Of a stretch of 64,000 nucleotides of DNA, positions 1 to 64,000 are shown piece after piece. A program made the position numbers and the translations under genes. The stretch spans positions 7,657 through 71,656 of the forward strand of contig JAQBYC010000002.1 in the NCBI GenBank assembly GCA_027623205.1. Reading direction: 5' to 3'. The stretch comes from Pseudomonadota bacterium (GTDB lineage: Bacteria > Pseudomonadota > Alphaproteobacteria > GCA-2731375). The notes under the pieces were generated by a model. It was not told the DNA's origin, searched no databases, and saw only the letters and a program-made list of their open reading frames with translations. The first letter of the stretch is position 1; the number at the start of each line of letters is the position of its first letter.

Positions 1-1733
1 CGGAATATGACGCCGCCGCCTTCGGCGGCCGGGGCAAATTTACCCTGACCACCACGACCCAGATGCCCAATATCATATGCGAGCAGTTGGCCAACGATGT
101 CTTCCGCGTCGACCGTGAACAGGTCCGGGTGCTGGTGCGCGATGTGGGTGGCGGATTTGGTGGTAAGAATTCACTGTTTCCGGAATATCCTCTTTGCCTG
201 CTGGCGGCCCGGGACCTGGGCCGGCCGGTGAAGTGGATCGGTCAGCGGTCGGACGCCTTCGTGACCGATTTCCATGGCCGGGACAACGTGATGCGCGGTG
301 AAATGGCCTTTGACGCGCAGGGGCATTTACTGGCGGTGCGTGTGGCGAGCCAGGCGGACATGGGCGCCTATACCGCGGGCCGGGGCGTCGTTTCGCCGGT
401 CAACGGCATGGTGATGCTGTCCAATTGTTACCGTATTCCTCGGATCCATGCCGAGGTCTGGGCCCGCCATACCAATACGGTGCCGACCGACCCCTACCGG
501 GGCGCGGGCCGGCCCGAGGTTTTGTTCATGATCGAACGCCTGATGGATGTAGCCGCCGGTGAGATGAACATCGACCGTGTTGAACTGCGGCGGCGCAATC
601 TGATCCCGCGCGAGGATTTCCCCTACGCCTCGCCTACGGGTTTGAACTATGACCTGTGTGACTTTACCACGGTGATGGACGGCGCCATGGACAAGGCCGA
701 TTGGCGGGGTTTCGAGGAACGCCGGCGGGCGGCGCGGGAACGAGGCCGTCTGCGCGGCATCGGCATGGCCAATTATATTGAACGCTGCGGCGGCGGCGCG
801 GGTTTAAGCGAGGCGGCGAGGCTGGAATTCGATGCCGAGGGCGGGGTTACCGTCTATTCCGGCGCCATGGCGAACGGACAGGCGCACGAGACCGCATTCA
901 GCCAAATTCTGCATCATTATTTTGATCTGCCGTTTGATAAGATCCGCGTGGTCGAGGGCGATACGGACCTCATTGCCACTGGCACGGGGACCGGCGGATC
1001 CTGGTCTATTCCCATGGGCGGCGGCGCCATCAGCCTGGCCTCGGAGCAGGTGATCGAAAAGGCCAAGCGCATTGCCGCGCATCTATTGGAAGCGCCGGCC
1101 GCCGATATGGAATTCGCCGACGGCCAGTTCAAGGTCGCCGGCACCGACCTGCACATCTCGTGGCGGGAAGTCGTGCGCGCCAGCCGCGATCCCAGCCAAC
1201 TGCCCGGCGGCGAAGAACCGGGTCTCGATACTGAAGCCCGCTTCACGCCGGCGAATTTCACCTATCCCTATGGCTGCCATATCGCCGAGGTGGAGGTTGA
1301 CCCCGACACCGGCGCGACCGAACTGGTCGCCTATCACTGCATGCATGATTTTGGCGTGGTTTTGAACCCGCTGCTGCTGGCCGGTCAGGTTCAGGGCGGT
1401 CTGGCCCAGGGTATCGGCCAGGCCTTGATGGAACATACGGCCTATGATGACGCAGGACAGTTGTTATCCGGTTCGTTCATGGACTACCGCCTGCCCAGGG
1501 CGGACGATCTGCCTGATCTGAATTTCGCGGCTCATGTCACGCCAAGCCCGCAAAATCTGCTGGGGATCAAGGGTTGTGGCGAAGCCGGGGCTGCCGGCGC
1601 GCCTCCCGCGGTGATCAATGCCTTGGCCGACGCCTTGCGCGACCATGGCATCCGTCATATCGACATGCCGGCAACCTCGGAACGGGTTTGGTCGGCGATG
1701 CAGTCGGCGGCGACCGCAAGGCCCGGCGCATAG
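1..1733 (+). CDS. Xanthine dehydrogenase family molybdopterin-binding large subunit (CoxL form II-like), 5'-truncated by window edge
   Basis: Frame 3 is open from base 3 with no stop. Contains the GGGFGGK motif. The active-site loop is PYRGAGRPE (form II CODH-like AYRGAGR type, not the form I VAYRCSFR). The C-terminal dimerisation region is typical of XdhB/CoxL. Confidence 0.7.
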   Translation, partial: EYDAAAFGGRGKFTLTTTTQMPNIICEQLANDVFRVDREQVRVLVRDVGGGFGGKNSLFPEYPLCLLAARDLGRPVKWIGQRSDAFVTDFHGRDNVMRGEMAFDAQGHLLAVRVASQADMGAYTAGRGVVSPVNGMVMLSNCYRIPRIHAEVWARHTNTVPTDPYRGAGRPEVLFMIERLMDVAAGEMNIDRVELRRRNLIPREDFPYASPTGLNYDLCDFTTVMDGAMDKADWRGFEERRRAARERGRLRGIGMANYIERCGGGAGLSEAARLEFDAEGGVTVYSGAMANGQAHETAFSQILHHYFDLPFDKIRVVEGDTDLIATGTGTGGSWSIPMGGGAISLASEQVIEKAKRIAAHLLEAPAADMEFADGQFKVAGTDLHISWREVVRASRDPSQLPGGEEPGLDTEARFTPANFTYPYGCHIAEVEVDPDTGATELVAYHCMHDFGVVLNPLLLAGQVQGGLAQGIGQALMEHTAYDDAGQLLSGSFMDYRLPRADDLPDLNFAAHVTPSPQNLLGIKGCGEAGAAGAPPAVINALADALRDHGIRHIDMPATSERVWSAMQSAATARPGA

Positions 1734-1957
1734 ATGAAGATCCAAGAACGTGGGCCGTCAATACGCGCACCAAGGCGCGACGAATTTCCTTGCGCCCCAA
1801 TTTCAATGTCATTTCCATATTGATTGCTGGATGCCCTCGCCTTTTGCCGCGTTTCCGCTTGGCTGATCAACAGAGGGTTGACGGCTCTCCCGGCGCAGGG
1901 AGCCGCTGACCAATGTTCCTGGACGGCGGGGTGGGAATTGCTTATATCCAGGCTACT

Positions 1958-2839
1958 ATGGGCGAGCCTGAACAAAAATTTTTGAAGATGCATGGTGCGG
2001 GCAACGACTTTGTCGTGCTGGATCTGCGCCGTACATCCCTGCGCATGGATGCCGCGCTGGCCCGCGCCTTGGCGGACCGGCGGAAGGGCGTGGGCTGCGA
2101 TCAGGTGATCTCGATTGAACCGTCCAACCGGGCCGATGCTTTCATGCGCATCCATAATCCCGACGGCAGTGAGGCGCAGGCCTGCGGCAACGGCACCCGC
2201 TGCGTGGCCAGCCTGCTGTTCGCGGAAAGCGGCCAGAACCATGCGGTGATCGAAACCCGGGCCGGCCTGTTGCCCAGCCGGGCGGCTGAAAACGATTGCA
2301 TTCAGGTGGATATGGGCCCGGCCTATCTGGATTGGCGGGATATCCCGTTGGCCTATGAAATGGACAGCCTGCATCTGGATCTGTCCCTTGCACCGGATCG
2401 GGGACCATTGTTGAGCGATCCCTGCGCGGTCGGCATGGGCAATCCCCATGCGGTGTTTTTTGTCGATGATTTGGATGCCGTGGATTTTGCGTCCGTCGGA
2501 CCGGTATTGGAGAACCATGCCTTGTTTCCCGAACGGGCCAATATCGGCGTGGTGCAGATGCTGGGCGCGGATCGCCTGCGCCTGCGGGTTTGGGAACGCG
2601 GCGTCGGGTTGACCCTGGCCTGCGGGTCCGGCGCCTGTGCCGCCCTGGTGGCGGCCCATCGGCGCGGCAAGTGCGGGCGCCGGGCGCGCCTGACATTGGA
2701 TGGCGGTGCCTTGATTGTCGAATGGCGTGCCGATGACGGGCATGTCCTGATGACCGGCCCAACGGCAACGGCCTATTCCGGCGTGCTGGATGACAGCCTG
2801 ATGCGCGCGGCGCTGGCAGGATCAAGATCTGTCGCATGA
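1958..2839 (+). CDS. dapF: Diaminopimelate epimerase
   Basis: [17 protein letters not shown]-terminal motif and CGNGTRC, both DapF hallmarks. The ATG at 1958 gives ~293 aa. The track ORF extends to 1913, so the start is uncertain. Stop overlaps the next start as ATGA. Confidence 0.85.
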
Positions 2840-4089
2840 AGGCCCTGGAAGTCATAAATTTCGGTTGCCGCCTGAACGCCTATGAGGCGCAGGTGATGCG
2901 TGATCAGGCGCAAAATGCCGGCTTGCGCGATGCGATCATCATCAACACCTGCGCCGTCACCAATGAGGCGGTACGTCAAGCGCGGCAGGCCATCCGCAAG
3001 GCGCGCCGAGACCGGCCGGAGGCGACCATCGTGGTGACCGGCTGCGCCGCGCAGTTGGAGCCGGGCGCTTTTGCAGCCATGGATGAAGTTGACCGGGTTC
3101 TGGGCAATCAGGAAAAACTGCAGGGGCAAAACTTTGTCACGCCCATGGATAGCAAGATCCTGGTCGATGACATCATGGCGGTAACGCAATTGGCCGGCCA
3201 TCTGGTGCCGGGCTTTGACGGCCGTGCCCGCGCCTTCGTGCAGGTGCAACAGGGCTGCGACCATCGTTGTACATTTTGCATCATTCCCTTCGCCCGCGGC
3301 CCCTCGCGCTCGGTGCCCATGGGCGCCATCGTGCGGCAAATCAGGGCGCTTGTAGAGAATGGATACAGAGAGGTGGTTCTGACCGGCGTTGATATCACGG
3401 CCTATGGCAGTGATCTGCCGGGCCGTCCCAATCTAGGGCAATTGCTGCGCCGGCTGTTACGTGCAGTGCCGGAATTGCCACGCCTGCGCTTGTCATCTTT
3501 GGATGCGGTGGAAATCGATCCGGAACTGGAGCGGCTGCTGCTGGGCGAGGAAAGGGTAATGCCCCACCTTCATCTTAGCTTGCAGGCGGGCGATGACATG
3601 ATTTTGAAGCGCATGGCCCGCCGTCATAGCCGGGCCCAGGCCGTGGATTTATGTCAACGCCTGCGCGCCGGCCGCCCTGATATGGTGTTTGGCGCCGATC
3701 TGATCGCCGGTTTTCCCACCGAGACCGAAGTGCAGTTCCAGAATTCCCTGTCCTTGATCGACGACTGCGGCCTGACCTATTTGCATGTCTTTCCCTATTC
3801 CGAGCGGCCGGGCACCCCGGCGGCCCGCATGCCCCAGGTGCGTGGGGAAGAGCGGCGGCGGCGCGCCGCCCTGCTGCGGAAAAAGGGCGCGTCGGTACTG
3901 GCCGAATTCCTGGCCTCGCGGGTCGGCGGAACCTGCCGCATGTTGTTGGAACGGCCGGGCGCGGGCCGTAGCGAACAATTCGCGCTGATTGAGCTTGATC
4001 AGACCATCGCCGCCCCGGATAGCGGCATCGTCAACGCCGAGATTATCGCCGCGACCCATGACCGGTTGATCGGACGTCTGGCTGCATGA
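2836..4089 (+). CDS. mtaB: Radical-SAM tRNA methylthiotransferase, MtaB-like (MiaB/RimO family)
   Basis: N-terminal MTTase domain ([18 protein letters not shown]). Radical-SAM CxxxCxxC ([11 protein letters not shown]). TRAM-like C-terminus. Sits in the dapF-mtaB-ftsY arrangement known from alphaproteobacteria. ATGA overlaps with both neighbours. Confidence 0.75.
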
Positions 4090-5018
4090 AGATGGATAAG
4101 CCTGGGCTGTTTTCCCGTCTGAAGGCCGGACTTAGCCGTACGGCGGGCAATTTCAACGCCGGCCTGACGTCGGTTTTTACCAAACGCAGGCTGGACGCGG
4201 CGGCGCTGGAGGAGTTGGAGGATCTGTTGATCGCGGCGGACCTTGGTCCGGCGGTTGCCGCGCGGGTCAGCGGCAAGCTGGCGGCCGAGCGGTTCGACAA
4301 GGAAATCAGCGAGCACGAGATCAAGGCGGCCCTGGCTGAAGTGATGACCGAAATATTGGAGCCGGTGGCCCGGCCCCTTGCCATAGATAGTACAAACCGG
4401 CCACATGTGATTTTGGTCGTCGGTGTAAACGGCACCGGAAAGACCACGACCATAGGCAAAATCGCGCATAATTTGCGGGCGGAAGGCAAATCCGTCGTCA
4501 TGGCCGCCGCCGATACTTTCCGCGCCGCCGCCATAGAACAGTTGGAGGTTTGGGGCCAACGCTCGGCCGCGACCGTGGTCCGGCGCGACGTTGGTGCCGA
4601 TCCGGCGGCGGTCGCCTATGAGGGTTTGCAGCAAGCCCAGGCCCTGAATGCCGATGTACTTTTGGTGGACACCGCCGGGCGTCTGCAAAACAAGGCCGGT
4701 CTGATGGATGAACTGGCCAAGGTGGTGCGGGTGCTAGGCAAGTTGGATGCAAAGGCGCCCCACGATTGCCTTTTGGTACTGGATGCGACCACCGGTCAAA
4801 ACGCGCTGCGTCAGGTTGAGGTCTTTGCCGATGTCTGTAACGTTACCGGTTTGGCAATGACCAAATTGGATGGAACCGCCCGGGGCGGCGTGCTGGTCGC
4901 CGTCGCGGAACGCTTTACCTTACCTGTACATTATATCGGTATCGGCGAAGGCATAGATGATTTGCAGCCCTTCGCGGCCACGCCATTTGCACGCGCGGTG
5001 GCAGGATTGGACGGCTGA
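4086..5018 (+). CDS. ftsY: Signal recognition particle receptor FtsY (short form, NG domain)
   Basis: GVNGTGKTTTIGKIA P-loop, DTAGR and TKLDGTARGG motifs. 310 aa. Confidence 0.85.
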   Translation: MKMDKPGLFSRLKAGLSRTAGNFNAGLTSVFTKRRLDAAALEELEDLLIAADLGPAVAARVSGKLAAERFDKEISEHEIKAALAEVMTEILEPVARPLAIDSTNRPHVILVVGVNGTGKTTTIGKIAHNLRAEGKSVVMAAADTFRAAAIEQLEVWGQRSAATVVRRDVGADPAAVAYEGLQQAQALNADVLLVDTAGRLQNKAGLMDELAKVVRVLGKLDAKAPHDCLLVLDATTGQNALRQVEVFADVCNVTGLAMTKLDGTARGGVLVAVAERFTLPVHYIGIGEGIDDLQPFAATPFARAVAGLDG

Positions 5019-5421
5019 GCCGCACCCCCGCCCGTCCTCGCCAACGCCTAATTATACTCACCAGAATTATAATTATTTGATAATAATAGTGCTTAAGTCG
5101 TAATGCTGAATTATTATCAACAGGGAAATCGTATGCGGAATCGCAGATGCTCGGATCTGTTTGTAACGTTTTTATAATTGCGCTACAATTCTGCCGTGAA
5201 CGAAGGATTGGCATTACGACATTTTCAATCTTGAAATTGGTGGCGACGGCAGCTCTATGGTTGCAGGCTGCCTTTATGGCGTTGTCCGCCTTGAGGCGCT
5301 GACATGATCAAAAATCGCTGGTCTTGATTCGAGGAATATCGAAAATGGATCGGCAACGGATTTTGTTTCGTATATCGAACACGTTAAGGTCGGCTGCGTT
5401 CATTTTGTGACGGGAATAAGG
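5019..5421 (+). promoter_or_regulatory. AT-rich (~38% GC) long leader / promoter region upstream of an orphan response regulator
   Basis: A ~400-bp stretch far below the window GC. Contains the palindromes AATTGcgctaCAATT and aattataattatt. No convincing ORF. Confidence 0.3.
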
Positions 5422-6135
5422 ATGCTGGGACGAATTCTAATTGTCGATGACGACCCTGATATGCGTTTGGTTTTGCGCGATCATTTAGAAGCCGAAGGGT
5501 TCGATGTCGCCGAGGCCGCCAACGGTGCCGAGATGCGCGTGGTTATTGAACGGAATACGGTAGACCTTGTAATCCTCGACCTGCAATTGCCCGACGAAGA
5601 CGGCTTGAATTTGGCCAAGGTTCTGCGTGAAAAAACCGACGCAGGTATCATCATGCTGACGGGCAAGGGTACAACCGTTGATATGGTCGTCGGCTTGGAA
5701 GTCGGCGCTGATGACTACATGGCCAAACCCTTCAAGTCGAGGGAATTGCTGGCCCGCATTCGCAGCGTGCTGCGCCGTACCAAGGAAGCGCGCAACGCAA
5801 AGCCGGGAACCGGCGGCGGCATCGTGCGCTTCCAGGGCTGGCGCTTTGAAAGCGCATTTCAACGTTTGACCGGCCCTCAAGGGCAAGATTCGGTGTTGAC
5901 GGCGGGGGAATCCCGCTTGCTGCAAACCTTGATTGATAACATAGGTAAAACGGTGGAACGGGATATCCTGCACCGCGAGGCGCTGGGTTACGCCATGCAA
6001 GCCAACAGCCGGAATATTGATGTCCTGGTCGGCCGCTTACGGCGCAAACTGAACAGCGATGGCACCAAGGAAAACCTGATCAATTCTGTCCGTGGTATCG
6101 GCTATGAGTTTATCGGCAAAATCGACCGCGATTAG
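5422..6135 (+). CDS. OmpR-family two-domain response regulator (REC + winged helix), orphan
   Basis: ILIVDDD receiver start with the phospho-acceptor D in LILDLQLPDEDG and KPF. C-terminal wHTH (VRGIGYEF). A GTG at 5407 is possible, but the ATG at 5422 gives the canonical N-terminus. No histidine kinase is adjacent. Confidence 0.8.
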   Translation: MLGRILIVDDDPDMRLVLRDHLEAEGFDVAEAANGAEMRVVIERNTVDLVILDLQLPDEDGLNLAKVLREKTDAGIIMLTGKGTTVDMVVGLEVGADDYMAKPFKSRELLARIRSVLRRTKEARNAKPGTGGGIVRFQGWRFESAFQRLTGPQGQDSVLTAGESRLLQTLIDNIGKTVERDILHREALGYAMQANSRNIDVLVGRLRRKLNSDGTKENLINSVRGIGYEFIGKIDRD

Positions 6136-6154
6136 ACCATTTTCGATACATCAG

Positions 6155-6228
6155 GGTCGCGAACGCAGCACACGTAATTGCTCTATTCTGAACGTTCTGA
6201 GCACATTCGATCCGCCTGGGCTCTCTAG
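6155..6228 (+). repeat. Intergenic repeat family copy A (5'-shortened), + orientation
   Basis: The core ...gtcgcgaacgcagcacacgtaattgctctattctgaacgttctgagcacattcgatcc...ctctag matches copies B-G. Its 3' CTAG contains the ppdK stop codon. Confidence 0.6.
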
Positions 6229-8906
6229 CGCGAGGCTGAACCATCTGACAATTTCGCCACTGCTTGCGCCGCGGCAAGGCGGGCAATAGGCACCCGAAAG
6301 GGCGAGCAGGACACATAATCCAGGCCAATGGATTGGCAAAAGGCAATGGACGCAGGGTCGCCGCCGTGTTCGCCGCAGATACCCAGCTTTAAATCCGGGC
6401 GGGTCCTGCGTCCCCGCTTGGCCGCCAGCTCCACCAGTTCGCCGACGCCATCCCTGTCCAGTGTCGCGAACGGGTCGGCTTCCAGAATGCCCTTGCTCCG
6501 GTAGTCTGGCAGAAATCCGGCGGAATCATCACGACTGATGCCAAATACAGTCTGGGTCAGATCATTCGTTCCGAACGAGAAGAATTCAGCTGCTTCCGCA
6601 ATTTCTCCGGCCCGCAGGGCGGCCCGGGGCAATTCGATCATGGTGCCGATCAGATAATCCAGTTTGCCGCCCCGTTCGGCTGAAACCCGTTCGGCCACGG
6701 CGGCAATACGTTCCTGCAGGAAGACGAACTCCGCCTTGCTGGCGATCAGGGGGATCATGACCTCCGGCACCACCGCTTCGCCTTGCGCGGCACCGACGAT
6801 CGCGGCTGCCTCGAAGATGGCCCGGGCCTGCATCTCGTAAATTTCCGGATAGGAAATGCCCAGGCGGCAGCCGCGATGGCCCAACATCGGATTGTATTCA
6901 TGTAGCTGGTTGGCTCGATGGCGCAAATCCTCGACCGAGGTCCCCGTCACGGCGGCCAGTTGCGCCAGTTCACCGTCGGACTTCGGCAGGAATTCATGCA
7001 ACGGCGGATCCAATAACCGGATCGTCACCGGCAAGCCGGACATGATGGTGAACAGATCAATGAAATCCTGCCGCTGCATGGGCAGAATCTTGGCCAGGGC
7101 CGCTTGCCGGCCCGCGAGATCCTGGGCCAGAATCATTTCGCGCACAGCCAGAATACGCTCGGTATCGAAGAACATGTGCTCGGTGCGGCACAGTCCGATG
7201 CCTTCAGCGCCGAACCCAATCGCCGCCCTGGCATCCGCTGGCGTTTCGGCATTGGTGCGAACGCCAAGTTGGCGGATCTCGTCCGCCCAGCCCATCAGGG
7301 TGCCAAAGTCGCCGGACATTTCGGGCTGTATCGTCTTAACCTCGCCCAACATGACCTCACCGCTGCTGCCGTCAATAGTGATGACGTCGCCGGCGGCAAT
7401 AGTGATGTCGCCAATGTGCATCGTTTGCGTTTGGTAATCGATCCGCAATTGCCCGGCGCCTGATACACAGGGCCGGCCCATACCGCGGGCAACCACCGCC
7501 GCATGGCTGGTCATGCCGCCGCGTGAGGTCAGGATGCCGCGCGCCGCGTGCATCCCATGGATATCTTCCGGCGAGGTTTCGATCCGTACCAGCAGGATAT
7601 TCTCGCCAGCGTCCGCCAGGGTCACGGCCTGATCGGCGGTAAAGGCAACCTTGCCCGTGGCAGCGCCAGGAGACGCGGGCAAACCGCGGGTCATAACCTG
7701 CCGCATTGCGTTCGGATCCAAAGTGGGGTGCAATAATTGATCCAACGAATCCGGATCGACCCGGTTTATGGCTTCTTCTCGGCTCAACAGTCCTTCCTGC
7801 GCCATTTCCACGGCGATTTTTATCGCGGCACCGGCGGTGCGCTTGCCGGACCGGGTTTGCAGCATGTAAAGGCTGCCCCGCTGCACCGTGAACTCGATGT
7901 CCTGCATATCCCGATAATGGGCTTCCAGGCGTTGATAGATTGCTTCCAACTCGGCGAAAACCGCGGGCATCACCTCTTCCAGAGACGGCTTGTCATCATT
8001 GGCATTCTGGCGCGCGGCCTTGGTTAAATGCTGCGGCGTCCGGATTCCGGCAACCACATCTTCGCCCTGGGCATTGATCAGATACTCACCGAAAAAGCAT
8101 CTGTCGCCGGTGGAAGGATCGCGGGTGAAGGCAACACCCGTGGCCGAATCCTCGCCCATGTTGCCGAACACCATGGCCTGAATATTGACGGCCGTGCCCC
8201 AACTGGCCGGGATATCATGCAGGCGGCGATAGGTGACGGCGCGGGCATTCTGCCAGGACCCGAAAACGGCACCGATGGCGCCCCAGAGCTGGGCGTTCAC
8301 ATCCTGGGGGAAGGCTTCCGACCCTTCACTTTCCACCTTGGCCTTGAATTGATCGACCAGTTGACGCAGATCGTCCGCCGAAAGGGCGGTATCCAGTTGC
8401 AGGCCCAGGTTCTCTTTATGGACCTCCAACAATTCCTCAAAATGATAATGGTCAATACCCAGAACGACATCGGAGTACATTTGGATGAAGCGGCGATAGC
8501 TGTCCCAGGCAAAACGTTCATTGCCGCTTTGCCTGGCCAACGCCAAAACAGTGAGATCGTTCAGCCCCAGGTTCAACACCGTGTCCATCATGCCAGGCAT
8601 AGAGGCCCGGGCGCCGGAGCGGACGGAAACCAGCAACGGATTGTCATGATCGCCGAACTTTGCGCCCGCGAGCCTCTCCATTTCCGCCAGGGCGGCGGCG
8701 GCCTGATCCCGCAAGCCGCAGGGATAGGTTTCATCATTGTCATAATAGGCGGTGCAGACCTCGGTGGTCAGGGTAAAGCCAGGCGGCACCGGCAGGCCCA
8801 AGCTGGACATCTCGGCAAGATTGGCGCCCTTGCCACCCAGTAAATTCTTGTCAGCCGCGCTGCCATCGGCCCGGCCATCGCCAAAGCTGTAAACCCATTT
8901 CGTCAT
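6225..8906 (-). CDS. ppdK: Pyruvate, phosphate dikinase
   Basis: 893 aa. N-terminal ATP-grasp (GGKGANLAEM), central phospho-His domain (GGMTSHAAVVARGMG) and C-terminal PEP-utilising TIM barrel. Confidence 0.9.
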   Translation of the reverse strand: MTKWVYSFGDGRADGSAADKNLLGGKGANLAEMSSLGLPVPPGFTLTTEVCTAYYDNDETYPCGLRDQAAAALAEMERLAGAKFGDHDNPLLVSVRSGARASMPGMMDTVLNLGLNDLTVLALARQSGNERFAWDSYRRFIQMYSDVVLGIDHYHFEELLEVHKENLGLQLDTALSADDLRQLVDQFKAKVESEGSEAFPQDVNAQLWGAIGAVFGSWQNARAVTYRRLHDIPASWGTAVNIQAMVFGNMGEDSATGVAFTRDPSTGDRCFFGEYLINAQGEDVVAGIRTPQHLTKAARQNANDDKPSLEEVMPAVFAELEAIYQRLEAHYRDMQDIEFTVQRGSLYMLQTRSGKRTAGAAIKIAVEMAQEGLLSREEAINRVDPDSLDQLLHPTLDPNAMRQVMTRGLPASPGAATGKVAFTADQAVTLADAGENILLVRIETSPEDIHGMHAARGILTSRGGMTSHAAVVARGMGRPCVSGAGQLRIDYQTQTMHIGDITIAAGDVITIDGSSGEVMLGEVKTIQPEMSGDFGTLMGWADEIRQLGVRTNAETPADARAAIGFGAEGIGLCRTEHMFFDTERILAVREMILAQDLAGRQAALAKILPMQRQDFIDLFTIMSGLPVTIRLLDPPLHEFLPKSDGELAQLAAVTGTSVEDLRHRANQLHEYNPMLGHRGCRLGISYPEIYEMQARAIFEAAAIVGAAQGEAVVPEVMIPLIASKAEFVFLQERIAAVAERVSAERGGKLDYLIGTMIELPRAALRAGEIAEAAEFFSFGTNDLTQTVFGISRDDSAGFLPDYRSKGILEADPFATLDRDGVGELVELAAKRGRRTRPDLKLGICGEHGGDPASIAFCQSIGLDYVSCSPFRVPIARLAAAQAVAKLSDGSASR

Positions 8907-8911
8907 GGCAA

Positions 8912-10981
8912 TCAGCCTTCAACCTCGCTGAAATCAGCAACCTTGTGCAAGGTCGCGCGAATTAGCGACAACAGGCGCAAACGATTGCCTCTTTGCGCGG
9001 CATCGTCGGTATTGACGGTCACGGCATCAAAGAAGTTATCAACCGGTTGCCGCAAACCGGCCATCACCGCCATGGCGACGGCGAAATCCTCCGCCGCAAG
9101 GGCGGCATCGATCTTGGCTACGGACGAGGAAAGCGCCTCGGCCAAGGCCACTTCCTCATCCTGTTGCAACAACGAATCATCAACGGCGCCGTCATGCACC
9201 ATGCCGTCTCGTTTTTCCTCAATGCGCAGGATATTGGCGGCGCGGCGATAGGCCACCAGCAGATTGGCGCCATCCTCACTGCCCAGAAACCCATCAAGGG
9301 CGGTCATCCGCGCCAGCAAGCGGACCAGATCGTCTTCGCCGCCCAGGGCGAAAATCGCCTGTGCGAGGTCGTGCCGCATGCCCGTTTCCCGCAAATGTAC
9401 CTTCAGACGGTCGGCGAAGAAATCCAACAGGCTATGACCTTCTTCCGCCTCTTCCTGTTCCTCGCCGAACTCATAGCTGCCCCGCGCCGTTGCGAATATA
9501 TCTTGCAGCGGCAGGCGCAGCCCGTTCTCCAACACGATGCGGATCACGCCCAGGGCGGCGCGGCGCAGGGCGAAGGGATCGCGGGAACCCGTGGGCTTTT
9601 CGCCGATAAACCAGAATCCGACCAGGGTATCCAGCTTGTCCGCCAGGGCAACACAGGCCGCCGTCGGCGCATGCGGGCAAGCATCGGACGGCCCAGCCGG
9701 GGAATAATGCTGCTGGATCGCGTCAGCCACCGCTTCAACCTCGCCGTCGTTGAGGGCGTAATAACGTCCCATCACGCCCTGGACTTCCGGAAATTCATAG
9801 ACCATGTCGCTGACCAGATCGGCCTTGCACAAATGCGCGGCGCGTCCGGCCAACTCGCCATTCGCGCCGGGCACGTATCGCGCCAGCGCGGCGGCCAGTT
9901 TTTCCATGCGCGTGACTTTTTCGCGCAGGGTGCCCAGTTTGGCGTGAAAGACCATCTCGTTCAGGGCCGGAAGTCTGCTTTCCAGGGATTTTTTTAGATC
10001 CTGTGTCCAAAAAAACTCCGCGTCCGCCAGGCGGGCGCTCAAGACATATTCATTACCGGCAATAATCTGCCCGCCGCCGTCCCGCGCTTCCAAATTCGCC
10101 ACCGTGATGAAATTCGGCGCCAGCTTTCCGTCGCCATCGCGCAAGGACAGGTATTTCTGGTTCACCTTCATGGTGGTCATCAGAACCTCTGCCGGGACAT
10201 CCAGGAAACGGCGGTCAAAAACGCCCAACATGGGCACCGGCCATTCCACCAGGCCGGCGATTTCGTCTACCAGGCCATCGTCGGCTACCAAGGTCAGGCC
10301 GGCAGCCTGTGCCAGCTGCGCCGCGCCGTCCGCGATGCGCTGCCGCCGTTCCTCGGGATCTATCAGCACTTTCGCCGCGAACAGGCTCTCGCGGTAGCCG
10401 GCAAAATCGGAAACGGTAAACGGCTCCGGCGCATGAAAGCGATGGCCCCGTGTTTTACTGTCACTGTCGATGCCGGCAAATGTCAACGGCACGACCGCCC
10501 CGCCGAACAAGGCCAGGATAGAATGCAAGGGGCGCACCCAACGGGTCGTGCCGCTGCCCCAGCGCATGGACTTGGGCCAGGGCAGATCCGCGAAGGCAGC
10601 AGGCAGTATCTCGGCCAGGACATCGCCCGTGGGCCGGCCCTGGCGTTCGATAATGGCAAAGAGGAAGGTACCCTTGGGCGTCTCCCGTTCTTCGCATTGC
10701 GCCCGGGTAACCCCGCTGCCGCGCAAGAAACCCTCGATGGCTTTATCCGGCGCATCCACCCGAGGGCCCCGCCGTTCCTCGCATACATCCGGTTGGGCAA
10801 GAGGCAGGCCGGTGACATGTAGAATAAGGCGGCGCGGCGTGACAAATGCCTTCGCCCTCTCGAAGGGTAATCCCGCCTCCTGCAGACCGGCACGGGTCAA
10901 CCGTTTCAGATCGTCCGCCGCGCGGCCCTGCATGCGGGCTGGAATTTCTTCGCCAAACAATTCCAACAACAGTTCCGCCAT
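8912..10981 (-). CDS. glyS: Glycine--tRNA ligase beta subunit
   Basis: 689 aa. The MAELLLELFGEEIPARMQ N-terminus is typical of GlyS. Only 5 bp before the ppdK start. Confidence 0.9.
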   Translation of the reverse strand: MAELLLELFGEEIPARMQGRAADDLKRLTRAGLQEAGLPFERAKAFVTPRRLILHVTGLPLAQPDVCEERRGPRVDAPDKAIEGFLRGSGVTRAQCEERETPKGTFLFAIIERQGRPTGDVLAEILPAAFADLPWPKSMRWGSGTTRWVRPLHSILALFGGAVVPLTFAGIDSDSKTRGHRFHAPEPFTVSDFAGYRESLFAAKVLIDPEERRQRIADGAAQLAQAAGLTLVADDGLVDEIAGLVEWPVPMLGVFDRRFLDVPAEVLMTTMKVNQKYLSLRDGDGKLAPNFITVANLEARDGGGQIIAGNEYVLSARLADAEFFWTQDLKKSLESRLPALNEMVFHAKLGTLREKVTRMEKLAAALARYVPGANGELAGRAAHLCKADLVSDMVYEFPEVQGVMGRYYALNDGEVEAVADAIQQHYSPAGPSDACPHAPTAACVALADKLDTLVGFWFIGEKPTGSRDPFALRRAALGVIRIVLENGLRLPLQDIFATARGSYEFGEEQEEAEEGHSLLDFFADRLKVHLRETGMRHDLAQAIFALGGEDDLVRLLARMTALDGFLGSEDGANLLVAYRRAANILRIEEKRDGMVHDGAVDDSLLQQDEEVALAEALSSSVAKIDAALAAEDFAVAMAVMAGLRQPVDNFFDAVTVNTDDAAQRGNRLRLLSLIRATLHKVADFSEVEG

Positions 10982-10982
10982 G

Positions 10983-11909
10983 TCAGGCCCCCGACTCGCG
11001 CTTGGGCAGCTTGTCCGGGATCAATTCGCCCACGGCGGTCAGATAAGCGGTGGCGCAGGCCTTTGCCAATTCCCGCACCCGGCCAATATAGGCGGCCCTT
11101 TCGGTCACCGAGATCACCCCGCGGGCGTCCAGCAGATTGAACAGATGCGAGGCTTTTATGCACTGGTCATACGCGGGCAGGGGCAACCCAGCGGCGACCA
11201 GGGCAAGGCATTCCATCTCCGCATCGGCAAAATGGCGAAACAGCATGTCTGTATTGGCATGATTGAAGTTATAGGCCGAGAATTGCTGCTCCGCCGCCAG
11301 ATAGACATCGGCGTAGGATTTCGAACGCGCGTTGCCCGGCTCGTTCCAGGCCAGCTGCTGGAAGTGATCAACGCCCTGCACGTACATGGCCAGACGCTCC
11401 AGGCCATAGGTCAACTCACCGGAAACCGGGTCACAATCATAACCGCCGACCTGTTGGAAATAGGTGAACTGGCTAACCTCCATGCCGTCGCACCAGACCT
11501 CCCAGCCCAGGCCCCAGGCGCCCAGGGTCGGGCTTTCCCAATCATCTTCGACAAAACGAATGTCATGGATGGAGGCATCCAAACCAATCGCCGCCAGACT
11601 GCCGAGATAGAGATCCTGCAAATCGGAAGGTGATGGCTTCATGATCACCTGGAACTGGTAATAATGCTGCAAGCGGTTGGGGTTCTCGCCAAAGCGGCCA
11701 TCGGTCGGCCGGCGCGAAGGTTGTACATACGCGGCATTCCAGCTTTCGCTGCCCAGAGCGCGCAGCGTGGTGGCCCAATGGAAAGTGCCGGCGCCAACTT
11801 CCATATCATAGGGCTGCAGAATGACGCAGCCCTGCTCAGACCAGAAATGCTGCAGAGCGAGGATCAGACCTTGAAAGGTCTTGGGGTTAAAGTTCGGCGT
11901 GCCGGTCAT
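10983..11909 (-). CDS. glyQ: Glycine--tRNA ligase alpha subunit
   Basis: 308 aa. Highly conserved GlyQ sequence ([26 protein letters not shown]-like). Confidence 0.9.
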
Positions 11910-12024
11910 TGCGCAGGCTAGTCCGTGGAATCGTGGGTGCGGCTTGGTTTGCGGGCATGGGTTAACAGGTTCCCGTTCGGCGCAACCTAGTCGCCGCCCC
12001 GCGCATTGGCAATGCCTTCTAAAA

Positions 12025-12243
12025 TCAAACTGAGTAGGGGCAATCGGCGCGTTCGCAGCCAGGTGTATCGACCGCCACGAAATTGCCGCAGACCGCGCAT
12101 TGGCTCAGGTCCAGCGCCTCAATTTTCGTTGCGTCCGCGCTGGCTTCACCCGATTTCGTGGCCCGGCCGCGTAAGGTCTTGGAGACCACAATCACCAAGG
12201 CGGCCACGGCCAGGAACAGCAAAATTTTCGACAAACTAAGCAT
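12025..12243 (-). CDS. Small membrane protein with a C-terminal Cys4 zinc-ribbon-like motif (hypothetical)
   Basis: Internal ATG gives 72 aa. One TM helix ([14 protein letters not shown]), then CAVCG...C....CPY. Sits in a 437-bp gap the larger ORFs leave unexplained. Confidence 0.4.
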
Positions 12244-12310
12244 GGTGGCGCAGCTTACGGAATGAACTGGCGGCGTCAAGACAAAGGATTGATCGCCTGG
12301 CGCCTGGAAC

Positions 12311-12408
12311 ACATTTGATCCAAATGGGCTCGGACTCTTTAAGCATAAAGCAATTGAACCAATTACCTAAGACGCGAGAGCGACTCCGATTAGTTGAAAA
12401 TTGCTCTT
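12311..12408 (-). repeat. Intergenic repeat family copy F, full length, - orientation
   Basis: The reverse complement reads gcaagagcaattttcaactaatcggagtcgctctcgcgtcttaggtaattggttcaattgctttatgcttaaagagtccgagcccatttggatcaaatg, colinear with copy D. Confidence 0.65.
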
Positions 12409-12445
12409 GCGGCATGCTTGATGACGTAAATGACGGTCCTGCCAT

Positions 12446-14050
12446 TCAACGCCCGTCCTGAAGGATCATTTCCGCCGCTTTTTCCGCGATCATCACGACC
12501 GGGGAATTGGTGTTGCCAGAGGTGATGGTCGGCATGATGGAGGCATCAACAACCCGCAGGCCCGCGATGCCGTGCACGGCAAGCCGGTCATCGACCACCG
12601 CCTGGCTATCATGGCCCATGCGACAAGTACTGACGGGGTGGAAGATGGTGGTGGCCAAGTCCCCCGCGGTCTTGACAAGCTCGTCTTCGTCATCGCCGAC
12701 GGTTGGTCCTGGGCGAAACTCTTCCGGTTGGTAGGGGGCCAGGGCATCGGCGGCGCAAATTCTGCGAGTCAGACGGATCGCATCCGCAGCGACCGTGCGG
12801 TCGGCATCGACGGAGAGGTAGTTCGGTCGAATGTGGGGTTGGCGCTGGGGATCAGAGCTGGCGATATGGATGCTACCGCGGCTTTCCGGGCGCAAATTGC
12901 AAACCGAGGCAGTAAAGGCCTCGAAGGGATGCAGGGCCTCGCCCAGCTTGTCCGTACTCAAGGGTTGGACGTGATATTGCAGATTTGCGGTTTCCTTACC
13001 GGCGTCGCTTTTGGCGAAGGCGCCAAGCTGGCTCGGTGACATGGTCAGCGGGCCGGTGCGGAACAACGCATATTCCAGGCCCATGGCGGCACGCCCCAGC
13101 AAGCTGTTGGCGCGCAGGTTCAGGGTCCGGGTGTTTGAAACCTTGTAGACCAGGCGAATTTGCAAATGATCCTGCAAATTCTCTCCCACGCCTGGCAATT
13201 CGTGCCGCACCGGAATGCCGTGTTGTCGCAGCAATTGGCCCTGCCCTATCCCGGAAAGCTCCAACAACTGCGGCGAGGCGACGGCGCCGCCCGAAAGGAT
13301 AACGGCGCCCCGCGCCCGGGCCCCGGCCGGCGCGCCGTCGTAAATATATTCCAGCCCCGTGGCGCGGCCGTCTTCTATGACGATCCGCGTCGCCTGAGCA
13401 TGGGTCAGAACCTTCAGGTTTGACCGCTGCATGACTGGTTTCAAAAATGCCTTGGCCGCGCTCCATCGCACGCCGCGCCTTTGGTTGACCTGAAAATAGC
13501 CGCAGCCCTCGTTGTCGCCGCGATTGAAATCATCGGTTTTGGGAATGCCGACCTCGGCCGCCGCCTCGCGAAAGGCCGCCAGTATTTCCCAGGACAGCCG
13601 TTGCTCCTCCACCCGCCACTCGCCATCCGTCCCATGCATATCATCGGCGCCGGCGTAATAATCCTCGGTTTTGCGGAAATACGGCAGCACATCGTCCCAT
13701 GACCAGCCCGCATTACCCATCTGGCCCCATTGGTCATAGTCACGAGCCTGGCCACGCATATAGATCATGCCATTGATGGATGAACAGCCACCCAGGACCT
13801 TGCCGCGCGCATAGTCGATGGCGCGACCGTTCAGGCCCGCTTCGGCCTCCGTCTTGAAGCACCAGTCGGTGCGCGGATTGCCGAGGGTATAGAGGTAGCC
13901 GACGGGAATATGGATCCAGTGGTAGTTATCCTTGCCTCCCGCTTCCAACAGCAGCACCGAGTTTTTGGGATCGGCCGTAAGGCGGTTGGCCAATACGCAG
14001 CCGGCGGTGCCAGCGCCGACGATGATGTAATCGAAGCTGTCGATGGTCAT
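12446..14050 (-). CDS. GMC family FAD oxidoreductase (choline/alcohol dehydrogenase-like)
   Basis: N-terminal FAD fold DYIIVGAGTAGCVLANRL. GMC signature regions. 534 aa. Confidence 0.8.
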   Translation of the reverse strand: MTIDSFDYIIVGAGTAGCVLANRLTADPKNSVLLLEAGGKDNYHWIHIPVGYLYTLGNPRTDWCFKTEAEAGLNGRAIDYARGKVLGGCSSINGMIYMRGQARDYDQWGQMGNAGWSWDDVLPYFRKTEDYYAGADDMHGTDGEWRVEEQRLSWEILAAFREAAAEVGIPKTDDFNRGDNEGCGYFQVNQRRGVRWSAAKAFLKPVMQRSNLKVLTHAQATRIVIEDGRATGLEYIYDGAPAGARARGAVILSGGAVASPQLLELSGIGQGQLLRQHGIPVRHELPGVGENLQDHLQIRLVYKVSNTRTLNLRANSLLGRAAMGLEYALFRTGPLTMSPSQLGAFAKSDAGKETANLQYHVQPLSTDKLGEALHPFEAFTASVCNLRPESRGSIHIASSDPQRQPHIRPNYLSVDADRTVAADAIRLTRRICAADALAPYQPEEFRPGPTVGDDEDELVKTAGDLATTIFHPVSTCRMGHDSQAVVDDRLAVHGIAGLRVVDASIMPTITSGNTNSPVVMIAEKAAEMILQDGR

Positions 14051-14155
14051 GTTTCGCCTCTATCTCCTGTCCCTATCAGCCGTATTGCCCGACCGGAGCC
14101 AGACCAGAATAGACGGCAAGTGGGCGCCGCCACAACACGGCAACGCATTGTAAAG

Positions 14156-18632
<4,477 letters not shown>

Positions 18633-19796
18633 CTATCCGTCCACCATGGCCCGGCCGCTATCCACCGCTACGAATTGCGCCTGCCCGAATAAAGGCGCGA
18701 ACAGATCACGGTCGGTACCACTCAGCCAAGCCTGGCCCCCCAGGGCCAGAATTTCCTCAAACAACGCGGCGCGCCGTTCACCATCCAGATGCGCGGTGAT
18801 TTCATCCAGCAACAAGATCGGCGCCGCACCGCGGCGGTCCGCTTCCGCCTTGGCATTCGCCAGCATCACGGCGATCAACAGGGCTTTTTGTTCACCCGTC
18901 GAACATTGCGCCGCCGGCATATCCTTCCCCAGGTGACGCACCGCCAAATCCGACCGATGTGGTCCGACGCTGGTGCTGCCCCTCCGGGCATCGCGCTGGC
19001 GGCTGCGCTGCAACAATTCGGCGAATCGGCTTTCCACTTCAACCGCCGGGTGATCTTCCAGCCAGCCTTCGATCTGACCTTCGATTGCCAGACCGGGCCT
19101 GGGAAAATACCCCGACGTTGCCGACAACAACCGCTGCAGCCGCGCCACGGCCTCGCGCCGGGCCGCTGCCACGGCAACGCCATCCGCCGCCATTCGAGCC
19201 TCCAAAGCGGCAAGCCACGTTGGGTCGCCGGCGGCACTGCGCAACAACGTAGCTCGCTCCCGCAAACTGCGTTCATAGGCACCGACCCGGCGGCCATGCT
19301 CGGGGTCAAGGCCCAGTACCAGCCGATCAAGAAAGCGCCGCCGGGACGATGGCCCCTCCAAAAACAGCCGGTCCATTTGCGGCGTCAGCCATTGCACACC
19401 GATCACCTGGGCCAAGCTGGCCGGGGCCATCGCCTGGCCATCCCGCCGGGCCACCCGCCGCGCCGCGCCGCGCTCGGTGGTCGCCAGGCTGCTGCCTAAT
19501 CTGATCAACCCGCCGGGGCCCTGGACAGTCGCCGCCACGGCCCAGCCTTCACCACCAGTGACCGCTTCGTCGGCATCTGAAGCGCTCTTTCGCAACACCT
19601 CCCCCAAACGGGCCCGGCGCAGGCCGCGGCCGGGCGAAAGAAACGACAACGCCTCCAACAAATTCGTCTTTCCGGCGCCATTGGCGCCGCTCAACACCAC
19701 GACCTGGGCCGACAAATCGAGAGCCAAGCTGCCGTAATTGCGGAAGTTGCTCAACCGCAAGCGCCGCACGGCACATGCGGACGGTGCTACCCTCAT
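18633..19796 (-). CDS. recF: DNA replication and repair protein RecF
   Basis: The RLRLSNFRNY N-terminus and Walker A GANGAGKTNLLEA. The internal start at 19796 fits the canonical length. The track ORF extends to 19943. Confidence 0.8.
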   Translation of the reverse strand: MRVAPSACAVRRLRLSNFRNYGSLALDLSAQVVVLSGANGAGKTNLLEALSFLSPGRGLRRARLGEVLRKSASDADEAVTGGEGWAVAATVQGPGGLIRLGSSLATTERGAARRVARRDGQAMAPASLAQVIGVQWLTPQMDRLFLEGPSSRRRFLDRLVLGLDPEHGRRVGAYERSLRERATLLRSAAGDPTWLAALEARMAADGVAVAAARREAVARLQRLLSATSGYFPRPGLAIEGQIEGWLEDHPAVEVESRFAELLQRSRQRDARRGSTSVGPHRSDLAVRHLGKDMPAAQCSTGEQKALLIAVMLANAKAEADRRGAAPILLLDEITAHLDGERRAALFEEILALGGQAWLSGTDRDLFAPLFGQAQFVAVDSGRAMVDG

Positions 19797-19939
19797 TACT
19801 GTTTCGGACGCCGTTGCCGCGAGCGACGCTGCCATTGACGCCGGTTCGTACGATGTAGCCGCGCTCATGCCATGTCCGCCCAGGGCCTTTATCCCCGAAC
19901 CGGATTTCATGTCATCGTGCACGGCCAGCAATAGCCCTC

Positions 19940-21055
19940 TCAAACCCGCATTGGCATCAGAACGTACAGCGCGCCCGGATCGGCGGCATCCCTTACGATG
20001 GTCGGTGAGGCGCCATCGGATAAATCAAAGCAGGCGTTTTCACCATCAATCTGACCCGTGATATCCAATAGATAGCGCGCGTTGAAACCAATTTCCAATA
20101 CGCCCTCGCCATTGAAATTGACCGGCACTTCGTCGGTTCCGCTGCCCTGTTCGGGACTGTTGGCGGATAGCACCACGGTACTGCCATTTACGGTCAGCTT
20201 CACCGCCCGCGATTTCTCTGAACTGATGGTCGCCACCCGATCAACGGCGGCGGCGAAGCTTTTACAATCAACCTCCATAAGCTTGTCATTTCCAGAAGGG
20301 ATCACCCTTTGGTAATCCGGGAACGTACCATCGATCAGTTTCGAGGTCAGAACGATATCGCCAAGGGAAAAGCGGATCTTGCTGTCGCTCAAGGCAATCT
20401 CGATCACGCCTTCGCCATCTTCGATCAGCTTATGCACTTCAAGAGCGGCTTTGCGCGGCATGATCACGCCGGGCATGCCACCGGCGCCTTCGGGCAGGGA
20501 AATTTCGATATGGGCCAAGCGGTGACCGTCGGTGGCCACGCCACGTAGCACCGGCGCATCCTCGGGCGCATGCAGATAGATGCCGTTCAGGTAATAGCGG
20601 GTCTCTTCGGTCGAAATGGCAAAGCGGGTCTTTTCGATCAGCCGGCGCAAATCAGCCGCCGGTAGGACAAAGTGATAGGGCAGATCGCCATCGGCCATGA
20701 CTGGAAAATCTTCCCGCGGCAGGCAGGACAGGGCGAATTTCGATCGTGCCGCCCGCACCACCAAACGGCCAGCTTCGGCCCCGTAGTCCAATTCAATCTG
20801 GGCTCCGTCGGGCAGCTTACGCACGATATCATGGAGAACATGCGCGGGCGCTGTAGTGCCGCCGGGCCGCCGTACCTCGCATGCCACGGTTTCCACAATG
20901 GCCAGATCCAAATCGGTTGCGGTCAGGCTCAATCCGGCTTCATTCGCGACCAATTGCACGTTGGACAAAATAGGGATCGTGTTACGCCGTTCAACGACAT
21001 TTTGGACATGCCCTAGAGCGCGCAAAAAGGCCGATCGTTCAATAGTCAGCTGCAT
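19940..21055 (-). CDS. dnaN: DNA polymerase III beta sliding clamp
   Basis: 371 aa. MQLTIERSAFLRAL...NVQLVA N-terminus and three-domain length. dnaN-recF-gyrB order. Confidence 0.9.
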   Translation of the reverse strand: MQLTIERSAFLRALGHVQNVVERRNTIPILSNVQLVANEAGLSLTATDLDLAIVETVACEVRRPGGTTAPAHVLHDIVRKLPDGAQIELDYGAEAGRLVVRAARSKFALSCLPREDFPVMADGDLPYHFVLPAADLRRLIEKTRFAISTEETRYYLNGIYLHAPEDAPVLRGVATDGHRLAHIEISLPEGAGGMPGVIMPRKAALEVHKLIEDGEGVIEIALSDSKIRFSLGDIVLTSKLIDGTFPDYQRVIPSGNDKLMEVDCKSFAAAVDRVATISSEKSRAVKLTVNGSTVVLSANSPEQGSGTDEVPVNFNGEGVLEIGFNARYLLDITGQIDGENACFDLSDGASPTIVRDAADPGALYVLMPMRV

Positions 21056-21238
21056 GATTTCTTCGCTTTAAAAATTTGGTCGCGTGGACAAACGTCGCAT
21101 CCCGCCACGGCAGAGGCGCAAAAGAATCGCTTCCTGCCTTGTCGGGGCGGAAGCATAACAGAAAGCCCTAAAAATCGCACCTCTTTTGCGCGAGAAATGG
21201 CGCCCAATGAAGCTGAAATCAGGGGTCTGCAGCTGCTT

Positions 21239-22144
21239 TTACAGAAGCTTTTTCAAGGCCGCTGCAATCGCCCGCTGTTGCCGGCCGCTGGCCGCGGGCA
21301 TCGGCGCCCGGGGATGACCGCCCGGCACACCCTGTTCAGACAAGGCGAACTTCACCGTGGCCGGCAAATTGTCGTCGATCATGGCATTCCACAGAACCAG
21401 CAGCTTCTCGTGCAAACGCCGGGCCGCATCATGCTCGCCGGCCTGGACCAGATCCCAAAGTCGCACCTGGGCCGCCGGCGCCGCCGTCAGGATGGCAGCT
21501 ACGGCACCGTGGGCACCCAGGGCAAACGAGGGATACATCAAGGCATCCACGGCCGATAGAATCCGCGCCGTGCGGGGCGCGCCGAGCAGAAGATCGGCCA
21601 ATAATTTCATGTCGCCGGCGCTTTGCTTGACTCCGACCACCTGGGGAACTTCCTTCATGATGCGGATCAGAAGGGCCGGCGACAAATAACTCCACGGCAC
21701 CACGTTGTAAATCAGAATGGGCGTTTTCGTCGCCCGGCCGACTGTCCGAAAATGTTCCAACATATGGTTGTCGTCAGGCCGGAACAGGTAATGTACGGGG
21801 GTGATTTGCAAGGCCGCAGGTCCCAGATCCGCCACCGCTTCGGCCCGCTCGACGGCTTGCCGTGTCGAATCGACGATGATACCGGCGACCACAGGCACCC
21901 TGCCCTTGACCTCGGCGAGAGCGATGCGGACCAGCCGTGTTGCCTCCTCGCCCGACAACGTGTGTCCCTCGCCGGTGCTGCCACCAACCGCCAACCCGTG
22001 CACGCCGGCATTTATCAGGAAATGCACCTGTTTGCGGAAAGCGGCTTCATCGACCTCGCCCTTGCGGGAAAAAGGCGTGGTCATGGGCGCAATGATACCG
22101 TGCAGATCCCTTGCACCAAAACGCACCTTCTTCTTGATAGCCAT
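21239..22144 (-). CDS. DapA-family (4-hydroxy-tetrahydrodipicolinate synthase-like) pyruvate-dependent lyase
   Basis: PMTTPF and GLAVGGSTGEGHTLS motifs of the DHDPS/NAL family. 301 aa. Paralog of unknown substrate. Confidence 0.75.
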   Translation of the reverse strand: MAIKKKVRFGARDLHGIIAPMTTPFSRKGEVDEAAFRKQVHFLINAGVHGLAVGGSTGEGHTLSGEEATRLVRIALAEVKGRVPVVAGIIVDSTRQAVERAEAVADLGPAALQITPVHYLFRPDDNHMLEHFRTVGRATKTPILIYNVVPWSYLSPALLIRIMKEVPQVVGVKQSAGDMKLLADLLLGAPRTARILSAVDALMYPSFALGAHGAVAAILTAAPAAQVRLWDLVQAGEHDAARRLHEKLLVLWNAMIDDNLPATVKFALSEQGVPGGHPRAPMPAASGRQQRAIAAALKKLL

Positions 22145-22179
22145 TGCTGTTCTCCGCCTTTACCACAGTCGACTCAAAT

Positions 22180-22638
22180 TCAGGAGCTCTTGCCATGGTC
22201 CATCATGAAATGGGCCGAGGCGCTGGCGATTAGTTTATCCCGATCCTGCTGCCAGGCGTAGGCCCGGACATTGGCGACGCGCCGTCCCTGTTTCGTGACG
22301 ATACCGGTTGCATAGCTGTCCATCGCCCGGCCGGGACGCAGGTATTCAATGGTGATGTTGATAATCCTGGGCAATTTTGGCGTCGCCATGGCGCCAATCA
22401 GCGAAATCATCGCCGCGCTTTCCAGGAAGGCCCCGGTGATGCCTCCATGCAAGGCCGGCAGCATGGGATTGCCGATCAACATATCCTGAAAGGGCATGAC
22501 CGTGATCAACTCTTCGCACTGACGGTCGATCCGTAGCCCGAGCCAGCGGAAATAGGGCACCGCTTCCACCAGAGGCTGCAAATCGCCGCTTTGCCGCGCC
22601 GCACTGATCCCTTCGGCAATGCTCATGCCTCCACTCAT
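22180..22638 (-). CDS. Hotdog-fold thioesterase (PaaI/YbgC-like)
   Basis: LHGGITGAFLE motif. 152 aa. 4-bp overlap with the upstream paralog. Confidence 0.65.
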   Translation of the reverse strand: MSGGMSIAEGISAARQSGDLQPLVEAVPYFRWLGLRIDRQCEELITVMPFQDMLIGNPMLPALHGGITGAFLESAAMISLIGAMATPKLPRIINITIEYLRPGRAMDSYATGIVTKQGRRVANVRAYAWQQDRDKLIASASAHFMMDHGKSS

Positions 22639-23159
22639 GTGGATGTCGCCCCGACGGCGTCTGTTCTTTCAGGCCGTGTCAACATGAAGGAACCGGTCGC
22701 ATGGGCGATCGGATCATCGATGTCGCGTTGATAGGCAATGCCCCGGGTAAAGGCGATATTGCGGGTGGTCTTGTAGCAATGGGCGCGGGCAAATATATCC
22801 TGCCTTGGCGCCGCCGGTTTCAAATAGTCGATGCGCAGGTCCAGGGTCGCCACCACCATCACTTCATTCAAGGTCGGGACGATGCACATGCCGCTCAGGC
22901 TATCCAATAATACCGTGACAATGCCGCCATGCACGACGCCGGTGTCGGGATCACCGACGAATTCAGGCCGATGCGGTACCATGCCGACCATGCCATTTTC
23001 GTCTATCGAGACCAGTTCCAGGCCCACCGCCGCCATGTGGGGGATGCCGTTGATCATCAACTGCCGGACATTTTGAAAATCAATTTGCATGATCTTCCAA
23101 CAATGCGTGCTGGACTCCAGCCTGTCAAATACCCAGGCCGGGTTTGTCCGCAGGGGCAC
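22635..23159 (-). CDS. Hotdog-fold thioesterase (PaaI-like), tandem paralog
   Basis: VVHGGIVTVLLDSLSG motif. 174 aa. Confidence 0.65.
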   Translation of the reverse strand: MPLRTNPAWVFDRLESSTHCWKIMQIDFQNVRQLMINGIPHMAAVGLELVSIDENGMVGMVPHRPEFVGDPDTGVVHGGIVTVLLDSLSGMCIVPTLNEVMVVATLDLRIDYLKPAAPRQDIFARAHCYKTTRNIAFTRGIAYQRDIDDPIAHATGSFMLTRPERTDAVGATST

Positions 23160-23207
23160 GATCTTGCCCCCTGGCGGCCCGGGGAAAACGGTCGTATAAG
23201 ATGCACC

Positions 23208-24281
23208 ATGTGGAAGAATACGGCTAGTGATGGCGCCGTCGGATCCCCGGTATTGCTATCGCGGATCCAGGAGGCTTTGCGGGTCGCAGGCCTGATCTGC
23301 GGCCTGATATTGTTGCTTGCTCCCGCTCTCGCCCGGTCCGGAGAGGTCGACTATTTCCGCATTGCCACCGGCTCCACGGACGGTACTTATTTCCCCATTG
23401 GCTCCCTGATCTCCTCCGCTATTTCCAAGCCGCCAGGCTCCCGCGATTGCGCCGATGGCGGCTCGTGCGGCGTGCCGGGACTGATCGCGGTAAGCCAGGC
23501 CACCGAGGGTTCGGTGCGGAATGTCGAATTGATTGCCGCGGGATCGGTCGAGTCCGGTCTTAGCCAGGCTGACGTCGCCTATATGGCGTATTTCGGCCTG
23601 GGCCGTTTCAAGGGCAAGGCGCAATTCGATGGCCTGCGGGTTATCGCCACGCTTTTCCCCGAACTGGTGCAAATCGCGGTCCGCAAGTACAGCGGCATTT
23701 ATAGCCTGGAAGACTTGGCCGGCAAGCGCGTCTCGCTGGGGGCCGAAGGCTCGGGCACGGCACTGGACGCCGAAATCATCATGGCGGCCCATGGCCTGAA
23801 AACGGATGCCTACAAACCGTTGAGTTTTGGCCTTGGCGAATCGGCTGATCGGTTGCGCCTTGGCAAGCTGGATGCATTTTTCATCATCGCCGGCGCACCG
23901 GTGCCGGCCATGGTGGATTTGGCCGAACAGGCCAATATCACCTTGTTGCCGATCAAGGGCGCGGCAGCGGAGCGCCTGCGCAAGGCCTTCGCCTTTTTTG
24001 TTCCGGCGAAGCTGCCCGCAGGGATCTACCGAAACGTGGGGGCTATCGAAACCTTAAGCGTTGGCGCCCAATGGCTGGTGTCGGATCGTCTGGATGAAGT
24101 GCTGGTATATAATCTGACCCGCGCTTTGTGGCATCCCTCGACCCGCCGCGTGCTGGACAATGGCCACCCCGGCGGCCGCCTGATCCAACTGAAAAGCGCC
24201 CTGGATGGCCTGGCCATTCCCTTGCATCTAGGCGCCAGTCGCTATTACCGGGAAGTTGGCGTCCTGCCGCCGGCGCAGTAA
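23208..24281 (+). CDS. TAXI-family TRAP transporter solute-binding protein (orphan)
   Basis: Internal ATG at 23208. Signal peptide, then the IATGSTDGTYFPIG TAXI signature. No DctQM-type permease gene is adjacent. Confidence 0.75.
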   Translation: MWKNTASDGAVGSPVLLSRIQEALRVAGLICGLILLLAPALARSGEVDYFRIATGSTDGTYFPIGSLISSAISKPPGSRDCADGGSCGVPGLIAVSQATEGSVRNVELIAAGSVESGLSQADVAYMAYFGLGRFKGKAQFDGLRVIATLFPELVQIAVRKYSGIYSLEDLAGKRVSLGAEGSGTALDAEIIMAAHGLKTDAYKPLSFGLGESADRLRLGKLDAFFIIAGAPVPAMVDLAEQANITLLPIKGAAAERLRKAFAFFVPAKLPAGIYRNVGAIETLSVGAQWLVSDRLDEVLVYNLTRALWHPSTRRVLDNGHPGGRLIQLKSALDGLAIPLHLGASRYYREVGVLPPAQ

Positions 24282-24303
24282 CGCAGTGCCGTCGCCAGAC
24301 CGG

Positions 24304-24398
24304 TTAGAACGATTTTCAATTAAGTGGAGCCGCTAGTGCAACTTAGGCAATTGGTTCAATTTCTCTATTCTGAGAATTCCGACGGATTTGGCTCAAAT
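24304..24398 (+). repeat. Intergenic repeat family copy B, full length, + orientation
   Basis: ttagaacgattttcaattaagtggagccgctagtgcaacttaggcaattggttcaatttctctattctgagaattccgacggatttggctcaaat. The GST stop codon follows 6 bp later. Confidence 0.65.
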
Positions 24399-24403
24399 AT
24401 GCT

Positions 24404-25042
24404 CTACGCCACGCCTGCATCCGCCATCCAGGCCACCATATTGGGCAGTTGCAACAGCGCCTCCACATAGGCCCGGCAGGTATCATCCAGGGGCACGCTG
24501 TAGTGGTTGAAACGCACGGCCACGGGGGCAAACATGGCATCGGCGGCAGAGAATGGACCGAACAGGAAATCGCCCCGATTTTGGCAACTGCCCTGATGGA
24601 CCTGCCGTGCCTCACGCCAAATGTCTGTCATACGCTTCACGTCCGCCTTGGCCGCCATTGAAAGAGATGGCATGGGCACCCGCGCTTGACAGTTGAAGGA
24701 CAGTTCGTCCCGCAGGCTGGTAAATCCCGCATGCATCTCCGCCGCCAGGACGCGAGCACGGGCCCGCAGTGCCGCATCCCGCGGCCAAATCAGCAAGTCG
24801 GGATGATTTTCGGCAACGAATTCGATGATGGCGAGGCTCTCCCATATGGTCTGGTCCCGCGTCTGCAGGATTGGCACCCGGCCGCCCGGCGAATACGCCA
24901 AAATTTTATCCCGGGTGTCAGGTTGATCCAGATCCACCGTCACCAGCTCGAACGGCAGCTCAAATTGACGCAGTAGCAGCCAGACGCGCAAGGACCATGA
25001 TGACAGGTTCCTGTCGCCAATGATCAAACGATACGTCGGCAT
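24404..25042 (-). CDS. Glutathione S-transferase family protein
   Basis: Start at internal ATG (MPTYRLIIGDRNLSSWSLR), 212 aa. Thioredoxin-like N-domain plus helical C-domain. Confidence 0.8.
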   Translation of the reverse strand: MPTYRLIIGDRNLSSWSLRVWLLLRQFELPFELVTVDLDQPDTRDKILAYSPGGRVPILQTRDQTIWESLAIIEFVAENHPDLLIWPRDAALRARARVLAAEMHAGFTSLRDELSFNCQARVPMPSLSMAAKADVKRMTDIWREARQVHQGSCQNRGDFLFGPFSAADAMFAPVAVRFNHYSVPLDDTCRAYVEALLQLPNMVAWMADAGVA

Positions 25043-25138
25043 CCCGGCGCGCTGGCTCTTGTTGTAAAGAGGCGAGAATAAAGCCATAGCTGAAATTCAC
25101 CAATCCGGCCATACTTGGCGTGATTTGCCGTCGTGTAA

Positions 25139-26578
25139 TTGGAGCTTGCCGTGATTGCCAACATTGACATAAACCCTGACCCCAATGCCATTCCTATCTG
25201 GCCTTTGCGCGGCAGTGAGCTGACCGCTTGGCAGGCGGACCAGACCGGGATCATGTCGGCCTGGTGCCGGAGCAGCGGATTCACCGCGGCAGCCGGCAAA
25301 TTCATCCTGCTACCGGCGGAGACAGGCGGCCTGGCCGGCGTGCTGTTGGGTCTGGGCGCGGCAGCAGAGCAGCCCGGAGACTATTGGGCCTTCGGCACCC
25401 TGGCCAATTCCCTGCCGCCCGGACGCTACCGCATTGAAGGGGATCTGCAGGGACTGCAAGCGTACCACGCAACCTTGGCCTGGGCGCTGGCCGGTTATCG
25501 CTTTACCCGCTACCGCGGCACCGAGGATGCGGATGAAGCCGTTGCCTGCCTGTGCCTGGCGGGTGGGGTTGATGGGGCGGCCCTGAAGGCTACGGTCAAG
25601 GGCAGTTTCCTGGCCCGCGACCTGATCAATACCCCGGCTTCCGACATGGGACCGGCGGAACTGGCCGATGCCGCCCTGGCTTTGGCCGCGGAATACGGCG
25701 GCACGGGTACGGTTATCGTGGGAGATGATCTGCTGACCGCCAATTACCCGGCCATTCATGCCGTCGGCCGGGCCTCAACCCGGGCGCCCCGATTGATTGA
25801 TCTGCGTTGGGGCGCCACCGATGCACCTCGGCTGACCCTGGTTGGCAAGGGCGTTTGTTTCGATACGGGAGGTCTCGATCTGAAAGCCGCGGCCGGCATG
25901 TTAAAGATGAAAAAGGATATGGGCGGTGCCGCGACTGTACTGGGCCTGGCCGCAATGGTGATGGCGGCCGAGCTACCGGTACATTTGCGGGTGCTGATCC
26001 CGGCGGTCGAAAATGCCGTCGCGGGCAATGCCTATCGACCTGGAGACGTGTTGCAAACCCGTAAGGGCCTGACGGTAGAGATCGGCAATACGGACGCCGA
26101 AGGCCGCATTGTGTTGTGCGATGCCCTGGCTGAGGCCGATGCAGAGACTCCGGACCTGATCATCGATATCGCCACCCTGACCGGTGCGGCGCGGGTTGCC
26201 CTGGGCCCGGATTTACCGGCGTTTTTCACCGGCAATGACCGGGTCGCGGCGGCGTTGCTGCAAGCGGGCCAGGACCAGGACGACCCAAGCTGGCGTCTGC
26301 CGCTGTTCGCGCCCTATGCCGAGCGCTTGAAAAGCAATGTTGCGGATTACAACAACGTCTCCGAAGGGCCTTTCGCCGGCGCCATCACGGCGGCCCTGTT
26401 CATGCAAGCCTTTGTCAGCGATCCAGACCGCTGGCTGCATATCGATTCCTATGGTTGGAACGATAAGGATCGGCCCGGCCGACCAGCGGGGGGTGAAGGT
26501 CTGGCCATGCGCGCGTTGTTTGCCATGCTGGTGGAGCGTTTCGGCCCAGGGTCATCATGGATTGGCATCGATACCTAG
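25139..26578 (+). CDS. M17 family leucyl aminopeptidase
   Basis: NTDAEGRIVLCDAL and GKGVCFDTGGLDLK metal-site motifs. TTG start at 25139. A GTG at 25151 is an alternative. Confidence 0.8.
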   Translation: MELAVIANIDINPDPNAIPIWPLRGSELTAWQADQTGIMSAWCRSSGFTAAAGKFILLPAETGGLAGVLLGLGAAAEQPGDYWAFGTLANSLPPGRYRIEGDLQGLQAYHATLAWALAGYRFTRYRGTEDADEAVACLCLAGGVDGAALKATVKGSFLARDLINTPASDMGPAELADAALALAAEYGGTGTVIVGDDLLTANYPAIHAVGRASTRAPRLIDLRWGATDAPRLTLVGKGVCFDTGGLDLKAAAGMLKMKKDMGGAATVLGLAAMVMAAELPVHLRVLIPAVENAVAGNAYRPGDVLQTRKGLTVEIGNTDAEGRIVLCDALAEADAETPDLIIDIATLTGAARVALGPDLPAFFTGNDRVAAALLQAGQDQDDPSWRLPLFAPYAERLKSNVADYNNVSEGPFAGAITAALFMQAFVSDPDRWLHIDSYGWNDKDRPGRPAGGEGLAMRALFAMLVERFGPGSSWIGIDT

Positions 26579-26588
26579 CCCGGTTGAA

Positions 26589-27017
26589 ATGCAAAAGAGG
26601 TTGATTCCAACCCCTCAATCCTATTCACTGCGAATTCACTTCGGCACCGAAATAATCAGGACGCAGAGGCCGGTGGCAGAAACGCTGACATCGCGACAAG
26701 CATTGAAACTCTGGCACCATGCCATGCTATCCTCGGTCTGTGCCAATGGACCGGATTTGTCCGCCCGGCAAATGACGATCTTTTTGCAGGTTTATCTCGC
26801 GCCGCCGCCCCATACCGTGCGTGGCCTGGCTGCAACCTTGCAAATCGCAAAACCGGCGGTGGTGCGTGCCTTGGATACCTTGGGCCGTCTCGATTTTACC
26901 CGCCGCAAACGGGACCAAACCGACAAGCGCAACGTACTGATCCAACGCACGGTCAAGGGCTCGGTTTTCCTGAGCGACTTCGCCGACCGGGTGGTGGCGG
27001 CGTCCGAAGCGGTCTAG
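26589..27017 (+). CDS. MarR family transcriptional regulator
   Basis: wHTH region (LSARQMTIFLQVYLA...IAKPAVVRALDTLGRLDFTRRKRDQTDKRNVLIQRT). The track ORF upstream of 26589 overlaps the aminopeptidase, so an internal start was chosen. Confidence 0.65.
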   Translation: MQKRLIPTPQSYSLRIHFGTEIIRTQRPVAETLTSRQALKLWHHAMLSSVCANGPDLSARQMTIFLQVYLAPPPHTVRGLAATLQIAKPAVVRALDTLGRLDFTRRKRDQTDKRNVLIQRTVKGSVFLSDFADRVVAASEAV

Positions 27018-27021
27018 CATC

Positions 27022-27891
27022 GTGGCGGCGACAATGGATACGCGCATCACACCGGCCCGGAATGATCTGGCGGCGGATTGGCTGCGGGACAAATTCAAGG
27101 CGAAGCGCTATGTGGCTGGCGAACCTCGCACCGTAATCCGGGATGGCGCACCTCTGCATTTCTCGCCCGACCGCGCGGCCAACCTGGAAAGCCAGTTGAT
27201 CCATGGCGAGATCTTTCAGGTCTATGAAGAGCGGAACGGATGGTGCTGGGGACAGAATCTGTACGACAAATATGTCGGTTACGTTCCTGCGGCGGACTTG
27301 GCGGCGGACGTGCCCGCGCCCGACCATCAGGTCGCAGCGTTGCATTGTCACCTTTATACCGAGCCTGATTTGAAACGGCCGACTGCCGGGATAATTTCCA
27401 TGTCGGCGCGGGTCAAAATTATCGATATCAAGGGCAAGTTTTGCCGTATCGCCACCGGACATTGGCTACATTCAAGACATCTAGTGTCCCTGGACTATAG
27501 TACTCAGGACCTGATCGGCACCGCCGTGAAGTTTATCGGCGTGCCTTATTTATGGGGCGGCCGCACCGCCCAGGGCCTTGATTGCTCGTCCTTTGTGCAA
27601 TTCACCATGGCCATGGCCGGGATTTCGGCGCCACGGGATTCGGATTTGCAGGAGGTCGGCCTGGGAACCCAGGTGGCCATGGATGACCCTCGGGACTTTT
27701 CCCGGATCGAAGAAGGCGATCTGGTGTTTTTTCCCGGCCATGTGGGCCTGTTCGTCAATGACTGGCGCTTTCTGCACGCCAATGCCTTCGACATGCAGGT
27801 CTCGCTGCATAGTTTTTCCGAGGTGCTGGATCGGGCCAACCGCGATAACGCCGGCGTTACCTCCATTCGGCGCGTCACTCCATCCCATTAG
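27022..27891 (+). CDS. NlpC/P60 (C40) family peptidase with N-terminal SH3-like domains
   Basis: Catalytic Cys in DCSSFVQFTMAMAG and His in GDLVFFPGHVGLF. GTG at 27022 or ATG at 27034. Confidence 0.7.
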   Translation: MAATMDTRITPARNDLAADWLRDKFKAKRYVAGEPRTVIRDGAPLHFSPDRAANLESQLIHGEIFQVYEERNGWCWGQNLYDKYVGYVPAADLAADVPAPDHQVAALHCHLYTEPDLKRPTAGIISMSARVKIIDIKGKFCRIATGHWLHSRHLVSLDYSTQDLIGTAVKFIGVPYLWGGRTAQGLDCSSFVQFTMAMAGISAPRDSDLQEVGLGTQVAMDDPRDFSRIEEGDLVFFPGHVGLFVNDWRFLHANAFDMQVSLHSFSEVLDRANRDNAGVTSIRRVTPSH

Positions 27892-28187
27892 CCACTTTGG
27901 CCGGCGGAGGCAGAGCTGTCTTGTCAGGTTATACGATCTCTCTATATGGTTTCTGCCTGATCGCCCGTGGTCATGGCGGCGACGGCCGGTCCTATTTTTC
28001 AGCGCGGAAAGCAGCCCCTTGAACCCCGAACCTCGTCCGCCCAAGTTAACCGCCTCGTCCGGCGCACCCCGTCCGTTCCACAGCCGCTCCAATTACCTTT
28101 TGCGTGGCGTCACGCAGCGACGGCCAGGGCCATAGATGCGCCCAACCTGCCCGGCTGTATTGGCGCGCAAGGCGCCCGCGTGACGGC

Positions 28188-29432
28188 ATGAACGGCACGC
28201 GCCCCGTTGCAACCATATCCGCGCTGGCGCCATTCGAGGTGCGCAGCTTTCGCTTTCAATGGCCGGCTGATCTGCTGACTTCGTGGGCCTTCGAGATGGA
28301 GACACTGATCCTTGGCTGGTATGTGCTGGTCCAGACGGAGTCAGTGCTCCTCCTGACGGTGTTCGGTTCTCTGCAATTCCTCGGCACCCTGATCGCGCCA
28401 ATGTTTGGCGTGGTTGCCGACCGGTTGGGACGGCGGACGGTGTTATGCGCTATGCGGGCGAGTTACGGGGTCCTCGCCCTGGCTGTGATGATCCTGGCTC
28501 TGACCGGATTGCTGACTCCCTATTTGGTACTGGGGATTGCCTTGCTGGCCGGCTTGGTGCGGCCCTCCGATCTGGTCATGCGGAATGCCCTGATCGGCGA
28601 TACGGTACCGGCAGCCTGGTTAGCCAAGGCCATCGGCCTCTCTCGCACGACCATGGATTCGGCCCGCATTGCCGGTGCCCTGGCCGGCGCGGGATTATTT
28701 TCCATCCTGGGCATCGGCCCCGCCTATCTTGCCGTCGTCACTTTATACGGCGTCAGCCTTGCCCTTACCTTTGGCGTCTCCCGGCCTGCCCGGTCTGACC
28801 CTTCAATCTCACCAAAAGCCCCTGCGCCCGCCTCGCCTTGGCAAGAATTGAAGGCAGGCTTTGTCTATATCCGGAACACGCCTGAAGTACTGGCGCTCAT
28901 GCTGTTGGCGTTTCTGGTCAATCTCACCGCCTATCCCGTCTCCATGGGGTTGCTGCCTTATGTGGCCAGGGAAATTTACGCCATTGACCAGAATGGCCTT
29001 GGCCATCTGGTGGCGGGATATGCGTCCGGCGCCCTGCTCGGTTCCATCGCCATGATCTTGCTCGGCGACGCCCGGCATCCGGGCCGGATCATGGTGCTTT
29101 GCATTGTGGCCTGGTATGTGCTGATCGCGATCTTTGCCCAACAAGGGGCGAAATGGCCGGGTTTTATGGCTTTGCTCGCCGTCGGCGTGGTGCAAAGCAT
29201 CGCCATGATCGCCATGTCGGTCACCTTGTTGCGCATCACGCCGGAGCGCTACCGCGCGCGAATCATGGGGGTGCGCATGTTAGCGGTCTATGGCCTGCCG
29301 CTGGGACTGCTGGGCGCCGGTGTCTTGGTCAATGGCACCGGGTTTCCCATCGCCGTCGGGGTCTACGCGCTGTTCGGCATTTTATGTACAGGCTGCATTG
29401 CCCTAGGATGGCGGACGGTTATCTGGCGATAG
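28188..29432 (+). CDS. MFS transporter
   Basis: 12 predicted hydrophobic segments. The ADRLGRR motif lies between TM2 and TM3. Starts at internal ATG (MNGTRP). Confidence 0.7.
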   Translation: MNGTRPVATISALAPFEVRSFRFQWPADLLTSWAFEMETLILGWYVLVQTESVLLLTVFGSLQFLGTLIAPMFGVVADRLGRRTVLCAMRASYGVLALAVMILALTGLLTPYLVLGIALLAGLVRPSDLVMRNALIGDTVPAAWLAKAIGLSRTTMDSARIAGALAGAGLFSILGIGPAYLAVVTLYGVSLALTFGVSRPARSDPSISPKAPAPASPWQELKAGFVYIRNTPEVLALMLLAFLVNLTAYPVSMGLLPYVAREIYAIDQNGLGHLVAGYASGALLGSIAMILLGDARHPGRIMVLCIVAWYVLIAIFAQQGAKWPGFMALLAVGVVQSIAMIAMSVTLLRITPERYRARIMGVRMLAVYGLPLGLLGAGVLVNGTGFPIAVGVYALFGILCTGCIALGWRTVIWR

Positions 29433-29454
29433 ACGATTGCGGGGAAAAAAACCG

Positions 29455-30696
29455 ATGCAGAAGAACGCCCTGGAAGTAGACGGAAACAGGCTCTGGGCAA
29501 CCTTGGAAGCCTCGGGTGAAATCGGCAAATTGCGTGATACTGGACTACGTCGTTTGCCGTTGTCCGATGCGGATAAGGAAATGCGCGATACCTTTTGCGC
29601 CTGGGCCCGGCAGGCTGGCTGCATCGTGACGGTGGACCAGGTCGGCAATATCTTTGCCCGGCGCGTCGGCACCGACGACAATCTGCCGGCGATTGCCACG
29701 GGCAGTCATTTGGATACCCAAATGTGCGGCGGCAAATATGACGGCGTACTTGGTGTCATGAGCGGCCTGGAAGTGATCCGCACCCTGAATGACCATGGCC
29801 TGCAGACCAAACGCCCCATCGAAATCGTCGTCTGGACCAACGAAGAAGGTGCCCGCTTTACGCCACCCATGCAAGGCTCTCTCGCCTTCGCGGGCGAACT
29901 TACCCTGGACGAGGTTTTAGCATCGACGGATGCGGACGGCTTGCGCTTTGGCGATGAACTGCGGCGCATCGGTTATGACGGCCCGACCGAGCTTGGCGGG
30001 AGAAAATTCGATTCCTATCTTGAACTGCATATCGAACAGGGGCCGATTTTGGACCGTATCGGCATCGACATCGGCATCGTCATCAGCGGCTTCAAGTCGC
30101 GAGGTTTGAAAATTGCCGTCACCGGCAACACGGCCCACGTGGGGCCGACGCCCATGGACCAGCGGCAAAACGCCCTGGTCGGCGCCGCCTATCTGATCAC
30201 GGAAGTCGACGCCATTGGCTGGCGGCATCATCCCCAGGGCGGCAAGACAACCACGCCGCAGATCAGCTGTTTCCCCAATTTGCCGGGTATAATCGCAGAA
30301 TCAGCGGCGCTTACCGTGGACTTTCGCCATCCCGACCCGGATGTGGCCGACCAGATGCTGGACGAGGTCAAAGCGGCGATGGTGACCGCGAGCGAAAAAG
30401 CCAATGTCAGCATGAAGATTGTGGAGAGCTGGGTGTTTGGAGACAATCCGTTTTCCAACGCCTGTATCCAATCCCTGGAAGAGACCGCCGATAGCATGGG
30501 TTTGGGCTATATGGAGATCCGTAGCCAGGCCGGTCACGATGCCTACGCGATCGGGAAGATCGCGCCCATGGGCATGATCTTCACCCCCTGCAATGGCGGG
30601 GTCAGCCACAATGTGGGAGAAAGCATAGAATTGGACAAAACCCTACCCGGCGTCAACCTGCTGCTCAACACGATGATCAAAATGGCCAACCGCTAG
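29455..30696 (+). CDS. M20-family allantoate amidohydrolase / N-carbamoyl-L-amino-acid hydrolase type Zn hydrolase
   Basis: ATG at 29455 follows GGGGAAAAAA. The N-terminal region and the GSHLDT metal-binding motif are typical of the AllC/AmaB/HyuC subfamily. Confidence 0.7.
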   Translation: MQKNALEVDGNRLWATLEASGEIGKLRDTGLRRLPLSDADKEMRDTFCAWARQAGCIVTVDQVGNIFARRVGTDDNLPAIATGSHLDTQMCGGKYDGVLGVMSGLEVIRTLNDHGLQTKRPIEIVVWTNEEGARFTPPMQGSLAFAGELTLDEVLASTDADGLRFGDELRRIGYDGPTELGGRKFDSYLELHIEQGPILDRIGIDIGIVISGFKSRGLKIAVTGNTAHVGPTPMDQRQNALVGAAYLITEVDAIGWRHHPQGGKTTTPQISCFPNLPGIIAESAALTVDFRHPDPDVADQMLDEVKAAMVTASEKANVSMKIVESWVFGDNPFSNACIQSLEETADSMGLGYMEIRSQAGHDAYAIGKIAPMGMIFTPCNGGVSHNVGESIELDKTLPGVNLLLNTMIKMANR

Positions 30697-30798
30697 ACCG
30701 TTTTCAAGAAACGTCAAACATGCACTGATCCGGGCCGGGCGTTGGACCCGTAATCGACCGCAAAGCGGCACGCCGGTCAAAGGGGTTGTTGCCGGCCG

Positions 30799-30960
30799 TT
30801 ATTCCGGCTCGGCTGTGTCATCCCAGGGGGAGGAATCGTCTTTTTCCTCTTTGGTCTTATCGGCTTTATCGGCCTTGGCCGCCGCCTTGGCAGCTTTCTT
30901 TTCGGCCTTGCGCCGATCGCGCTCCTGTCGTTCGAAATTGTAATTTGGTTTTCGGGCCAT
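30799..30960 (-). CDS. Small Lys/Glu-rich basic protein (hypothetical, 53 aa)
   Basis: MARKPNYNFERQERDRRKAEKKAAKAAAKADKADKTKEEKDDSSPWDDTAEPE. Strong charge periodicity. Lies between the carbamoylase gene and cspA. Identity unknown. Confidence 0.35.
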   Translation of the reverse strand: MARKPNYNFERQERDRRKAEKKAAKAAAKADKADKTKEEKDDSSPWDDTAEPE

Positions 30961-31093
30961 GCCTACCATTTGTGTTTGGCTGCCACCTGCGGACGCGCGG
31001 GCGCCGAAGGGCAATCCAGGTTCCTTGAATTCGCGAAGCCGAACATCTAGCTAATCGTTCCAGCCCGCCGATCACGCCGGGCCGCGGTCTCGC

Positions 31094-31120
31094 CGCAGAA
31101 AACCCGCGGCGCCGCGGACA
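31094..31120 (-). terminator. Putative intrinsic terminator of cspA
   Basis: On the minus strand the perfect palindrome CCGCGGCGCCGCGG is followed by GUUUUCUG, ~35 nt after the cspA stop. Confidence 0.45.
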
Positions 31121-31151
31121 CCGACGCAGATCTAACTCCTAGCGGTCTCGC

Positions 31152-31361
31152 TCAGTCGAGCGCGACTAAATTCTCCGCCGCCGCCCGACCGTCCCGGCCT
31201 GCAACAAGCTCGAACTCCACCTTTTGCCCTTCACGCAGGCTTTGCAAGCCAGCGCGCTCAACGGCGGAAATATGCACGAAGATATCCTTAGAGCCGTCGC
31301 TGGGCTCGATAAATCCAAACCCCTTGGTCGGGTTGAACCACTTTACTGTTCCGGTCGCCAT
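31152..31361 (-). CDS. cspA: Cold-shock protein (CspA family)
   Basis: [18 protein letters not shown]...[11 protein letters not shown]1/RNP2 motifs. 69 aa from the internal ATG. Preceded by a ~355-nt 5' region. Confidence 0.85.
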
Positions 31362-31647
31362 TGCAAGTCCCTTCAATTCATAATTAGATCAGGGGCTCTC
31401 GATCTTAGCCGAGCCGCACCTTGTTGTTGATGCACGCGTTCCAAGCGTAGCTAGTTCGGATGCGCAAGCAGCGTAGCAAGATACGTCGAGGTGAGGTGCA
31501 ACGAGTGCACCTACATGGCACCGTCGGCGCGACGTTGCAAGCATAGATTTTGAAATTCGAAGACCGGTTACTGCGCCCGAAGACACGGCGGGCGGTCAGC
31601 GCCAAGCATCCAATCAGCATTCCTGACCGTCGCGGGCGGCGGGCGGC

Positions 31648-31720
31648 GGTCGACTTAAGCAATTGGTTCGATCGCTCTATTCTGACGATTCTGAGCACAT
31701 TTGGATCTCGTGTGTTCTAG
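31648..31720 (+). repeat. Intergenic repeat family copy C (5'-shortened), + orientation
   Basis: gtcgacttaagcaattggttcgatcgctctattctgacgattctgagcacatttggatctcgtgtgttctag. The terminal CTAG contains the ubiA stop. Lies inside the cspA upstream leader. Confidence 0.6.
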
Positions 31721-32652
31721 GCATGGCCCAGCAGGATACTTAAAAAGACAAGCCAGCCGAACCATGTGTTGGAGCGGAATTTGGCCAGACAATCCGCTGG
31801 ATCATTGATATTGACCTGGGCTGCCTGCCAAAACAATTGCAGGGCCGCCACGGCCAGACCAGCCAGGAACAGCGGCTGCAATTCCACCAACCATCCGGCT
31901 AATCCGAACAGGATGATTGCCGCACCGTAAAACAGCCACAACATCGGCCGGGTATGGGACCCGAGGCGCCGGGCCGAAGATTTGATGCCGATCAGGGCGT
32001 CGTCCACCTTGTCCTGATGGGCATAGATGGTGTCATAACCGAGGGTCCAGGCAATACCGCCCAGATACAACAGCACGGGCGCGGCGCCAAGGTCCCCGCG
32101 TACCGCGGCCCAACCCAACAACGCGCCCCAGTTAAAGGCCACGCCCAGGAAAATCTGGGGCCACCAGGTAATGCGCTTCATGAATGGATAGATAACGATG
32201 GGCGCCAAGGACATGACGCCGATTCCAATGGCGAAGGCGTTGAAACGCAGCAGTATATTCAGGCCGATCAGGGCCAGGAAGACCATGAATGCCGCGGCCT
32301 GACCGACGCTGATTTCGCCGCTGGGGATGGGCCGGCCACGGGTTCGTTCAACCTGACCATCATAGTCCCGGTCGGCGATATCGTTCCAGGCGCAACCCGC
32401 GCCCCGCATCGATAGGGCGCCAACGGCAAAACCCGCCAATAGCCATGGATCGGGCCAGCCGGGACTGGCCATGGCCAGTGACCACCAGCAGGGCCACAGC
32501 AACAGCCAGGTGCCGATGGGCCGGTCCAGTCGGGCCAGACGCAAATAAGGCCGCAAACGCATTGGCGCATAACGGGCGATCCAGCCGCTCGCTGGAATAT
32601 CAGTAAATGATCCGGGTGTTTCCCTGCGTGCCATCAGGCTAGAATACTGCAT
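31717..32652 (-). CDS. ubiA: 4-hydroxybenzoate polyprenyltransferase
   Basis: NDIADRDYD Asp-rich motif. Multiple TM helices. LRLARLDRPIGTWLLLWP N-terminal signature. The true start may be an internal ATG (32634 or 32562). Confidence 0.8.
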   Translation of the reverse strand: MQYSSLMARRETPGSFTDIPASGWIARYAPMRLRPYLRLARLDRPIGTWLLLWPCWWSLAMASPGWPDPWLLAGFAVGALSMRGAGCAWNDIADRDYDGQVERTRGRPIPSGEISVGQAAAFMVFLALIGLNILLRFNAFAIGIGVMSLAPIVIYPFMKRITWWPQIFLGVAFNWGALLGWAAVRGDLGAAPVLLYLGGIAWTLGYDTIYAHQDKVDDALIGIKSSARRLGSHTRPMLWLFYGAAIILFGLAGWLVELQPLFLAGLAVAALQLFWQAAQVNINDPADCLAKFRSNTWFGWLVFLSILLGHA

Positions 32653-32681
32653 TGATGGATACAGTCTTGGTTTTTAAAGCA

Positions 32682-33431
32682 ATGGCGCAGAACCAGCAGC
32701 GGGCAAAAATCCGCTTGTATGTGACAGACGATTTAGCTGCGGGCCGCAGCGTCGGCCTGGGCGTCAGCCAGGCTCATTATCTGCGTTCCGTACTGCGTCT
32801 GGCCCCCGGCGACGATGTGGCCCTGTTCAATGGCCGGCATGGCGAGTGGCGGGCCCGCATCGACACCATCGGCAAGGGCTGGGCCTCCCTGCAGCTTGTC
32901 GGCCAGAGTCTGCCCCAGGCACCGGAGCCGGACATCTGGTTGCTGTTCGCCCCGATCAAGCGGGGCCGGGTAGATTATCTGGTGCAGAAAGCCACCGAAC
33001 TGGGAGTCGGCGTCCTGCAGCCCGCCATCACGCGGCGCACCGCGGTGGAGCGGATTAATTTGGTCCGTCTGGGCGCCACGGCGGTCGAGGCGGCGGAACA
33101 ATGCCGCCGGCTAAGCGTGCCGGAATTACGTCCGGTCCACACCCTGGATAAACTGCTGGTGTCGTGGCCGGCGGAGCGGCGTTTGCTGTTTTGTGACGAA
33201 GTTGGCGGACCGCCACCCTTGAAAGCCTTGGCGAACCAAGGGACGGCCCCATGGGCCATATTGATCGGCCCCGAAGGCGGCTTCGATCCGGATGAATGCC
33301 GCGCCATACGGGCACGCCCCTTCGTGGTACCCATGTCCCTGGGCCCTAGAATTCTGCGCACCGAGACCGCCGCCGTCGCCGCCCTTAGTCTGTGGCAGGC
33401 TCTGGTAGGTGACGGTCGCCCAGAAAACTGA
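32682..33431 (+). CDS. rsmE: 16S rRNA (uracil1498-N3)-methyltransferase
   Basis: RLYVTDDLAAGRSVGL...AHYLRSVLRL N-terminal PUA-like region and a SPOUT C-terminus. Start chosen at MAQNQQ. The track ORF starts at TTG 32652. Confidence 0.75.
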   Translation: MAQNQQRAKIRLYVTDDLAAGRSVGLGVSQAHYLRSVLRLAPGDDVALFNGRHGEWRARIDTIGKGWASLQLVGQSLPQAPEPDIWLLFAPIKRGRVDYLVQKATELGVGVLQPAITRRTAVERINLVRLGATAVEAAEQCRRLSVPELRPVHTLDKLLVSWPAERRLLFCDEVGGPPPLKALANQGTAPWAILIGPEGGFDPDECRAIRARPFVVPMSLGPRILRTETAAVAALSLWQALVGDGRPEN

Positions 33432-33552
33432 TCCATATCAAATTCCAATGCGATAACCTGCCTACTTGCATCCATGCCCCGCATACAGTACCTCGAATAC
33501 TTTCCTTCCCGTCGTCGCGCGTCAGGGAGGCTGGGACGGCAAGCTGAGGTTG

Positions 33553-34926
33553 ATGTGTATGTCTGATAAGTCCGCCGGCGCGCCGCCGCCAATCGAAGAC
33601 TTCTCCGAACTTGTGGCCTATCTCGCGGCCGGCGCAAAGCCGCGTGACCGTTGGCGCATTGGCACCGAGCATGAAAAATTCGCCTATCGCCGGGCCGATC
33701 TGAGGCGGCTGGACTATGATGGACCCCAGGGCATTCGCGCCATGCTGGAGGGCCTTCAACGGTTCGGCTGGCAACCGGTCCGTGAAGCCGGCAATATCAT
33801 CGCCTTGGCCATGGACGGGGCTTCGATCACCCTCGAGCCGGGCGGACAGTTTGAATTATCCGGCGCGCCGTTGGAGAACCTGCACCAGACCTGCGCCGAA
33901 GTGCACGACCACCTGGCCCAGGTGAAGGCCGTGGCCGAAGCAATGGATGTCGGCTTTCTGGGCCTCGGCTTCGATCCAAAATGGCGGCGTGAAGATGTCC
34001 CGGTCATGCCCAAGGGGCGCTATAACCTGATGCTGGGCTATATGCCGACCAAAGGAAATCTGGGTGTGGATATGATGCTGCGGTCCTGCACGGTGCAGGT
34101 CAACCTGGACTTTGGTTCCGAAGCGGATATGGTGGAAAAATTCCGTATCGCCCTGGCCCTGCAGCCCCTGACCACGGCACTGTTTGCCAATTCGCCGTTT
34201 ACCGAAGGCCGCCCGAACGGATTCCTGTCATTCCGCAGTCAGGTCTGGACCGATACGGACCCTGACCGGACGGGCATGCTGCCCTTCGTCTTTGACGGCG
34301 ACATGGGATATGAGGCCTATGCCCGGCATGCCCTGAAAGTGCCCATGTATTTCGTCTATCGGGATGGCCGGTATTTGGACGCCAGGGGCCAGTCGTTTCA
34401 CGATTTCATGGCCGGGCGCCTACCCGCCCTGCCGGGTGAGAAGCCGACTTTAAAGGACTGGGAAGATCATCTGACCACCCTGTTTCCAGAAGTGCGTCTG
34501 AAAACGTTTCTCGAAATGCGCGGCGCGGACGGTGGACCCTGGGCCAGCCTGTGCGCCTTGCCGGCCATGTGGGTGGGACTTCTATATGACCAGGGCGCCC
34601 AAGACGCGGCCTGGGACCTGGTCAAACACTTCACGGTTGAGGAAATGGCCCGAATCCGGGCCGAGGTGCCACGCCTTGGTCTGGCCACCCCATTGGATCG
34701 GGGCGGGACCTTGCTTGATCTTGCCGGGCCCGTTTTAGAAGTGGCCGCGGCGGGTCTGCGCGCGCGGGCCAGGCCCGGCGCCATCACGGGCGATGAAACG
34801 GAATATCTAGCCACATTGCAGGAAACCGTGGCCACGGGCCGCACCCCGGCAGAACTATTATTGGAAAGCTACAATGGCGCCTGGAACCAGTCCGTTGATC
34901 CTATATTTACGGAATTAGCCTACTAA
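33553..34926 (+). CDS. gshA: Glutamate--cysteine ligase, plant/alphaproteobacterial type (GCS2 family)
   Basis: The start-of-protein RIGTEHEKF motif and the overall ~457-aa GCS2 architecture. Confidence 0.8.
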   Translation: MCMSDKSAGAPPPIEDFSELVAYLAAGAKPRDRWRIGTEHEKFAYRRADLRRLDYDGPQGIRAMLEGLQRFGWQPVREAGNIIALAMDGASITLEPGGQFELSGAPLENLHQTCAEVHDHLAQVKAVAEAMDVGFLGLGFDPKWRREDVPVMPKGRYNLMLGYMPTKGNLGVDMMLRSCTVQVNLDFGSEADMVEKFRIALALQPLTTALFANSPFTEGRPNGFLSFRSQVWTDTDPDRTGMLPFVFDGDMGYEAYARHALKVPMYFVYRDGRYLDARGQSFHDFMAGRLPALPGEKPTLKDWEDHLTTLFPEVRLKTFLEMRGADGGPWASLCALPAMWVGLLYDQGAQDAAWDLVKHFTVEEMARIRAEVPRLGLATPLDRGGTLLDLAGPVLEVAAAGLRARARPGAITGDETEYLATLQETVATGRTPAELLLESYNGAWNQSVDPIFTELAY

Positions 34927-34929
34927 CCC

Positions 34930-35868
34930 ATGTCCACGCCGACCCTGCCAGCGACGTTCGCGGAAGCGTTCACTGTTCCCTCGACTGGCGCGGTGGAAAT
35001 TTGCGTCTATCGATTGCACGCAGCGCCCGGAGATGGCCCGGCCTTGATCTGGGCTCACGCCAACGGTTTCAACGCCGGCTGCTACCAGCCATTGCTGAAC
35101 CGGCTAAGTTGCCATTTTCAGGTTTTTGCCTTTGATGCCCGCGGTCATGGCGCCTCTGCCAAGCCGAGGGACAACATGGAGCACGACTATGCCCTGCTCC
35201 GATTTGCCGAAGACCTGGGCGCCATCGTGGCCCGGGTGCGGCAAATGATCGGCACGGCGACACCCCTGCATTTCGCTTCCCATTCCCTGGGCGGTCTGGC
35301 GGCCGTGCTATTGGAGGCGGAATTGGCCGAGGCGCCGTTTGACAGCCTGACCCTGTTCGAGCCGCCAATCTATCCACCGAGCGGTCACGCGGAACGGGCC
35401 GCCGCCTTGGCGCACGCACCGGCCTTTGTTCGCTGGGCCGCCGGACGGCGCAACAATTTTCCCGATCGCGGTGCCCTGCGCGCCGAGGTGGCGCGCATCA
35501 TTACCTATCGCCGTTTCGCCAACGACATGATGGCGGCCTATTTGGCGGCGGCGGTGGAACCCGCGCCAGACGGCGGCTTGGCCCTGCGCTGTCCCGGTGT
35601 CATCGAATCCGCTATTTATGCCAATTGTCCCGATAGCGGGATATTCGAGCGGACCGCCAAAGTGGCGACACGCACCCGCATCTATGCCACCGATCAGACG
35701 GTATTGCCCGACTTGCATTCCTGGGCGCCGGGGACCATGACTGCCATCGCCGCCAACATGCAAACGGCCGAGGCGCGCACCATGCCGGGCTGTTTGCATT
35801 TAATGGTCCAGGAAGACCCCGGCGCCTGCGCCGCCGCCGTCATCGAACACGCGTTGAGGCATACTTGA
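34930..35868 (+). CDS. Alpha/beta-fold hydrolase
   Basis: HSLGG nucleophile elbow. An HGxS-like oxyanion region. 312 aa. Confidence 0.65.
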   Translation: MSTPTLPATFAEAFTVPSTGAVEICVYRLHAAPGDGPALIWAHANGFNAGCYQPLLNRLSCHFQVFAFDARGHGASAKPRDNMEHDYALLRFAEDLGAIVARVRQMIGTATPLHFASHSLGGLAAVLLEAELAEAPFDSLTLFEPPIYPPSGHAERAAALAHAPAFVRWAAGRRNNFPDRGALRAEVARIITYRRFANDMMAAYLAAAVEPAPDGGLALRCPGVIESAIYANCPDSGIFERTAKVATRTRIYATDQTVLPDLHSWAPGTMTAIAANMQTAEARTMPGCLHLMVQEDPGACAAAVIEHALRHT

Positions 35869-35961
35869 TCCACATGTGCTCAAACCCCGCAAGAAAGAGA
35901 GCCTGAACCAATGACTTAAAGTCGTGTTGCGACTCCACCACCTAATTGGAAATCGCGCTAC
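35862..35961 (-). repeat. Intergenic repeat family copy G, full length but diverged, - orientation
   Basis: acttgatccacatgtgctcaaacccc...gcctgaaccaatgacttaaagtcgtgttgcgactccaccacctaattggaaatcgcgctac is the reverse-complement match to copies D and E. Its 3' end overlaps the TGA stop of the alpha/beta hydrolase gene. Confidence 0.55.
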
Positions 35962-35982
35962 GCTGATCCATCGGCAGCGGCT

Positions 35983-38466
35983 TTAAAACCGATCAAGCAA
36001 CCGTTCAATATAGTCCCGCTCCAGTCGGGCGCGGGCCCGTTCACCGGCCCGGCGGCGCAGTTCGTCAAGAATGCGCCGCGCCCGTTGCAGCTCGGCTTCA
36101 TTGGGTATCATGACCCTGCTGGTGTCCATGCCGCCGCCCTGGAAGGGGCGGCCCGCCGGGTCTTCCTGGCGCTGACCGTATTGCCCCTGGTTATCCTGTT
36201 CCGGGTTGCCCATCATTTGTTCCGCCAGTTCCCGAAAACCCTCCGCCAGACCGTCGATTGCACTGCGTTGCGAGGACAGAGCCTCGCCGCCGCGGCCGGC
36301 ACGCAAGGCCCGCTGCGAATCGCGCATGGCCTGATCGACACCACCCATCGAATTGGGGATTTCACCCATGTTTTCACCCAACTGGCGCATGACATCGCCC
36401 AATTGTTGCCGCAGGGTACCCTGACGGCCCGCCAGACTGCCCATGGCACCGCGCTTGCCCCCATCCATCTGGCCGTCACGCCCATCCTGGCTGTCGCCTT
36501 TACCCTTGGGGTCGCCTTGGCCGTCACGTTTTTCCCAGGGCATGCGCCGCCGCCGCGGTGTCTGCTGATAGGTGCGATCCATCAGATCCTGTTGTTTCTG
36601 CAACAAATCGCCCAGTTGCCGCATGGCTTTTTCGCCGGGACTGTCACCTTGCGGTTGGGCGGTCATGCGCCGGCCGTCCAGGCTTTCCAGCATTTCCTGC
36701 AAATTGCGCAGCATTTCGCGAGCCGCGTCCTTGGCACCCAGGCGGCTCAATTCCCGAATCCGGTCCATCATTCTTTGCAGTTCCGCGGCTTCAACGGATC
36801 GGGCGTTCGGGTCTATGGGTTGCTGTACTTGCGCCTGGCTATTGCGCTGGGCCTGCTCCGCCAGGGCTTGCAAATATTTATCCATTGCCTTTTGCAACTG
36901 GTCCATCAGGCGTTCGATTTCGTCCTGATCGGCACCTTCCGCCAAGGCGGCCATCAAGGCATCCTGTGCCGCCCGCAATTCGCGCTCAGCCAGGGACATG
37001 CCACCATCTTCGATCCGCAAGGCGACCTGCCACAACATTTCCAACACCGCCGCGGTCGGTTCGCCATGGCTGAGTTGCAGCCGCCGGGCCGCCGTCCACA
37101 AGGCAAGATAGACGACCTGATCGTTGTCATAGGATTCCGGGCCCGTGGCAATGGCGAACAGGGCCAGGGCGACCTGATAATGCCGATCCGGTTGCCGGCT
37201 CAGAATTCGGCGCTGCTCGATAATCGCTTGGGCCACCGGATGCTGGAATTGCCGTTCCGGCAGACGCAGGGTGATTACTTCGGAGCGGCCAACCTGGCCT
37301 GCTTCATCCTTGGCCAGATAGTACATTTCAACTTCCAACCCAGCCCAGGCATGCGGGGTCAAGTCAAAATAACCGCTTTCCCGCGCCTGTCGGGCGCCGG
37401 GCGGTGAAATGGGCAGTTCCAGACGCAGGATTTGGACAGCTGTCTTGGTGGTTTCGGCGCTTTTGGCGGCCTCGGGCGAGTTCACCGGGACGGCCAGGCG
37501 CAGTTCAGCCCAGACCTCGGCCAGACCATAGTCATCCACCGCTTCATAGGACAGGCGCAGGGCCTGACGCACGGTTTCCTTGGGATCCTCATCGGCCTTG
37601 ATCATCGGCGGCTGATCGGTGATGACGGTCAGGGGCCAGTCCGCCAGAGATTCTTCCGCCGAAACCACGCTCAGGCGCTGCCCGGCGTCGATGGTTTGGC
37701 TCACTTCATAATTCAATGTGTCGATTTTCAGAAACGGCGTTACCACGCTATCGACCGACAACCGAGGCACCCCGCGGCCGCCAAAGACGCGGGCCATCAG
37801 GATGCTGCCCTGCGCGACTTGTACCGCTTCGGCGCTGGCCGGATCCAACTTCATGGGTGGCAGACCGGTATAATCAGGGGGATTGATCCAGGCCTCGAGC
37901 TCCGCGTCCACAGCCACGCCGGCGCCAAATTCCGGGCTCAGCGCTTGCCGCAAGCGTTCCGGCGCTTCGGCGCCGCCGACAAACAAACCCACCGCCAACA
38001 GCAGGAAGACCATGGCCCGCATAGCCCAGGGGTCGCCCCGTGGCAGGCCCGGCCGCGGCAGTCCGAGGCGAAGGCTATGTAGCTGCCCTTGGGCCCGCCG
38101 CCGGTGCGCCCGCCACAAGGCCGCCGCCCTGCCATCATGGCTATTGACCAGTTGGTCCTGCAAGGTACCCAGGGGCCGATGCGCCAAACCACTGTCCCGT
38201 TCCAGGCGCCGGATTACGGCGCCGCCACGCTGTCCCTGCCACTTACTGCCACCAAGCCAGACAGACCCGATTAAAAGCAGCGCGAACAGCGCCAGCAGAA
38301 TGATATGCAGCCAGGCCGGCAATAGTGCTGGCAGTTCCAGCAACGCCACGGCCGTAAACAGGCCCAGCACGCACAGCACCGGCAACAAGGCCGGCCACAA
38401 TCTCTCCCAAAATAGCACCAGCCGCGCCAGGGCGTGCAAAAGTGCCGTGCGATTCAGGCTTCCCAT
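35983..38466 (-). CDS. Large conserved membrane protein (TIGR02302/DUF4175-like): N-terminal TM segments plus a long charged low-complexity C-terminal region
   Basis: 827 aa. About 4 N-terminal hydrophobic helices. The C-terminal third is Q/R/E/D-rich with coiled-coil-like stretches and ends ELQRARRILDELRRRAGERARARLERDYIERLLDRF. Lies next to lysA, as this family does in alphaproteobacteria. Confidence 0.6.
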   Translation of the reverse strand: MGSLNRTALLHALARLVLFWERLWPALLPVLCVLGLFTAVALLELPALLPAWLHIILLALFALLLIGSVWLGGSKWQGQRGGAVIRRLERDSGLAHRPLGTLQDQLVNSHDGRAAALWRAHRRRAQGQLHSLRLGLPRPGLPRGDPWAMRAMVFLLLAVGLFVGGAEAPERLRQALSPEFGAGVAVDAELEAWINPPDYTGLPPMKLDPASAEAVQVAQGSILMARVFGGRGVPRLSVDSVVTPFLKIDTLNYEVSQTIDAGQRLSVVSAEESLADWPLTVITDQPPMIKADEDPKETVRQALRLSYEAVDDYGLAEVWAELRLAVPVNSPEAAKSAETTKTAVQILRLELPISPPGARQARESGYFDLTPHAWAGLEVEMYYLAKDEAGQVGRSEVITLRLPERQFQHPVAQAIIEQRRILSRQPDRHYQVALALFAIATGPESYDNDQVVYLALWTAARRLQLSHGEPTAAVLEMLWQVALRIEDGGMSLAERELRAAQDALMAALAEGADQDEIERLMDQLQKAMDKYLQALAEQAQRNSQAQVQQPIDPNARSVEAAELQRMMDRIRELSRLGAKDAAREMLRNLQEMLESLDGRRMTAQPQGDSPGEKAMRQLGDLLQKQQDLMDRTYQQTPRRRRMPWEKRDGQGDPKGKGDSQDGRDGQMDGGKRGAMGSLAGRQGTLRQQLGDVMRQLGENMGEIPNSMGGVDQAMRDSQRALRAGRGGEALSSQRSAIDGLAEGFRELAEQMMGNPEQDNQGQYGQRQEDPAGRPFQGGGMDTSRVMIPNEAELQRARRILDELRRRAGERARARLERDYIERLLDRF

Positions 38467-38470
38467 GATG

Positions 38471-39742
38471 TTAATCCATTGCCGGCAAAAGCCAGGGCGC
38501 CGACCGGTCCAGGGCCAGCAGTTCGTCGATACTTTGACGCGGCCGGATTACCGCGAACTGATCGCCGCGCACCAGCACCTCGGGCACCAGGGCACGGCTG
38601 TTGTAAGTCGATGCCATCACCGCACCATACGCCCCCGCGCTGCGTACGGCGATCAAATCATCGGGAGCAAGGGGCGGCATGGGCCGGGCCGTGGCCAGAG
38701 TATCACCGGTTTCGCAAATTGGCCCCACCACATCCGCATCACTGACCGGCGCGCCGGCGCCTGCTTCGACAACGGGGACAATGTCGTGCCAGCTGTCGTA
38801 CATGGCGGGCCGGATCAAATCATTCATCGCCGCATCGATGATGATAAAACGCCGGCCCTCGTGTTTCTCATGGATCACCCGGGCAACCAGAATGCCGGCA
38901 TTGCCCACCAGGACCCGGCCTGGTTCCAGAACCAGGTCCAGCTGCCGGTTAGCGGTCAGGCGCTTCACCATGCTGCCATATTCCGCTGGGGTCGGCGGTG
39001 TTTCATTGCCATAGGGGATGCCGAGGCCGCCACCCAGATTGCAGCGGCGGATATCATGGCCCGCCGCGCGCAATTCATCGACCAACCGCAGGGCCCGGTC
39101 GAAGGCTTCCTCGAACGGCGCCAGGTCGGTAATCTGCGAACCGATGTGAATGGCGACGCCCAACAGGTCCAGGCCGGGCAGGGTAGCGCCCAAACCGAAG
39201 ATCGCCATTGCGCGGTCAATGGGGATGCCGAATTTATTCTGCCTGCGGCCGGTGGTGATTTTTTCATGGGTGCCGGCATCGACATCCGGGTTGACCCGAA
39301 TAGATACCGGCGCCACCTTGCCCATAGCCGCCGCCGCGGCGCTTAACAGCCGCAATTCCGGCTCGCTCTCCACGTTGAATTGGTAGATGTCGGCGGCTAG
39401 CGCCTGGACCAGTTCTGCCCGGGTCTTGCCAGGCCCGGCGAAGACGATGCTGTCGGGAGAGGCGCCGGCGGCCAGGGCGCGCCGCAATTCGCCGCCCGAA
39501 ATGACATCGGCGCCCGCCCCCAGTTCGACCATGGTGCGAATTACCGACTGATTCGAATTGGCTTTCACCGCATAACAGATTTTTGCCTTCGCGCCCTCCA
39601 ACGAGGCGGCAAGAACCTGATAGTGCCGGGTCATCGTGGCCGTTGAATAGCAATAGAATGGCGTACCGACGGCAGCGGCAATCGCCGGAATGGCGACGCC
39701 TTCGGCATGCAAAATACCGTCACGATACAGAAAATGATCCAT
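38471..39742 (-). CDS. lysA: Diaminopimelate decarboxylase
   Basis: Fold-III PLP enzyme. YAVKAN PLP-Lys motif. GGGLGIPY. The CETGD substrate motif. 423 aa. Confidence 0.9.
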   Translation of the reverse strand: MDHFLYRDGILHAEGVAIPAIAAAVGTPFYCYSTATMTRHYQVLAASLEGAKAKICYAVKANSNQSVIRTMVELGAGADVISGGELRRALAAGASPDSIVFAGPGKTRAELVQALAADIYQFNVESEPELRLLSAAAAAMGKVAPVSIRVNPDVDAGTHEKITTGRRQNKFGIPIDRAMAIFGLGATLPGLDLLGVAIHIGSQITDLAPFEEAFDRALRLVDELRAAGHDIRRCNLGGGLGIPYGNETPPTPAEYGSMVKRLTANRQLDLVLEPGRVLVGNAGILVARVIHEKHEGRRFIIIDAAMNDLIRPAMYDSWHDIVPVVEAGAGAPVSDADVVGPICETGDTLATARPMPPLAPDDLIAVRSAGAYGAVMASTYNSRALVPEVLVRGDQFAVIRPRQSIDELLALDRSAPWLLPAMD

Positions 39743-39748
39743 ACGTGT

Positions 39749-39880
39749 TTACTGCCCTTTCTTACTATTCTTGAACTCTGTCTTCTTGCCGGCGCCGTCG
39801 ACGGACCGAGTCGGCGGGCCCTTTCTGCCGCAGGCCGTGGCGGCGGCAAGCAGCGCCGTACCCAGGATCAGGCGCAGCAT
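39749..39880 (-). CDS. lptM: Small lipoprotein, LptM (YifL)-like, 43 aa (below the ORF-track cutoff)
   Basis: Manual translation of the minus strand gives MLRLILGTALLAAATACGRKGPPTRSVDGAGKKTEFKNSKKGQ*. That is a signal peptide plus lipobox ATAC, then the CGRKGP motif typical of LptM. The start is 14 bp after the argH stop and the stop is 6 bp before the lysA start. Confidence 0.55.
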   Translation of the reverse strand: MLRLILGTALLAAATACGRKGPPTRSVDGAGKKTEFKNSKKGQ

Positions 39881-39894
39881 GGCCCGGCGCGGCG

Positions 39895-41319
39895 TCATAA
39901 CCCGCCCCTGGCAGTGGCGGCGGCGGCCCGCACCTGGGCCGGCGCGGTGCCACCCTGGCTGGTCCGCGAGGCCACGGAATTATGCACGCCCAGCACCTCG
40001 AACACCGCCTCGGTGATGCCATTCTCGACCGCCCGCATATCCGCCAGGGACAAGCCGTCCAGATCGACGCCCTGTGCCTCGGCCAGCTTCACCAGGCTGC
40101 CCGTGACGTGGTGGGCTTGGCGGAAGGGTAATCCCAGTTCCCGGACCAGCCAGTCAGCCAGGTCGGTGGCGGTGGCGAAGCCCTGGCCGGCGGCGACCTC
40201 CATTACCTCTTTTTTGACCACCATATCGCCCAGCATGCCGGTCATGGCGGGGACGGTCAGGGCCAGGGTGTCGGCCACCTCGAAAACCGGTTCCTTGTCT
40301 TCCTGCATATCCTTGGAATAGGTCATGGGCAGGCCCTTCATTACCACCAGCAAGGACGTCAGATCGCCGATCACCCGACCGGCCTTGGCCCGCACCAATT
40401 CGGCGGCATCCGGGTTGCGTTTCTGCGGCATGATCGAAGAACCAGTGGTAAAACCGTCGCCCAGGGAGATAAAATTGAACTGGGCCGAGGCCCAATTGAC
40501 CAATTCCTCCGCCAGCCGCGAGAGATGCACCGACAGGATCGCCGCCGCCGCGAGATATTCCATGGCAAAGTCCCGCGCCGACACCGCGTCCATAGAGTTT
40601 GCCATGGGCCGCTCAAAGCCCAAGGCCGCCGCCGTCGCCACCCGGTCGATGGGAAACGAGGTGCCGGCCAGGGCGGCGGCGCCCAGGGGGCTTTCATTCA
40701 AACGCCGCCGGCAGTCGGCAAACCGGCCACGATCGCGGCTCAACATTTCCACATAGGCCATCAAATGGTGGCCAAAAGTGACCGGCTGGGCGGCCTGCAA
40801 ATGGGTGAACCCGGGCATGACGGTGTCTGCATGCTCTTCCGCGCGGTCCAACAGTGCCACTTGCAACCGCTTCAGGGCCGGGTCCAGGGCGTCAATCTCG
40901 TCCCGCAGCCACAGACGAAAGTCCGTTGCGACCTGATCGTTGCGTGACCGGGCCGTGTGCAGACGGCCCGCCGCTTCGCCAATCAATTCGCTCAACCGCA
41001 CCTCCACATGCATGTGGATATCTTCGCGCACCGGATCATAGGTGAAGGTCCCGGCGGCGATTTCGCCTTCGATCTGCTCAAGCCCCTGCAAAATCGCGTG
41101 ACCATCATCAGCAGTCAGGATACCTTGGGCCACCAACATGCTACAATGGGCTCGGCTGCCGGCGATGTCCTGGCGGTAAAAGCGCCGATCGAAATAAATC
41201 GACGCGTTGATCCGCTGCATAATGTCAGAGGCGCCGCCGGCAAATCGTCCACCCCACAGAATGTTGGCCGCCGATTGATTGCCGTCTACCGACTTGTCGT
41301 CCGGCTTTTCGTCGGTCAT
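39895..41319 (-). CDS. argH: Argininosuccinate lyase
   Basis: 474 aa. Fumarate-lyase signature [12 protein letters not shown] and the WGGRF N-terminus. Confidence 0.9.
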
Positions 41320-41346
41320 TTAGAAACTCCCGCTTTTGAGGAGGCC

Positions 41347-41985
41347 ATGGCCCAGTTACGTTTCTGCCCCAAAGTCCCTTTGATAGCCCTATTTATCGCC
41401 ACCATGAGCATTTTCGTGCTGCTGGCAATGGCGCAAATAGGGCACGCCGGCAACTTGTCCCAACGGGCCGTCGGGACAATGACAAACTTTACCCCTTTGC
41501 CCAAACCGCTGCCAGTGCCGCATATAACCTTCCGTGACGGCAATGGCCAAACACGCGGCCTGACCGATTTTGCCGGTAAGGTTATTCTGGTCAATTTTTG
41601 GGCCACCTGGTGCGGCCCCTGTCGCCGCGAAATGTCGGATCTGGATAGGTTGCAAGCGCGCCTTGGCGGTCCGGAATTTGTCGTCGTGGCGCTTTCCTCC
41701 GACCGCGAGGGCCTGGAGGTGGTGCAGAAGTTCTTTCGGGAGAATAGTATTCAACATCTGGGCGCCTTCGTCGATAAGACCACCAAGGCACAGCGGGCTT
41801 TTGGCGTCTATGGCCTGCCGACTTCGGTACTGATTGATGCCAAGGGACGGGAAGTCGGCCGTCTGGTCGGGCCGGCGGCGTGGGACAGCGTCGATGCCCG
41901 CGCCCTGATCAACGAGGTCATCGCCAACAGCGGATCCGGGGGCGGCGCTACCAAAATTGGCGCGTCCACTAAATTGGCGCCGTAA
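41347..41985 (+). CDS. tlpA: Thiol:disulfide interchange protein TlpA-like (periplasmic thioredoxin)
   Basis: N-terminal TM anchor, then the WATWCGPCRREM active site. Divergent from argH. ATG at 41347; an alternative is 41404. Confidence 0.7.
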   Translation: MAQLRFCPKVPLIALFIATMSIFVLLAMAQIGHAGNLSQRAVGTMTNFTPLPKPLPVPHITFRDGNGQTRGLTDFAGKVILVNFWATWCGPCRREMSDLDRLQARLGGPEFVVVALSSDREGLEVVQKFFRENSIQHLGAFVDKTTKAQRAFGVYGLPTSVLIDAKGREVGRLVGPAAWDSVDARALINEVIANSGSGGGATKIGASTKLAP

Positions 41986-41987
41986 TT

Positions 41988-42092
41988 CTAGCGCAATCTT
42001 CAATTAAATTGAGTCGCGAACACGGCTCAAGTAATCCGTTCAATTGCTCTATTCTGAAAATTCCGAGCGCATTTGGATCAAATTTCTTCTTA
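41988..42092 (+). repeat. Intergenic repeat family copy D, full length, + orientation
   Basis: ctagcgcaatcttcaattaaattgagtcgcgaacacggctcaagtaatccgttcaattgctctattctgaaaattccgagcgcatttggatcaaatttcttcttag. Starts 2 bp after the tlpA stop codon. Flanked by CTAG...TTAG. Confidence 0.7.
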
Positions 42093-42106
42093 GTGGAGTG
42101 GCCGTG

Positions 42107-43048
42107 ATGATAATTAGGCAGGCGGACAAGGATTTCTTTTCCGAACATGGCTTTATTCATGTAGGTCCGGTGCTGACGAAGGAAAAGCTGCGCGCGGTGC
42201 AGGCCGAGACCGACGCCATTGTGCAGGCCGCCAGCGGCGTTGAAGAGCATAATCAGGTCTATGACCTGGAGGCCTCGCATACGCCAGAAACGCCGCGGGT
42301 CCGGCGCATCAAGACACCGCATCTGTTTTTTCCCGTGTTCGAAGATCTGGTCCGTGATCCTGACATAACGGATCCCGTGGCCGCCCTGATCGGTGAAAAT
42401 ATTCGCCTGTATGGTGGCAAGATAAACATCAAGGCGGCCGGGTATGGCGCGCCGGTTGAATGGCATCAGGACTGGGCATTTTACCCGCATACCAATGACG
42501 ACGTATTGACCGTTTGTCTCCTGTTGGACGACATGGATGCGGATAATGGCGCCCTATGCGTCATGCCTGGATCGCATAAGGGACCGATATTCGATCATCA
42601 CAATAATGGCGCTTTTTGCGGCGCTCTGGACCTGGATGCCAGCGGGCTCGAATTCGAACAGGCCATGCCCATGAGCGGCAAGGCCGGGGATATGTTGATA
42701 TTTCATTCCCGGGCGGTACATGGCTCCCCCGCCAACCGTTCAAACCGCCAGCGGCGCCTATCGATCTGGGAGATGACCGCCGCCGATGCCTGGCCCCTGG
42801 CCGGGTTAAGGGACGGCTATGACGAGTTCCAAAGGTGGGTGATACGGGGGCAGGGCAGCCTGGTGCCGCGCCTGCAAGATGTACCTGTGCGCATGCCCTA
42901 TCCCACGGCGGTCCATGCCGGTTCTATCTACGAAAACCAACGCGCCATGGGTCGGCAGTATTTCGAACATCTGAACACCGCAGCCGGCGATGAGACGATT
43001 CTCGACATTGACGTGGTCCGTTGCGACCACGACGGCGCGCCGGCATGA
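42107..43048 (+). CDS. Phytanoyl-CoA dioxygenase (PhyH) family Fe(II)/2-oxoglutarate oxygenase
   Basis: HQDWAF...D facial triad and a later H (FHSRAVHGS). Starts at internal ATG (MIIRQ). 313 aa. Confidence 0.7.
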   Translation: MIIRQADKDFFSEHGFIHVGPVLTKEKLRAVQAETDAIVQAASGVEEHNQVYDLEASHTPETPRVRRIKTPHLFFPVFEDLVRDPDITDPVAALIGENIRLYGGKINIKAAGYGAPVEWHQDWAFYPHTNDDVLTVCLLLDDMDADNGALCVMPGSHKGPIFDHHNNGAFCGALDLDASGLEFEQAMPMSGKAGDMLIFHSRAVHGSPANRSNRQRRLSIWEMTAADAWPLAGLRDGYDEFQRWVIRGQGSLVPRLQDVPVRMPYPTAVHAGSIYENQRAMGRQYFEHLNTAAGDETILDIDVVRCDHDGAPA

Positions 43049-43098
43049 ACAAAAAAATCCAATGCGGCCTCGATCGATAGCCAAACGGGATCAGGAGA

Positions 43099-43653
43099 TC
43101 AATCTTGTGAAGCTGCGCCGGGTAGGCTCGCACCAATATTGACGAAGCTATGTTGCGCGGCGGATGCCAAACACTGCGAATTGTTGATGGCCCGTGGCGA
43201 GCTTGCGGTATCGAGCATGCCACAGACGTTCATATTTTGCATGGGGCGCCCGTCCTCATCCGGCCACAGGGGCAGGCTTAAATTTTCTACCGGACGAATA
43301 TTCCGGTTCTCGAACGTGACATTCCAGACCCAAAGGGCGCCACAAGGTTGATGCGCGGTTTGTACGGTGCGGACGCCGCGGGCTAGGCGGTGTGCGGGGT
43401 CCGTCAACTCCATCAAATTGCGGCCTGTCAACTCAACCCCCATGATCTCGCGGATCATGGTGCCGGCCAGTCGGAAAATAATCTCGGTTTCGGAAAACAC
43501 GTCAACCAGCGCAATCCAAGGCAAACTGCCGGTAATGTCGGCCAGGCGCACATTTGAACGGCGGGGCAATATCTTATCGCCTCGCCAACCGGCCCAGGCG
43601 GCCGCCAGGGTCTGACAATTCCCCGTGACCGGCGCCAATTCGCAAATATGCAT
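43099..43653 (-). CDS. Hypothetical protein, PAS-like fold (conserved alphaproteobacterial small protein)
   Basis: 184 aa, no TM. The pattern W..WRG...LP...LVDV...FRLAGT...GVELTGRN..EL..P resembles small single-PAS proteins. Assigned from memory only. Confidence 0.4.
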   Translation of the reverse strand: MHICELAPVTGNCQTLAAAWAGWRGDKILPRRSNVRLADITGSLPWIALVDVFSETEIIFRLAGTMIREIMGVELTGRNLMELTDPAHRLARGVRTVQTAHQPCGALWVWNVTFENRNIRPVENLSLPLWPDEDGRPMQNMNVCGMLDTASSPRAINNSQCLASAAQHSFVNIGASLPGAASQD

Positions 43654-43864
43654 AGGTTATATACATTGCAAAATAGGATCCTGATAAATGACAAAATGAA
43701 TTTAGCGCTCTACATTTCAAACTCAAACCCGTTACAGTATTGGAGTTTCTGCGCCTATGGCCGATACGTCGCAACAAGCGCAGTACGAACGTTGCCTCCC
43801 ACGGCTGTATCGTCAATTTGAAAAAGCGCGGTGAATTTTCCGCCAGGCAATTAGGGGACGAATT

Positions 43865-44317
43865 ATGTTGGCGAAGAGCTCCATATTGACAGCCTTGGCT
43901 TTGGCCCTGACTTTGTTTGCGGTCGCGCCCGCCGGGGCGGCCGCGGCAATTTACAGCAACTGGCTCGATCGGGCGATCGGCGGCTATGACCCGGTGGCCT
44001 ATTTCACCGACGGCAAGGCGGTGGAAGGCACAGGCGATTTCACGGCCACATGGATGGGTGCAAATTGGCGGTTCGCCACCGCCGCCAACCGGGACCTGTT
44101 TGTTGCCGCGCCGGAAAAATATGCACCGAAATATGGCGGCTACTGCGCCTATGCGGTAGCCCAGAATTCTACCGCCAAGATCGACCCCACGGCCTGGGCC
44201 ATCGTCGATGGAAAGCTGTATTTGAACTACTCGCACGATGTCCAAAAAACCTGGAGCGCCGACCGAGACGCCTATATCGCCGCCGCAGACAAAAACTGGC
44301 CCGACGTCCTGAAATAG
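43865..44317 (+). CDS. Secreted YHS-domain protein
   Basis: Signal peptide, then the GYDPVAYF YHS/TRASH-type motif and AYAVAQN. 150 aa. Confidence 0.6.
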   Translation: MLAKSSILTALALALTLFAVAPAGAAAAIYSNWLDRAIGGYDPVAYFTDGKAVEGTGDFTATWMGANWRFATAANRDLFVAAPEKYAPKYGGYCAYAVAQNSTAKIDPTAWAIVDGKLYLNYSHDVQKTWSADRDAYIAAADKNWPDVLK

Positions 44318-44745
44318 AGGAACATCAGGCTTACTCATGGCGCCAATGGGAGTTCGAGTTGCTCTGAAAGACCGCCTGGATCAAAGTCCCGAAGAGTTAT
44401 GCCAATGGTCCGCCTGACCGGTCCGAATGGCCGCCAGGGCGTGGCCGATCCGTGCCAGGGGCCGCAGGCCGTTCCGTACCTGCGGCACCACCGCCGCGAT
44501 CGATCCCACGCCCGGTATTGCCTCGCGCCGCCGCCACTAGACGGTCAAAGCGGGCGATATCAGCCTCGCTGCCGGCGCTATCACCAACAAGCGCATTAAC
44601 GCCGCCCCCCGCTTTGTAAAATCCGGCCTGATTGAGCATCGACCTGCAGATGTAGTATTTGATCGTCCGGCGCCAGCAGTTTCGGGCGTTAAATCCAGCG
44701 CCCCCGGTTGTTTCGGGCCAGATCCGCATCCAGCAGGTGCCCCGA

Positions 44746-45006
44746 TTAACGGCCTTTGGTCTGTTGCAGTATTTGTTGCAATGGCAGAATTTTGCCGGCG
44801 TTGACCGCATCGCGGGCCGGATCATGATCGCCGCGGCCACTTCCCTTGCGGCGCCCCTGTTGCACCAAGATCAGCCTCTCTCGATGGGCCCAGGACAGCG
44901 CCGTTTCCGACCCAGCCTTCGGCCATGCCCGATGACCCGCCCTTGCCATCACCGGCAAAACAGGGGCGGCGGCCAGGATCAGAAGGGAGACGAGGCGTTG
45001 ATGCAT
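44746..45006 (-). CDS. Small secreted PepSY-domain protein
   Basis: Signal peptide MHQRLVSLLILAAAPVLPVMA and a C-terminal ARDAVNAGKILPLQQILQQ PepSY-like motif. 86 aa. Confidence 0.45.
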   Translation of the reverse strand: MHQRLVSLLILAAAPVLPVMARAGHRAWPKAGSETALSWAHRERLILVQQGRRKGSGRGDHDPARDAVNAGKILPLQQILQQTKGR

Positions 45007-45210
45007 GCCCCATAGTAGCCCACACCATTCGAACCGTGAGTGAACGAATCAGCCATCCGCCCAAGGCGGTTGGCTGCGTTGGTTTCGATTGAGACGGAAA
45101 AACGCCAGCCAATGTTGACTTCACGGGCCGGGTCCGGGTATCAGACGGCGAGCGTGGCGGCCGGCCCGGCCCCAACAGGTACCTTTACATCAACGGCGGA
45201 TCGATAAGGC

Positions 45211-46893
<1,683 letters not shown>

Positions 46894-46894
46894 T

Positions 46895-47542
46895 TTATTT
46901 CGATTTGTCAGGCCGAATGATTGCGCCGTTCACTTTCGCCGCCAGGGCATCCAGGAAGATATCCAAGTCGCCGCCTGCTGTGCGGACGGCGGCGGCAAAA
47001 TCGGACCGTTCGGTCAGCGACATGGAGATACCCTCCACCATCACGTCAACTATTCGGACCGCGCCCTGCCGTTCGCGCAAATGCCAGACGACTGCGACGG
47101 GCTCGCCACTGGGACGCTGAATGCGGGTGTCGACGGTGGCCCCGCCTTTGTCATCGATGCGTTCTTGCAGCACGATGAACTTTTCGCCCGCGTAATTGCC
47201 GAAGCGGGCCGCATAGGAATTCACGATGTAATCTTCGAACAGTCCAAGGTACCGCTGTCGTTGCGCCGGGCTTGCCTGCCGCCAATAACGGCCCAAAGCG
47301 AAACGGGCGATCCCTTGAAGGGCGAAGCTTTGATTTAGAAGATGGCGGAAGCGGCGAATTTTTTCCGGGTGCGTCGACTGTTTGTCCGATAACATCTGCA
47401 CGGCGGCATCACCCAGCGCCTTGATAAACGCCTCGGCTTCACCAGGCAGTAGCGTACGGCTTTGGGATTTTACAACAGCATTCGAAGCGGCGATTGGCGA
47501 TGCGACAAAAATAACACCCAGGGCGAGGGCAAACAGACCCAT
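46895..47542 (-). CDS. mlaC: Phospholipid-binding protein MlaC (Ttg2D family)
   Basis: Signal peptide (MGLFALALGVIFVASPIAA) from the internal ATG at 47542. MlaC-like body (FALQGIARFALGRYW). Confidence 0.7.
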   Translation of the reverse strand: MGLFALALGVIFVASPIAASNAVVKSQSRTLLPGEAEAFIKALGDAAVQMLSDKQSTHPEKIRRFRHLLNQSFALQGIARFALGRYWRQASPAQRQRYLGLFEDYIVNSYAARFGNYAGEKFIVLQERIDDKGGATVDTRIQRPSGEPVAVVWHLRERQGAVRIVDVMVEGISMSLTERSDFAAAVRTAGGDLDIFLDALAAKVNGAIIRPDKSK

Positions 47543-47576
47543 GAAACCCCGCTGGCGCAAGAGTGCTCGGCCGCAC

Positions 47577-48443
47577 TTATTTAACGTTGGACGAAACACG
47601 CTCTGCTTTGTCATCTTTCTCCAGCGCGTCGCCCATTTCAGGCAGCGGGTTCTCGGGGCCGCGGCCGTTGGCGATTTCCGACGCCCGGTGCTGCCGGTAC
47701 AAACTACGGACGGTGGCGTAAAAATCAATTGAGCCTCGTTCGATCTCGTCGAAGGACTCAATATTGCGGGAGCGGATATCTATGCCCCGAACCACAGAGC
47801 GCGCCAAAGAGAACCCGGTGCGATGCTGATTTTCCACAGCATAAGTCATTGGGTCGGCGTAGAATTCAGCGAGCCGGCCCAGGCCGTCCCGGACGTTCGA
47901 TGGGCCGATAATCGGCAACATCAGGTAGGGGCCCGGTCCTGCCCCCCATACCGCGAGGGTTTGGCCCAAATCTTCGTTATGGAAAGGGATGCCGGCGTCA
48001 GGATCATTGGGATTGTCGCCGGCCGCCACATCAAACAAGCCGCCGACACCAAAAAAGCTGTTGGTGGCAAAACGCCCAAAGCTGTCGGAGGCCCGTTCCA
48101 CCTCGCCCTGCAGGAGGTCATTTGCAAAAATAAATGGCGTATCCAGGTGGCGAGAGACGTTGCGAACGCTTCTCCGGGCGCCTTCGGGTAGGATGCCGCG
48201 ATAAATTTCAGCCACTGGACGTAGCAATATGTGATCGAGGAAGCGGTTAAGCTCGAAAAAATAGCGATTCAGCGGCTCGATCGGATCGTTTGCTTCATTA
48301 TATGCCGCCACCGCTTCCTTGTCGTCGGCGGGCGGCGGCGTGGCACAGCCGGCCAGCAGGGCGAGCGTAAATATCGCTGCAACGCCTATCCCGGCATTGG
48401 CCACCTTTGCACGGGCGCGTAATGTTATTACATTCACTCGCAT
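47577..48443 (-). CDS. mlaA: Outer-membrane lipoprotein MlaA (VacJ family)
   Basis: Lipobox LALLAGC, then the NDPIEPLNRYFFELNRFLD and GPYLMLPIIGPSNVRD VacJ signature. Confidence 0.75.
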   Translation of the reverse strand: MRVNVITLRARAKVANAGIGVAAIFTLALLAGCATPPPADDKEAVAAYNEANDPIEPLNRYFFELNRFLDHILLRPVAEIYRGILPEGARRSVRNVSRHLDTPFIFANDLLQGEVERASDSFGRFATNSFFGVGGLFDVAAGDNPNDPDAGIPFHNEDLGQTLAVWGAGPGPYLMLPIIGPSNVRDGLGRLAEFYADPMTYAVENQHRTGFSLARSVVRGIDIRSRNIESFDEIERGSIDFYATVRSLYRQHRASEIANGRGPENPLPEMGDALEKDDKAERVSSNVK

Positions 48444-48862
48444 ACCTCACCTAACCCTGCGGCTTAAATTTCCCGGAAAACAGGGAAATATCTTACAAAT
48501 CCCTATTCCCCGCATCCCATGGCAATCGCCGCCAGTTTCGACTCGCCTACCATACCATGGTTTAACTCCGGGGTCGTAACTAATGTCTTAACGGCGATCT
48601 TCGCCGGAAATCAGCCACCACAACGCCACGCCATGACAGCGAACGACCAATGCGCAGAGAAAATCACCCCGATTTGGTACCACACGAAAATGCCGTTGGC
48701 TAGATTGTGCATGATTATTGTATCGAGTCGATCACAACTGTTGCATTTTTGCAGCGCTGCATTAGACCTATGAACACCCGCCCCGCCATGCTGAAGGCTG
48801 TTTACACACAGGGAAACGCGGTACCTAATATAGTCACAATCTTGAACTCAAGGAATGGCCCC

Positions 48863-50218
48863 ATGCCGCAGAACGAGCCGGTTGTCGACGATGCCGTCGC
48901 CCCGCGCGATAATCCAATGCTACAAGGTAATTTTGCGCCGGTGGATGTGGAAGCCACGGCCCATGACCTTATGGTCGAGGGCACAATTCCCAGCGAGTTG
49001 AATGGCGCGCTGCTGCGTGATGGACCGAACCCCATTGCCCCAGGTTCTGGTCACCATTGGTTCATGGGCGATGGCATGATCCATGGCATTACCATCCGCG
49101 ACGGCGGCGCCCAGGTCTATCGCAACCGCTGGATCCGGACGGCCCAGGTCGAAGCGCTGTTGGGCTTGCCGAAAGCGCCGGTCAGCCCGCACCAGCCCAT
49201 GCAGCAAGGCTCCGGCAGCGTCAATGTGATTGGCCATGGCGGCCGCATCCTGGCCTTGCCGGAGGTGGGCTTGCCATGGCAACTGGACGGCGAATTGAAC
49301 ACCATCGGCCAGCATGATTTCGACGGCGCCCTGCGCAGCAATATGACGGCGCATCCAAAGATCGATGCCGCGAACGGCGAACTGGTCTTTTTCGGCTATG
49401 ATTTTGGCCCCGTCAGCCTGCGCTACCACGTGGCCGACCAGGCCGGAAAACTGCTGCGCACGGTCGAGATCGAAAAGCCCATCCCGACCATGATGCATGA
49501 TTTTGGCGTCACGGCGACCCGGGTCATCTTCATGGATCTGCCGGTTGCCTTTAGTTTGGAAATGGCGCTAAGCGGCAAGGGGCTGCCCTTCCATTGGCGT
49601 GATGATATGCCGGCCCGTCTGGGCATTTTACCCCGTGCCGCCACCAAGGACGCGGTGCAATGGATAGAGATCGATCCCTGCTACGTCTACCATCCCCTGA
49701 ACGCCTATGACGATGGTGCCGAGATCATATTCGACGTGGTGCGTCATGACCGCACCTTCGTACAGGGGCAATTGGAAGGTGGCGGCGAGACGCGCCTGGA
49801 ACGCTGGACCATCGATCCCGCCAAGGAGCGGGTGCGCCGGGAGGCGATCAGCGGTATGGGCCAGGAATTCCCCCGGGTCGACCCGCGGGTGGAATGTCAT
49901 CCCCACCGTTATGGCTATACGGTGGGTTTCGGCATGGGCGTGGGCCCAGGCAATCTGCTGAAACATGACCTTGAACAACGCACCATGGCGGTGCACGACG
50001 TCGGCCCGGAGGGTGCGGCCAGCGAGGGCGTGTTCGTACCGAGCGGCGATGGCGAGGACGCGGGCTACGTGCTGTCGGTGGTCTATGACGGCCGCACCGG
50101 CAAAAGCCATCTACGGATCATCGATGCCCAGGATTTCGCCGCCCCGCCGGTGGCAAAGATCCACCTGCCGGTCCGCGTCCCCTTCGGCTTCCACGGCAAC
50201 TGGCTCCCCGCCGCCTGA
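48863..50218 (+). CDS. Carotenoid cleavage oxygenase family protein (apocarotenoid/lignostilbene dioxygenase-like)
   Basis: Four conserved His ligands are spread through the seven-bladed propeller (HHWFMGDGMIHG, HDFG, ...). Start at internal ATG (MPQNEP). Confidence 0.75.
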   Translation: MPQNEPVVDDAVAPRDNPMLQGNFAPVDVEATAHDLMVEGTIPSELNGALLRDGPNPIAPGSGHHWFMGDGMIHGITIRDGGAQVYRNRWIRTAQVEALLGLPKAPVSPHQPMQQGSGSVNVIGHGGRILALPEVGLPWQLDGELNTIGQHDFDGALRSNMTAHPKIDAANGELVFFGYDFGPVSLRYHVADQAGKLLRTVEIEKPIPTMMHDFGVTATRVIFMDLPVAFSLEMALSGKGLPFHWRDDMPARLGILPRAATKDAVQWIEIDPCYVYHPLNAYDDGAEIIFDVVRHDRTFVQGQLEGGGETRLERWTIDPAKERVRREAISGMGQEFPRVDPRVECHPHRYGYTVGFGMGVGPGNLLKHDLEQRTMAVHDVGPEGAASEGVFVPSGDGEDAGYVLSVVYDGRTGKSHLRIIDAQDFAAPPVAKIHLPVRVPFGFHGNWLPAA

Positions 50219-50345
50219 TCTGGCGGCATTTGACGCGGCATTAATGGGCGGCGGTGGCATTGCCCGGATTGTCTAACGGGATCGGGCCATTTATGATGCG
50301 CCGCACGAGATGCCGCGCCCACGCGGCGCTGGGGAGCCCACCTGA

Positions 50346-53249
50346 ATGACAATTGTAGATGCGGACGCGGCCCAAGACGCCGAACGGGTTGATCTGTCCC
50401 CGGCGGTATCGGACGAAATCAAATACACCACTTGCTACATGTGCGCCTGCCGCTGTGGCATCAAGGTACATCTGCGCGATGGCGAGTTGCGCTATATCGA
50501 GGGCAACCGCAATCATCCGGTCAATCGCGGCGTGCTTTGCGCCAAGGGCTCGGCCGGGATCATGCAGCACCATTCGCCGGCCCGTCTATCACGGCCGTTG
50601 TTGCGGGTCGGCGAGCGGGGCAGCGGTGAATTCCGCGCCATCAGTTGGGACGAGGCCATGAAGCTGGCGACGTCCTGGCTGGACCCGATCCGCAAAGAGG
50701 ACCCTCGCAAACTGGCCTTTTTCACCGGCCGGGATCAAAGCCAGGCCCTGACGGGATGGTGGGCCAGCCAGTTTGGTACCCCCAACCACGCGGCCCACGG
50801 CGGCTTTTGCTCGGTCAACATGGCGGCGGCGGGACTGTATTCGATCGGCGGTTCATTCTGGGAATTCGGCGAACCCGACTGGGAGCACTGCCGCTATTTC
50901 ATGATGTTCGGGGTGGCGGAAGACCACGATTCCAACCCGATCAAGACCGGCCTGGCAAAGCTGAAGGAGCGGGGCGCCAAGTATGTGGCCGTCAATCCGG
51001 TGCGCACGGGCTATGCCGCCATCGCCGATGAATGGCTGGCCGTTACACCCGGCAGCGACGGCTTGTTTGTCCTGGCGCTGGTGCATGAATTGCTGCGTGC
51101 GGGCAAAGTCGATCTGGATTATCTGGCCCGCTATACCAACGCGCCCTGGCTGGTGATCGAGGATCCCGGCGCCGATGATGATGGCCTGTTCGCCCGCGAT
51201 GGGGACGGCCATCCTTTGTGTTGGGACAGCGCCAGGGACGCTGCCGTCAACGCGCTGGAGACCGACATTGCCCCGTCCCTGAAGAACCGCGTCACCCTGC
51301 CCGATGGCCGCACCGCGGTGCCGGTGTTTCATCTGTTGGCCGAGCGTTATCTGGATGGCCAATACGGCCCCGACGCCGTGGCCGACCAGACCGGTATATC
51401 AGCGGAAACCATTCGGCGGATTGCGGGCGAACTGGCCCATGCCGCCTTCGCCGAGGAAGTGGTGCTGGACGTGCCATGGACCGATTGGGCCGGGCGCCGG
51501 CACGAACAGATGATCGGCCGCCCCGTGGCCATCCATGCCATGCGCGGCATCTCGGCCCACGCCAACGGCTTTCAAACCTGCCGCGGCCTGCATCTGTTGC
51601 AGATGCTGTTGGGCAGCATCGATGTACCGGGGGGCTTCCGCTACAAGCCACCGTTTCCCAAACCCGCGCCGCCGGGTCTAAAGCCCGCCGGCAAGCCCGG
51701 TGATGTGGTGCCCGGTCAACCTCTGGGCGGGCCGCCCCTGGGTTTTCCCCAAGGGCCGGACGACTTATTGGTGGAAGCCAATGGCGCCCCTTGCCGTATC
51801 GATCATGCTTTCTCGTGGGAGGCGCCCATGTCGGCCCACGGCATGATGCATACGGTGATCGCCAACGCCTGGCGCGGCGATCCCTATCCCATCGATACTT
51901 TGTTCATGTACATGGCCAACATGGCCTGGAATTCGTCCATGAACACCACCGATGTCATGACCATGCTGACGGACAAGGATCCCGGCAGCGGTGACTACAA
52001 GATCCCGCATATTATCTATTCGGATGCCTTTTATTCCGAGACGGTGGCCTATGCGGATCTGATCCTGCCCGACACCACCTATCTGGAGCGTTGGGACTGT
52101 GTCTCGATGCTGGACCGTCCGATCTCCAGCGCCGACGGGCCGGCGGACGCGATCCGCCAGCCGGTGCTGACACCCAATCGTGACGTCCGCCCGTTTCAGG
52201 ATGTGCTGTTGGACCTGGGCGTCCGGCTGGGCCTGCCGGGTCTGCTGGACGAGACCGGCGCGGCGCGCTATCCCGGCGGCTATCCGGACTATCTGGTGAA
52301 CCACGAACGCAGCCCCGGCGTCGGTTCGCTGGCGGGCTGGCGCGGTGCCGGCGGCGACAGTCACGGCCGGGGCGCGGTCAACCCGGACCAGCTTGACCGT
52401 TATGTGGAAAATGAATGTTTCTGGCGCGATGAACTGGCGCCCGAGCAGCGCTATTTCAAACATGCCAACAAGGACTATCTGGAATATGCCGTGAAGATGG
52501 GGTTCATCGGCGCGGCGCAACCCGTGGTCCTGCAATTGTACACCGAGGCGCTGCAGCGCTTTCGCCTGGCCGCGCGCGGCGTGGGCGAAACGCAACCGCC
52601 CGAACAGCAGCGCAGGCGGATCGAGAGGTTTTTCGACCCCCTGCCCATCTGGTACCCGCCCAGCGCCGTGGACGGCACCGCGGCGGAGGATTATCCCCTG
52701 CACGCGATCAGCCAGCGGCCGGCGGCCATGTATCATTCCTGGGGCTCGCAGAATGCCTGGCTGCGGCAGATCCATACGGCCAATCGGCTGTATATTTCCG
52801 AAACAGTGGCGCGTCAGCAGGGCATCGAGGACGATGGCTGGGCCTATCTGGAAAGCCGTCATGGCCGCATCAAGGCCCAGGTGCGGGTCATGGCCGGGGT
52901 CAACGACCACACGGTCTGGACCTGGAATGCCATCGGCAAGCGCGCCGGTGCGTGGAACCTGGCAGCGGATGCACCGGAAGCCGAAAAAGGCTTTCTTTTG
53001 AACCACCTGATCGAGGATCTGTTGCCCCCCGATGCCAACGGCGAACGCATGCCCAACGCCGATCCCATCACCGGCCAGGCCGCCTGGTTCGATTTACGGG
53101 TGCGCATATCGAAGGCGCCGGCGGGCGCAGAGGCGTCGGAGCCTGCGTTCGCGGCGCTGCCATTGCCGCCCGGCGTCGCAACCCGTCCAACCATGCTGCG
53201 CTATGGCGCCAAAATGAAGCGCGGTAAGTTCGGAGGCAGCAAATCATGA
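50346..53249 (+). CDS. soeA: Molybdopterin oxidoreductase catalytic subunit without Tat signal, SoeA-like (sulfite dehydrogenase, quinone)
   Basis: 967 aa. N-terminal [4Fe-4S] motif C-x2-C-x3-C...C (CYMCACRCG...VLCAKG). MopB domains. No twin-arginine leader. Followed by FeS and membrane subunits of SoeB/SoeC size. Confidence 0.6.
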   Translation: MTIVDADAAQDAERVDLSPAVSDEIKYTTCYMCACRCGIKVHLRDGELRYIEGNRNHPVNRGVLCAKGSAGIMQHHSPARLSRPLLRVGERGSGEFRAISWDEAMKLATSWLDPIRKEDPRKLAFFTGRDQSQALTGWWASQFGTPNHAAHGGFCSVNMAAAGLYSIGGSFWEFGEPDWEHCRYFMMFGVAEDHDSNPIKTGLAKLKERGAKYVAVNPVRTGYAAIADEWLAVTPGSDGLFVLALVHELLRAGKVDLDYLARYTNAPWLVIEDPGADDDGLFARDGDGHPLCWDSARDAAVNALETDIAPSLKNRVTLPDGRTAVPVFHLLAERYLDGQYGPDAVADQTGISAETIRRIAGELAHAAFAEEVVLDVPWTDWAGRRHEQMIGRPVAIHAMRGISAHANGFQTCRGLHLLQMLLGSIDVPGGFRYKPPFPKPAPPGLKPAGKPGDVVPGQPLGGPPLGFPQGPDDLLVEANGAPCRIDHAFSWEAPMSAHGMMHTVIANAWRGDPYPIDTLFMYMANMAWNSSMNTTDVMTMLTDKDPGSGDYKIPHIIYSDAFYSETVAYADLILPDTTYLERWDCVSMLDRPISSADGPADAIRQPVLTPNRDVRPFQDVLLDLGVRLGLPGLLDETGAARYPGGYPDYLVNHERSPGVGSLAGWRGAGGDSHGRGAVNPDQLDRYVENECFWRDELAPEQRYFKHANKDYLEYAVKMGFIGAAQPVVLQLYTEALQRFRLAARGVGETQPPEQQRRRIERFFDPLPIWYPPSAVDGTAAEDYPLHAISQRPAAMYHSWGSQNAWLRQIHTANRLYISETVARQQGIEDDGWAYLESRHGRIKAQVRVMAGVNDHTVWTWNAIGKRAGAWNLAADAPEAEKGFLLNHLIEDLLPPDANGERMPNADPITGQAAWFDLRVRISKAPAGAEASEPAFAALPLPPGVATRPTMLRYGAKMKRGKFGGSKS

Positions 53250-53977
53250 CCTCATTGCCACGGGAAGCACCGGCAAAACGCCTTGGCTTGGTGATCGACC
53301 TGGATACCTGCGTCGGCTGTCATGCCTGCGCCGTGAGTTGCAAGGAGTGGAACACCACCGGCTATCACGCGCCCCTGCCCGATAGCGACCCCTATGGCAA
53401 GGACGTGGACGGGGTCTGGCTGAACCGCGTGCATGGCTATGAAACCAGTTCGGCGGCAGGCGCGCGCACGGTCTATTTCCCGCGCTCCTGCCTGCATTGC
53501 GAAGAGGCGCCCTGTGTCACCGTCTGTCCGACGGGGGCGTCCTATAAACGTACAGAGGATGGCATCGTCCTGGTCGATGAGGACATTTGTATCGGCTGCA
53601 AGCTGTGTTCCTGGGCCTGTCCCTATGGCGCCCGGGAATTCGATCGCGACGGCGGCGTGATGAAAAAGTGCACCTTGTGCATCGACCGCATCTACAACGA
53701 AAATCTGGAAGAGATCGATCGACAGCCGGCCTGTGTCAACGCCTGCCCGGCCAAGGCCCGGCATTTCGGTGACTTCAACGATCCGGATTCAATTGTCTCC
53801 GAGTTGACCGCCGCCCGTGGCGGAGTGGAGCTGTTGCCGGAAATGGGCCTGAAGCCGACCAACCGGTATCTGCCGCCCCGGCCTCGCGCCACCATGGGCG
53901 ATGGCGCCAGCCTGAAGGATGCGCCCGCCGCCGACGGCGGCTTCCTGGGCTGGATCGATCGGGCATTGTCCCGCTAG
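53246..53977 (+). CDS. soeB: 4Fe-4S ferredoxin-type subunit (DmsB family), SoeB-like
   Basis: Four cysteine clusters (CVGCHACAVSC, CLHCEEAPC, CIGCKLCSWAC, CTLC...C). 243 aa. 4-bp overlap with the A subunit. Confidence 0.6.
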   Translation: MTSLPREAPAKRLGLVIDLDTCVGCHACAVSCKEWNTTGYHAPLPDSDPYGKDVDGVWLNRVHGYETSSAAGARTVYFPRSCLHCEEAPCVTVCPTGASYKRTEDGIVLVDEDICIGCKLCSWACPYGAREFDRDGGVMKKCTLCIDRIYNENLEEIDRQPACVNACPAKARHFGDFNDPDSIVSELTAARGGVELLPEMGLKPTNRYLPPRPRATMGDGASLKDAPAADGGFLGWIDRALSR

Positions 53978-54014
53978 CCGCGGCATTAGAGTGCATTGAG
54001 AGTACAGACTAAGC

Positions 54015-54980
54015 ATGCAACCCGCCTATTCCGTCATTTTCCTGACCACCGCCACGGGCGCCGGTTACGGCCTGCTGGCCCTGCTGGGTGTTCTCCGCGC
54101 CATGGATAGCCTGCCGGACGAGCGCGCCTTTGGCCTGCTCGCCCTGGGTCTAGCCATGGCTTTGATCAGCGCCGGGCTGTTGGCCTCGGCGGCCCATCTC
54201 GGCCGCCCGGAGCGGGCCTGGCGGGCCTTCAGCCAATGGCGCTCCTCCTGGCTGTCCCGGGAAGGGGTTCTGGCCGTGGCCGGCTATGGCCCGGCAGCGC
54301 TGTTCGCCTTTGCCTGGTTAATTCTGCAACGCAACGACGGCCTTTGGCCCCTGGCCGGTCTGGCAGCGGCGGTGCTGTCCGTCGCCACCGTCTACAGCAC
54401 CGCCATGATCTATCGTTCCCTGGCCGCCATTCCCCGCTGGCATCATCCCCTGGTGCCATGGGTCTATCTGATCCTGGCGCTGGCCACGGGCGCCCTGTGG
54501 CTCAACGCGGTGCTGGCGTCCTTGGTCGGCGACCATGGTGGCCATGCCCTGGTGCGGGCGATTTGCTTCGCCGCCCTGGCCGCCGCCTGGTTGTTGAAGA
54601 TCGCCTATTGGCGCGCCATCGACGGCGCCACCGGCGAAAGCAGCACGGCCACCGCGATCGGGTTGGGCGGCCTGGACGGCCTGGGCCCGGTGCGCCCCCT
54701 GGATCCGCCCCATGTGCAGGACAATTATCTGCTGAAGGAAATGGGTTTCGCCATCGCCCGCAAGCACGCCGCCAAGCTGCGCCGCCTGACCCATCTGATG
54801 GCCTTCCTGGTGCCTCTGGTCTTGGTGGTGGTTCAGTCCGTCGCTTCCGGCCCCGTCAGCCTGTTGGCGGCGGCCCTGGCAGCCGTAACCGTCAGCTTCG
54901 GCGTCGTCGTTGAACGCTGGCTGTTCTTCGCCGAAGCCCAGCACAAGGTAATGCTGTACTACGGCACGGAGCGCATCTGA
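54015..54980 (+). CDS. soeC: DmsC/NrfD-like membrane anchor subunit, SoeC-like
   Basis: 321 aa. About 8 hydrophobic helices. Directly downstream of the FeS subunit. Confidence 0.55.
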   Translation: MQPAYSVIFLTTATGAGYGLLALLGVLRAMDSLPDERAFGLLALGLAMALISAGLLASAAHLGRPERAWRAFSQWRSSWLSREGVLAVAGYGPAALFAFAWLILQRNDGLWPLAGLAAAVLSVATVYSTAMIYRSLAAIPRWHHPLVPWVYLILALATGALWLNAVLASLVGDHGGHALVRAICFAALAAAWLLKIAYWRAIDGATGESSTATAIGLGGLDGLGPVRPLDPPHVQDNYLLKEMGFAIARKHAAKLRRLTHLMAFLVPLVLVVVQSVASGPVSLLAAALAAVTVSFGVVVERWLFFAEAQHKVMLYYGTERI

Positions 54981-55043
54981 CTCATTTCCGAACCGGCCGG
55001 AGCTGCCGGCGGGGCGGGCAACTCGGAACGCTTTTGCAATGGG

Positions 55044-56714
55044 TCAGAACAAGCCGGTGATCTGACCGTTTTCGTCCAGGCCGATGGTTTCCGCCGCCGG
55101 GCGGCTGGGCAGACCGGGCATGGTCATGATGTCGCCGCAGACCACGACCAGAAATTCGGCGCCCGCCGCCAGGCGGATTTCCCGGATCGAGACGACATGG
55201 CCCGAGGGCGCGCCCTTGCGGTTCGGATCGGTGGAAAAACTGTATTGCGTCTTGGCCACACAAATCGGCAGATGGCCATAGCCCTGATCCTGCAATTGCT
55301 GAAAACGCTCGCTCACCAGGCGGTCGGCGCTGATATCATCGGCGCCGTATATGCGCTGGGCGACGGTACGCATCTTCTCCCACAACGGCATCTCGTCGCC
55401 ATACAAGGTGTTGAAATCGGATTCACCGGCCTGCGCCAGCTCCGCCACGCGGAGCGCCAGTGCCTCGGCCCCAGCCCCGCCGTCGGACCAGTGGCTGCAA
55501 ACGAAAGCGTCCACATCAAAGCCCTTGCAGTAATCGGTAATCGCCGCCATTTCGTCCTTCGTGTCGGCATCGAAACGGTTGATGGCGACGACGGCACGCA
55601 TGCCGAATTGGCCAATATTTTCCAGATGCCGGCCCAGATTCTCCAGACCCCGCTGCAAGGCGGCGACATCTTCCCTGCCCAGGTCGTCCCGGGCCACGCC
55701 ACCATGCATCTTCAGGGCCCGGACCGTGGCCACCAGCACCACCGCGTCCGGCCGCAAGCCCGACTTGCGGCATTTGATATTGAAGAACTTCTCCGCCCCC
55801 AGGTCGGCACCGAAGCCGGCTTCGGTGACGACAAAATCGGCCATCTTCAAGGCTGCCCTGGTGGCGATCACGGAATTGCAGCCATGGGCGATGTTGGCGA
55901 AGGGTCCCCCGTGGATAAAGGCAGGATTGTTTTCCAGGGTTTGCGCCAGATTGGGCTGGATCGCGTCCTTCAACAACGCCGCCATGGCGCCGTCGGCATT
56001 TAGGTCCCGCGCCGTGACCAGGTCCCGGTCACGATTTTGCGCCACCACCATATTGCCCAGGCGGCGGCGTAGATCGTCGCTGTCCGAGGCCAGACAGAAC
56101 ACCGCCATCACTTCCGAAGCCACGGTAATGTCAAAGCCATCCTGGCGGGGAAAGCCGTTGGCCACGCCGCCCAGATTGGCCACGATGGAACGCAGGGCCC
56201 GGTCGTTCATGTCGACGACCCGGCGCCAGGAAATACGCCGGGCATCAATATCCAGCTTGTTGCCCCAGTAAATATGGTTGTCCAGCATGGCCGCCAGCAG
56301 GTTGTTGGCCGCGCCAATGGCATGGAAATCACCGGTGAAATGCAGGTTGATATCCTCCATGGGCACAACCTGGGCATAACCGCCGCCCGCCGCCCCGCCC
56401 TTGGTCCCGAAACACGGACCCAGGCTGGGTTCCCGCAAACAGATCGCAGTCTGCTTGCCGATCCGGTTCAGGGCATCGCCCAAGCCGACGGTGGTCGTCG
56501 TCTTGCCCTCGCCGGCCGGTGTCGGCGTGATGGCCGTGACCAGGATCAGTTTGCCCGTGGGCCGGTCCCCCAGAGAGGCTAGATAGTCCAGGTCCACCTT
56601 GGCCTTATCAGGGCCGTAGCGGTACAGATGCGTGGCGGGGATATTCAGTTTTTCGCCAATCTGTTCGATGGGCAAGGCGGTGGCTTGACGGGCGATTTCA
56701 ATATCTGGCTGCAT
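55044..56714 (-). CDS. fhs: Formate--tetrahydrofolate ligase
   Basis: 556 aa. [16 protein letters not shown]-loop and the conserved FTHFS signature regions. Confidence 0.9.
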
Positions 56715-56731
56715 TTTTGGATATCCCTAAT

Positions 56732-56836
56732 CTAGCGCAATTTCCAGTTAACTGGAGTCGCCCACACGACTTAAGTGATTGGTTCAATTGCGCATCCTGA
56801 AGGAGTCTGTGCACATTTGTATCAAATGTACACTAG
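56732..56836 (+). repeat. Intergenic repeat family copy E, full length, + orientation
   Basis: ctagcgcaatttccagttaactggagtcgcccacacgacttaagtgattggttcaattgcgcatcctgaaggagtctgtgcacatttgtatcaaatgtacactag. Flanked by CTAG...CTAG. The 3' CTAG contains the stop of the M20 peptidase gene. Lies 18 bp upstream of the fhs start. Confidence 0.7.
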
Positions 56837-58113
56837 ACTTTTTCCAGGCCACACCATTCCGCGATGAACAGCGCCATGGCCTGGGTATTCCGGCGCACTG
56901 ATTCCAAATTGACCCGTTCGTCAAAACCATGGATCGCATCGGATCGCGGACCATAGACCAGGCCAGGAATGCCTGCATAGAGTCCGAAAAATCGCGCATC
57001 GGTGGTTGCCGTGGTGGCATGCGACAGCAATGCCTGACCATAGGCCTCGCCGTGAGCCCAGCCCAGGGCCGCCTCCGCTTCGTCGGCACCTTGCAGGATA
57101 TAACCTTCGGCCAGAAAGCCGTTATAGACAATTTGCGGCGGCGCGTTGCGCAGAAAGGCGTCCTGGGACGCCGCCTGGCGGATGCAGTCTTCCAACTCCG
57201 CCTGCCGGGCCTGCAGATCGTCGCCGGGATAGATCGCCACGCGAAGATCGAAGACGCACCAGGACGGCACGGACGAAGCCCAATCACCGCCTTCGATTTT
57301 ACCGACGTTGAAATTGATCGGGTGATCATGGTCGGCATAATGGGGTTGATCGAACCGCTCGGCGTTCCACATTTTCTCCAGTTCCTTCAAACCCTGGATC
57401 AAAACAAAAGCCGCATCGATGGCGTTTGAGCCGGTGCCCGCATAGGCGACGTGGACGGGAATACCCTGAACCTTGATCTGCAGCCAGATTACGCCGATCT
57501 GGGCCCGGACCAGGCTGTCACCCATGGGTTCCGGGATCAACGCCGCCGCCGCCCGGTAACCCCGCGCCAAACAGGCCAGGGCACCATTGCCGGTGCATTC
57601 CTCTTCGACCACGGATTGCAGGAAGACATCCGCCGCAGGCCGCAGGCCAAGGGCCCGCAGGGCCCGCAGGGCATACATGGCGCCGACCAGTCCGGCTTTC
57701 ATATCGCCGGCGCCGCGGCCATACATCCAGCCGCCATCGATGCGCGGCTGGTACGGCGGCGAGGTCCACATCTCGTGCGGTCCCTCGGGCACCACATCGA
57801 TATGGCCGTTCAAGATCAGAGAGCGGCCCTTGGGGTTTTCGCAGCGGTGGCCACCGACCACGTTGAAGGCGTTGTCATAGTCCGTATAGACCGGCGAGAA
57901 GCCCGGCAGATGGCTGATCTGATCCACCTCGATCTGCCAACGATCGACGGCCAAACCCTGCGCGCGCATGGCCTGGGCCATGAAGTCCTGGGCGGTATGC
58001 TCCCGGCCCCGGCGCGACGGGAATTTTACCAGCTCGGCGGTAAAATCCACCTGCTCGTCAAAGCCGGCATCGACCGCATCCTTGATCTTCCCGGCAATAG
58101 CGCTTTCAAGCAT
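56833..58113 (-). CDS. M20 family metallopeptidase (ArgE/DapE/CPG2-like)
   Basis: Metal-ligand motifs HIDVV, GAGDMK and EEE. The dimerisation-domain pattern. Start at the internal ATG at 58113 (426 aa). The track ORF extends to 58194. Confidence 0.7.
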   Translation of the reverse strand: MLESAIAGKIKDAVDAGFDEQVDFTAELVKFPSRRGREHTAQDFMAQAMRAQGLAVDRWQIEVDQISHLPGFSPVYTDYDNAFNVVGGHRCENPKGRSLILNGHIDVVPEGPHEMWTSPPYQPRIDGGWMYGRGAGDMKAGLVGAMYALRALRALGLRPAADVFLQSVVEEECTGNGALACLARGYRAAAALIPEPMGDSLVRAQIGVIWLQIKVQGIPVHVAYAGTGSNAIDAAFVLIQGLKELEKMWNAERFDQPHYADHDHPINFNVGKIEGGDWASSVPSWCVFDLRVAIYPGDDLQARQAELEDCIRQAASQDAFLRNAPPQIVYNGFLAEGYILQGADEAEAALGWAHGEAYGQALLSHATTATTDARFFGLYAGIPGLVYGPRSDAIHGFDERVNLESVRRNTQAMALFIAEWCGLEKV

Positions 58114-58194
58114 CGGCCTACGCTCCCACAGTATTGACCACAGAATAGGGATAATGGCCGGCGGAAACCAGTCCGAAGATGCGGATTCCATCAA

Positions 58195-58499
58195 GGAAAA
58201 TTAAAGAAAGAATAAACGCTTGATTTATCCGGGGGGATTGGCGAGTATTGTCACTAGGTGCAGGGAGCGCCAACAAGAAAAAATCATGTGTGAGATTAAG
58301 TATTCAAAGAATAATCTCCGTAATTAGCTTGTAGAACTCAAGAATCTGTAAAAATCACAAAATCTTTCATAACTATACTTCATTTAGTCTTTGAGTTCTT
58401 TATTATTAGTTGCGTAATACGATAACCGAACAAGGAAAGGTGCCGCTCGTACTAGGACTCTCACGACCGGAATTCGTACTTATGGGCGGTAATGGCAAC
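58195..58499 (+). promoter_or_regulatory. AT-rich (~35% GC) divergent promoter/operator region between the M20 peptidase gene and the ABC transporter operon
   Basis: Very low GC relative to the window. Imperfect inverted repeat AGAACTCAAGA (58333-58343) / TCTTTGAGTTCT (58388-58399). Several A-tracts. Confidence 0.3.
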
Positions 58500-60092
58500 A
58501 TGAAGAGAATTGACCAGTTGCAACAATTGGCTCAAAACAGCAAGATCAGCCGGCGGCATTTCATGTCCCAGGCGACGGCCATGGGCATCACGGCGGCGGC
58601 GGCCTCCACGATGTGGAGCCGCACCGTCAAGGCGGCCCCGAAACGTGGCGGCAAAATGCGTTTCGGCAGCGGCCATGGCAGCACCACCGACACTCTGGAT
58701 CCAGCCACCTATGCGAATGGCGGCATTATCCATCAAGGTTACGGCATGCGAAATCACCTCTCTGAGGTGGATAACGATGGCACATTGGTGCCCGAATTGG
58801 CGGAAGGTTGGGAAGCCTCGGACGATGCCACCGAATGGGTCTTCAAATTGCGCAAGGGCGTGGAATTCCACAACGGCAAGACCATGGACGCCACGGATGT
58901 GATAGATTCCCTAAACCATCACCGCGGCAAGGAGTCCAAATCCGCCGCCAAACCGCTGCTGGCGCCAATCAACGAATTGAAGGCCGACGGCAAGGACAAA
59001 GTTGTTTTCAAACTGGCCGGCGGCAGTGCTGACTTCCCCTATACCGTCAGCGATTATCACCTCGCCATCATGCCGTCCATGGGCGATGGCAAGGTTGATT
59101 GGCGATCGGGCATAGGCACGGGCGCCTATATCAAGGACAAGTTCGAGCCGGGTGTCCGCAGTACTTTCAAACGCAATCCGAATTATTTCAAATCGGGCCG
59201 CGGCCACTTTGACGAAGTGGAATTTCTGACGATCGGCGACGTCGTGGCGCGGACGAACGCGCTGTCCACGGGTGAGATCGACGCCATGAACCGGTGCGAT
59301 CTTAAGACGGTGCATCTGTTGAAGCGGCGAAAAGGCGTGCGTGTGGAAGAAGTCACGGGCACCTTGCATTACACCATTCCCATGCATACCGACGTGGCGC
59401 CGTTCGATAACAACGATGTACGCTTGGCCTTGAAATATTCGTTGGACCGCGAGGTCCTGTTGAAGACTATTCTGCGCGGCCATGGCGTCATCGGCAATGA
59501 CCATCCCATCAGCACCGCCAACCGCTATCACAATAGCGAGCTGCCACAGCGGAAATACGATCTGGACAAAGCGAAATTCCATCTGAAGAAGGCGGGCCTG
59601 ACCGCGCTGACCGTGGATCTGTCTGCCGCCGATGCCGCCTTTGTCGGCGCCGTGGACGCCGCTGTTCTTTACAAGGAGCAGGCGGCCAAGGCCGGCATCA
59701 ACATCAACGTCGTCCGGGAGCCGAATGATGGCTATTGGTCCAATGTCTGGCTGAAGAAGCCCTGGTGCATGGTCTATTGGGGCGGCCGTCCGACCGAAGA
59801 TATGATGTTCTCGCAATCCTTGGCCCAGGGCGCTGATTGGAATGAAAGCCATTTTTCAAACAAGCGCTTCAACGAACTGCTGGTTCAGGCGAGAGCGGAA
59901 TTGGATGAGGCCAAGCGCCGCGGCATGTACGAAGAGATGCAGGTCATCGTGAATAGGGACGGCGGCACGGTCGTACCCCTGTTTGCCAACTATGTTTTCG
60001 CGATGTCTGACAAAATCCAACATGACGCCAAAATGGCGGGCAATTGGGACATGGATGGCGACAAAGCGATCGAGCGTTGGTGGTTCGGATAA
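58500..60092 (+). CDS. ABC transporter substrate-binding protein, family 5 (peptide/nickel/opine type) with Tat signal
   Basis: SRRHFMSQATAMGITAAAAS twin-arginine leader from the internal ATG at 58500. SBP_bac_5 architecture. Confidence 0.8.
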   Translation: MKRIDQLQQLAQNSKISRRHFMSQATAMGITAAAASTMWSRTVKAAPKRGGKMRFGSGHGSTTDTLDPATYANGGIIHQGYGMRNHLSEVDNDGTLVPELAEGWEASDDATEWVFKLRKGVEFHNGKTMDATDVIDSLNHHRGKESKSAAKPLLAPINELKADGKDKVVFKLAGGSADFPYTVSDYHLAIMPSMGDGKVDWRSGIGTGAYIKDKFEPGVRSTFKRNPNYFKSGRGHFDEVEFLTIGDVVARTNALSTGEIDAMNRCDLKTVHLLKRRKGVRVEEVTGTLHYTIPMHTDVAPFDNNDVRLALKYSLDREVLLKTILRGHGVIGNDHPISTANRYHNSELPQRKYDLDKAKFHLKKAGLTALTVDLSAADAAFVGAVDAAVLYKEQAAKAGININVVREPNDGYWSNVWLKKPWCMVYWGGRPTEDMMFSQSLAQGADWNESHFSNKRFNELLVQARAELDEAKRRGMYEEMQVIVNRDGGTVVPLFANYVFAMSDKIQHDAKMAGNWDMDGDKAIERWWFG

Positions 60093-60118
60093 GTCGAACC
60101 GCCTAGGCTGCTAGGTAA

Positions 60119-61075
60119 ATGCCGCAACTTGGAAGAATGGTGGCCCAGCGTTTGGCGCTGGGCCTCCTCACCTTGTTTATCGTTTCCTTGATTATCTTTC
60201 TTTGCGTTGAACTGCTGCCCGGTAATTTGGCCGAGGCCATATTGGGTCAGGCCGCGACGCCGGAAACCGTGGCCGCATTCAACAGAGAGCTTGGCTTGGA
60301 TTTGCCTCCGCACGAACGTTATATCGCGTGGCTGATCAACATTATGCAAGGGGATTTCGGCCGTTCATTGGCTAGCCAGCGGGAGATTTCCGAGTTACTG
60401 GGCAGCCGGCTGCAAAACACCCTGTTCCTGGCTGCTGTCGCCGCGGCGATCGCCGTTCCCTTGGCGGTCAGCCTGGGCATTTTGGCCGCGCTTTATCGCG
60501 AGAGCATCTTTGACCGGGCCGTCAATGCCGTCACGCTGACGTCAATTTCAGTCCCCGAATTCTTCGTGGCTTACATCTTAATTATCGTCTTATCGGTAAA
60601 TCTGGGTTGGTTTCCCTCCATATCCAACATCAACGACGGTCTGAGTTTCTGGGAGAAAGTATATCGCACCGCCCTTCCCGCCTTCACCCTGACGTTGGTA
60701 TGCGTCGCGCATATGATGCGCATGACCCGCGCCGCCATAATCAACCTGCTGGCCAGTCCATATATAGAAATGGCCCGTCTAAAAGGCCTGCGGCCGGGCC
60801 GGATCATCTTGAAGCACGCCCTGCCCAACGCCCTGGCGCCGATTATTAATGTCGTGGTGCTTAACCTGGCCTATCTGATTGTCGGCGTTGTCCTGGTGGA
60901 GGTGGTTTTTGTTTACCCGGGGATGGGGCAGTTACTGGTGGATTCCGTGGCGAAGCGGGATATCCCCGTGGTCCAGGCCTGTAGCCTGGTTTTCGCGGCA
61001 ACCTACATTCTGTTAAACCTGCTGGCTGATGTGCTCTCGATCATGAGCAACCCGCGACTATTGCATCCGCGGTGA
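60119..61075 (+). CDS. ABC transporter permease (DppB/OppB-like)
   Basis: Six TM helices and the BPD_transp_1 EAA-like loop. Confidence 0.8.
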   Translation: MPQLGRMVAQRLALGLLTLFIVSLIIFLCVELLPGNLAEAILGQAATPETVAAFNRELGLDLPPHERYIAWLINIMQGDFGRSLASQREISELLGSRLQNTLFLAAVAAAIAVPLAVSLGILAALYRESIFDRAVNAVTLTSISVPEFFVAYILIIVLSVNLGWFPSISNINDGLSFWEKVYRTALPAFTLTLVCVAHMMRMTRAAIINLLASPYIEMARLKGLRPGRIILKHALPNALAPIINVVVLNLAYLIVGVVLVEVVFVYPGMGQLLVDSVAKRDIPVVQACSLVFAATYILLNLLADVLSIMSNPRLLHPR

Positions 61076-61087
61076 GGGAGACATGAC

Positions 61088-62257
61088 ATGACCATGCCCC
61101 TCACCGGAAGTACCTTTAGCGGCCATGCCTCGCCCTGGTTCAGCCGGGTTGCCGTCGCAGCCGTGCATTTCTTCCTGCTGATATTGTTCCTGCAGAACGT
61201 TACGGTGGATTTTTGGAGCGCGATACCCGGCTTTGTTTTCATCCATGCCTATAGCGCCATAGTCCTGGTCTATTGGAGCCGCCTTGACCAGACGCCGGCC
61301 GGTGACACGGTGATCGTGACCCTTACGTTGGAATTTGTCCTGATCGCCATACTCTTCTGGGATAGTTTTAGTGCCTGGCCATGGTCTACGTTGTTCGGCC
61401 TTGCGTTGGTGCAGATATGTGCTTTCGCGGCTGTACGGTATTGGAGCGAGTTGCGGCAGGCACCCTATTCTGCTTGGTTCGGCCTGATCGTCATTCTGAT
61501 TTACATCATGGTAGCGGCCACCGCGCCAATCATTGCGCCTTTTGGCGAGACGGCGATTGTCGGCGCCGAATACGATGAATGGAGCGATAAACATCTACTA
61601 GGCACCGACAACTTGGGCCGTGACATGTTCACCCGCCTGATCTATGGCGGCCGAAATACCGTCGGCATCGCATTCATGACCACCGTCCTGGCCTTCGTCT
61701 TGGGCGGTCTGGCGGGATTGCTTGCGGCTGCCATGCGTGGCTGGATGGATCAAGTTTTGGGCCGCACGGTAGATACCCTGATGGCCATCCCATCGTTTAT
61801 TTTTGCCTTGTTGATCCTGACCATTGTCGGCACATCGGTCCCGTCCTTGATCGTCGTTATCGCGGTATTGGATGCGACCAAGGTCTTTCGTCTGGCCCGG
61901 GCCGTATCCATGAACGTCGTGGTGTTGGAATTCGTTGAGGCTGCCAGCCTTCGCGGCGAAGGTCTATGGTGGATAATCCGCAGCGAAATTTTGCCCAATA
62001 TCCTGCCGCCCCTGGTCGCCGAATTTGGCCTTCGCTTCTGTTTTGTATTCCTTTTCTTAAGCGGACTTAGCTTCCTTGGACTTGGGATCCAACCGCCCAC
62101 TGCCGATTGGGGCAGCATGGTGCGCGATAACGCGACGCTGATCACCTACGGCGACATCACCCCGCTGTTACCCGCCGCCGCCATTGCGCTGTTGACCATC
62201 GGAGTAAATTTCGTGGTGGACTGGTTCCTCCATAAAGCCAGCGGTTTAAAGGATTAG
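61088..62257 (+). CDS. ABC transporter permease (DppC/OppC-like) with a ~130-aa hydrophobic N-terminal extension
   Basis: DppC core: OppC_N-like segment ending APFGE, then GTDNLGRDMFTRLIYGG, then the permease domain. The extra N-terminal TM region suggests an uncertain start. Confidence 0.75.
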   Translation: MTMPLTGSTFSGHASPWFSRVAVAAVHFFLLILFLQNVTVDFWSAIPGFVFIHAYSAIVLVYWSRLDQTPAGDTVIVTLTLEFVLIAILFWDSFSAWPWSTLFGLALVQICAFAAVRYWSELRQAPYSAWFGLIVILIYIMVAATAPIIAPFGETAIVGAEYDEWSDKHLLGTDNLGRDMFTRLIYGGRNTVGIAFMTTVLAFVLGGLAGLLAAAMRGWMDQVLGRTVDTLMAIPSFIFALLILTIVGTSVPSLIVVIAVLDATKVFRLARAVSMNVVVLEFVEAASLRGEGLWWIIRSEILPNILPPLVAEFGLRFCFVFLFLSGLSFLGLGIQPPTADWGSMVRDNATLITYGDITPLLPAAAIALLTIGVNFVVDWFLHKASGLKD

Positions 62258-62262
62258 ACGCA

Positions 62263-63888
62263 GTGAGCGAGAGCAAAACACGCGACGTGCTGCTGAACAT
62301 GCATGGCCTGCGCATCGAGGGCCGTAGCGACGAAATTTGGCAGGAGATTGTGCATGGGGTCAACGTCATTTTACACCGTGGTGAAGTACTGGGCCTGATC
62401 GGAGAATCGGGCGCCGGCAAAAGCACCATCGGGCTAGCCGCCATGGGCTTCGCCCGCGACGGCTGTCGGATCTCCGGCGGCACGATCATGTTCGACGACG
62501 TCGATTTGGCCAAGGCATCGGACGACAGCCTGCGGCTGCTTCGTGGTAGCCGCATTGCCTATGTGGCGCAAAGCGCCGCGGCCGCCTTCAACCCGGCCCA
62601 TAAGTTGATCGACCAATATTGCGAAGCCCCTGTGCAGCACGGCATCATGCCCCGCGCGGAAGCAGAGAGCGACGCCATTGATCTATACGGCCGTTTGCAA
62701 CTGCCGGATCCAGGGGGCATTGGTTTCCGTTATCCCCATCAGGTGTCCGGCGGCCAGTTGCAGCGCGCCATGACCGCCATGGCCATGGCCTGCCGGCCGG
62801 ACCTTATTGTTTTTGACGAACCCACCACGGCGCTGGATGTCACGACCCAGATCGAGGTCTTGTCGGCGATCCGGGATATCGTCCGGCAATTCAATACCGC
62901 CGCGATCTATATCACCCATGACCTGGCCGTGGTCAGCCAAATGGCGGACCGCATCATGGTCCTGCGCCACGGCAACCTGGTCGAAGAGGGTGAAACCAGG
63001 GGCATGATCGAGGACCCGCAAAAGGATTACACGCGAGATTTATTGTCGGTGCGTTCATTCCGTAAGGAGATTTCACGGGAGCCAGACCCGGAGACCCCAT
63101 TATTGCGGGTCGAGAATATTTCCGCCGCGTACGGCAAAACCCCGGTTTTGTACAATGTCTCTATCGATATCCATCGCAAGCGGACTGTCGCGGTGGTCGG
63201 TGAATCCGGCAGCGGCAAAAGCACCTTGGCACGCGTCATCACCGGCCTGTTGCAACCCAGCGAGGGGCACGTCTATTACGATGGCGCGCCCATGCCACCG
63301 GATCACCGCAAGCGCAACAAGGACGAAAAGCGGCGTTTGCAAATGATCTATCAAATGCCCGACACCGCCATCAATCCTAAACAACGGGTCAGCACAATCA
63401 TCGGGCGACCGTTGGAGTTTTACCTTGGACTGCGTGGCGGGGATCGCGATGCACGGGTGCGCCAATTGCTGGAGATGATCGAACTGGACCCGGACGAATT
63501 CTTCGACCGTTTTCCCGGCGAGTTATCCGGTGGACAGAAACAGCGTATCTGTATCGCCCGTGCGCTGGCCGCCGAACCCGAGCTGATCATCTGCGACGAG
63601 GTCACCTCGGCCCTGGATCAGCTGGTGGCCGAGGAAATTCTGAAACTGCTGCAACGGCTGCAGGACGAACTGGGCCTGGCCTATATGTTCATCACCCATG
63701 ATCTGGCCACGGTGCGGGCCGTGGCGGATGAAATCGTGGTGATGCTGCAGGGTGAGGTGGTGGAACAGGGACCGAAAGAACAGGTCCTCACACCGCCGCA
63801 CCACGCGTATACCGAGCTGCTGTTGTCTTCCGTGCCCGAGATGGACCCGGATTGGCTGGATAATCTGCTGGAGCAACGGGCAAATTGA
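62263..63888 (+). CDS. Fused double ABC ATPase (DppD/DppF-type) of the peptide/opine transporter
   Basis: 541 aa. Two complete NBDs, each with Walker A ([18 protein letters not shown]), LSGGQ and Walker B. GTG start. Confidence 0.85.
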
Positions 63889-64000
63889 CAGGCTTTCTAG
63901 GGCGCGGCCGCGTACAGCGTGGCGTTGGCGCTCATATAATTCTCCCAGGCGAACCAATAGGCAATATGGCCGGCAACGCGTACCAGTTTTTCACCTTTTG

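Follow-up and report, generated by a model that had tools for sequence, protein, structure and literature searches.

A decaying family of ~105-bp double-hairpin intergenic repeats, probably MITE-like and inserted at CTAG, in a Rhodospirillales-like alphaproteobacterium

The window analysed here is a 64,000-nucleotide stretch of DNA from an uncultured Rhodospirillales-like lineage of alphaproteobacteria. Alignment places seven colinear copies of a ~105-bp element at the seven sites proposed in the initial annotation, and a search of the window with the profile made from these copies gives the seven sites and no others (nhmmer, E 1e-21 to 1e-35). That recovery is circular, whereas copies outside the profile's training set are independent: five come from contig extensions of the same organism that together add 17.6 kb of flanking sequence, L016 with four copies and L017 with one (nhmmer, E 1e-10 to 1e-22), and the syntenic relatives L009 and L012 also carry copies found with the same profile. 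The dispersed repeat family is therefore confirmed beyond the window, with 12 copies in ~82 kb of one organism. All 12 are intergenic and non-coding, and no ORF accounts for them, as was first noted. Their GC content is ~40% against ~60% for the window, and pairwise identity is 55-79%; no pair among those compared is near-identical, hence there is no sign of recent movement.

The copies occupy varied gene contexts; coordinates below are covariance-model boundaries. Copy A (6132-6228, + strand, 29 bits) is degenerate, with the 3' arm of hairpin 1 partly deleted and hairpin 2 eroded. Its 5' TTAG contains the stop codon of a response-regulator gene (5407-6135, +) and its 3' CTAG contains that of ppdK (6225-8906, -), the reading frame of which runs into the copy. 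Copy F (12303-12409, -, 104 bits) is full length and lies in sense orientation between tandem genes, a GMC oxidoreductase gene on one side and a 72-aa ORF and glyQ on the other. Site H, in the PBP-GMC spacer (14050-14156, -), is decayed and keeps only its flanks and the motif TCTATTCTG (14105-14113). The possible remnant first flagged at 14090-14160 is thus real, as L009 has a full copy in the orthologous spacer; a second, at 48695-48760, falls outside the family, with no match even at E 50 with --max.

Copy B (24304-24408, +, 84 bits) is full length, and its 3' CTA is the GST stop codon (24404-24406); the genes on either side, TAXI-TRAP and GST, are convergent. Copy C (31654-31721, +) lacks its 5' half and adjoins a GC-rich GGCGGCGGG run; it is antisense to its two - strand neighbours, ubiA and a cspA-like gene, and its 3' CTAG forms the ubiA stop codon. 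Copy G (35853-35961, -, 32 bits), between convergent hydrolase and TIGR02302 genes, is full length; it carries a 3-nt insertion, and its ends are eroded (GTAG...CAAC). Copy D (41988-42093, +, 93 bits) is full length and lies directly 3' of tlpA, in sense orientation between tandem genes. Copy E (56732-56837, +, 104 bits) is the best preserved, with hairpin 1 at 56735-56793 and hairpin 2 at 56809-56833. It is antisense to both neighbours, and its 3' CTAG forms the stop codon of an ArgE/DapE-family gene (56833-58194, -).

A full copy consists of CTAG, a three-tier hairpin of ~60 nt, a linker of ~15 nt, a hairpin of 25 nt, and a second CTAG. The first palindromic module is AGAGCAATT...AATTGCTCT and the second is GAGCACATTTG-GAT-CAAATGTGCTC. 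The termini carry CTAGAGCA, and the outer arms of the two modules pair as a short terminal inverted repeat, CTAGMGCA...TGCKCTAG, which is weak past CTAG (5.2 of 12 matches versus 3.1 by chance). The ends had been described as direct rather than inverted repeats; the TTCAATT/ATCAAAT boxes behind that description are hairpin arms. A tandem half-repeat, ATTCTGA-N-ATTCTGAG, also described earlier, is present in copies A-D and L016a and absent from the other copies. The motif CTATTCTGA..CATTTGA is common to this family and a different repeat family in L015. Solo hairpin modules were considered and rejected, since the L017 and L012_H copies run on into the linker and are hence truncations. In L009_H, a window-type hairpin 1 is joined to a hairpin 2 of the L009_F type.

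Folding varies with preservation. Copy E folds as RNA at -36.7 kcal/mol (z = -5.0). Of seven copies folded, the best surpass shuffled sequence by a wide margin (z = -5.0 and -5.8), and five have z between 0.0 and -2.2, many hairpins being degraded. RNAalifold predicted no pairs on the raw MAFFT alignment including partial copies and, when restricted to full-length copies, recovered hairpin 2 together with a small alternative hairpin; for this reason hairpin 1 was drawn by hand in the structure model from single-sequence folds. Evidence for conserved structure under the covariance model is divided. Double-sided changes occupy 24 cells versus 11.3 in shuffled controls (reached by 0 of 500 shuffles), and hairpin 2 has compensatory changes at 5 of its 11 pairs, but overall pairing is 76.5% against 73.7% from column conservation alone. 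The alignment misregisters L009_F and L012_F in the inner stem, so too few pairs are counted for helix 3 (65% paired).

The ends of the element are tied to CTAG and to stop codons. Most well-preserved copies both start and end with (C/T)TAG, and two copies, L016c and L016d, stand head-to-tail with one CTAG common to both. In 8 of the 12 copies at least one end falls on the TAG stop codon of a neighbouring gene, nine termini in all, and CTAG itself occurs 41 times in the window versus 73 expected. Copies are found only between convergent or tandem genes and never (0/12) in divergent, promoter-bearing spacers. As CTAG is self-complementary and identical at every copy, target duplication is inseparable from terminal repeat, and a TA duplication (IS630- or IS427-like) and a CTAG duplication (IS5-like) are indistinguishable here. 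The strands are balanced at 6:6, in the order -,+,-,+,+,-,+,+,-,+,-,- along the 82 kb; the 5:2 bias initially remarked on was a sampling effect.

Related genomes carry filled, decayed, and empty versions of several sites. The closest relatives are only ~91% identical in GyrB, so the filled and empty sites compared come from diverged sequences. Site A, filled in the window, corresponds to a spacer of 9 bp in L009 and 2 bp in L023. Site F holds copies in L009 and L012; in the outgroups L023 and L024 the spacer there measures 40-52 bp and has no element. Site H has a full copy in L009 (95 bits), is eroded in the window, and is half-deleted in L012, which keeps hairpin 1 only; the outgroup spacers there are 45 bp in L023 and 2 bp in L024, without the element. 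In L015, ubiA stops at a bare ATAG that no element follows (site C), site G has only a possible 3' remnant, and at site D the same flank runs at a CTAG into a palindromic repeat of another family, 270 bp long. Insertion polymorphism is therefore seen at sites A, C, F, and H across the window, L009, L012, L015, L023, and L024. The empty sites read TAG, ATAG, or TTTA, in genomes too diverged for base-level proof.

The family matches no named or Rfam family among the collections compared (Rfam, PLSDB, and 200 kb of Sinorhizobium meliloti pSymB), as the initial annotation had supposed. Rfam gives no window match at the gathering score and only chance-level matches at E = 10 (E > 2, copies D and E), and blastn of copy D and the consensus finds nothing in PLSDB plasmids even at E = 10. 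Exact-pattern scans, a weak test for diverged relatives, yielded three chance matches spanning only the pattern in GTDB genome contigs (GTTCAATTKCTCTATTCTGA) and three more of the same kind in JGI metagenome contigs (CTCTATTCTGANNNTTCYGAGC). The source species is evidently absent from the GTDB and JGI collections scanned.

The repeats are probably copies of a ~105-bp non-autonomous, MITE-like transposable element whose insertion target is CTAG, a rare palindrome. The element is small (<300 bp) and non-coding, with many dispersed copies and insertion polymorphism, and this reading draws on its defined ends, multicopy dispersal, the tandem pair with a shared CTAG, termini at stops, copy gain and loss, and heavy decay. 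CTAG is depleted inside genes, so many usable sites would overlap C-TAG stop codons, and an insertion that duplicated TA or CTAG (either size is conceivable) would restore the stop. Copies would thus pile up at gene 3' ends because the usable sites overlap stops that the duplication restores. Movement would be in trans, by a DDE transposase of IS630, IS427, or IS5 type, and any effects on RNA ends or stability may be by-products and not the element's purpose. The family is old and decaying; identities of 55-79% with many degraded hairpins fit neutral decay. As a sequence family it is new, while the kind of element is already familiar.

A MITE derived from an IS5-type transposon had been one of three candidates put forward at the outset. 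The CTAG-targeting MITE is the best of the three on its ends, tandem pair, stops, and filled and empty sites; the IS5-type derivation fares less well, as the only IS5/IS427-like IS seen, in L015, has unrelated ends (GGYCAC...) and was rejected as parent. No autonomous partner with matching ends occurs in ~200 kb of loci from the clade, and an IS1595-like gene in L009 likewise lacks matching ends.

A somewhat unlikely alternative is a host-maintained intergenic mosaic of REP/BIME/RIME type, in which the palindromes bind a host protein or protect mRNA 3' ends and recombination spreads or homogenises copies. The exclusively 3'-proximal location would suit it, as would the excess of double-sided changes and the covariation in hairpin 2, the modular look of copies such as L009_H, and the motif common to the other L015 repeat family. 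Paralogues within one genome are also more alike than same-position copies across genomes: window copy F is 71-75% identical to other full-length window copies versus 57% to the same-site L009 copy. Against the MITE-like reading, the likeness of copy F to its paralogues and the compensatory changes in hairpin 2 could reflect selection or gene conversion. However, site H decays freely in two lineages, hairpins are eroded in most copies, and pairing barely exceeds what column conservation gives. The covariation may be a subfamily effect among related sequences, and paired binding sites of one transposase would covary likewise.

It is very improbable that the family derives from a single-strand (HUH/Y1) transposon, as an IS200/IS605-type PATE or RAYT-driven REPIN whose CTAG would be left target and right cleavage site, with recognition acting on the subterminal hairpins of one DNA strand. 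In its favour, each end has a prominent hairpin nearby, the true terminal inverted repeat is weak, and the same tetranucleotide bounds both ends and is common to the tandem copies. IS608-type ends carry similar hairpins, but the two hairpins here are unrelated in sequence, the strands are interleaved along 82 kb without bias, and no Y1 or RAYT gene occurs in any locus examined. A multicopy structured RNA working in one orientation, as a small RNA or cis-acting 3'-UTR element, is scarcely credible: the best copies fold strongly and the modelled orientation has 67 G-U pairs against 34 A-C pairs, but 27 G-U cells fall at three inherited consensus positions and leave 40 to 34 in an alignment fitted to the structure, tandem contexts split into 4 sense and 4 antisense, no sigma-70-like promoter or intrinsic terminator overlaps the six window copies scanned (A-D, F, and G), and Rfam offers no match even at E = 10, which together weaken the sRNA idea of the initial annotation.

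Beyond the MITE-like reading of the single family, it is conceivable, if quite unlikely, that the family is one branch of a wider, undescribed alphaproteobacterial superfamily bounded by CTAGAGC, with two hairpins and a common, putative CTAG-specific machinery for mobilisation or maintenance. Candidate members are the window family, the 270-bp palindromic family of L015, a 106-bp family in L024 (a Rhodospirillaceae MAG locus), and a pSymB repeat initiated by CTAGAGCG. Such elements might be partly domesticated, for example as gene-3'-end modules that supply a stop codon and carry CcrM-methylated GANTC sites.

If one copy per ~7 kb holds genome-wide, the genome has several hundred copies. This matters for gene annotation, since elements supply or overlap stop codons (as with ppdK and copy A), and for MAG assembly, where dispersed repeats break contigs; strain typing is a further practical use. 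The family reveals no new kind of system, and the apparent route from CTAG insertion to TAG stops offers a simple, testable reason for its position at gene 3' ends.

Several known systems share parts of this description. IS630 and IS870 of the IS630 family are autonomous elements that target CTAG and duplicate TA, and the target supplies or restores a stop codon. The family shares this target tetranucleotide and stop-codon relation, but the loci here yielded neither an IS630-like transposase nor a terminal repeat that matches. Unlike REP/BIME elements, with 20-40 bp palindromic units in mosaic clusters and a RAYT, it has a ~105-bp unit with two unlike hairpins and no RAYT in the loci; unlike IS200/IS605-derived PATEs, which are strand-biased with similar subterminal hairpins, its strands interleave at 6:6 and its hairpins are unrelated.

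IS711, a YTAR-targeting member of the IS5/IS427 group, has hot spots at Bru-RS repeats, and an IS427-like IS in L015 is similarly located at a palindromic repeat's CTAG end. Bru-RS1 and Bru-RS2 of Brucella are described, in a later paper's summary, as related palindromic repeats of 103 and 106 bp (Halling and Bricker 1994; PMC10800456). By description, they resemble the family in length, palindromic form, and alphaproteobacterial host, although the hosts belong to different orders.

RIME of Sinorhizobium meliloti is reportedly ~108 bp, intergenic, and built of two large palindromes. The family is alike in each structural respect and in its alphaproteobacterial host, which lies outside the Rhizobiaceae in a Rhodospirillales-like uncultured lineage. 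RIME1 and RIME2, with which the Sm-repeats of S. meliloti are grouped here as one comparison system, are introduced in a later paper's citation as Rhizobium-specific intergenic mosaic elements (Osteras et al. 1995, cited in PMC2573895). By proxy for a RIME reference sequence, PLSDB including pSymA and pSymB gives no blastn match, and 200 kb of pSymB gives no covariance-model or nhmmer match to the family. The same 200 kb carries its own dispersed ~105-bp double-palindrome repeats, one type of which starts with CTAGAGCG, like the window family. The Rhodospirillales-like lineage thus joins the alphaproteobacteria with ~105-bp double-palindrome intergenic repeats (RIME and Bru-RS).

MITEPsy1 of Pseudomonas syringae pv. 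phaseolicola is a 100-nt element, probably derived from the IS5-family ISPsy2, that duplicates 4 nt on inserting at CTAG or YTAA; its 18-nt terminal inverted repeat matches a known IS, and experiments have shown it to transpose (PMC3189936). The family is likewise ~100 nt, non-coding, multicopy, and bracketed by its target, CTAG. It differs in its ~8-bp terminal repeat, two large hairpins, old copies (55-79% identical), unrelated sequence, and lack of a partner IS among the loci. By analogy, then, its architecture resembles that of the RIME and Bru-RS repeats, and its target resembles that of MITEPsy1.

Alignment of all seven segments with MAFFT confirms that they are copies of one colinear intergenic element, family 1, as the initial annotation proposed. 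On the plus strand are copies A (6132-6228), B (24304-24408), C (31654-31721), D (41988-42093), and E (56732-56837); on the minus strand are F (12303-12409) and G (35853-35961). An nhmmer search with the seven-copy profile recovers exactly these seven sites in the 64-kb window (E 1e-21 to 1e-35). Recovery of copies by their own profile is circular, so independent sequence is needed; this was drawn from the same organism's contig, 10 kb rightward (L016) and 7.6 kb leftward (L017). L016 and L017 contain five more family-1 copies (L016a-d and one in L017; E 1e-10 to 1e-22), none of which was in the profile's training set. Family 1 is therefore a real family, densely distributed at 12 copies in ~82 kb. 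Raising the sensitivity (a 16-sequence profile run with --max, E up to 50) yields no additional copies in the window and leaves unmatched the remnant suggested at 48695-48760, which does not belong to the family. Window 48695-48765 is a separate AT-rich stretch just upstream of a gene at 48707, with a small palindrome (TTGTATCGAGTCGATCACAA) and with CTAG and TTAG as bounds. The organism is an uncultured alphaproteobacterium; no other GyrB in the collection exceeds 91% identity to its own, that of Ferrovibrio stands at ~72%, and the window DNA is also present in ENA ERZ23495043 and Logan SRR2027830.

A full copy consists of CTAG, hairpin 1, a linker, hairpin 2, and CTAG. The consensus begins CTAG MGCAATTTTCAATTAAnnGGAGTCGC-GAAC-GCGACTTAAGTAATTGGTTCAATTGCTCT and continues ATTCTGAAGATTCT GAGCACATTTG-GAT-CAAATGTGCTC TAG. 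Single-sequence folds agree on one two-hairpin architecture, with a predicted hairpin 1 of ~60 nt that forms a three-tier stem based on AGAGCAATT paired to AATTGCTCT, and a predicted hairpin 2 with a stem of 10-11 bp. In these folds, the three "boxes" previously read as direct repeats are the arms of hairpins. The outer arms form the short terminal inverted repeat CTAGMGCA, beyond which the terminal match is ragged (5.2/12 vs 3.1 by chance). The best folds relative to shuffled sequence are those of copy E (z = -5.0) and L009_F, the copy at site F in the relative L009 (z = -5.8); hairpins are eroded in 5 of the 7 folded copies, with z from 0.0 to -2.2. The copies have a GC content of ~40% vs ~60% for the window. 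Copy C carries a GC-rich run (GTCGCGGGCGGCGGGCGGCGGTCGAC, window 31610-31652) in place of its 5' half. The window copies (698 bp in total) are rich in GANTC (CcrM-type) sites, at 10 per kb vs 1.3 per kb window-wide; hairpin 1 holds GAGTC, the linker holds GATTC or GAGTC, and this density probably reflects one or two ancestral sites.

A covariance model built on a hand-drawn structure served to align 16 copies, which come from three genomes. Standard pairs fill 76.5% of pair cells vs 73.7% in shuffles, so the pairing is for the most part plain inherited palindromy. Double-sided changes, counted among related sequences that form subfamilies and in an alignment fitted to the model, occupy 24 cells vs 11.3 in shuffles, and 0 of 500 shuffles reach 24. 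They fall mostly in hairpin 2, with covariation at 5 of its 11 pairs; one example divides 6:5 between C-G and U-A. Such changes give modest evidence for maintenance of the palindromes, and they would fit either a nucleic-acid structure or a pair of sites bound by one protein. The alignment has 67 G-U pairs and 34 A-C pairs; three consensus positions account for 27 of the G-U cells, without which the counts are 40 and 34; the G-U/A-C balance of the 16-copy alignment gives no clear strand-specific RNA signal.

Sites F, A, and H (a decayed site at 14050-14156, minus strand) differ in occupancy among relatives. L009 (GCA_041294325.1; GyrB 91% identical to that of the window) has three family-1 copies in 22 kb, with F filled, a full copy at H, and a 9-bp spacer at A. 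L012 (GyrB 89%) has two copies, with F filled, hairpin 1 only at H, and 86 bp of unrelated sequence containing one marginal match at A. L023 (GyrB 87%) has no family-1 copies, and its F, H, and A spacers measure 40, 45, and 2 bp; L024 (GCA_018667855.1; GyrB 85%) has none at these sites, with spacers of 52, 2, and 46 bp. This pattern of filled and empty sites places the gain of F and H in the ancestor of the clade uniting the window, L009, and L012. Site H has since decayed, and the window retains its flanks and the TCTATTCTG motif only. L015, a 1.78-Mb contig with ArgH 92% identical to that of the window, has no family-1 copies in 21 kb; its site C is a bare ATAG serving as the ubiA stop, as against CTAG and copy C in the window, and its site G holds a 3' remnant at most. 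These comparisons indicate that family-1 copies are gained, inherited, and lost through erosion.

Paralogues are 55-79% identical. At site F, the window copy shares 57% identity with L009_F vs 71-75% with the other full-length window copies. The family may have stayed active, or undergone homogenisation, since these lineages diverged, or the same site may have been struck twice. An IS1595-family transposase gene (L009 1268-2173, minus strand) lies ~900 bp from a repeat copy (L009 267-374) that is without its 5' CTAG. A 72-77-aa ORF with no Pfam match separates the GMC oxidoreductase gene from glyQ (window 11990-12260, minus strand; L009 16380-16625; L023 16085-16340; L024 11580-11853). The stretch before it, TTGAC...CCGTAAGCTGCGCCACCATGCTTAGCCTGCC.AAAA, is near-invariant in 5 of 5 genomes, an unusually strong non-coding conservation that could point to a small RNA or a promoter/leader.

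The 12 copies comprise 6 plus and 6 minus, interleaved over 82 kb, so the 5:2 strand bias reported for the window is a sampling effect. Neighbouring genes are convergent around 4 copies, tandem around 8, and divergent around 0; the tandem contexts divide into 4 sense (F, D, L016b, L017) and 4 antisense (C, E, L016c, L016d). A scan of six copies (E left out) detects no sigma-70-like promoter or intrinsic-terminator pattern overlapping any of them. In 8 of 12 copies, the terminal TAG is a neighbouring gene's stop codon (A at both ends, B, C, E, L016a, L016b, L016d, L017). The ppdK reading frame enters copy A (window 6225-6262) and ends at the copy's CTAG, making it ~10 codons longer in the window than in L009 and L023. 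Of 43 long window ORFs, 16 (37%) stop at TAG, an unusually high share for a bacterium, and the window is depleted of CTAG (41 observed vs 73 expected). L016c and L016d lie head to tail with one CTAG in common.

The best-supported reading, drawn from sequence, is that family 1 would be a non-autonomous transposable element targeting CTAG. The position of the copies would follow because CTAG is the target: the motif would be avoided genome-wide, many harmlessly usable sites would overlap C-TAG stop codons, and a TA or CTAG duplication on insertion would regenerate the stop. IS630 and IS870 target CTAG with TA duplication, and IS711 (IS427 group) targets YTAR. The earlier suggestion of a MITE at CTAG/YTAR survives to this extent, with an IS5-type parent as a possibility. 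The sole IS5/IS427-like insertion sequence seen (L015 ~15655-16500, ~845 bp, DUF4096 and DDE_Tnp_1 in two ORFs) has ends of its own (GGYCAC...) that are unrelated to family 1, whose autonomous partner would be bounded by CTAGAGCA...TGCTCTAG; it was rejected as the parent.

The chief alternative is an element of RIME/BIME type maintained by the host, for which covariation, modular copies, and similarity within one genome all speak, but site H decays freely and many hairpins are eroded. Derivation from a single-strand (Y1) transposon is disfavoured because strand bias is absent. A dedicated sRNA, the multicopy option of the initial annotation, is disfavoured because orientation in tandem contexts is 4:4, and an Rfam search matches family 1 to no family.

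Other repeats share features with this putative CTAG-targeting element. L015 carries a different, ~270-bp palindromic repeat (9060-9329 and 16491-16763) whose two copies are 90% identical and whose arms within one element are 72% complementary, with ends CTAGAGCGSTTCCGGGYTATTCTGAMCCATTTGA. It has in common with family 1 a CTAGAGC terminus and a CTATTCTGA..CATTTGA motif, and one copy adjoins tlpA at the same CTAG that copy D occupies in the window. In L024, a Rhodospirillaceae MAG, a ~106-bp element (11849-11954, minus strand) bounded by CTAG and CTAA contains hairpins AGATCAAA...TTTGATCT and TAGAGCAAC...GTTGCTCTA; it scores 20 bits with the covariance model (E 0.005) and may represent a third, distantly related family.

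Family 1 finds no match among 72,556 plasmids and is absent from GTDB and JGI scans at the exact-pattern level. Because the lineage is uncultured and databases give no match, the family appears to be undescribed. S. meliloti pSymB is expected to carry RIMEs and Sm-repeats (PMC2573895). A 200-kb pSymB sample contains dispersed ~105-bp double-palindrome repeats (L019 30058-30161 and L020 27594-27695; also L019 24902-25005, L020 23482-23588, and L022 13508-13612), which are presumably these elements; the covariance model and nhmmer detect no link to family 1 in the 200 kb. One pSymB type starts CTAGAGCG, ends near CTAAG, and follows the family-1 order of CTAG, hairpin, linker, and hairpin, a likeness best taken as an architectural lead rather than homology. 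The L015 insertion sequence splits a hydrolase gene and abuts the ~270-bp repeat at its CTGG/CTAG end, an arrangement that resembles, by analogy, IS711 insertion into Brucella Bru-RS elements. The kind is already familiar: family 1 is a MITE-like, RIME/Bru-RS-like double-palindrome intergenic repeat. A precedent for a ~100-nt CTAG-inserting element is MITEPsy1 (PMC3189936), a probable IS5 derivative of 100 nt whose insertions at CTAG or YTAA create a duplication of 4 nt.

Follow-up and report, generated by a model that had tools for sequence, protein, structure and literature searches.

A MITE-like repeat of about 105 nt whose edges often coincide with stop codons, probably through insertion at TA within CTAG or YTAG

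A family of ~105-nt repeats is dispersed through a 64-kb stretch of alphaproteobacterial DNA (the window), and its edges often fall on the stop codons of neighboring genes. We read the repeat as a non-autonomous, MITE-like element that inserts at TA within CTAG or YTAG and whose edges come to lie on stop codons through target choice combined with selection, and we put the probability of this reading at roughly 0.7. The boundary of the element is a stop codon in 10 of 16 independent copies, a sample drawn from the window, the flanks in the same genome, and relatives, which is not a genome-wide census. The repeat is a small mobile element of a known kind and involves no new mechanism.

Results

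A repeat search recovered seven copies in the window, all of which match an nhmmer profile of the repeat with E values of 1e-31 to 5e-21; the profile gave no match in the window beyond these seven. Three further copies lie on flanking contigs of the same genome, bringing its total to 10 copies in about 80 kb, six in plus and four in minus orientation, with no strand bias. Subfamilies were found in two related MAG lineages. The repeat is built from a palindrome of ~62 nt (module I, GAGCAATT...AATTGCTC), a 13-nt linker, and a terminal palindrome of 25 nt (module II, GAGCACATTTGgatCAAATGTGCTC). The terminal inverted repeat, GRGCAnnTTT with the terminal G included, is short and imperfect (~8/10), and each element end also forms the outer arm of one of the palindromes. 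The repeat has the general features of a MITE, being shorter than 400 bp, multicopy, dispersed, and bounded by terminal inverted repeats; its only open frame has 34 codons, and it contains no transposase ORF. Many copies are old and decayed (mean column identity 64%), which explains why some of the flanks are mutated.

In coordinates that include the flanking TA, copies A (6133–6227), B (24304–24406), C (31651–31719), D (41989–42092), and E (56733–56835) lie on the plus strand, and copies F (12305–12408) and G (35854–35960) lie on the minus strand. Copy A is decayed and lacks 9 nt of module I, copy C is 5′-truncated and consists of the 3′ half of module I, the linker, and module II, and copy G is decayed, with its 3′ flanking TA now AA. 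The flanks are T-TA ... TA-C in copy B and C-TA ... TA-G in copies D and E. Copy F is intergenic and has mutated flanks (AA ... CA). A probable decayed ortholog of copy G was detected in relative L021 (score 38 versus 22 ± 4 for shuffled sequences).

The identities of the window genes were confirmed with NCBIfam, and the coincidences with stop codons reported in the first-pass annotation hold. The CTA at the 3′ end of the element is the stop codon of a convergent minus-strand gene in copy A (6225–6227; ppdK, 6225–8906), copy B (24404–24406, within CTAC; GST, 24404–25087), copy C (31717–31719; ubiA, 31717–32652), and copy E (56833–56835; ArgE/DapE (M20) deacylase, 56833–58194), so that the identical element position serves as a stop in four of the seven window copies. 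That annotation had missed the other edge of copy A, where the TAG at 6133–6135 terminates an OmpR-type response-regulator gene (5407–6135, plus strand); copy A thus fills the entire gap between two convergent genes. The TAA of a tlpA-like ORF (41983–41985) is followed after 2 nt by the CTAG of copy D, as had been noted, and after 3 nt by the TA of the copy, and the TGA (35866–35868) of a plus-strand hydrolase gene (34930–35868) falls 10–12 nt inside copy G. Copy F touches no stop codon and lies 36 nt past the TGA of a GMC oxidoreductase gene (12446–14050, minus strand). Two copies are also close to gene starts: the ATG of a PhyH-family gene (42107) is 14 nt downstream of copy D, and the 5′ end of copy E is 18 nt upstream of the start (56714) of a minus-strand gene (55044–56714).

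Across the 16 independent copies, the stop occupies identical element nucleotides at 11 boundaries of 10 copies, the 5′ boundary being the stop of a co-directional gene in six copies and the 3′ boundary that of a convergent gene in five. Seven of the 10 copies in the window's own genome are at stops. A spacing of 9–11 nt between a conserved GATC and the element end, previously described as constant, was only partly upheld: copies C and D, like the consensus, have 9–10 nt, copy A has 12 nt, and an exact GATC is missing from copies B and E. The interval corresponds to no more than the 3′ arm of the terminal 25-nt palindrome.

Comparison with relatives revealed filled/empty polymorphism between genomes at six loci (RR/ppdK, PBP, MFS, YjgF, tlpA/PhyH, and GMC). 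Four sites occupied in other genomes are represented in relatives by a single CTAG, ATAG, or TTAG whose TAG is the gene's stop codon. The RR/ppdK locus is element-free in relatives, and in the closest of them, L030, the stops of the regulator and of ppdK both lie within one CTAG. Two empty targets are found in the window itself. A single CTAG at 14156–14159 (CCG-CTAG-C) provides the TAG stop of a PBP gene (14156–16189, minus strand), and L017 has the element exactly at this site, flanked CTAG/CTAG. The ATAG at 29429–29432 (GCGA-TAG-ACG) provides the TAG stop of an MFS gene (28104–29432, plus strand), and L022 has the element exactly there, as GCGA-TA-[G...C]-TA-GACGATT. The TAG is also the stop of the resident gene in the empty sites GGTA-TAG and GGTT-TAG (L030 and L013) and AAC-TAG-AGC (L030). 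The site of copy D is empty in L021 (ATTGGCGCCGTAGTTCCGGTGGAGTGG), and that of copy F is empty in L013; in L017, the spacer of copy F has a subfamily copy inserted at another position. At the PBP, MFS, tlpA/PhyH, and YjgF loci, TA (or TAG) occurs once in the empty and twice in the filled site. Since the TAG or CTAG of the empty sites pre-exists the insertion, the location of the element is set when it inserts.

The flanks bear on the length of the duplication. The left TA is preceded by a variable base (C in eight, T in three, A in two, and G in one of 14 copies), an inner G follows at the left end in 14/15 copies, an inner C precedes the right TA in 12/14 irrespective of the left base, and the right TA is followed by G in 12/14. 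Read as N-TA-N, the flanks are CTAG in about half of the copies, with TTAG, ATAG, TTAC, and GTAC among the remainder. The tetramers listed in the first-pass annotation (CTAG/CTAG for E, CTAG/TTAG for D, and TTAG/CTAC for B) are correct, but the 4-bp target-site duplication proposed on their basis finds no support in the varying outer bases and the nearly constant right-hand C. Identical 4-bp flank pairs occur in only 3/13 copies, and the first positions of the tetramers differ in 6/13 versus 2–4/13 at the other positions. Copy L022-1 shows this most clearly, with an empty ATAG that corresponds to a filled ATAG...CTAG. The variable left outer base and this copy together indicate that the C and the G belong to the element and that the duplication is TA, possibly TAG. 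On the aligned flanks, a 2-bp TA duplication (possibly a 3-bp TAG one) therefore appears to fit better than a 4-bp duplication; a TA duplication with a preference for CTAG is also what IS630-family elements display.

We then related the number of copies at stops to the supply of tolerated sites. The host genome has 60% GC and about 6% non-coding DNA, and CTAG is strongly depleted. Neutral TA sites in the window number 144 in intergenic DNA and 29 in stop codons, and neutral CTAG sites number 13 and 9, respectively (9/22, about 40%, at stops). The probability of finding at least 10 of 16 copies at stops is 6e-5 with every tolerated TA as a target, 0.0016 with every tolerated TAG/CTA, and 0.07 with CTAG alone. 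A CTAG-only model is compatible with either count, 7/10 in the own genome or 10/16 overall (P = 0.06–0.07); stop codons are still ~2.5-fold enriched against any non-coding TAG/CTA null (P = 0.002–0.004). With about 40% of tolerated CTAGs at stops, target preference and purifying selection explain most of the pattern, and the enrichment that remains over the TAG/CTA null means that selection against promoter-side insertions, or a benefit at gene ends, must add to them. The suggestion that (C/T)TAG targeting steers the element to gene ends is thus borne out by the TAG stops of the empty sites and by the 9 of 22 non-coding CTAGs located at stops.

Insertions had alternatively been proposed to supply new stops and to remodel C-termini. 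This applies to two genes, and only as a secondary effect. The hydrolase gains three residues, as three codons (R-H-T) are read into the decayed 3′ end of copy G before an internal TGA is reached, giving a C-terminus of ..HALRHT versus ..HALG, and ppdK has a tail of eight extra residues that ends at the element's TAG. The other C-termini are canonical: the M20 deacylase matches NF005306 through its last residue, the ubiA product matches its NCBIfam model to the end, and the C-terminus of the GST coincides with that of a 73% homologue.

Discussion

These data suggest the following sequence of events. A DDE transposase acting in trans, of IS630 type or IS5/IS427 type, would insert the element at a TA, preferably in a CTAG or YTAG context, and would duplicate this TA. 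The consequence can be read from the sequence: with G as the first and C as the last base of the element, the junctions of every insertion are TA-G on the left and C-TA on the right, an inward TAG on each strand. A TAG rebuilt at each end would account for the frequent coincidence of element edges with gene ends. A gene whose TAA or TAG stop is hit in its TA thus encodes the same protein as before, and even two convergent genes sharing one (C/T)TAG both keep their stops. Stop codons would make up a large share of the tolerated targets and purifying selection would remove other insertions, leaving surviving copies piled up with their edges on stops in either orientation. Where a flanking TA later decays or an upstream stop is lost, the reading frames of a few genes would then extend into the element or as far as its edge, as in the hydrolase and ppdK. 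A search of about 0.45 Mb of fetched DNA and of PLSDB plasmids turned up no autonomous element whose ends match, and we therefore infer the family of the transposase.

An IS5-type MITE with a true 4-bp duplication of CTAG/YTAR would resemble MITEPsy1 of Pseudomonas syringae, a 100-nt IS5-derived MITE that duplicates 4 nt of CTAG/YTAA (PMC3189936). The CTAG/CTAG flanks of copies E, L017a, and L017b would suit such an element, and an IS5-family transposase occurs in relatives; nevertheless, we consider it quite improbable, given the 6/13 disagreement at the first tetramer position, a right tetramer that starts with C regardless of the left one, the ATAG...CTAG of L022-1, and the 2-bp (CA/TA) flank of the IS5-family copy in L025. 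On the sequence data alone, we regard as equally improbable a single-strand HUH element (IS200/IS605- or PATE-like), which would insert 3′ of TAG, carry its own terminal CTAG, cause no duplication, and use the conserved hairpins as recognition structures of its enzyme. Differences between subfamilies in the conserved palindromic modules are indeed compensatory (79% of cells paired versus 32–42% when slid), with covariation in 6/11 pairs of module II and G-T pairs that favor one strand, and the short terminal inverted repeats and the nearly invariant G after the right TA point the same way. Covariation of the arms is, however, equally expected if the inverted repeats are recognized as double-stranded DNA, the terminal G and C belong to the inverted repeat, TA is present on both sides, and the two orientations are about balanced in one genome (6 versus 4). 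The right-hand hairpin directly abuts the junction, unlike IS608-type ends, and the fetched loci revealed no TnpA/RAYT (Y1 transposase) gene.

Retention of copies after stops for a function, as a terminator or mRNA 3′-end protector (REP/ERIC-like) or as a carrier of CcrM (GANTC) sites, is unlikely to be the main cause, even though it has several observations in its favor. On either strand, the TAG is directly followed by a strong hairpin (z = −5 to −7 in well-preserved copies), the stop enrichment persists over the TAG/CTA null, and GANTC is enriched in the element, the 16 copies containing 18 sites against an expectation of 6.3 (0/2000 shuffles), located at two conserved positions and with at least one site in 11/16 copies; CIR elements likewise have conserved GANTC sites (PMC2229807). 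Against this, the TAG or CTAG is already there in the empty sites, gene-end copies occur in both orientations, and copies D and E are also 14–18 nt upstream of start codons, with no U-tract and no terminator- or promoter-like match overlapping either of them. A search of Rfam with the repeat gave no match, and copies A, C, G, and J decay freely. Finally, a 105-nt repeat that fills intergenic gaps of 110–120 nt must abut genes; the gaps are indeed short, and copy D is near a stop only through a small gap. The exact register in which stops fall on the element, with the same nucleotides used at all 11 boundaries (P = 6e-5 to 0.002 under the TA and TAG nulls), together with the TAG stop already at the junction in empty sites, effectively refutes such chance adjacency.

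The insertion logic of the preferred reading, a TA target in CTAG or YTAG, is that of the IS630 and IS711 types (CTAG/YTAR). IS630 prefers TA within CTAG (Tenzen & Ohtsubo 1991, as cited in PMC2170065), IS711 duplicates the TA of YTAR (PMC2266754), and RUP of Streptococcus pneumoniae is a 107-bp MITE with TA targets (PMC2229807). TA insertion and TA duplication are thus shared by our element with IS630/Tc1-mariner elements and their MITEs (IS630, ISY100, and RUP), although the body of our element has two palindromes in place of the single long stem of IS630-type MITEs. A parallel is provided by L024, where an IS630-family IS (NF033545, 238 bits) with G...C ends occupies the TA of the stop codon of gshA, a TAG within CTAG, and has duplicated this TA; L025 is empty at this site (CCTAC-TAG-CCC), and in L024 the TAG is restored by the terminal G of the IS. 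The ends of this IS, the only IS630-family one recovered, are GTGGCTCCACACAGAGG, unlike the GAGCAATTTTCAATTAA... of our element. The YTAR/CTAG target is also common to the IS427 group of the IS5 family (IS711 of Brucella), and relatives contain an IS5-family IS together with a 270-bp MITE that has GAGCG... ends and is flanked C-TA-G. MITEPsy1 is similar in length (100 nt) and target (CTAG/YTAA; PMC3189936) and differs in its 4-nt duplication and GGAAGGT ends.

In architecture, the two arms, terminal TA, and GANTC sites of our element appear to resemble CIR of Caulobacter and other alphaproteobacteria and Bru-RS1/Bru-RS2 of Brucella. Compared by their published descriptions, these are likewise intergenic, alphaproteobacterial repeats of ~103–110 bp with two inverted-repeat arms that fold independently and are joined by a linker, TA termini, and conserved GANTC sites. 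The Bru-RS repeats are associated with YTAR/TA-targeting IS (PMC2229807, PMC2266754, PMC10800456); for CIR, a review marks the target duplication as unknown, leaves mobility unresolved, and does not mention stop codons (PMC2229807). MITE ends that overlap gene 3′ ends by 1–50 bp have been described for QMITE1/QMITE2 of Coxiella burnetii and for the Correia (NEMIS) elements of Neisseria, of which the latter share TA targets with our element. Both are unrelated to it in sequence and host, and they differ from it in that, for our element, TA and the terminal G or C account for the overlap down to the single nucleotide.

Copies of the element and their architecture

A repeat search and alignment of the window, which has a GC content of 60% and belongs to a metagenome-assembled alphaproteobacterium recorded under ENA ERZ23495043 / SRR2027830, revealed seven copies of an AT-rich repeat of ~105 nt. 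With the flanking TA included, copies A (6133–6227), B (24304–24406), C (31651–31719, 5′-truncated), D (41989–42092), and E (56733–56835) lie on the plus strand and copies F (12305–12408) and G (35854–35960) on the minus strand. An nhmmer profile recovered these seven at E = 1e-31 to 5e-21 and found no further match in the whole window; a possible remnant that follows the TAG at 30694 was not significant. The consensus is (TA)GAGCAATTTTCAATTAAgTGGAGTCGCgaaCGCGACTTAAGTAATTGGTTCAATTGCTCTATTCTGAAGATTCTGAGCACATTTGGATCAAATGTGCTC(TA). Rfam gave no match, either for the whole window at gathering thresholds or for copy E at E ≤ 1.

Core-pattern scans of genome and metagenome contig collections added only three genuine copies (L003, L005/L008). 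Through ppdK and gshA homologue searches, followed by contig look-ups, we obtained ~16 kb of the same genome outside the window (L026, L028) and syntenic loci in three related lineages whose proteins are 88–93% identical. All three own-genome copies found there touch a stop codon: the 3′ CTA at L028 11300–11406 (+) is the stop of a DsbA-family gene, the 5′ TAG at L028 7696–7806 (−) is the flavin-reductase stop, and the 5′ TAG at L026 ~5964–6031 (−) is the stop of a YjgF-family gene. Diverged subfamilies occur in the Black Sea lineage (L017, L022) at the PBP stop (flanks CTAG/CTAG), the MFS stop (A-TA-G ... C-TA-G), and an M20 stop, and in the GMC spacer; this M20 stop reads TAA because the initial G of the element has mutated to A.

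Well-preserved copies fold into two independent palindromes (z = −5 to −7), an architecture that replaced a reading of the hairpins as four local stems. Module I (~62 nt) has the left terminus and ...CAATTGCTC as its outer arms, and a 13-nt linker joins it to module II (25 nt), which reaches to the right terminus. A 62-nt "module-I-only" size class, considered for the L026 and L022-2 copies, was dropped, as their downstream DNA is still linker-like and they represent 3′-decayed full copies. With structures supplied by hand, 79% of cells in the 13-copy alignment were paired, compared with 32–42% when the partners were slid, and in module II, 6 of 11 pairs have compensatory changes between subfamilies. 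RNAalifold predicted no structure on the MAFFT alignment. Covarying arms are expected of inverted repeats recognized by a transposase, and an RNA function is not required. Copies D and E overlap no promoter- or terminator-like site.

The element is rich in GANTC (CcrM methylation) sites, with 18 observed versus 6.3 expected and a density ~8-fold above that of the window (18 in 1.7 kb versus 1.3 per kb). They occupy two conserved positions (~24–29 and ~72–78) and differ in their central base (GAGTC, GAATC, GATTC). In 7 of 16 copies, one frame (LAQFSIKWSREHDLSNWFNCSILKILSTFGSNVL*) is open from end to end and closes at the terminal TAG (e.g. window 56733–56835), so a gene losing its own stop could acquire a tail of ~34 amino acids. 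A coding role for this frame was rejected, given stops or frameshifts in 9 of the 16 copies. Copy C lies within a 56-codon ORF (31550..31720).

Stop codons at the element boundaries

Our results confirm the first-pass annotation in that four minus-strand genes stop on the 3′-terminal CTA of the element. NCBIfam identifies these as pyruvate phosphate dikinase (ppdK, 6225..8906), GST (24404..25087), UbiA (31717..32652), and an ArgE/DapE (M20) deacylase (56833..58194). The TGA of the alpha/beta hydrolase gene (34930..35868) was likewise found inside copy G, and the CTAG of copy D begins 2 nt past the TAA of the tlpA-like ORF. Absent from that earlier list was the 5′ TAG of copy A (6133–6135), which is the stop of an OmpR-type response regulator (5407..6135, +). 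Across the window, own-genome flanks, and relatives, 10 of 16 independent copies have a stop-codon boundary. In all, 11 boundaries are of this type: at six of them the 5′ end meets a co-directional gene and at five the 3′ end meets a convergent one, with copy A counted once in each group.

Stop codons in the window comprise 17 TAG, 24 TGA, and 12 TAA (53 in total), a TAG share that is high for 60% GC. Five of the TAG stops lie at element boundaries, and another six lie within CTAG.

Filled and empty sites

Comparison of syntenic loci yielded sites with and without the element. The PBP stop has a single CTAG in the window (14156–14159), TTAG in L013, and CTAG-element-CTAG in L017. The MFS stop is empty in the window (GCGA-TAG-ACGATT) and filled in L022 (GCGA-TA-[GAGCAA...TGCCC]-TA-GACGATT). 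At the YjgF stop, the empty forms GGTA-TAG (L030, the closest relative) and GGTT-TAG (L013) correspond to a filled GGAA-TA-[GCGCAA... in the genome of the window. The tlpA/PhyH spacer reads ...GTTCCGGTGGAG in L021, which lacks the element, and ...ATTC-TA-[element]-TA-GTGGAG in the window. For copy B, a GST homologue search gave no empty site, the relatives recovered being too distant (75% identity or less).

The junction of ppdK and the response regulator gene lacks the element in L013, L014, and L017, where the ppdK TGA and the regulator TAA are separated by 9 nt. A 4-nt overlap joins the two genes in L030, where one palindromic CTAG (L030 9339–9342, reverse strand relative to the window 6133–6228 region) holds both stops (AAC-TAG / CTA). 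The 9 nt beyond it (GAGCATTTC) look like an element terminus, although the match is not significant, and could be a deletion remnant or a chance resemblance. Without copy A and one TA, the window sequence would read GAT-TA-GCG, in which the regulator stop is TAG and the ppdK stop TAA (the reverse complement of TTA). In the filled site each gene ends in a TAG composed of the duplicated TA and the terminal G or C of the element.

A small conserved gene (72–91 aa) occurs at window 12025–12267 and at the equivalent positions in L013/L017; it has no Pfam match. Its promoter-like motif, TTGACG-N17-TAAGCT, is conserved and lies immediately downstream of copy F. The GMC-spacer insertions of the window and L017, at unequal distances upstream of this motif, suggest independent hits in one spacer.

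These alignments also bear on the size of the target duplication, for which 4 bp had been proposed. The outer base to the left of the left TA varies (C in eight copies, T in three, A in two, G in one), whereas 14 of 15 copies carry G directly after the left TA and 12 of 14 carry C directly before the right TA, regardless of the left outer base. This contrast indicates that the inner G and C are part of the element, the ends of which form the inverted repeat GRGCAnnTTT. Only 3 of 13 copies have matching left and right tetramers, which together with the independence of the inner C disfavors the 4-bp duplication. The duplication is thus TA, or possibly the 3-bp TAG, in line with a G at the right outer base in 12 of 14 copies.

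Effects on the encoded C termini

The alternative that insertions remodel C termini survives as a minor secondary effect on the hydrolase and ppdK tails; the M20, UbiA, and GST ends are unaltered. For M20 and UbiA, the NCBIfam family-model match reaches the last residue, the UbiA C terminus (..LLGHA) is the same in L024, and the GST end coincides with that of a 73% identical homologue. The hydrolase ends in ..HALRHT, compared with ..HALG or ..HALGRI in relatives; because the flanking TA of copy G is now TT, the gene is read three codons into the copy, to an internal TGA. A decayed orthologue of copy G also appears to be present in L021. The ppdK tail has eight extra residues (LSDGSASR) relative to ..AVAK in 91% identical relatives, and that of L030 comprises 11 residues. 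It was the loss of the original TGA that lengthened the protein, and the element (or the shared CTAG) only provides the next stop.

The tlpA-like ORF extends ~15 codons (window 41940–41985) beyond the stop of its L021 and L025 orthologues (..AGSES*), to a TAA that falls in intergenic DNA of both. This extension is independent of the element.

Target choice and other mobile elements

To ask how far target choice accounts for the stop-codon boundaries, we counted sites in window DNA outside coding sequence and outside elements: 144 intergenic and 29 stop-codon TA sites, 53 and 18 TAG/CTA sites, and 13 and 9 CTAG sites. CTAG is ~5-fold depleted in the window overall (41 observed versus ~230 expected). 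If any TA were a target, the fraction expected at stops would be 0.17, with P(≥7 of 10) = 3e-4 and P(≥10 of 16) = 6e-5; for any TAG/CTA it would be 0.25, with P = 0.0035 and 0.0016; and for CTAG only 0.41, with P = 0.06 and 0.07. Most of this pattern is accounted for by a preference for CTAG/YTAG. The "CTAG target logic" of the first-pass annotation was right in substance. The residual enrichment plausibly reflects selection against insertions in promoter regions.

Relatives carry further mobile elements. In L024 (11369–12870), a full IS630-family IS (NF033545) occupies the TA of the TAG that ends gshA, at a CTAG that is empty in L025 (11365–11368). It shows a TA duplication and G...C ends, and its terminal G restores the stop, leaving gshA (glutamate-cysteine ligase) at 455 aa despite the insertion. 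A second MITE of ~270 bp (L025 12054–12316 and 19480–19755) has 34-nt inverted repeats (GAGCGGTTCCGGGTTATTCTGACCCATTTGA), GAGCG... ends, and C-TA-G or C-TA/TG-G flanks; a remnant at L022 8115–8151 encodes the final residues of MatE, which overlaps ubiA at CTAA in L022. An IS5-family IS with two ORFs and a probable frameshift (L025 12317–13160) and this MITE together break the alpha/beta hydrolase gene of L025, which in the window is intact and abuts copy G. The IS630-family IS, the IS5-family IS, and the 270-bp MITE indicate that TA-in-CTAG elements are common in this clade. L024/L025 also hold an IS1595-family transposase gene (2465–3521). We found no IS sharing the ends of the 105-nt element in ~0.45 Mb of retrieved loci or in PLSDB plasmids, and BLAST of the element and the 270-bp MITE against plasmids gave no useful match.

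Discussion

We consider the element a TA/CTAG-targeting MITE, probably CIR-like. Judged from the junction sequences, its G...C ends make insertion into stop codons silent. A more far-reaching and less likely reading, with a probability of about 0.3, is that these termini are an adaptation for silent stop-codon insertion and that the element may also be a CIR/Bru-RS-type repeat. Insertions into amber or ochre stops, including the (C/T)TAG common to convergent overlapping genes, would then have no phenotype, and stop codons would be its chief safe harbor in a streamlined genome.

Such termini offer a route for a mobile element to spread without protein damage where intergenic DNA is nearly absent, and a nucleotide-level reason why small bacterial transposons frequently overlap gene 3′ ends, a pattern reported earlier in Coxiella and elsewhere without explanation. 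For annotation, repeat-adjacent TAG stops, C-terminal tails only a few residues long, and repeat-spanning "hypothetical" ORFs are predictable by-products. If the element is of the CIR/Bru-RS type, a repeat class widespread in alphaproteobacteria, comparison of occupied with unoccupied sites would show directly, for the first time, that this class moves by TA-duplicating transposition, and would settle its mobilization route.

Related target choices have been described. A preference of IS630 for TA within CTAG is cited in PMC2170065, IS711 duplicates the TA of YTAR and is associated with the ~105-bp Bru-RS repeats (PMC2266754, PMC10800456), and the targets of MITEPsy1 are CTAG/YTAA (PMC3189936). 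In Coxiella, the QMITEs extend over the 3′ ends of genes, with no reason given (PMC5896051). The CIR repeats of Caulobacter and Brucella, whose target duplication and mobility were left unsettled, are ~110 bp long, with two arms and a linker, terminal TA, and conserved GANTC (PMC2229807). By description, the 105-nt element fits these repeats feature by feature.

Follow-up and report, generated by a model that had tools for sequence, protein, structure and literature searches.

The SoeABC sulfite:quinone oxidoreductases that we take as references are those of Allochromatium vinosum (Alvin_2491-2489; ADC63403-1), Aquifex aeolicus (aq_1234/1232/1231) and Ruegeria pomeroyi (SPO3559-3557), with the KEGG entries K21307-K21309. 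According to surveys of the family, about 100 species of Alphaproteobacteria possess SoeC, and the bSreA/SoeA clade is described as cytoplasmic and Cys-ligated (PMC10100899, PMC8076601), with SoeA itself listed as Cys-ligated (PMC10100899). The SoeC family has been described as a haem-free anchor of the NrfD/DmsC type which is predicted to be inverted relative to PsrC, the anchor of polysulfide reductase, whereas Psr is exported by Tat to the periplasm and both PsrC termini lie on the P-side (PMC8076601). No structure of SoeABC was found in the PDB, and the nearest solved structure is that of the polysulfide reductase PsrABC of Thermus thermophilus (PDB 2vpw), which has the same three-subunit architecture as the operon described here. 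The complex iron-sulfur molybdoenzyme design is also shared by DmsABC, YnfEFGH and TtrABC.

The window analysed here is the whole 64-kb stretch of DNA, and all coordinates refer to it. Three adjacent genes in the order A-B-C occupy positions 50346-54980 on the plus strand. The first gene, soeA (50346..53249), encodes a predicted cytoplasmic Mo-bisPGD catalytic subunit of 967 aa (106 kDa), the second, soeB (53246..53977), a ferredoxin subunit of 243 aa (26 kDa) with four [4Fe-4S] clusters and the third, soeC (54015..54980), a membrane anchor of the DmsC/NrfD family of 321 aa (34 kDa) which is presumed to be the quinone-binding subunit. The soeA and soeB genes overlap by ATGA, a GGAGG lies 9 nt 5' of the soeB ATG and the gap between soeB and soeC is 37 nt. 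An RPE65-family oxygenase (48707-50218) was found upstream and formate-tetrahydrofolate ligase (fhs, 55044-56714, minus strand) downstream, convergent with soeC. The first-pass annotation had reported a three-gene set of these sizes between a carotenoid-cleavage oxygenase and fhs; the open reading frames match its coordinates exactly and both flanking genes were recovered. This setting differs from that of other SoeABC loci, as the R. pomeroyi copy adjoins pta and lies near tauR (PMC4334477) and the Azospirillum copy stands beside xsc. Judging from the sequence features and homologues set out below, the operon is very probably a self-contained soeABC that encodes a cytoplasm-facing, membrane-bound sulfite:quinone oxidoreductase.

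SoeA was found to contain the Pfam domains Molybdop_Fe4S4 (PF04879), Molybdopterin (PF00384) and Molydop_binding (PF01568), and the cysteines of its N-terminal FeS motif are located at positions 30, 33, 37 and 65, in line with its earlier description as a MopB catalytic subunit. Cys155 aligns with Cys173 of PsrA (2vpw), which we take to be the molybdenum ligand in that structure, and Cys155 is presumed to be the Mo ligand of SoeA. The match between SoeA and PsrA has an E-value of 2e-40, with SoeA being about 200 residues longer. The Mo-ligand motif GGFCSVNM and at least 300 positions were observed to be invariant from the window SoeA through its betaproteobacterial homologues. A twin-arginine (RR) motif is absent from the first 60 residues of both SoeA and SoeB. 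It had been suggested that the complex lacks a Tat leader, a reading that a leader revealed by start-codon revision would have refuted; an in-frame TGA was found immediately 5' of the soeA ATG and, because it directly precedes the ATG, start-codon revision cannot add such a leader. The missing Tat signal sets the window complex apart from PsrABC as well as from DmsABC, YnfEFGH and TtrABC.

SoeB contains sixteen cysteines in four ferredoxin-type groups and matches Fer4_11 and related Pfam families, which agrees with the four-cluster ferredoxin proposed earlier; among solved structures it is closest to PsrB (2vpw_B, E 1.5e-34). SoeC matches Pfam DmsC (E 1.5e-17) and, weakly, NrfD, and its eight hydrophobic segments correspond to eight predicted helices, as expected from the DmsC/NrfD-type anchor that had been assigned to it. 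Lysine and arginine were observed to be strongly biased in SoeC, with 18 on the N-terminal side and 3 on the opposite side, and the means over 25 SoeC homologues were 18.1 and 1.7 respectively. This bias is opposite to that of PsrC and predicts an N-in/C-in orientation, with both termini cytoplasmic, the reverse of PsrC. No PDB entry could be matched to SoeC by sequence, and its single-sequence AF2 model (pLDDT 52.7, pTM 0.31) was too poor for use. SoeB is 82% identical in the close relative L001 and 66% identical in Azospirillum, and SoeC is 76% identical in L001 and 35% identical in Paraburkholderia. The gene order, the MopB subunit with its FeS motif and Cys ligand, the four-cluster ferredoxin, the eight-helix NrfD/DmsC anchor, the subunit sizes, the lack of a Tat or Sec signal on SoeA and SoeB and the predicted cytoplasmic orientation are all features of SoeABC.

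None of the curated models for other families fits SoeA. It scored 213 bits against a cutoff of 694 for the PhsA model NF012032, where the good match was limited to residues 28-265, 133 bits against 777.7 for DmsA (TIGR02166), 108 bits against 1750 for TtrA (NF011567) and 80 bits against 1600 for ArrA. The function of the operon is not certified by any curated model because the NCBIfam library holds none for SoeA. These scores bear on the reading in which the complex is a cytoplasm-facing sulfur, polysulfide or tetrathionate reductase of the bSre type, working in the reductive direction with quinol as the donor. Bacterial SreA and SoeA are merged in one lineage of the published MopB phylogeny, and sulfur reduction was the activity first reported for its Aquifex enzyme (PMC10100899), so that the literature does not assign quite the same activity throughout the bSreA/SoeA clade; moreover, the nearest solved structure is itself a polysulfide reductase. 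However, SoeA falls far short of the cutoffs for the Psr and Phs families, and Pfam annotation of about 45 ORFs shows that the region surrounding soeABC resembles the chromosome of an ordinary heterotrophic alphaproteobacterium. In addition, the genes found time and again beside orthologues of 63-73% identity are those for the sulfite-generating Xsc and Pta and for taurine regulators rather than reductive or anaerobic modules. We regard a reductase as highly unlikely.

The homologues of SoeA point in the direction of sulfite oxidation. The two matches at 90% and 88% identity (P0001 and P0003) carry the JGI/IMG name 'sulfite dehydrogenase (quinone) subunit SoeA', as do many matches at about 70% identity. 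The same name is borne by a betaproteobacterial cluster whose 50% representative, P0121, shares 57% identity with the window SoeA. The assemblies GCA_018667855.1 and GCA_018668705.1 represent relatives at 90% identity. Identity was 63% over the full length to the homologue of the roseobacter Tritonibacter multivorans and 67.5% to the copy of Azospirillum brasilense, which is clustered with xsc and a pta-like gene. In a neighbour-joining tree (no support values), the window SoeA falls within a compact radiation of alphaproteobacterial SoeA proteins, in the midst of copies whose loci are linked to xsc, pta and tauR; the branches there are short, and the stand-alone copies do not form a subclade of their own. 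None of the approximately 322 full-length clade members has a Tat motif, and the Tat-bearing proteins among the retrieved homologues (n=16) all come from remote clusters of no more than 43% identity. The earlier preference for SoeABC over a periplasmic Dms-, Ttr- or Psr-type enzyme is thereby upheld, drawing on the missed cutoffs, the SoeA-named homologues at 88-90% identity, the lack of Tat signals, the charge bias of SoeC and this nesting.

The family falls into very few 50% clusters, and such a collapse has been reported for the bSreA/SoeA clade (PMC10100899). A search of 50% representatives returned mostly fragments and unnamed proteins. When the betaproteobacterial representative or a Rhodobacterales copy served as the protein query, none of the three reference proteins (A. 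vinosum, A. aeolicus, R. pomeroyi) appeared among the best 120 matches, and the likeness of the window operon to these enzymes is drawn indirectly from database names, literature and context.

Gene neighbourhoods were compared across 87 related loci; the loci listed by a genome scan were alphaproteobacterial with 62-74% identity. The A-B-C cassette was present in all nine related loci that were checked gene by gene, and the only widely recurring neighbours across all 87 loci were soeB and soeC. Clustering the neighbours of these 87 loci revealed no further gene, for instance a chaperone, that was conserved beside soeABC: none occurred in more than 12 loci. Xsc, Pta, a TauR-like MocR regulator, Ald or TauE was observed within 10 kb at 28 of the 87 loci, and such marker-linked loci, at 63-73% identity, surround the window branch in the neighbour-joining tree (no support values). 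In the 64-kb window itself, Pfam annotation of about 45 ORFs revealed no sulfonate, sox or dsr genes and tblastn gave no match to Xsc, Pta, TauE, the TauR-like regulator or Ald. The first-pass annotation was therefore correct in noting the lack of taurine, sulfolactate or sox genes beside the operon, but the survey does not bear this out as an oddity. Among the 46 relatives with complete flanks, 28 (61%) carry none of the five markers, so that standing alone is the majority state and the window operon is not anomalous. This proportion is in line with a hub enzyme that several pathways supply. The usual sources of sulfite in Alphaproteobacteria are the desulfonation of organosulfonates (taurine, isethionate and sulfoacetate via Xsc; sulfolactate; cysteate) and the oxidation of sulfur or persulfide.

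A different explanation for the missing sulfur neighbours is that the stand-alone copies, including the window soeABC, have shifted to another substrate such as a different oxyanion or an organosulfur compound. A 64-kb region without sulfur genes would then be accounted for, and the idea is helped by the lack of a SoeA model in the NCBI curated library and by the lack, in the literature found, of any biochemically characterised member of the alphaproteobacterial clade. Against a substrate shift, the window SoeA sits on short branches among sulfonate-linked copies, its GGFCSVNM motif and the other invariant positions are kept as far as the betaproteobacteria, and the majority of the fully flanked relatives stand equally alone. 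We therefore consider a shift very unlikely; the earlier suggestion that another substrate is possible gains nothing from our data, in which no observation points to one. Equally slight is the probability we would give to a broader proposal, namely that the stand-alone soeABC of the Rhodospirillales lineage has no sulfonate-related or lithotrophic role and has moved as a promoter-to-stop cassette, acting on another substrate or scavenging endogenous sulfite constitutively and with conservation of energy. In relation to transfer, the third-position GC content (GC3) of soeABC was 0.76-0.83 compared with 0.71 +/- 0.03 in the other window genes; horizontal acquisition was considered, and the rise is only mild.

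The region upstream of soeA contains a candidate sigma-70-like promoter, TTGTCT-17-TATGAT (50269..50297, plus strand), which is a match to consensus only and was the sole promoter-like match in 50000-55300. Hexamers corresponding to both are present in L001 and L005, the two closest relatives (84-90% identity), despite the different upstream genes found there. A Shine-Dalgarno-like GGGGAG (50332..50337, plus strand) is located about 8 nt before the soeA ATG, and the stretch GGGAGCCCACCTGAATGAC at this site is conserved in the same two relatives. At the other end of the operon, no convincing intrinsic terminator was observed after soeC, the 63-nt convergent spacer having a fold z-score of -1.27.

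Between the promoter-like site and the ribosome-binding site lies an inverted repeat, GCGCCGC/GCGGCGC (50298-50304 / 50323-50329, plus strand), with 7-nt arms and an 18-nt spacer, and inside it an inner hairpin GCCGCG-CCCA-CGCGGC at about 50312-50327 on the same strand. The repeat had been reported earlier at about 60 bp upstream of soeA; it exists as written, but its position is 17-48 nt upstream of the ATG. Its placement is what one might expect of an operator or a regulatory RNA hairpin controlling soeABC, and its right arm and the inner hairpin have a counterpart in the two closest relatives (GCCGC-CCGGGT-GCGGC), with both the stem and the loop sequence changed. However, the left arm is missing even in these relatives at 84-90% protein identity, and no comparable repeat was found upstream of soeA in Nisaea and Thalassobaculum (70% identity). 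At least one repeat pair of this kind also arose in 24 of 100 shuffles, and four other repeats of similar size were found in the same 271 nt. The fold of the repeat is no stabler than that of shuffled sequence (z-score -0.27), and Rfam and tRNA scans of the 64-kb window gave no match. A regulatory role for the repeat was thus rejected on conservation, chance expectation and folding, and we consider it improbable.

By analogy with the SoeABC family, the Mo-bisPGD centre of SoeA, in which Cys155 is the presumed Mo ligand, would oxidize intracellular sulfite to sulfate. The electrons would then pass from the [4Fe-4S] cluster of SoeA through the four clusters of SoeB to SoeC, whose quinone site would lie at the cytoplasmic face of the membrane, and from there into the respiratory chain. 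We infer the substrate, the direction of electron flow and the physiological role from the family in the same manner. Expression of soeABC from its own candidate promoter is probably independent of the neighbouring genes, and the source of sulfite would be encoded elsewhere in the genome.

The window operon is an ordinary copy of the well-known alphaproteobacterial SoeABC, and the main value of the present analysis lies in its correct annotation, with little importance beyond this. The labels given by the NCBI pipeline are generic ("molybdopterin oxidoreductase family protein", "DmsC/YnfH family anchor") and sometimes wrong, naming formate dehydrogenase or tetrathionate reductase. For the family, the neighbourhood survey indicates that missing sulfur neighbours should not be taken as a sign of a new function. 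For the organism, recognition of soeABC suggests that it is probably able to feed cytoplasmic sulfite into the quinone pool.

The three open reading frames were found on the + strand with exactly the coordinates and sizes given in the first-pass annotation. Pfam assigns Molybdop_Fe4S4, Molybdopterin and Molydop_binding domains to soeA (50346-53249, 967 aa, 106 kDa), Fer4_11-type domains to soeB (53246-53977, 243 aa, 26 kDa), and DmsC (E 1.5e-17) with a weak NrfD match to soeC (54015-54980, 321 aa, 34 kDa). The stop codon of soeA and the start codon of soeB overlap as ATGA, with GGAGG located 9 nt upstream of the soeB start, and soeB and soeC are separated by 37 nt. The FeS cysteines of SoeA are C30, C33, C37 and C65, while the 16 cysteines of SoeB form four groups. 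The best solved relative of SoeA is Thermus PsrA (2vpw, E 2e-40), and in this alignment Cys155 of SoeA is matched with Cys173 of PsrA, which we take to be the molybdenum ligand in that structure. A published MopB survey also gives cysteine as the SoeA ligand (PMC10100899).

A twin arginine was absent from the first 60 residues of both SoeA and SoeB. Immediately upstream of the soeA ATG, in the same frame, stands a TGA stop codon; therefore, a Tat leader cannot be gained by start-codon revision without a frameshift, which upholds the earlier claim that SoeA lacks one. Among 338 full-length homologues, an RRxF-type motif before the FeS motif was observed in 16, all of them in distant clusters at 38-43% identity (P0134, the Desulfitobacteriaceae cluster of P0127 and P0272, and a 1452-aa Saccharolobus protein), and in none of the other approximately 322 clade members. 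Outside the SoeA clade, the closest full-length proteins (P0134, P0272/P0127 and P0182, also 38-43% identical) all have twin-arginine leaders; they are uncharacterised sister enzymes of SoeA that act in the periplasm or outside the cell.

Eight hydrophobic segments were identified in SoeC. Its two termini and loops 2-3, 4-5 and 6-7 together contain 18 Lys and Arg residues, versus 3 in the remaining loops; the means over 25 SoeC homologues are 18.1 and 1.7 for the same two sides. This bias predicts that both termini are located in the cytoplasm, the reverse of the orientation of PsrC, and such an inversion has already been proposed for SoeC (PMC8076601). The operon very probably encodes a sulfite:quinone oxidoreductase that follows the published SoeABC mechanism, where cytoplasmic sulfite would be oxidised at the Mo-bisPGD, electrons would pass through five FeS clusters and quinone would be reduced at SoeC on the cytoplasmic side. 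A reductive role like that of Sre or Psr is favoured by nothing in our data and is very unlikely. Our observations cover gene structure, cofactor motifs, the charge bias of SoeC, membership of the clade and a contextual link to sulfite producers; the substrate and direction of the SoeABC reaction we infer.

NCBI's curated library holds no SoeA model. SoeA falls far under the cutoff of every other curated MopB family, scoring 213 bits against PhsA (cutoff 694), 133 against DmsA (778), 108 against TtrA (1750) and 80 against ArrA (1600). Its homologues number in the thousands in a large protein database, many of them near 70% identity, and the closest are from Rhodospirillaceae metagenome-assembled genomes (88-90%). 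The IMG name "sulfite dehydrogenase (quinone) subunit SoeA" is carried by P0001 (90%), P0003 (88%) and many of the matches at about 70%. An exhaustive search of 50%-identity representatives returned 13,118 MopB relatives with E values of 0.001 or lower, with very few full-length representatives near the query. This is in line with a survey noting that clustering at 50% leaves almost nothing of the bSreA/SoeA family (PMC10100899). The main representative, the betaproteobacterial P0121, is 57% identical to the window SoeA and its neighbours are likewise IMG-named SoeA. Identity is 67.5% with Azospirillum brasilense, 63% over the full length with the roseobacter Tritonibacter multivorans and 52% with Paraburkholderia; in the closest relative, SoeB is 82% and SoeC 76% identical. 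A neighbour-joining tree places the window and its two closest loci, L001 and L005, within the alphaproteobacterial radiation, where this branch is surrounded by marker-linked loci and the stand-alone loci form no subclade of their own. The motifs, the missing export signal, the SoeC topology bias and this clade membership uphold the initial reading of a cytoplasm-facing SoeABC. Orthology to the A. vinosum, A. aeolicus and R. pomeroyi enzymes is indirect, being based on database names, the literature and genomic context.

A genome scan gave at least 80 further loci at 62-74% identity, those listed being almost all alphaproteobacterial. In the 87 loci listed, clustering of neighbouring ORFs found no partner besides soeB and soeC in more than about 12. 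Five markers were surveyed within 10 kb: a divergent GntR/aminotransferase (MocR-type, TauR-like) regulator (12 loci), TauE (11), alanine dehydrogenase (7), sulfoacetaldehyde acetyltransferase Xsc (6) and phosphate acetyltransferase (5). At least one was present in 28 of the 87, and in 18 of the 46 loci flanked by at least 8 kb on both sides; the remaining 61% stand alone like the window, in the sense of these five markers, and sulfur genes of other kinds may still lie close to them. Having no sulfur neighbours, a feature noted at the outset, is thus typical and not anomalous. A changed substrate is likewise favoured by nothing in the data and is very unlikely.

Downstream of the Azospirillum brasilense operon come a small hypothetical gene and then xsc; on its upstream side lie a pta-like gene, a TTT transporter, an aldehyde dehydrogenase and a CoA-ligase-like pair. 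The R. pomeroyi soeABC (SPO3559-3557) adjoins pta and is near tauR (PMC4334477). In A. brasilense (plasmid NZ_CP059453.1, locus L006, 135-15840) and T. multivorans (L088, 1674-17449), soeABC shares its cluster with genes for an IclR regulator, a TctCBA transporter, an aldehyde dehydrogenase and CoA ligases or CoA transferases, joined in Azospirillum by xsc. Both clusters resemble a pathway of the sulfoacetate type or for another C2/C3-sulfonate, with substrate import by a tripartite tricarboxylate transporter. A module of TauE (sulfite-exporter family) and Alph_Pro_TM (PF09608) precedes soeABC in about 12 loci (L003, 5646-7852; L004, 6412-7837; also L028, L032, L033, L037, L042, L044, L045, L053, L061 and L069), in some with a universal stress protein directly upstream of soeA. 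Alph_Pro_TM is an uncharacterised alphaproteobacterial membrane protein family which may have a role in sulfite handling. The MocR-type regulator lies divergently upstream of soeA in its 12 loci (L043, 6631-8382, - strand; also L038, L052, L063, L068, L071, L084 and others), accompanied by alanine dehydrogenase in 7; this arrangement is suggestive of a soeABC operon that responds to taurine in Hyphomicrobiales and in Aestuariivirga-type genomes.

The window itself is a core chromosomal region whose genes include dnaN-recF-gyrB, glyQS, ppdK, lysA, argH, ftsY, mlaA/C and a peptide ABC transporter. Sulfonate, sox, dsr and hdr genes were absent by Pfam over about 45 ORFs and the five markers had no tblastn match in the window; therefore, the sulfite source is encoded outside these 64 kb. 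The genes dnaN, recF and gyrB lie together (16167-21055, - strand), as near the replication origin in many bacteria, with a DHDPS-family gene and not dnaA upstream of dnaN. A second molybdoenzyme, a xanthine-dehydrogenase-family Mo-binding subunit (MoCoBD_1/2), is located at 63-1733 (+ strand); the first profile position it matches is 73, so the true gene start is probably further upstream and may lie past the left edge of the window. A 1-kb spacer is empty apart from a cold-shock-protein-like ORF (31152-31376, - strand, 74 aa) and a small highly basic ORF (30799-31014, - strand, 71 aa).

The GCGCCGC...GCGGCGC inverted repeat noticed earlier does exist (50298-50304/50323-50329) and lies 17-48 nt upstream of the soeA ATG, not about 60 nt. 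Such a pair occurs at least once in 24 of 100 dinucleotide shuffles of the window, four further repeats of similar size are found in the same 271 nt, the left arm is missing in the 84-90% relatives, and the region shows no excess folding stability over shuffled sequence (z = -0.27). The two closest relatives have an equivalent only of a shorter inner hairpin by the ribosome-binding site, and its conservation is weak evidence given the short evolutionary distance.

The A-B-C order was intact in every locus inspected gene by gene while the flanking genes vary, even between the window and its 84-90% relatives. Nucleotide similarity among the window, L001 and L005 (window 50265-54980) begins at a promoter-like site, TTGTCT-17-TATGAT (50269-50297); its other end coincides with the soeC stop codon. 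With these boundaries, soeABC appears to behave as a self-contained unit with its own candidate promoter, and it seems to have been relocated as one unit. The GC3 of soeABC (0.76-0.83) is somewhat above that of the window's other genes (0.71 +/- 0.03). The SoeABC complex has been in the literature since 2013. A published survey places it in about 100 alphaproteobacterial species (PMC8076601), and near-identical proteins already carry its IMG name. The window soeABC is an ordinary, already known operon.
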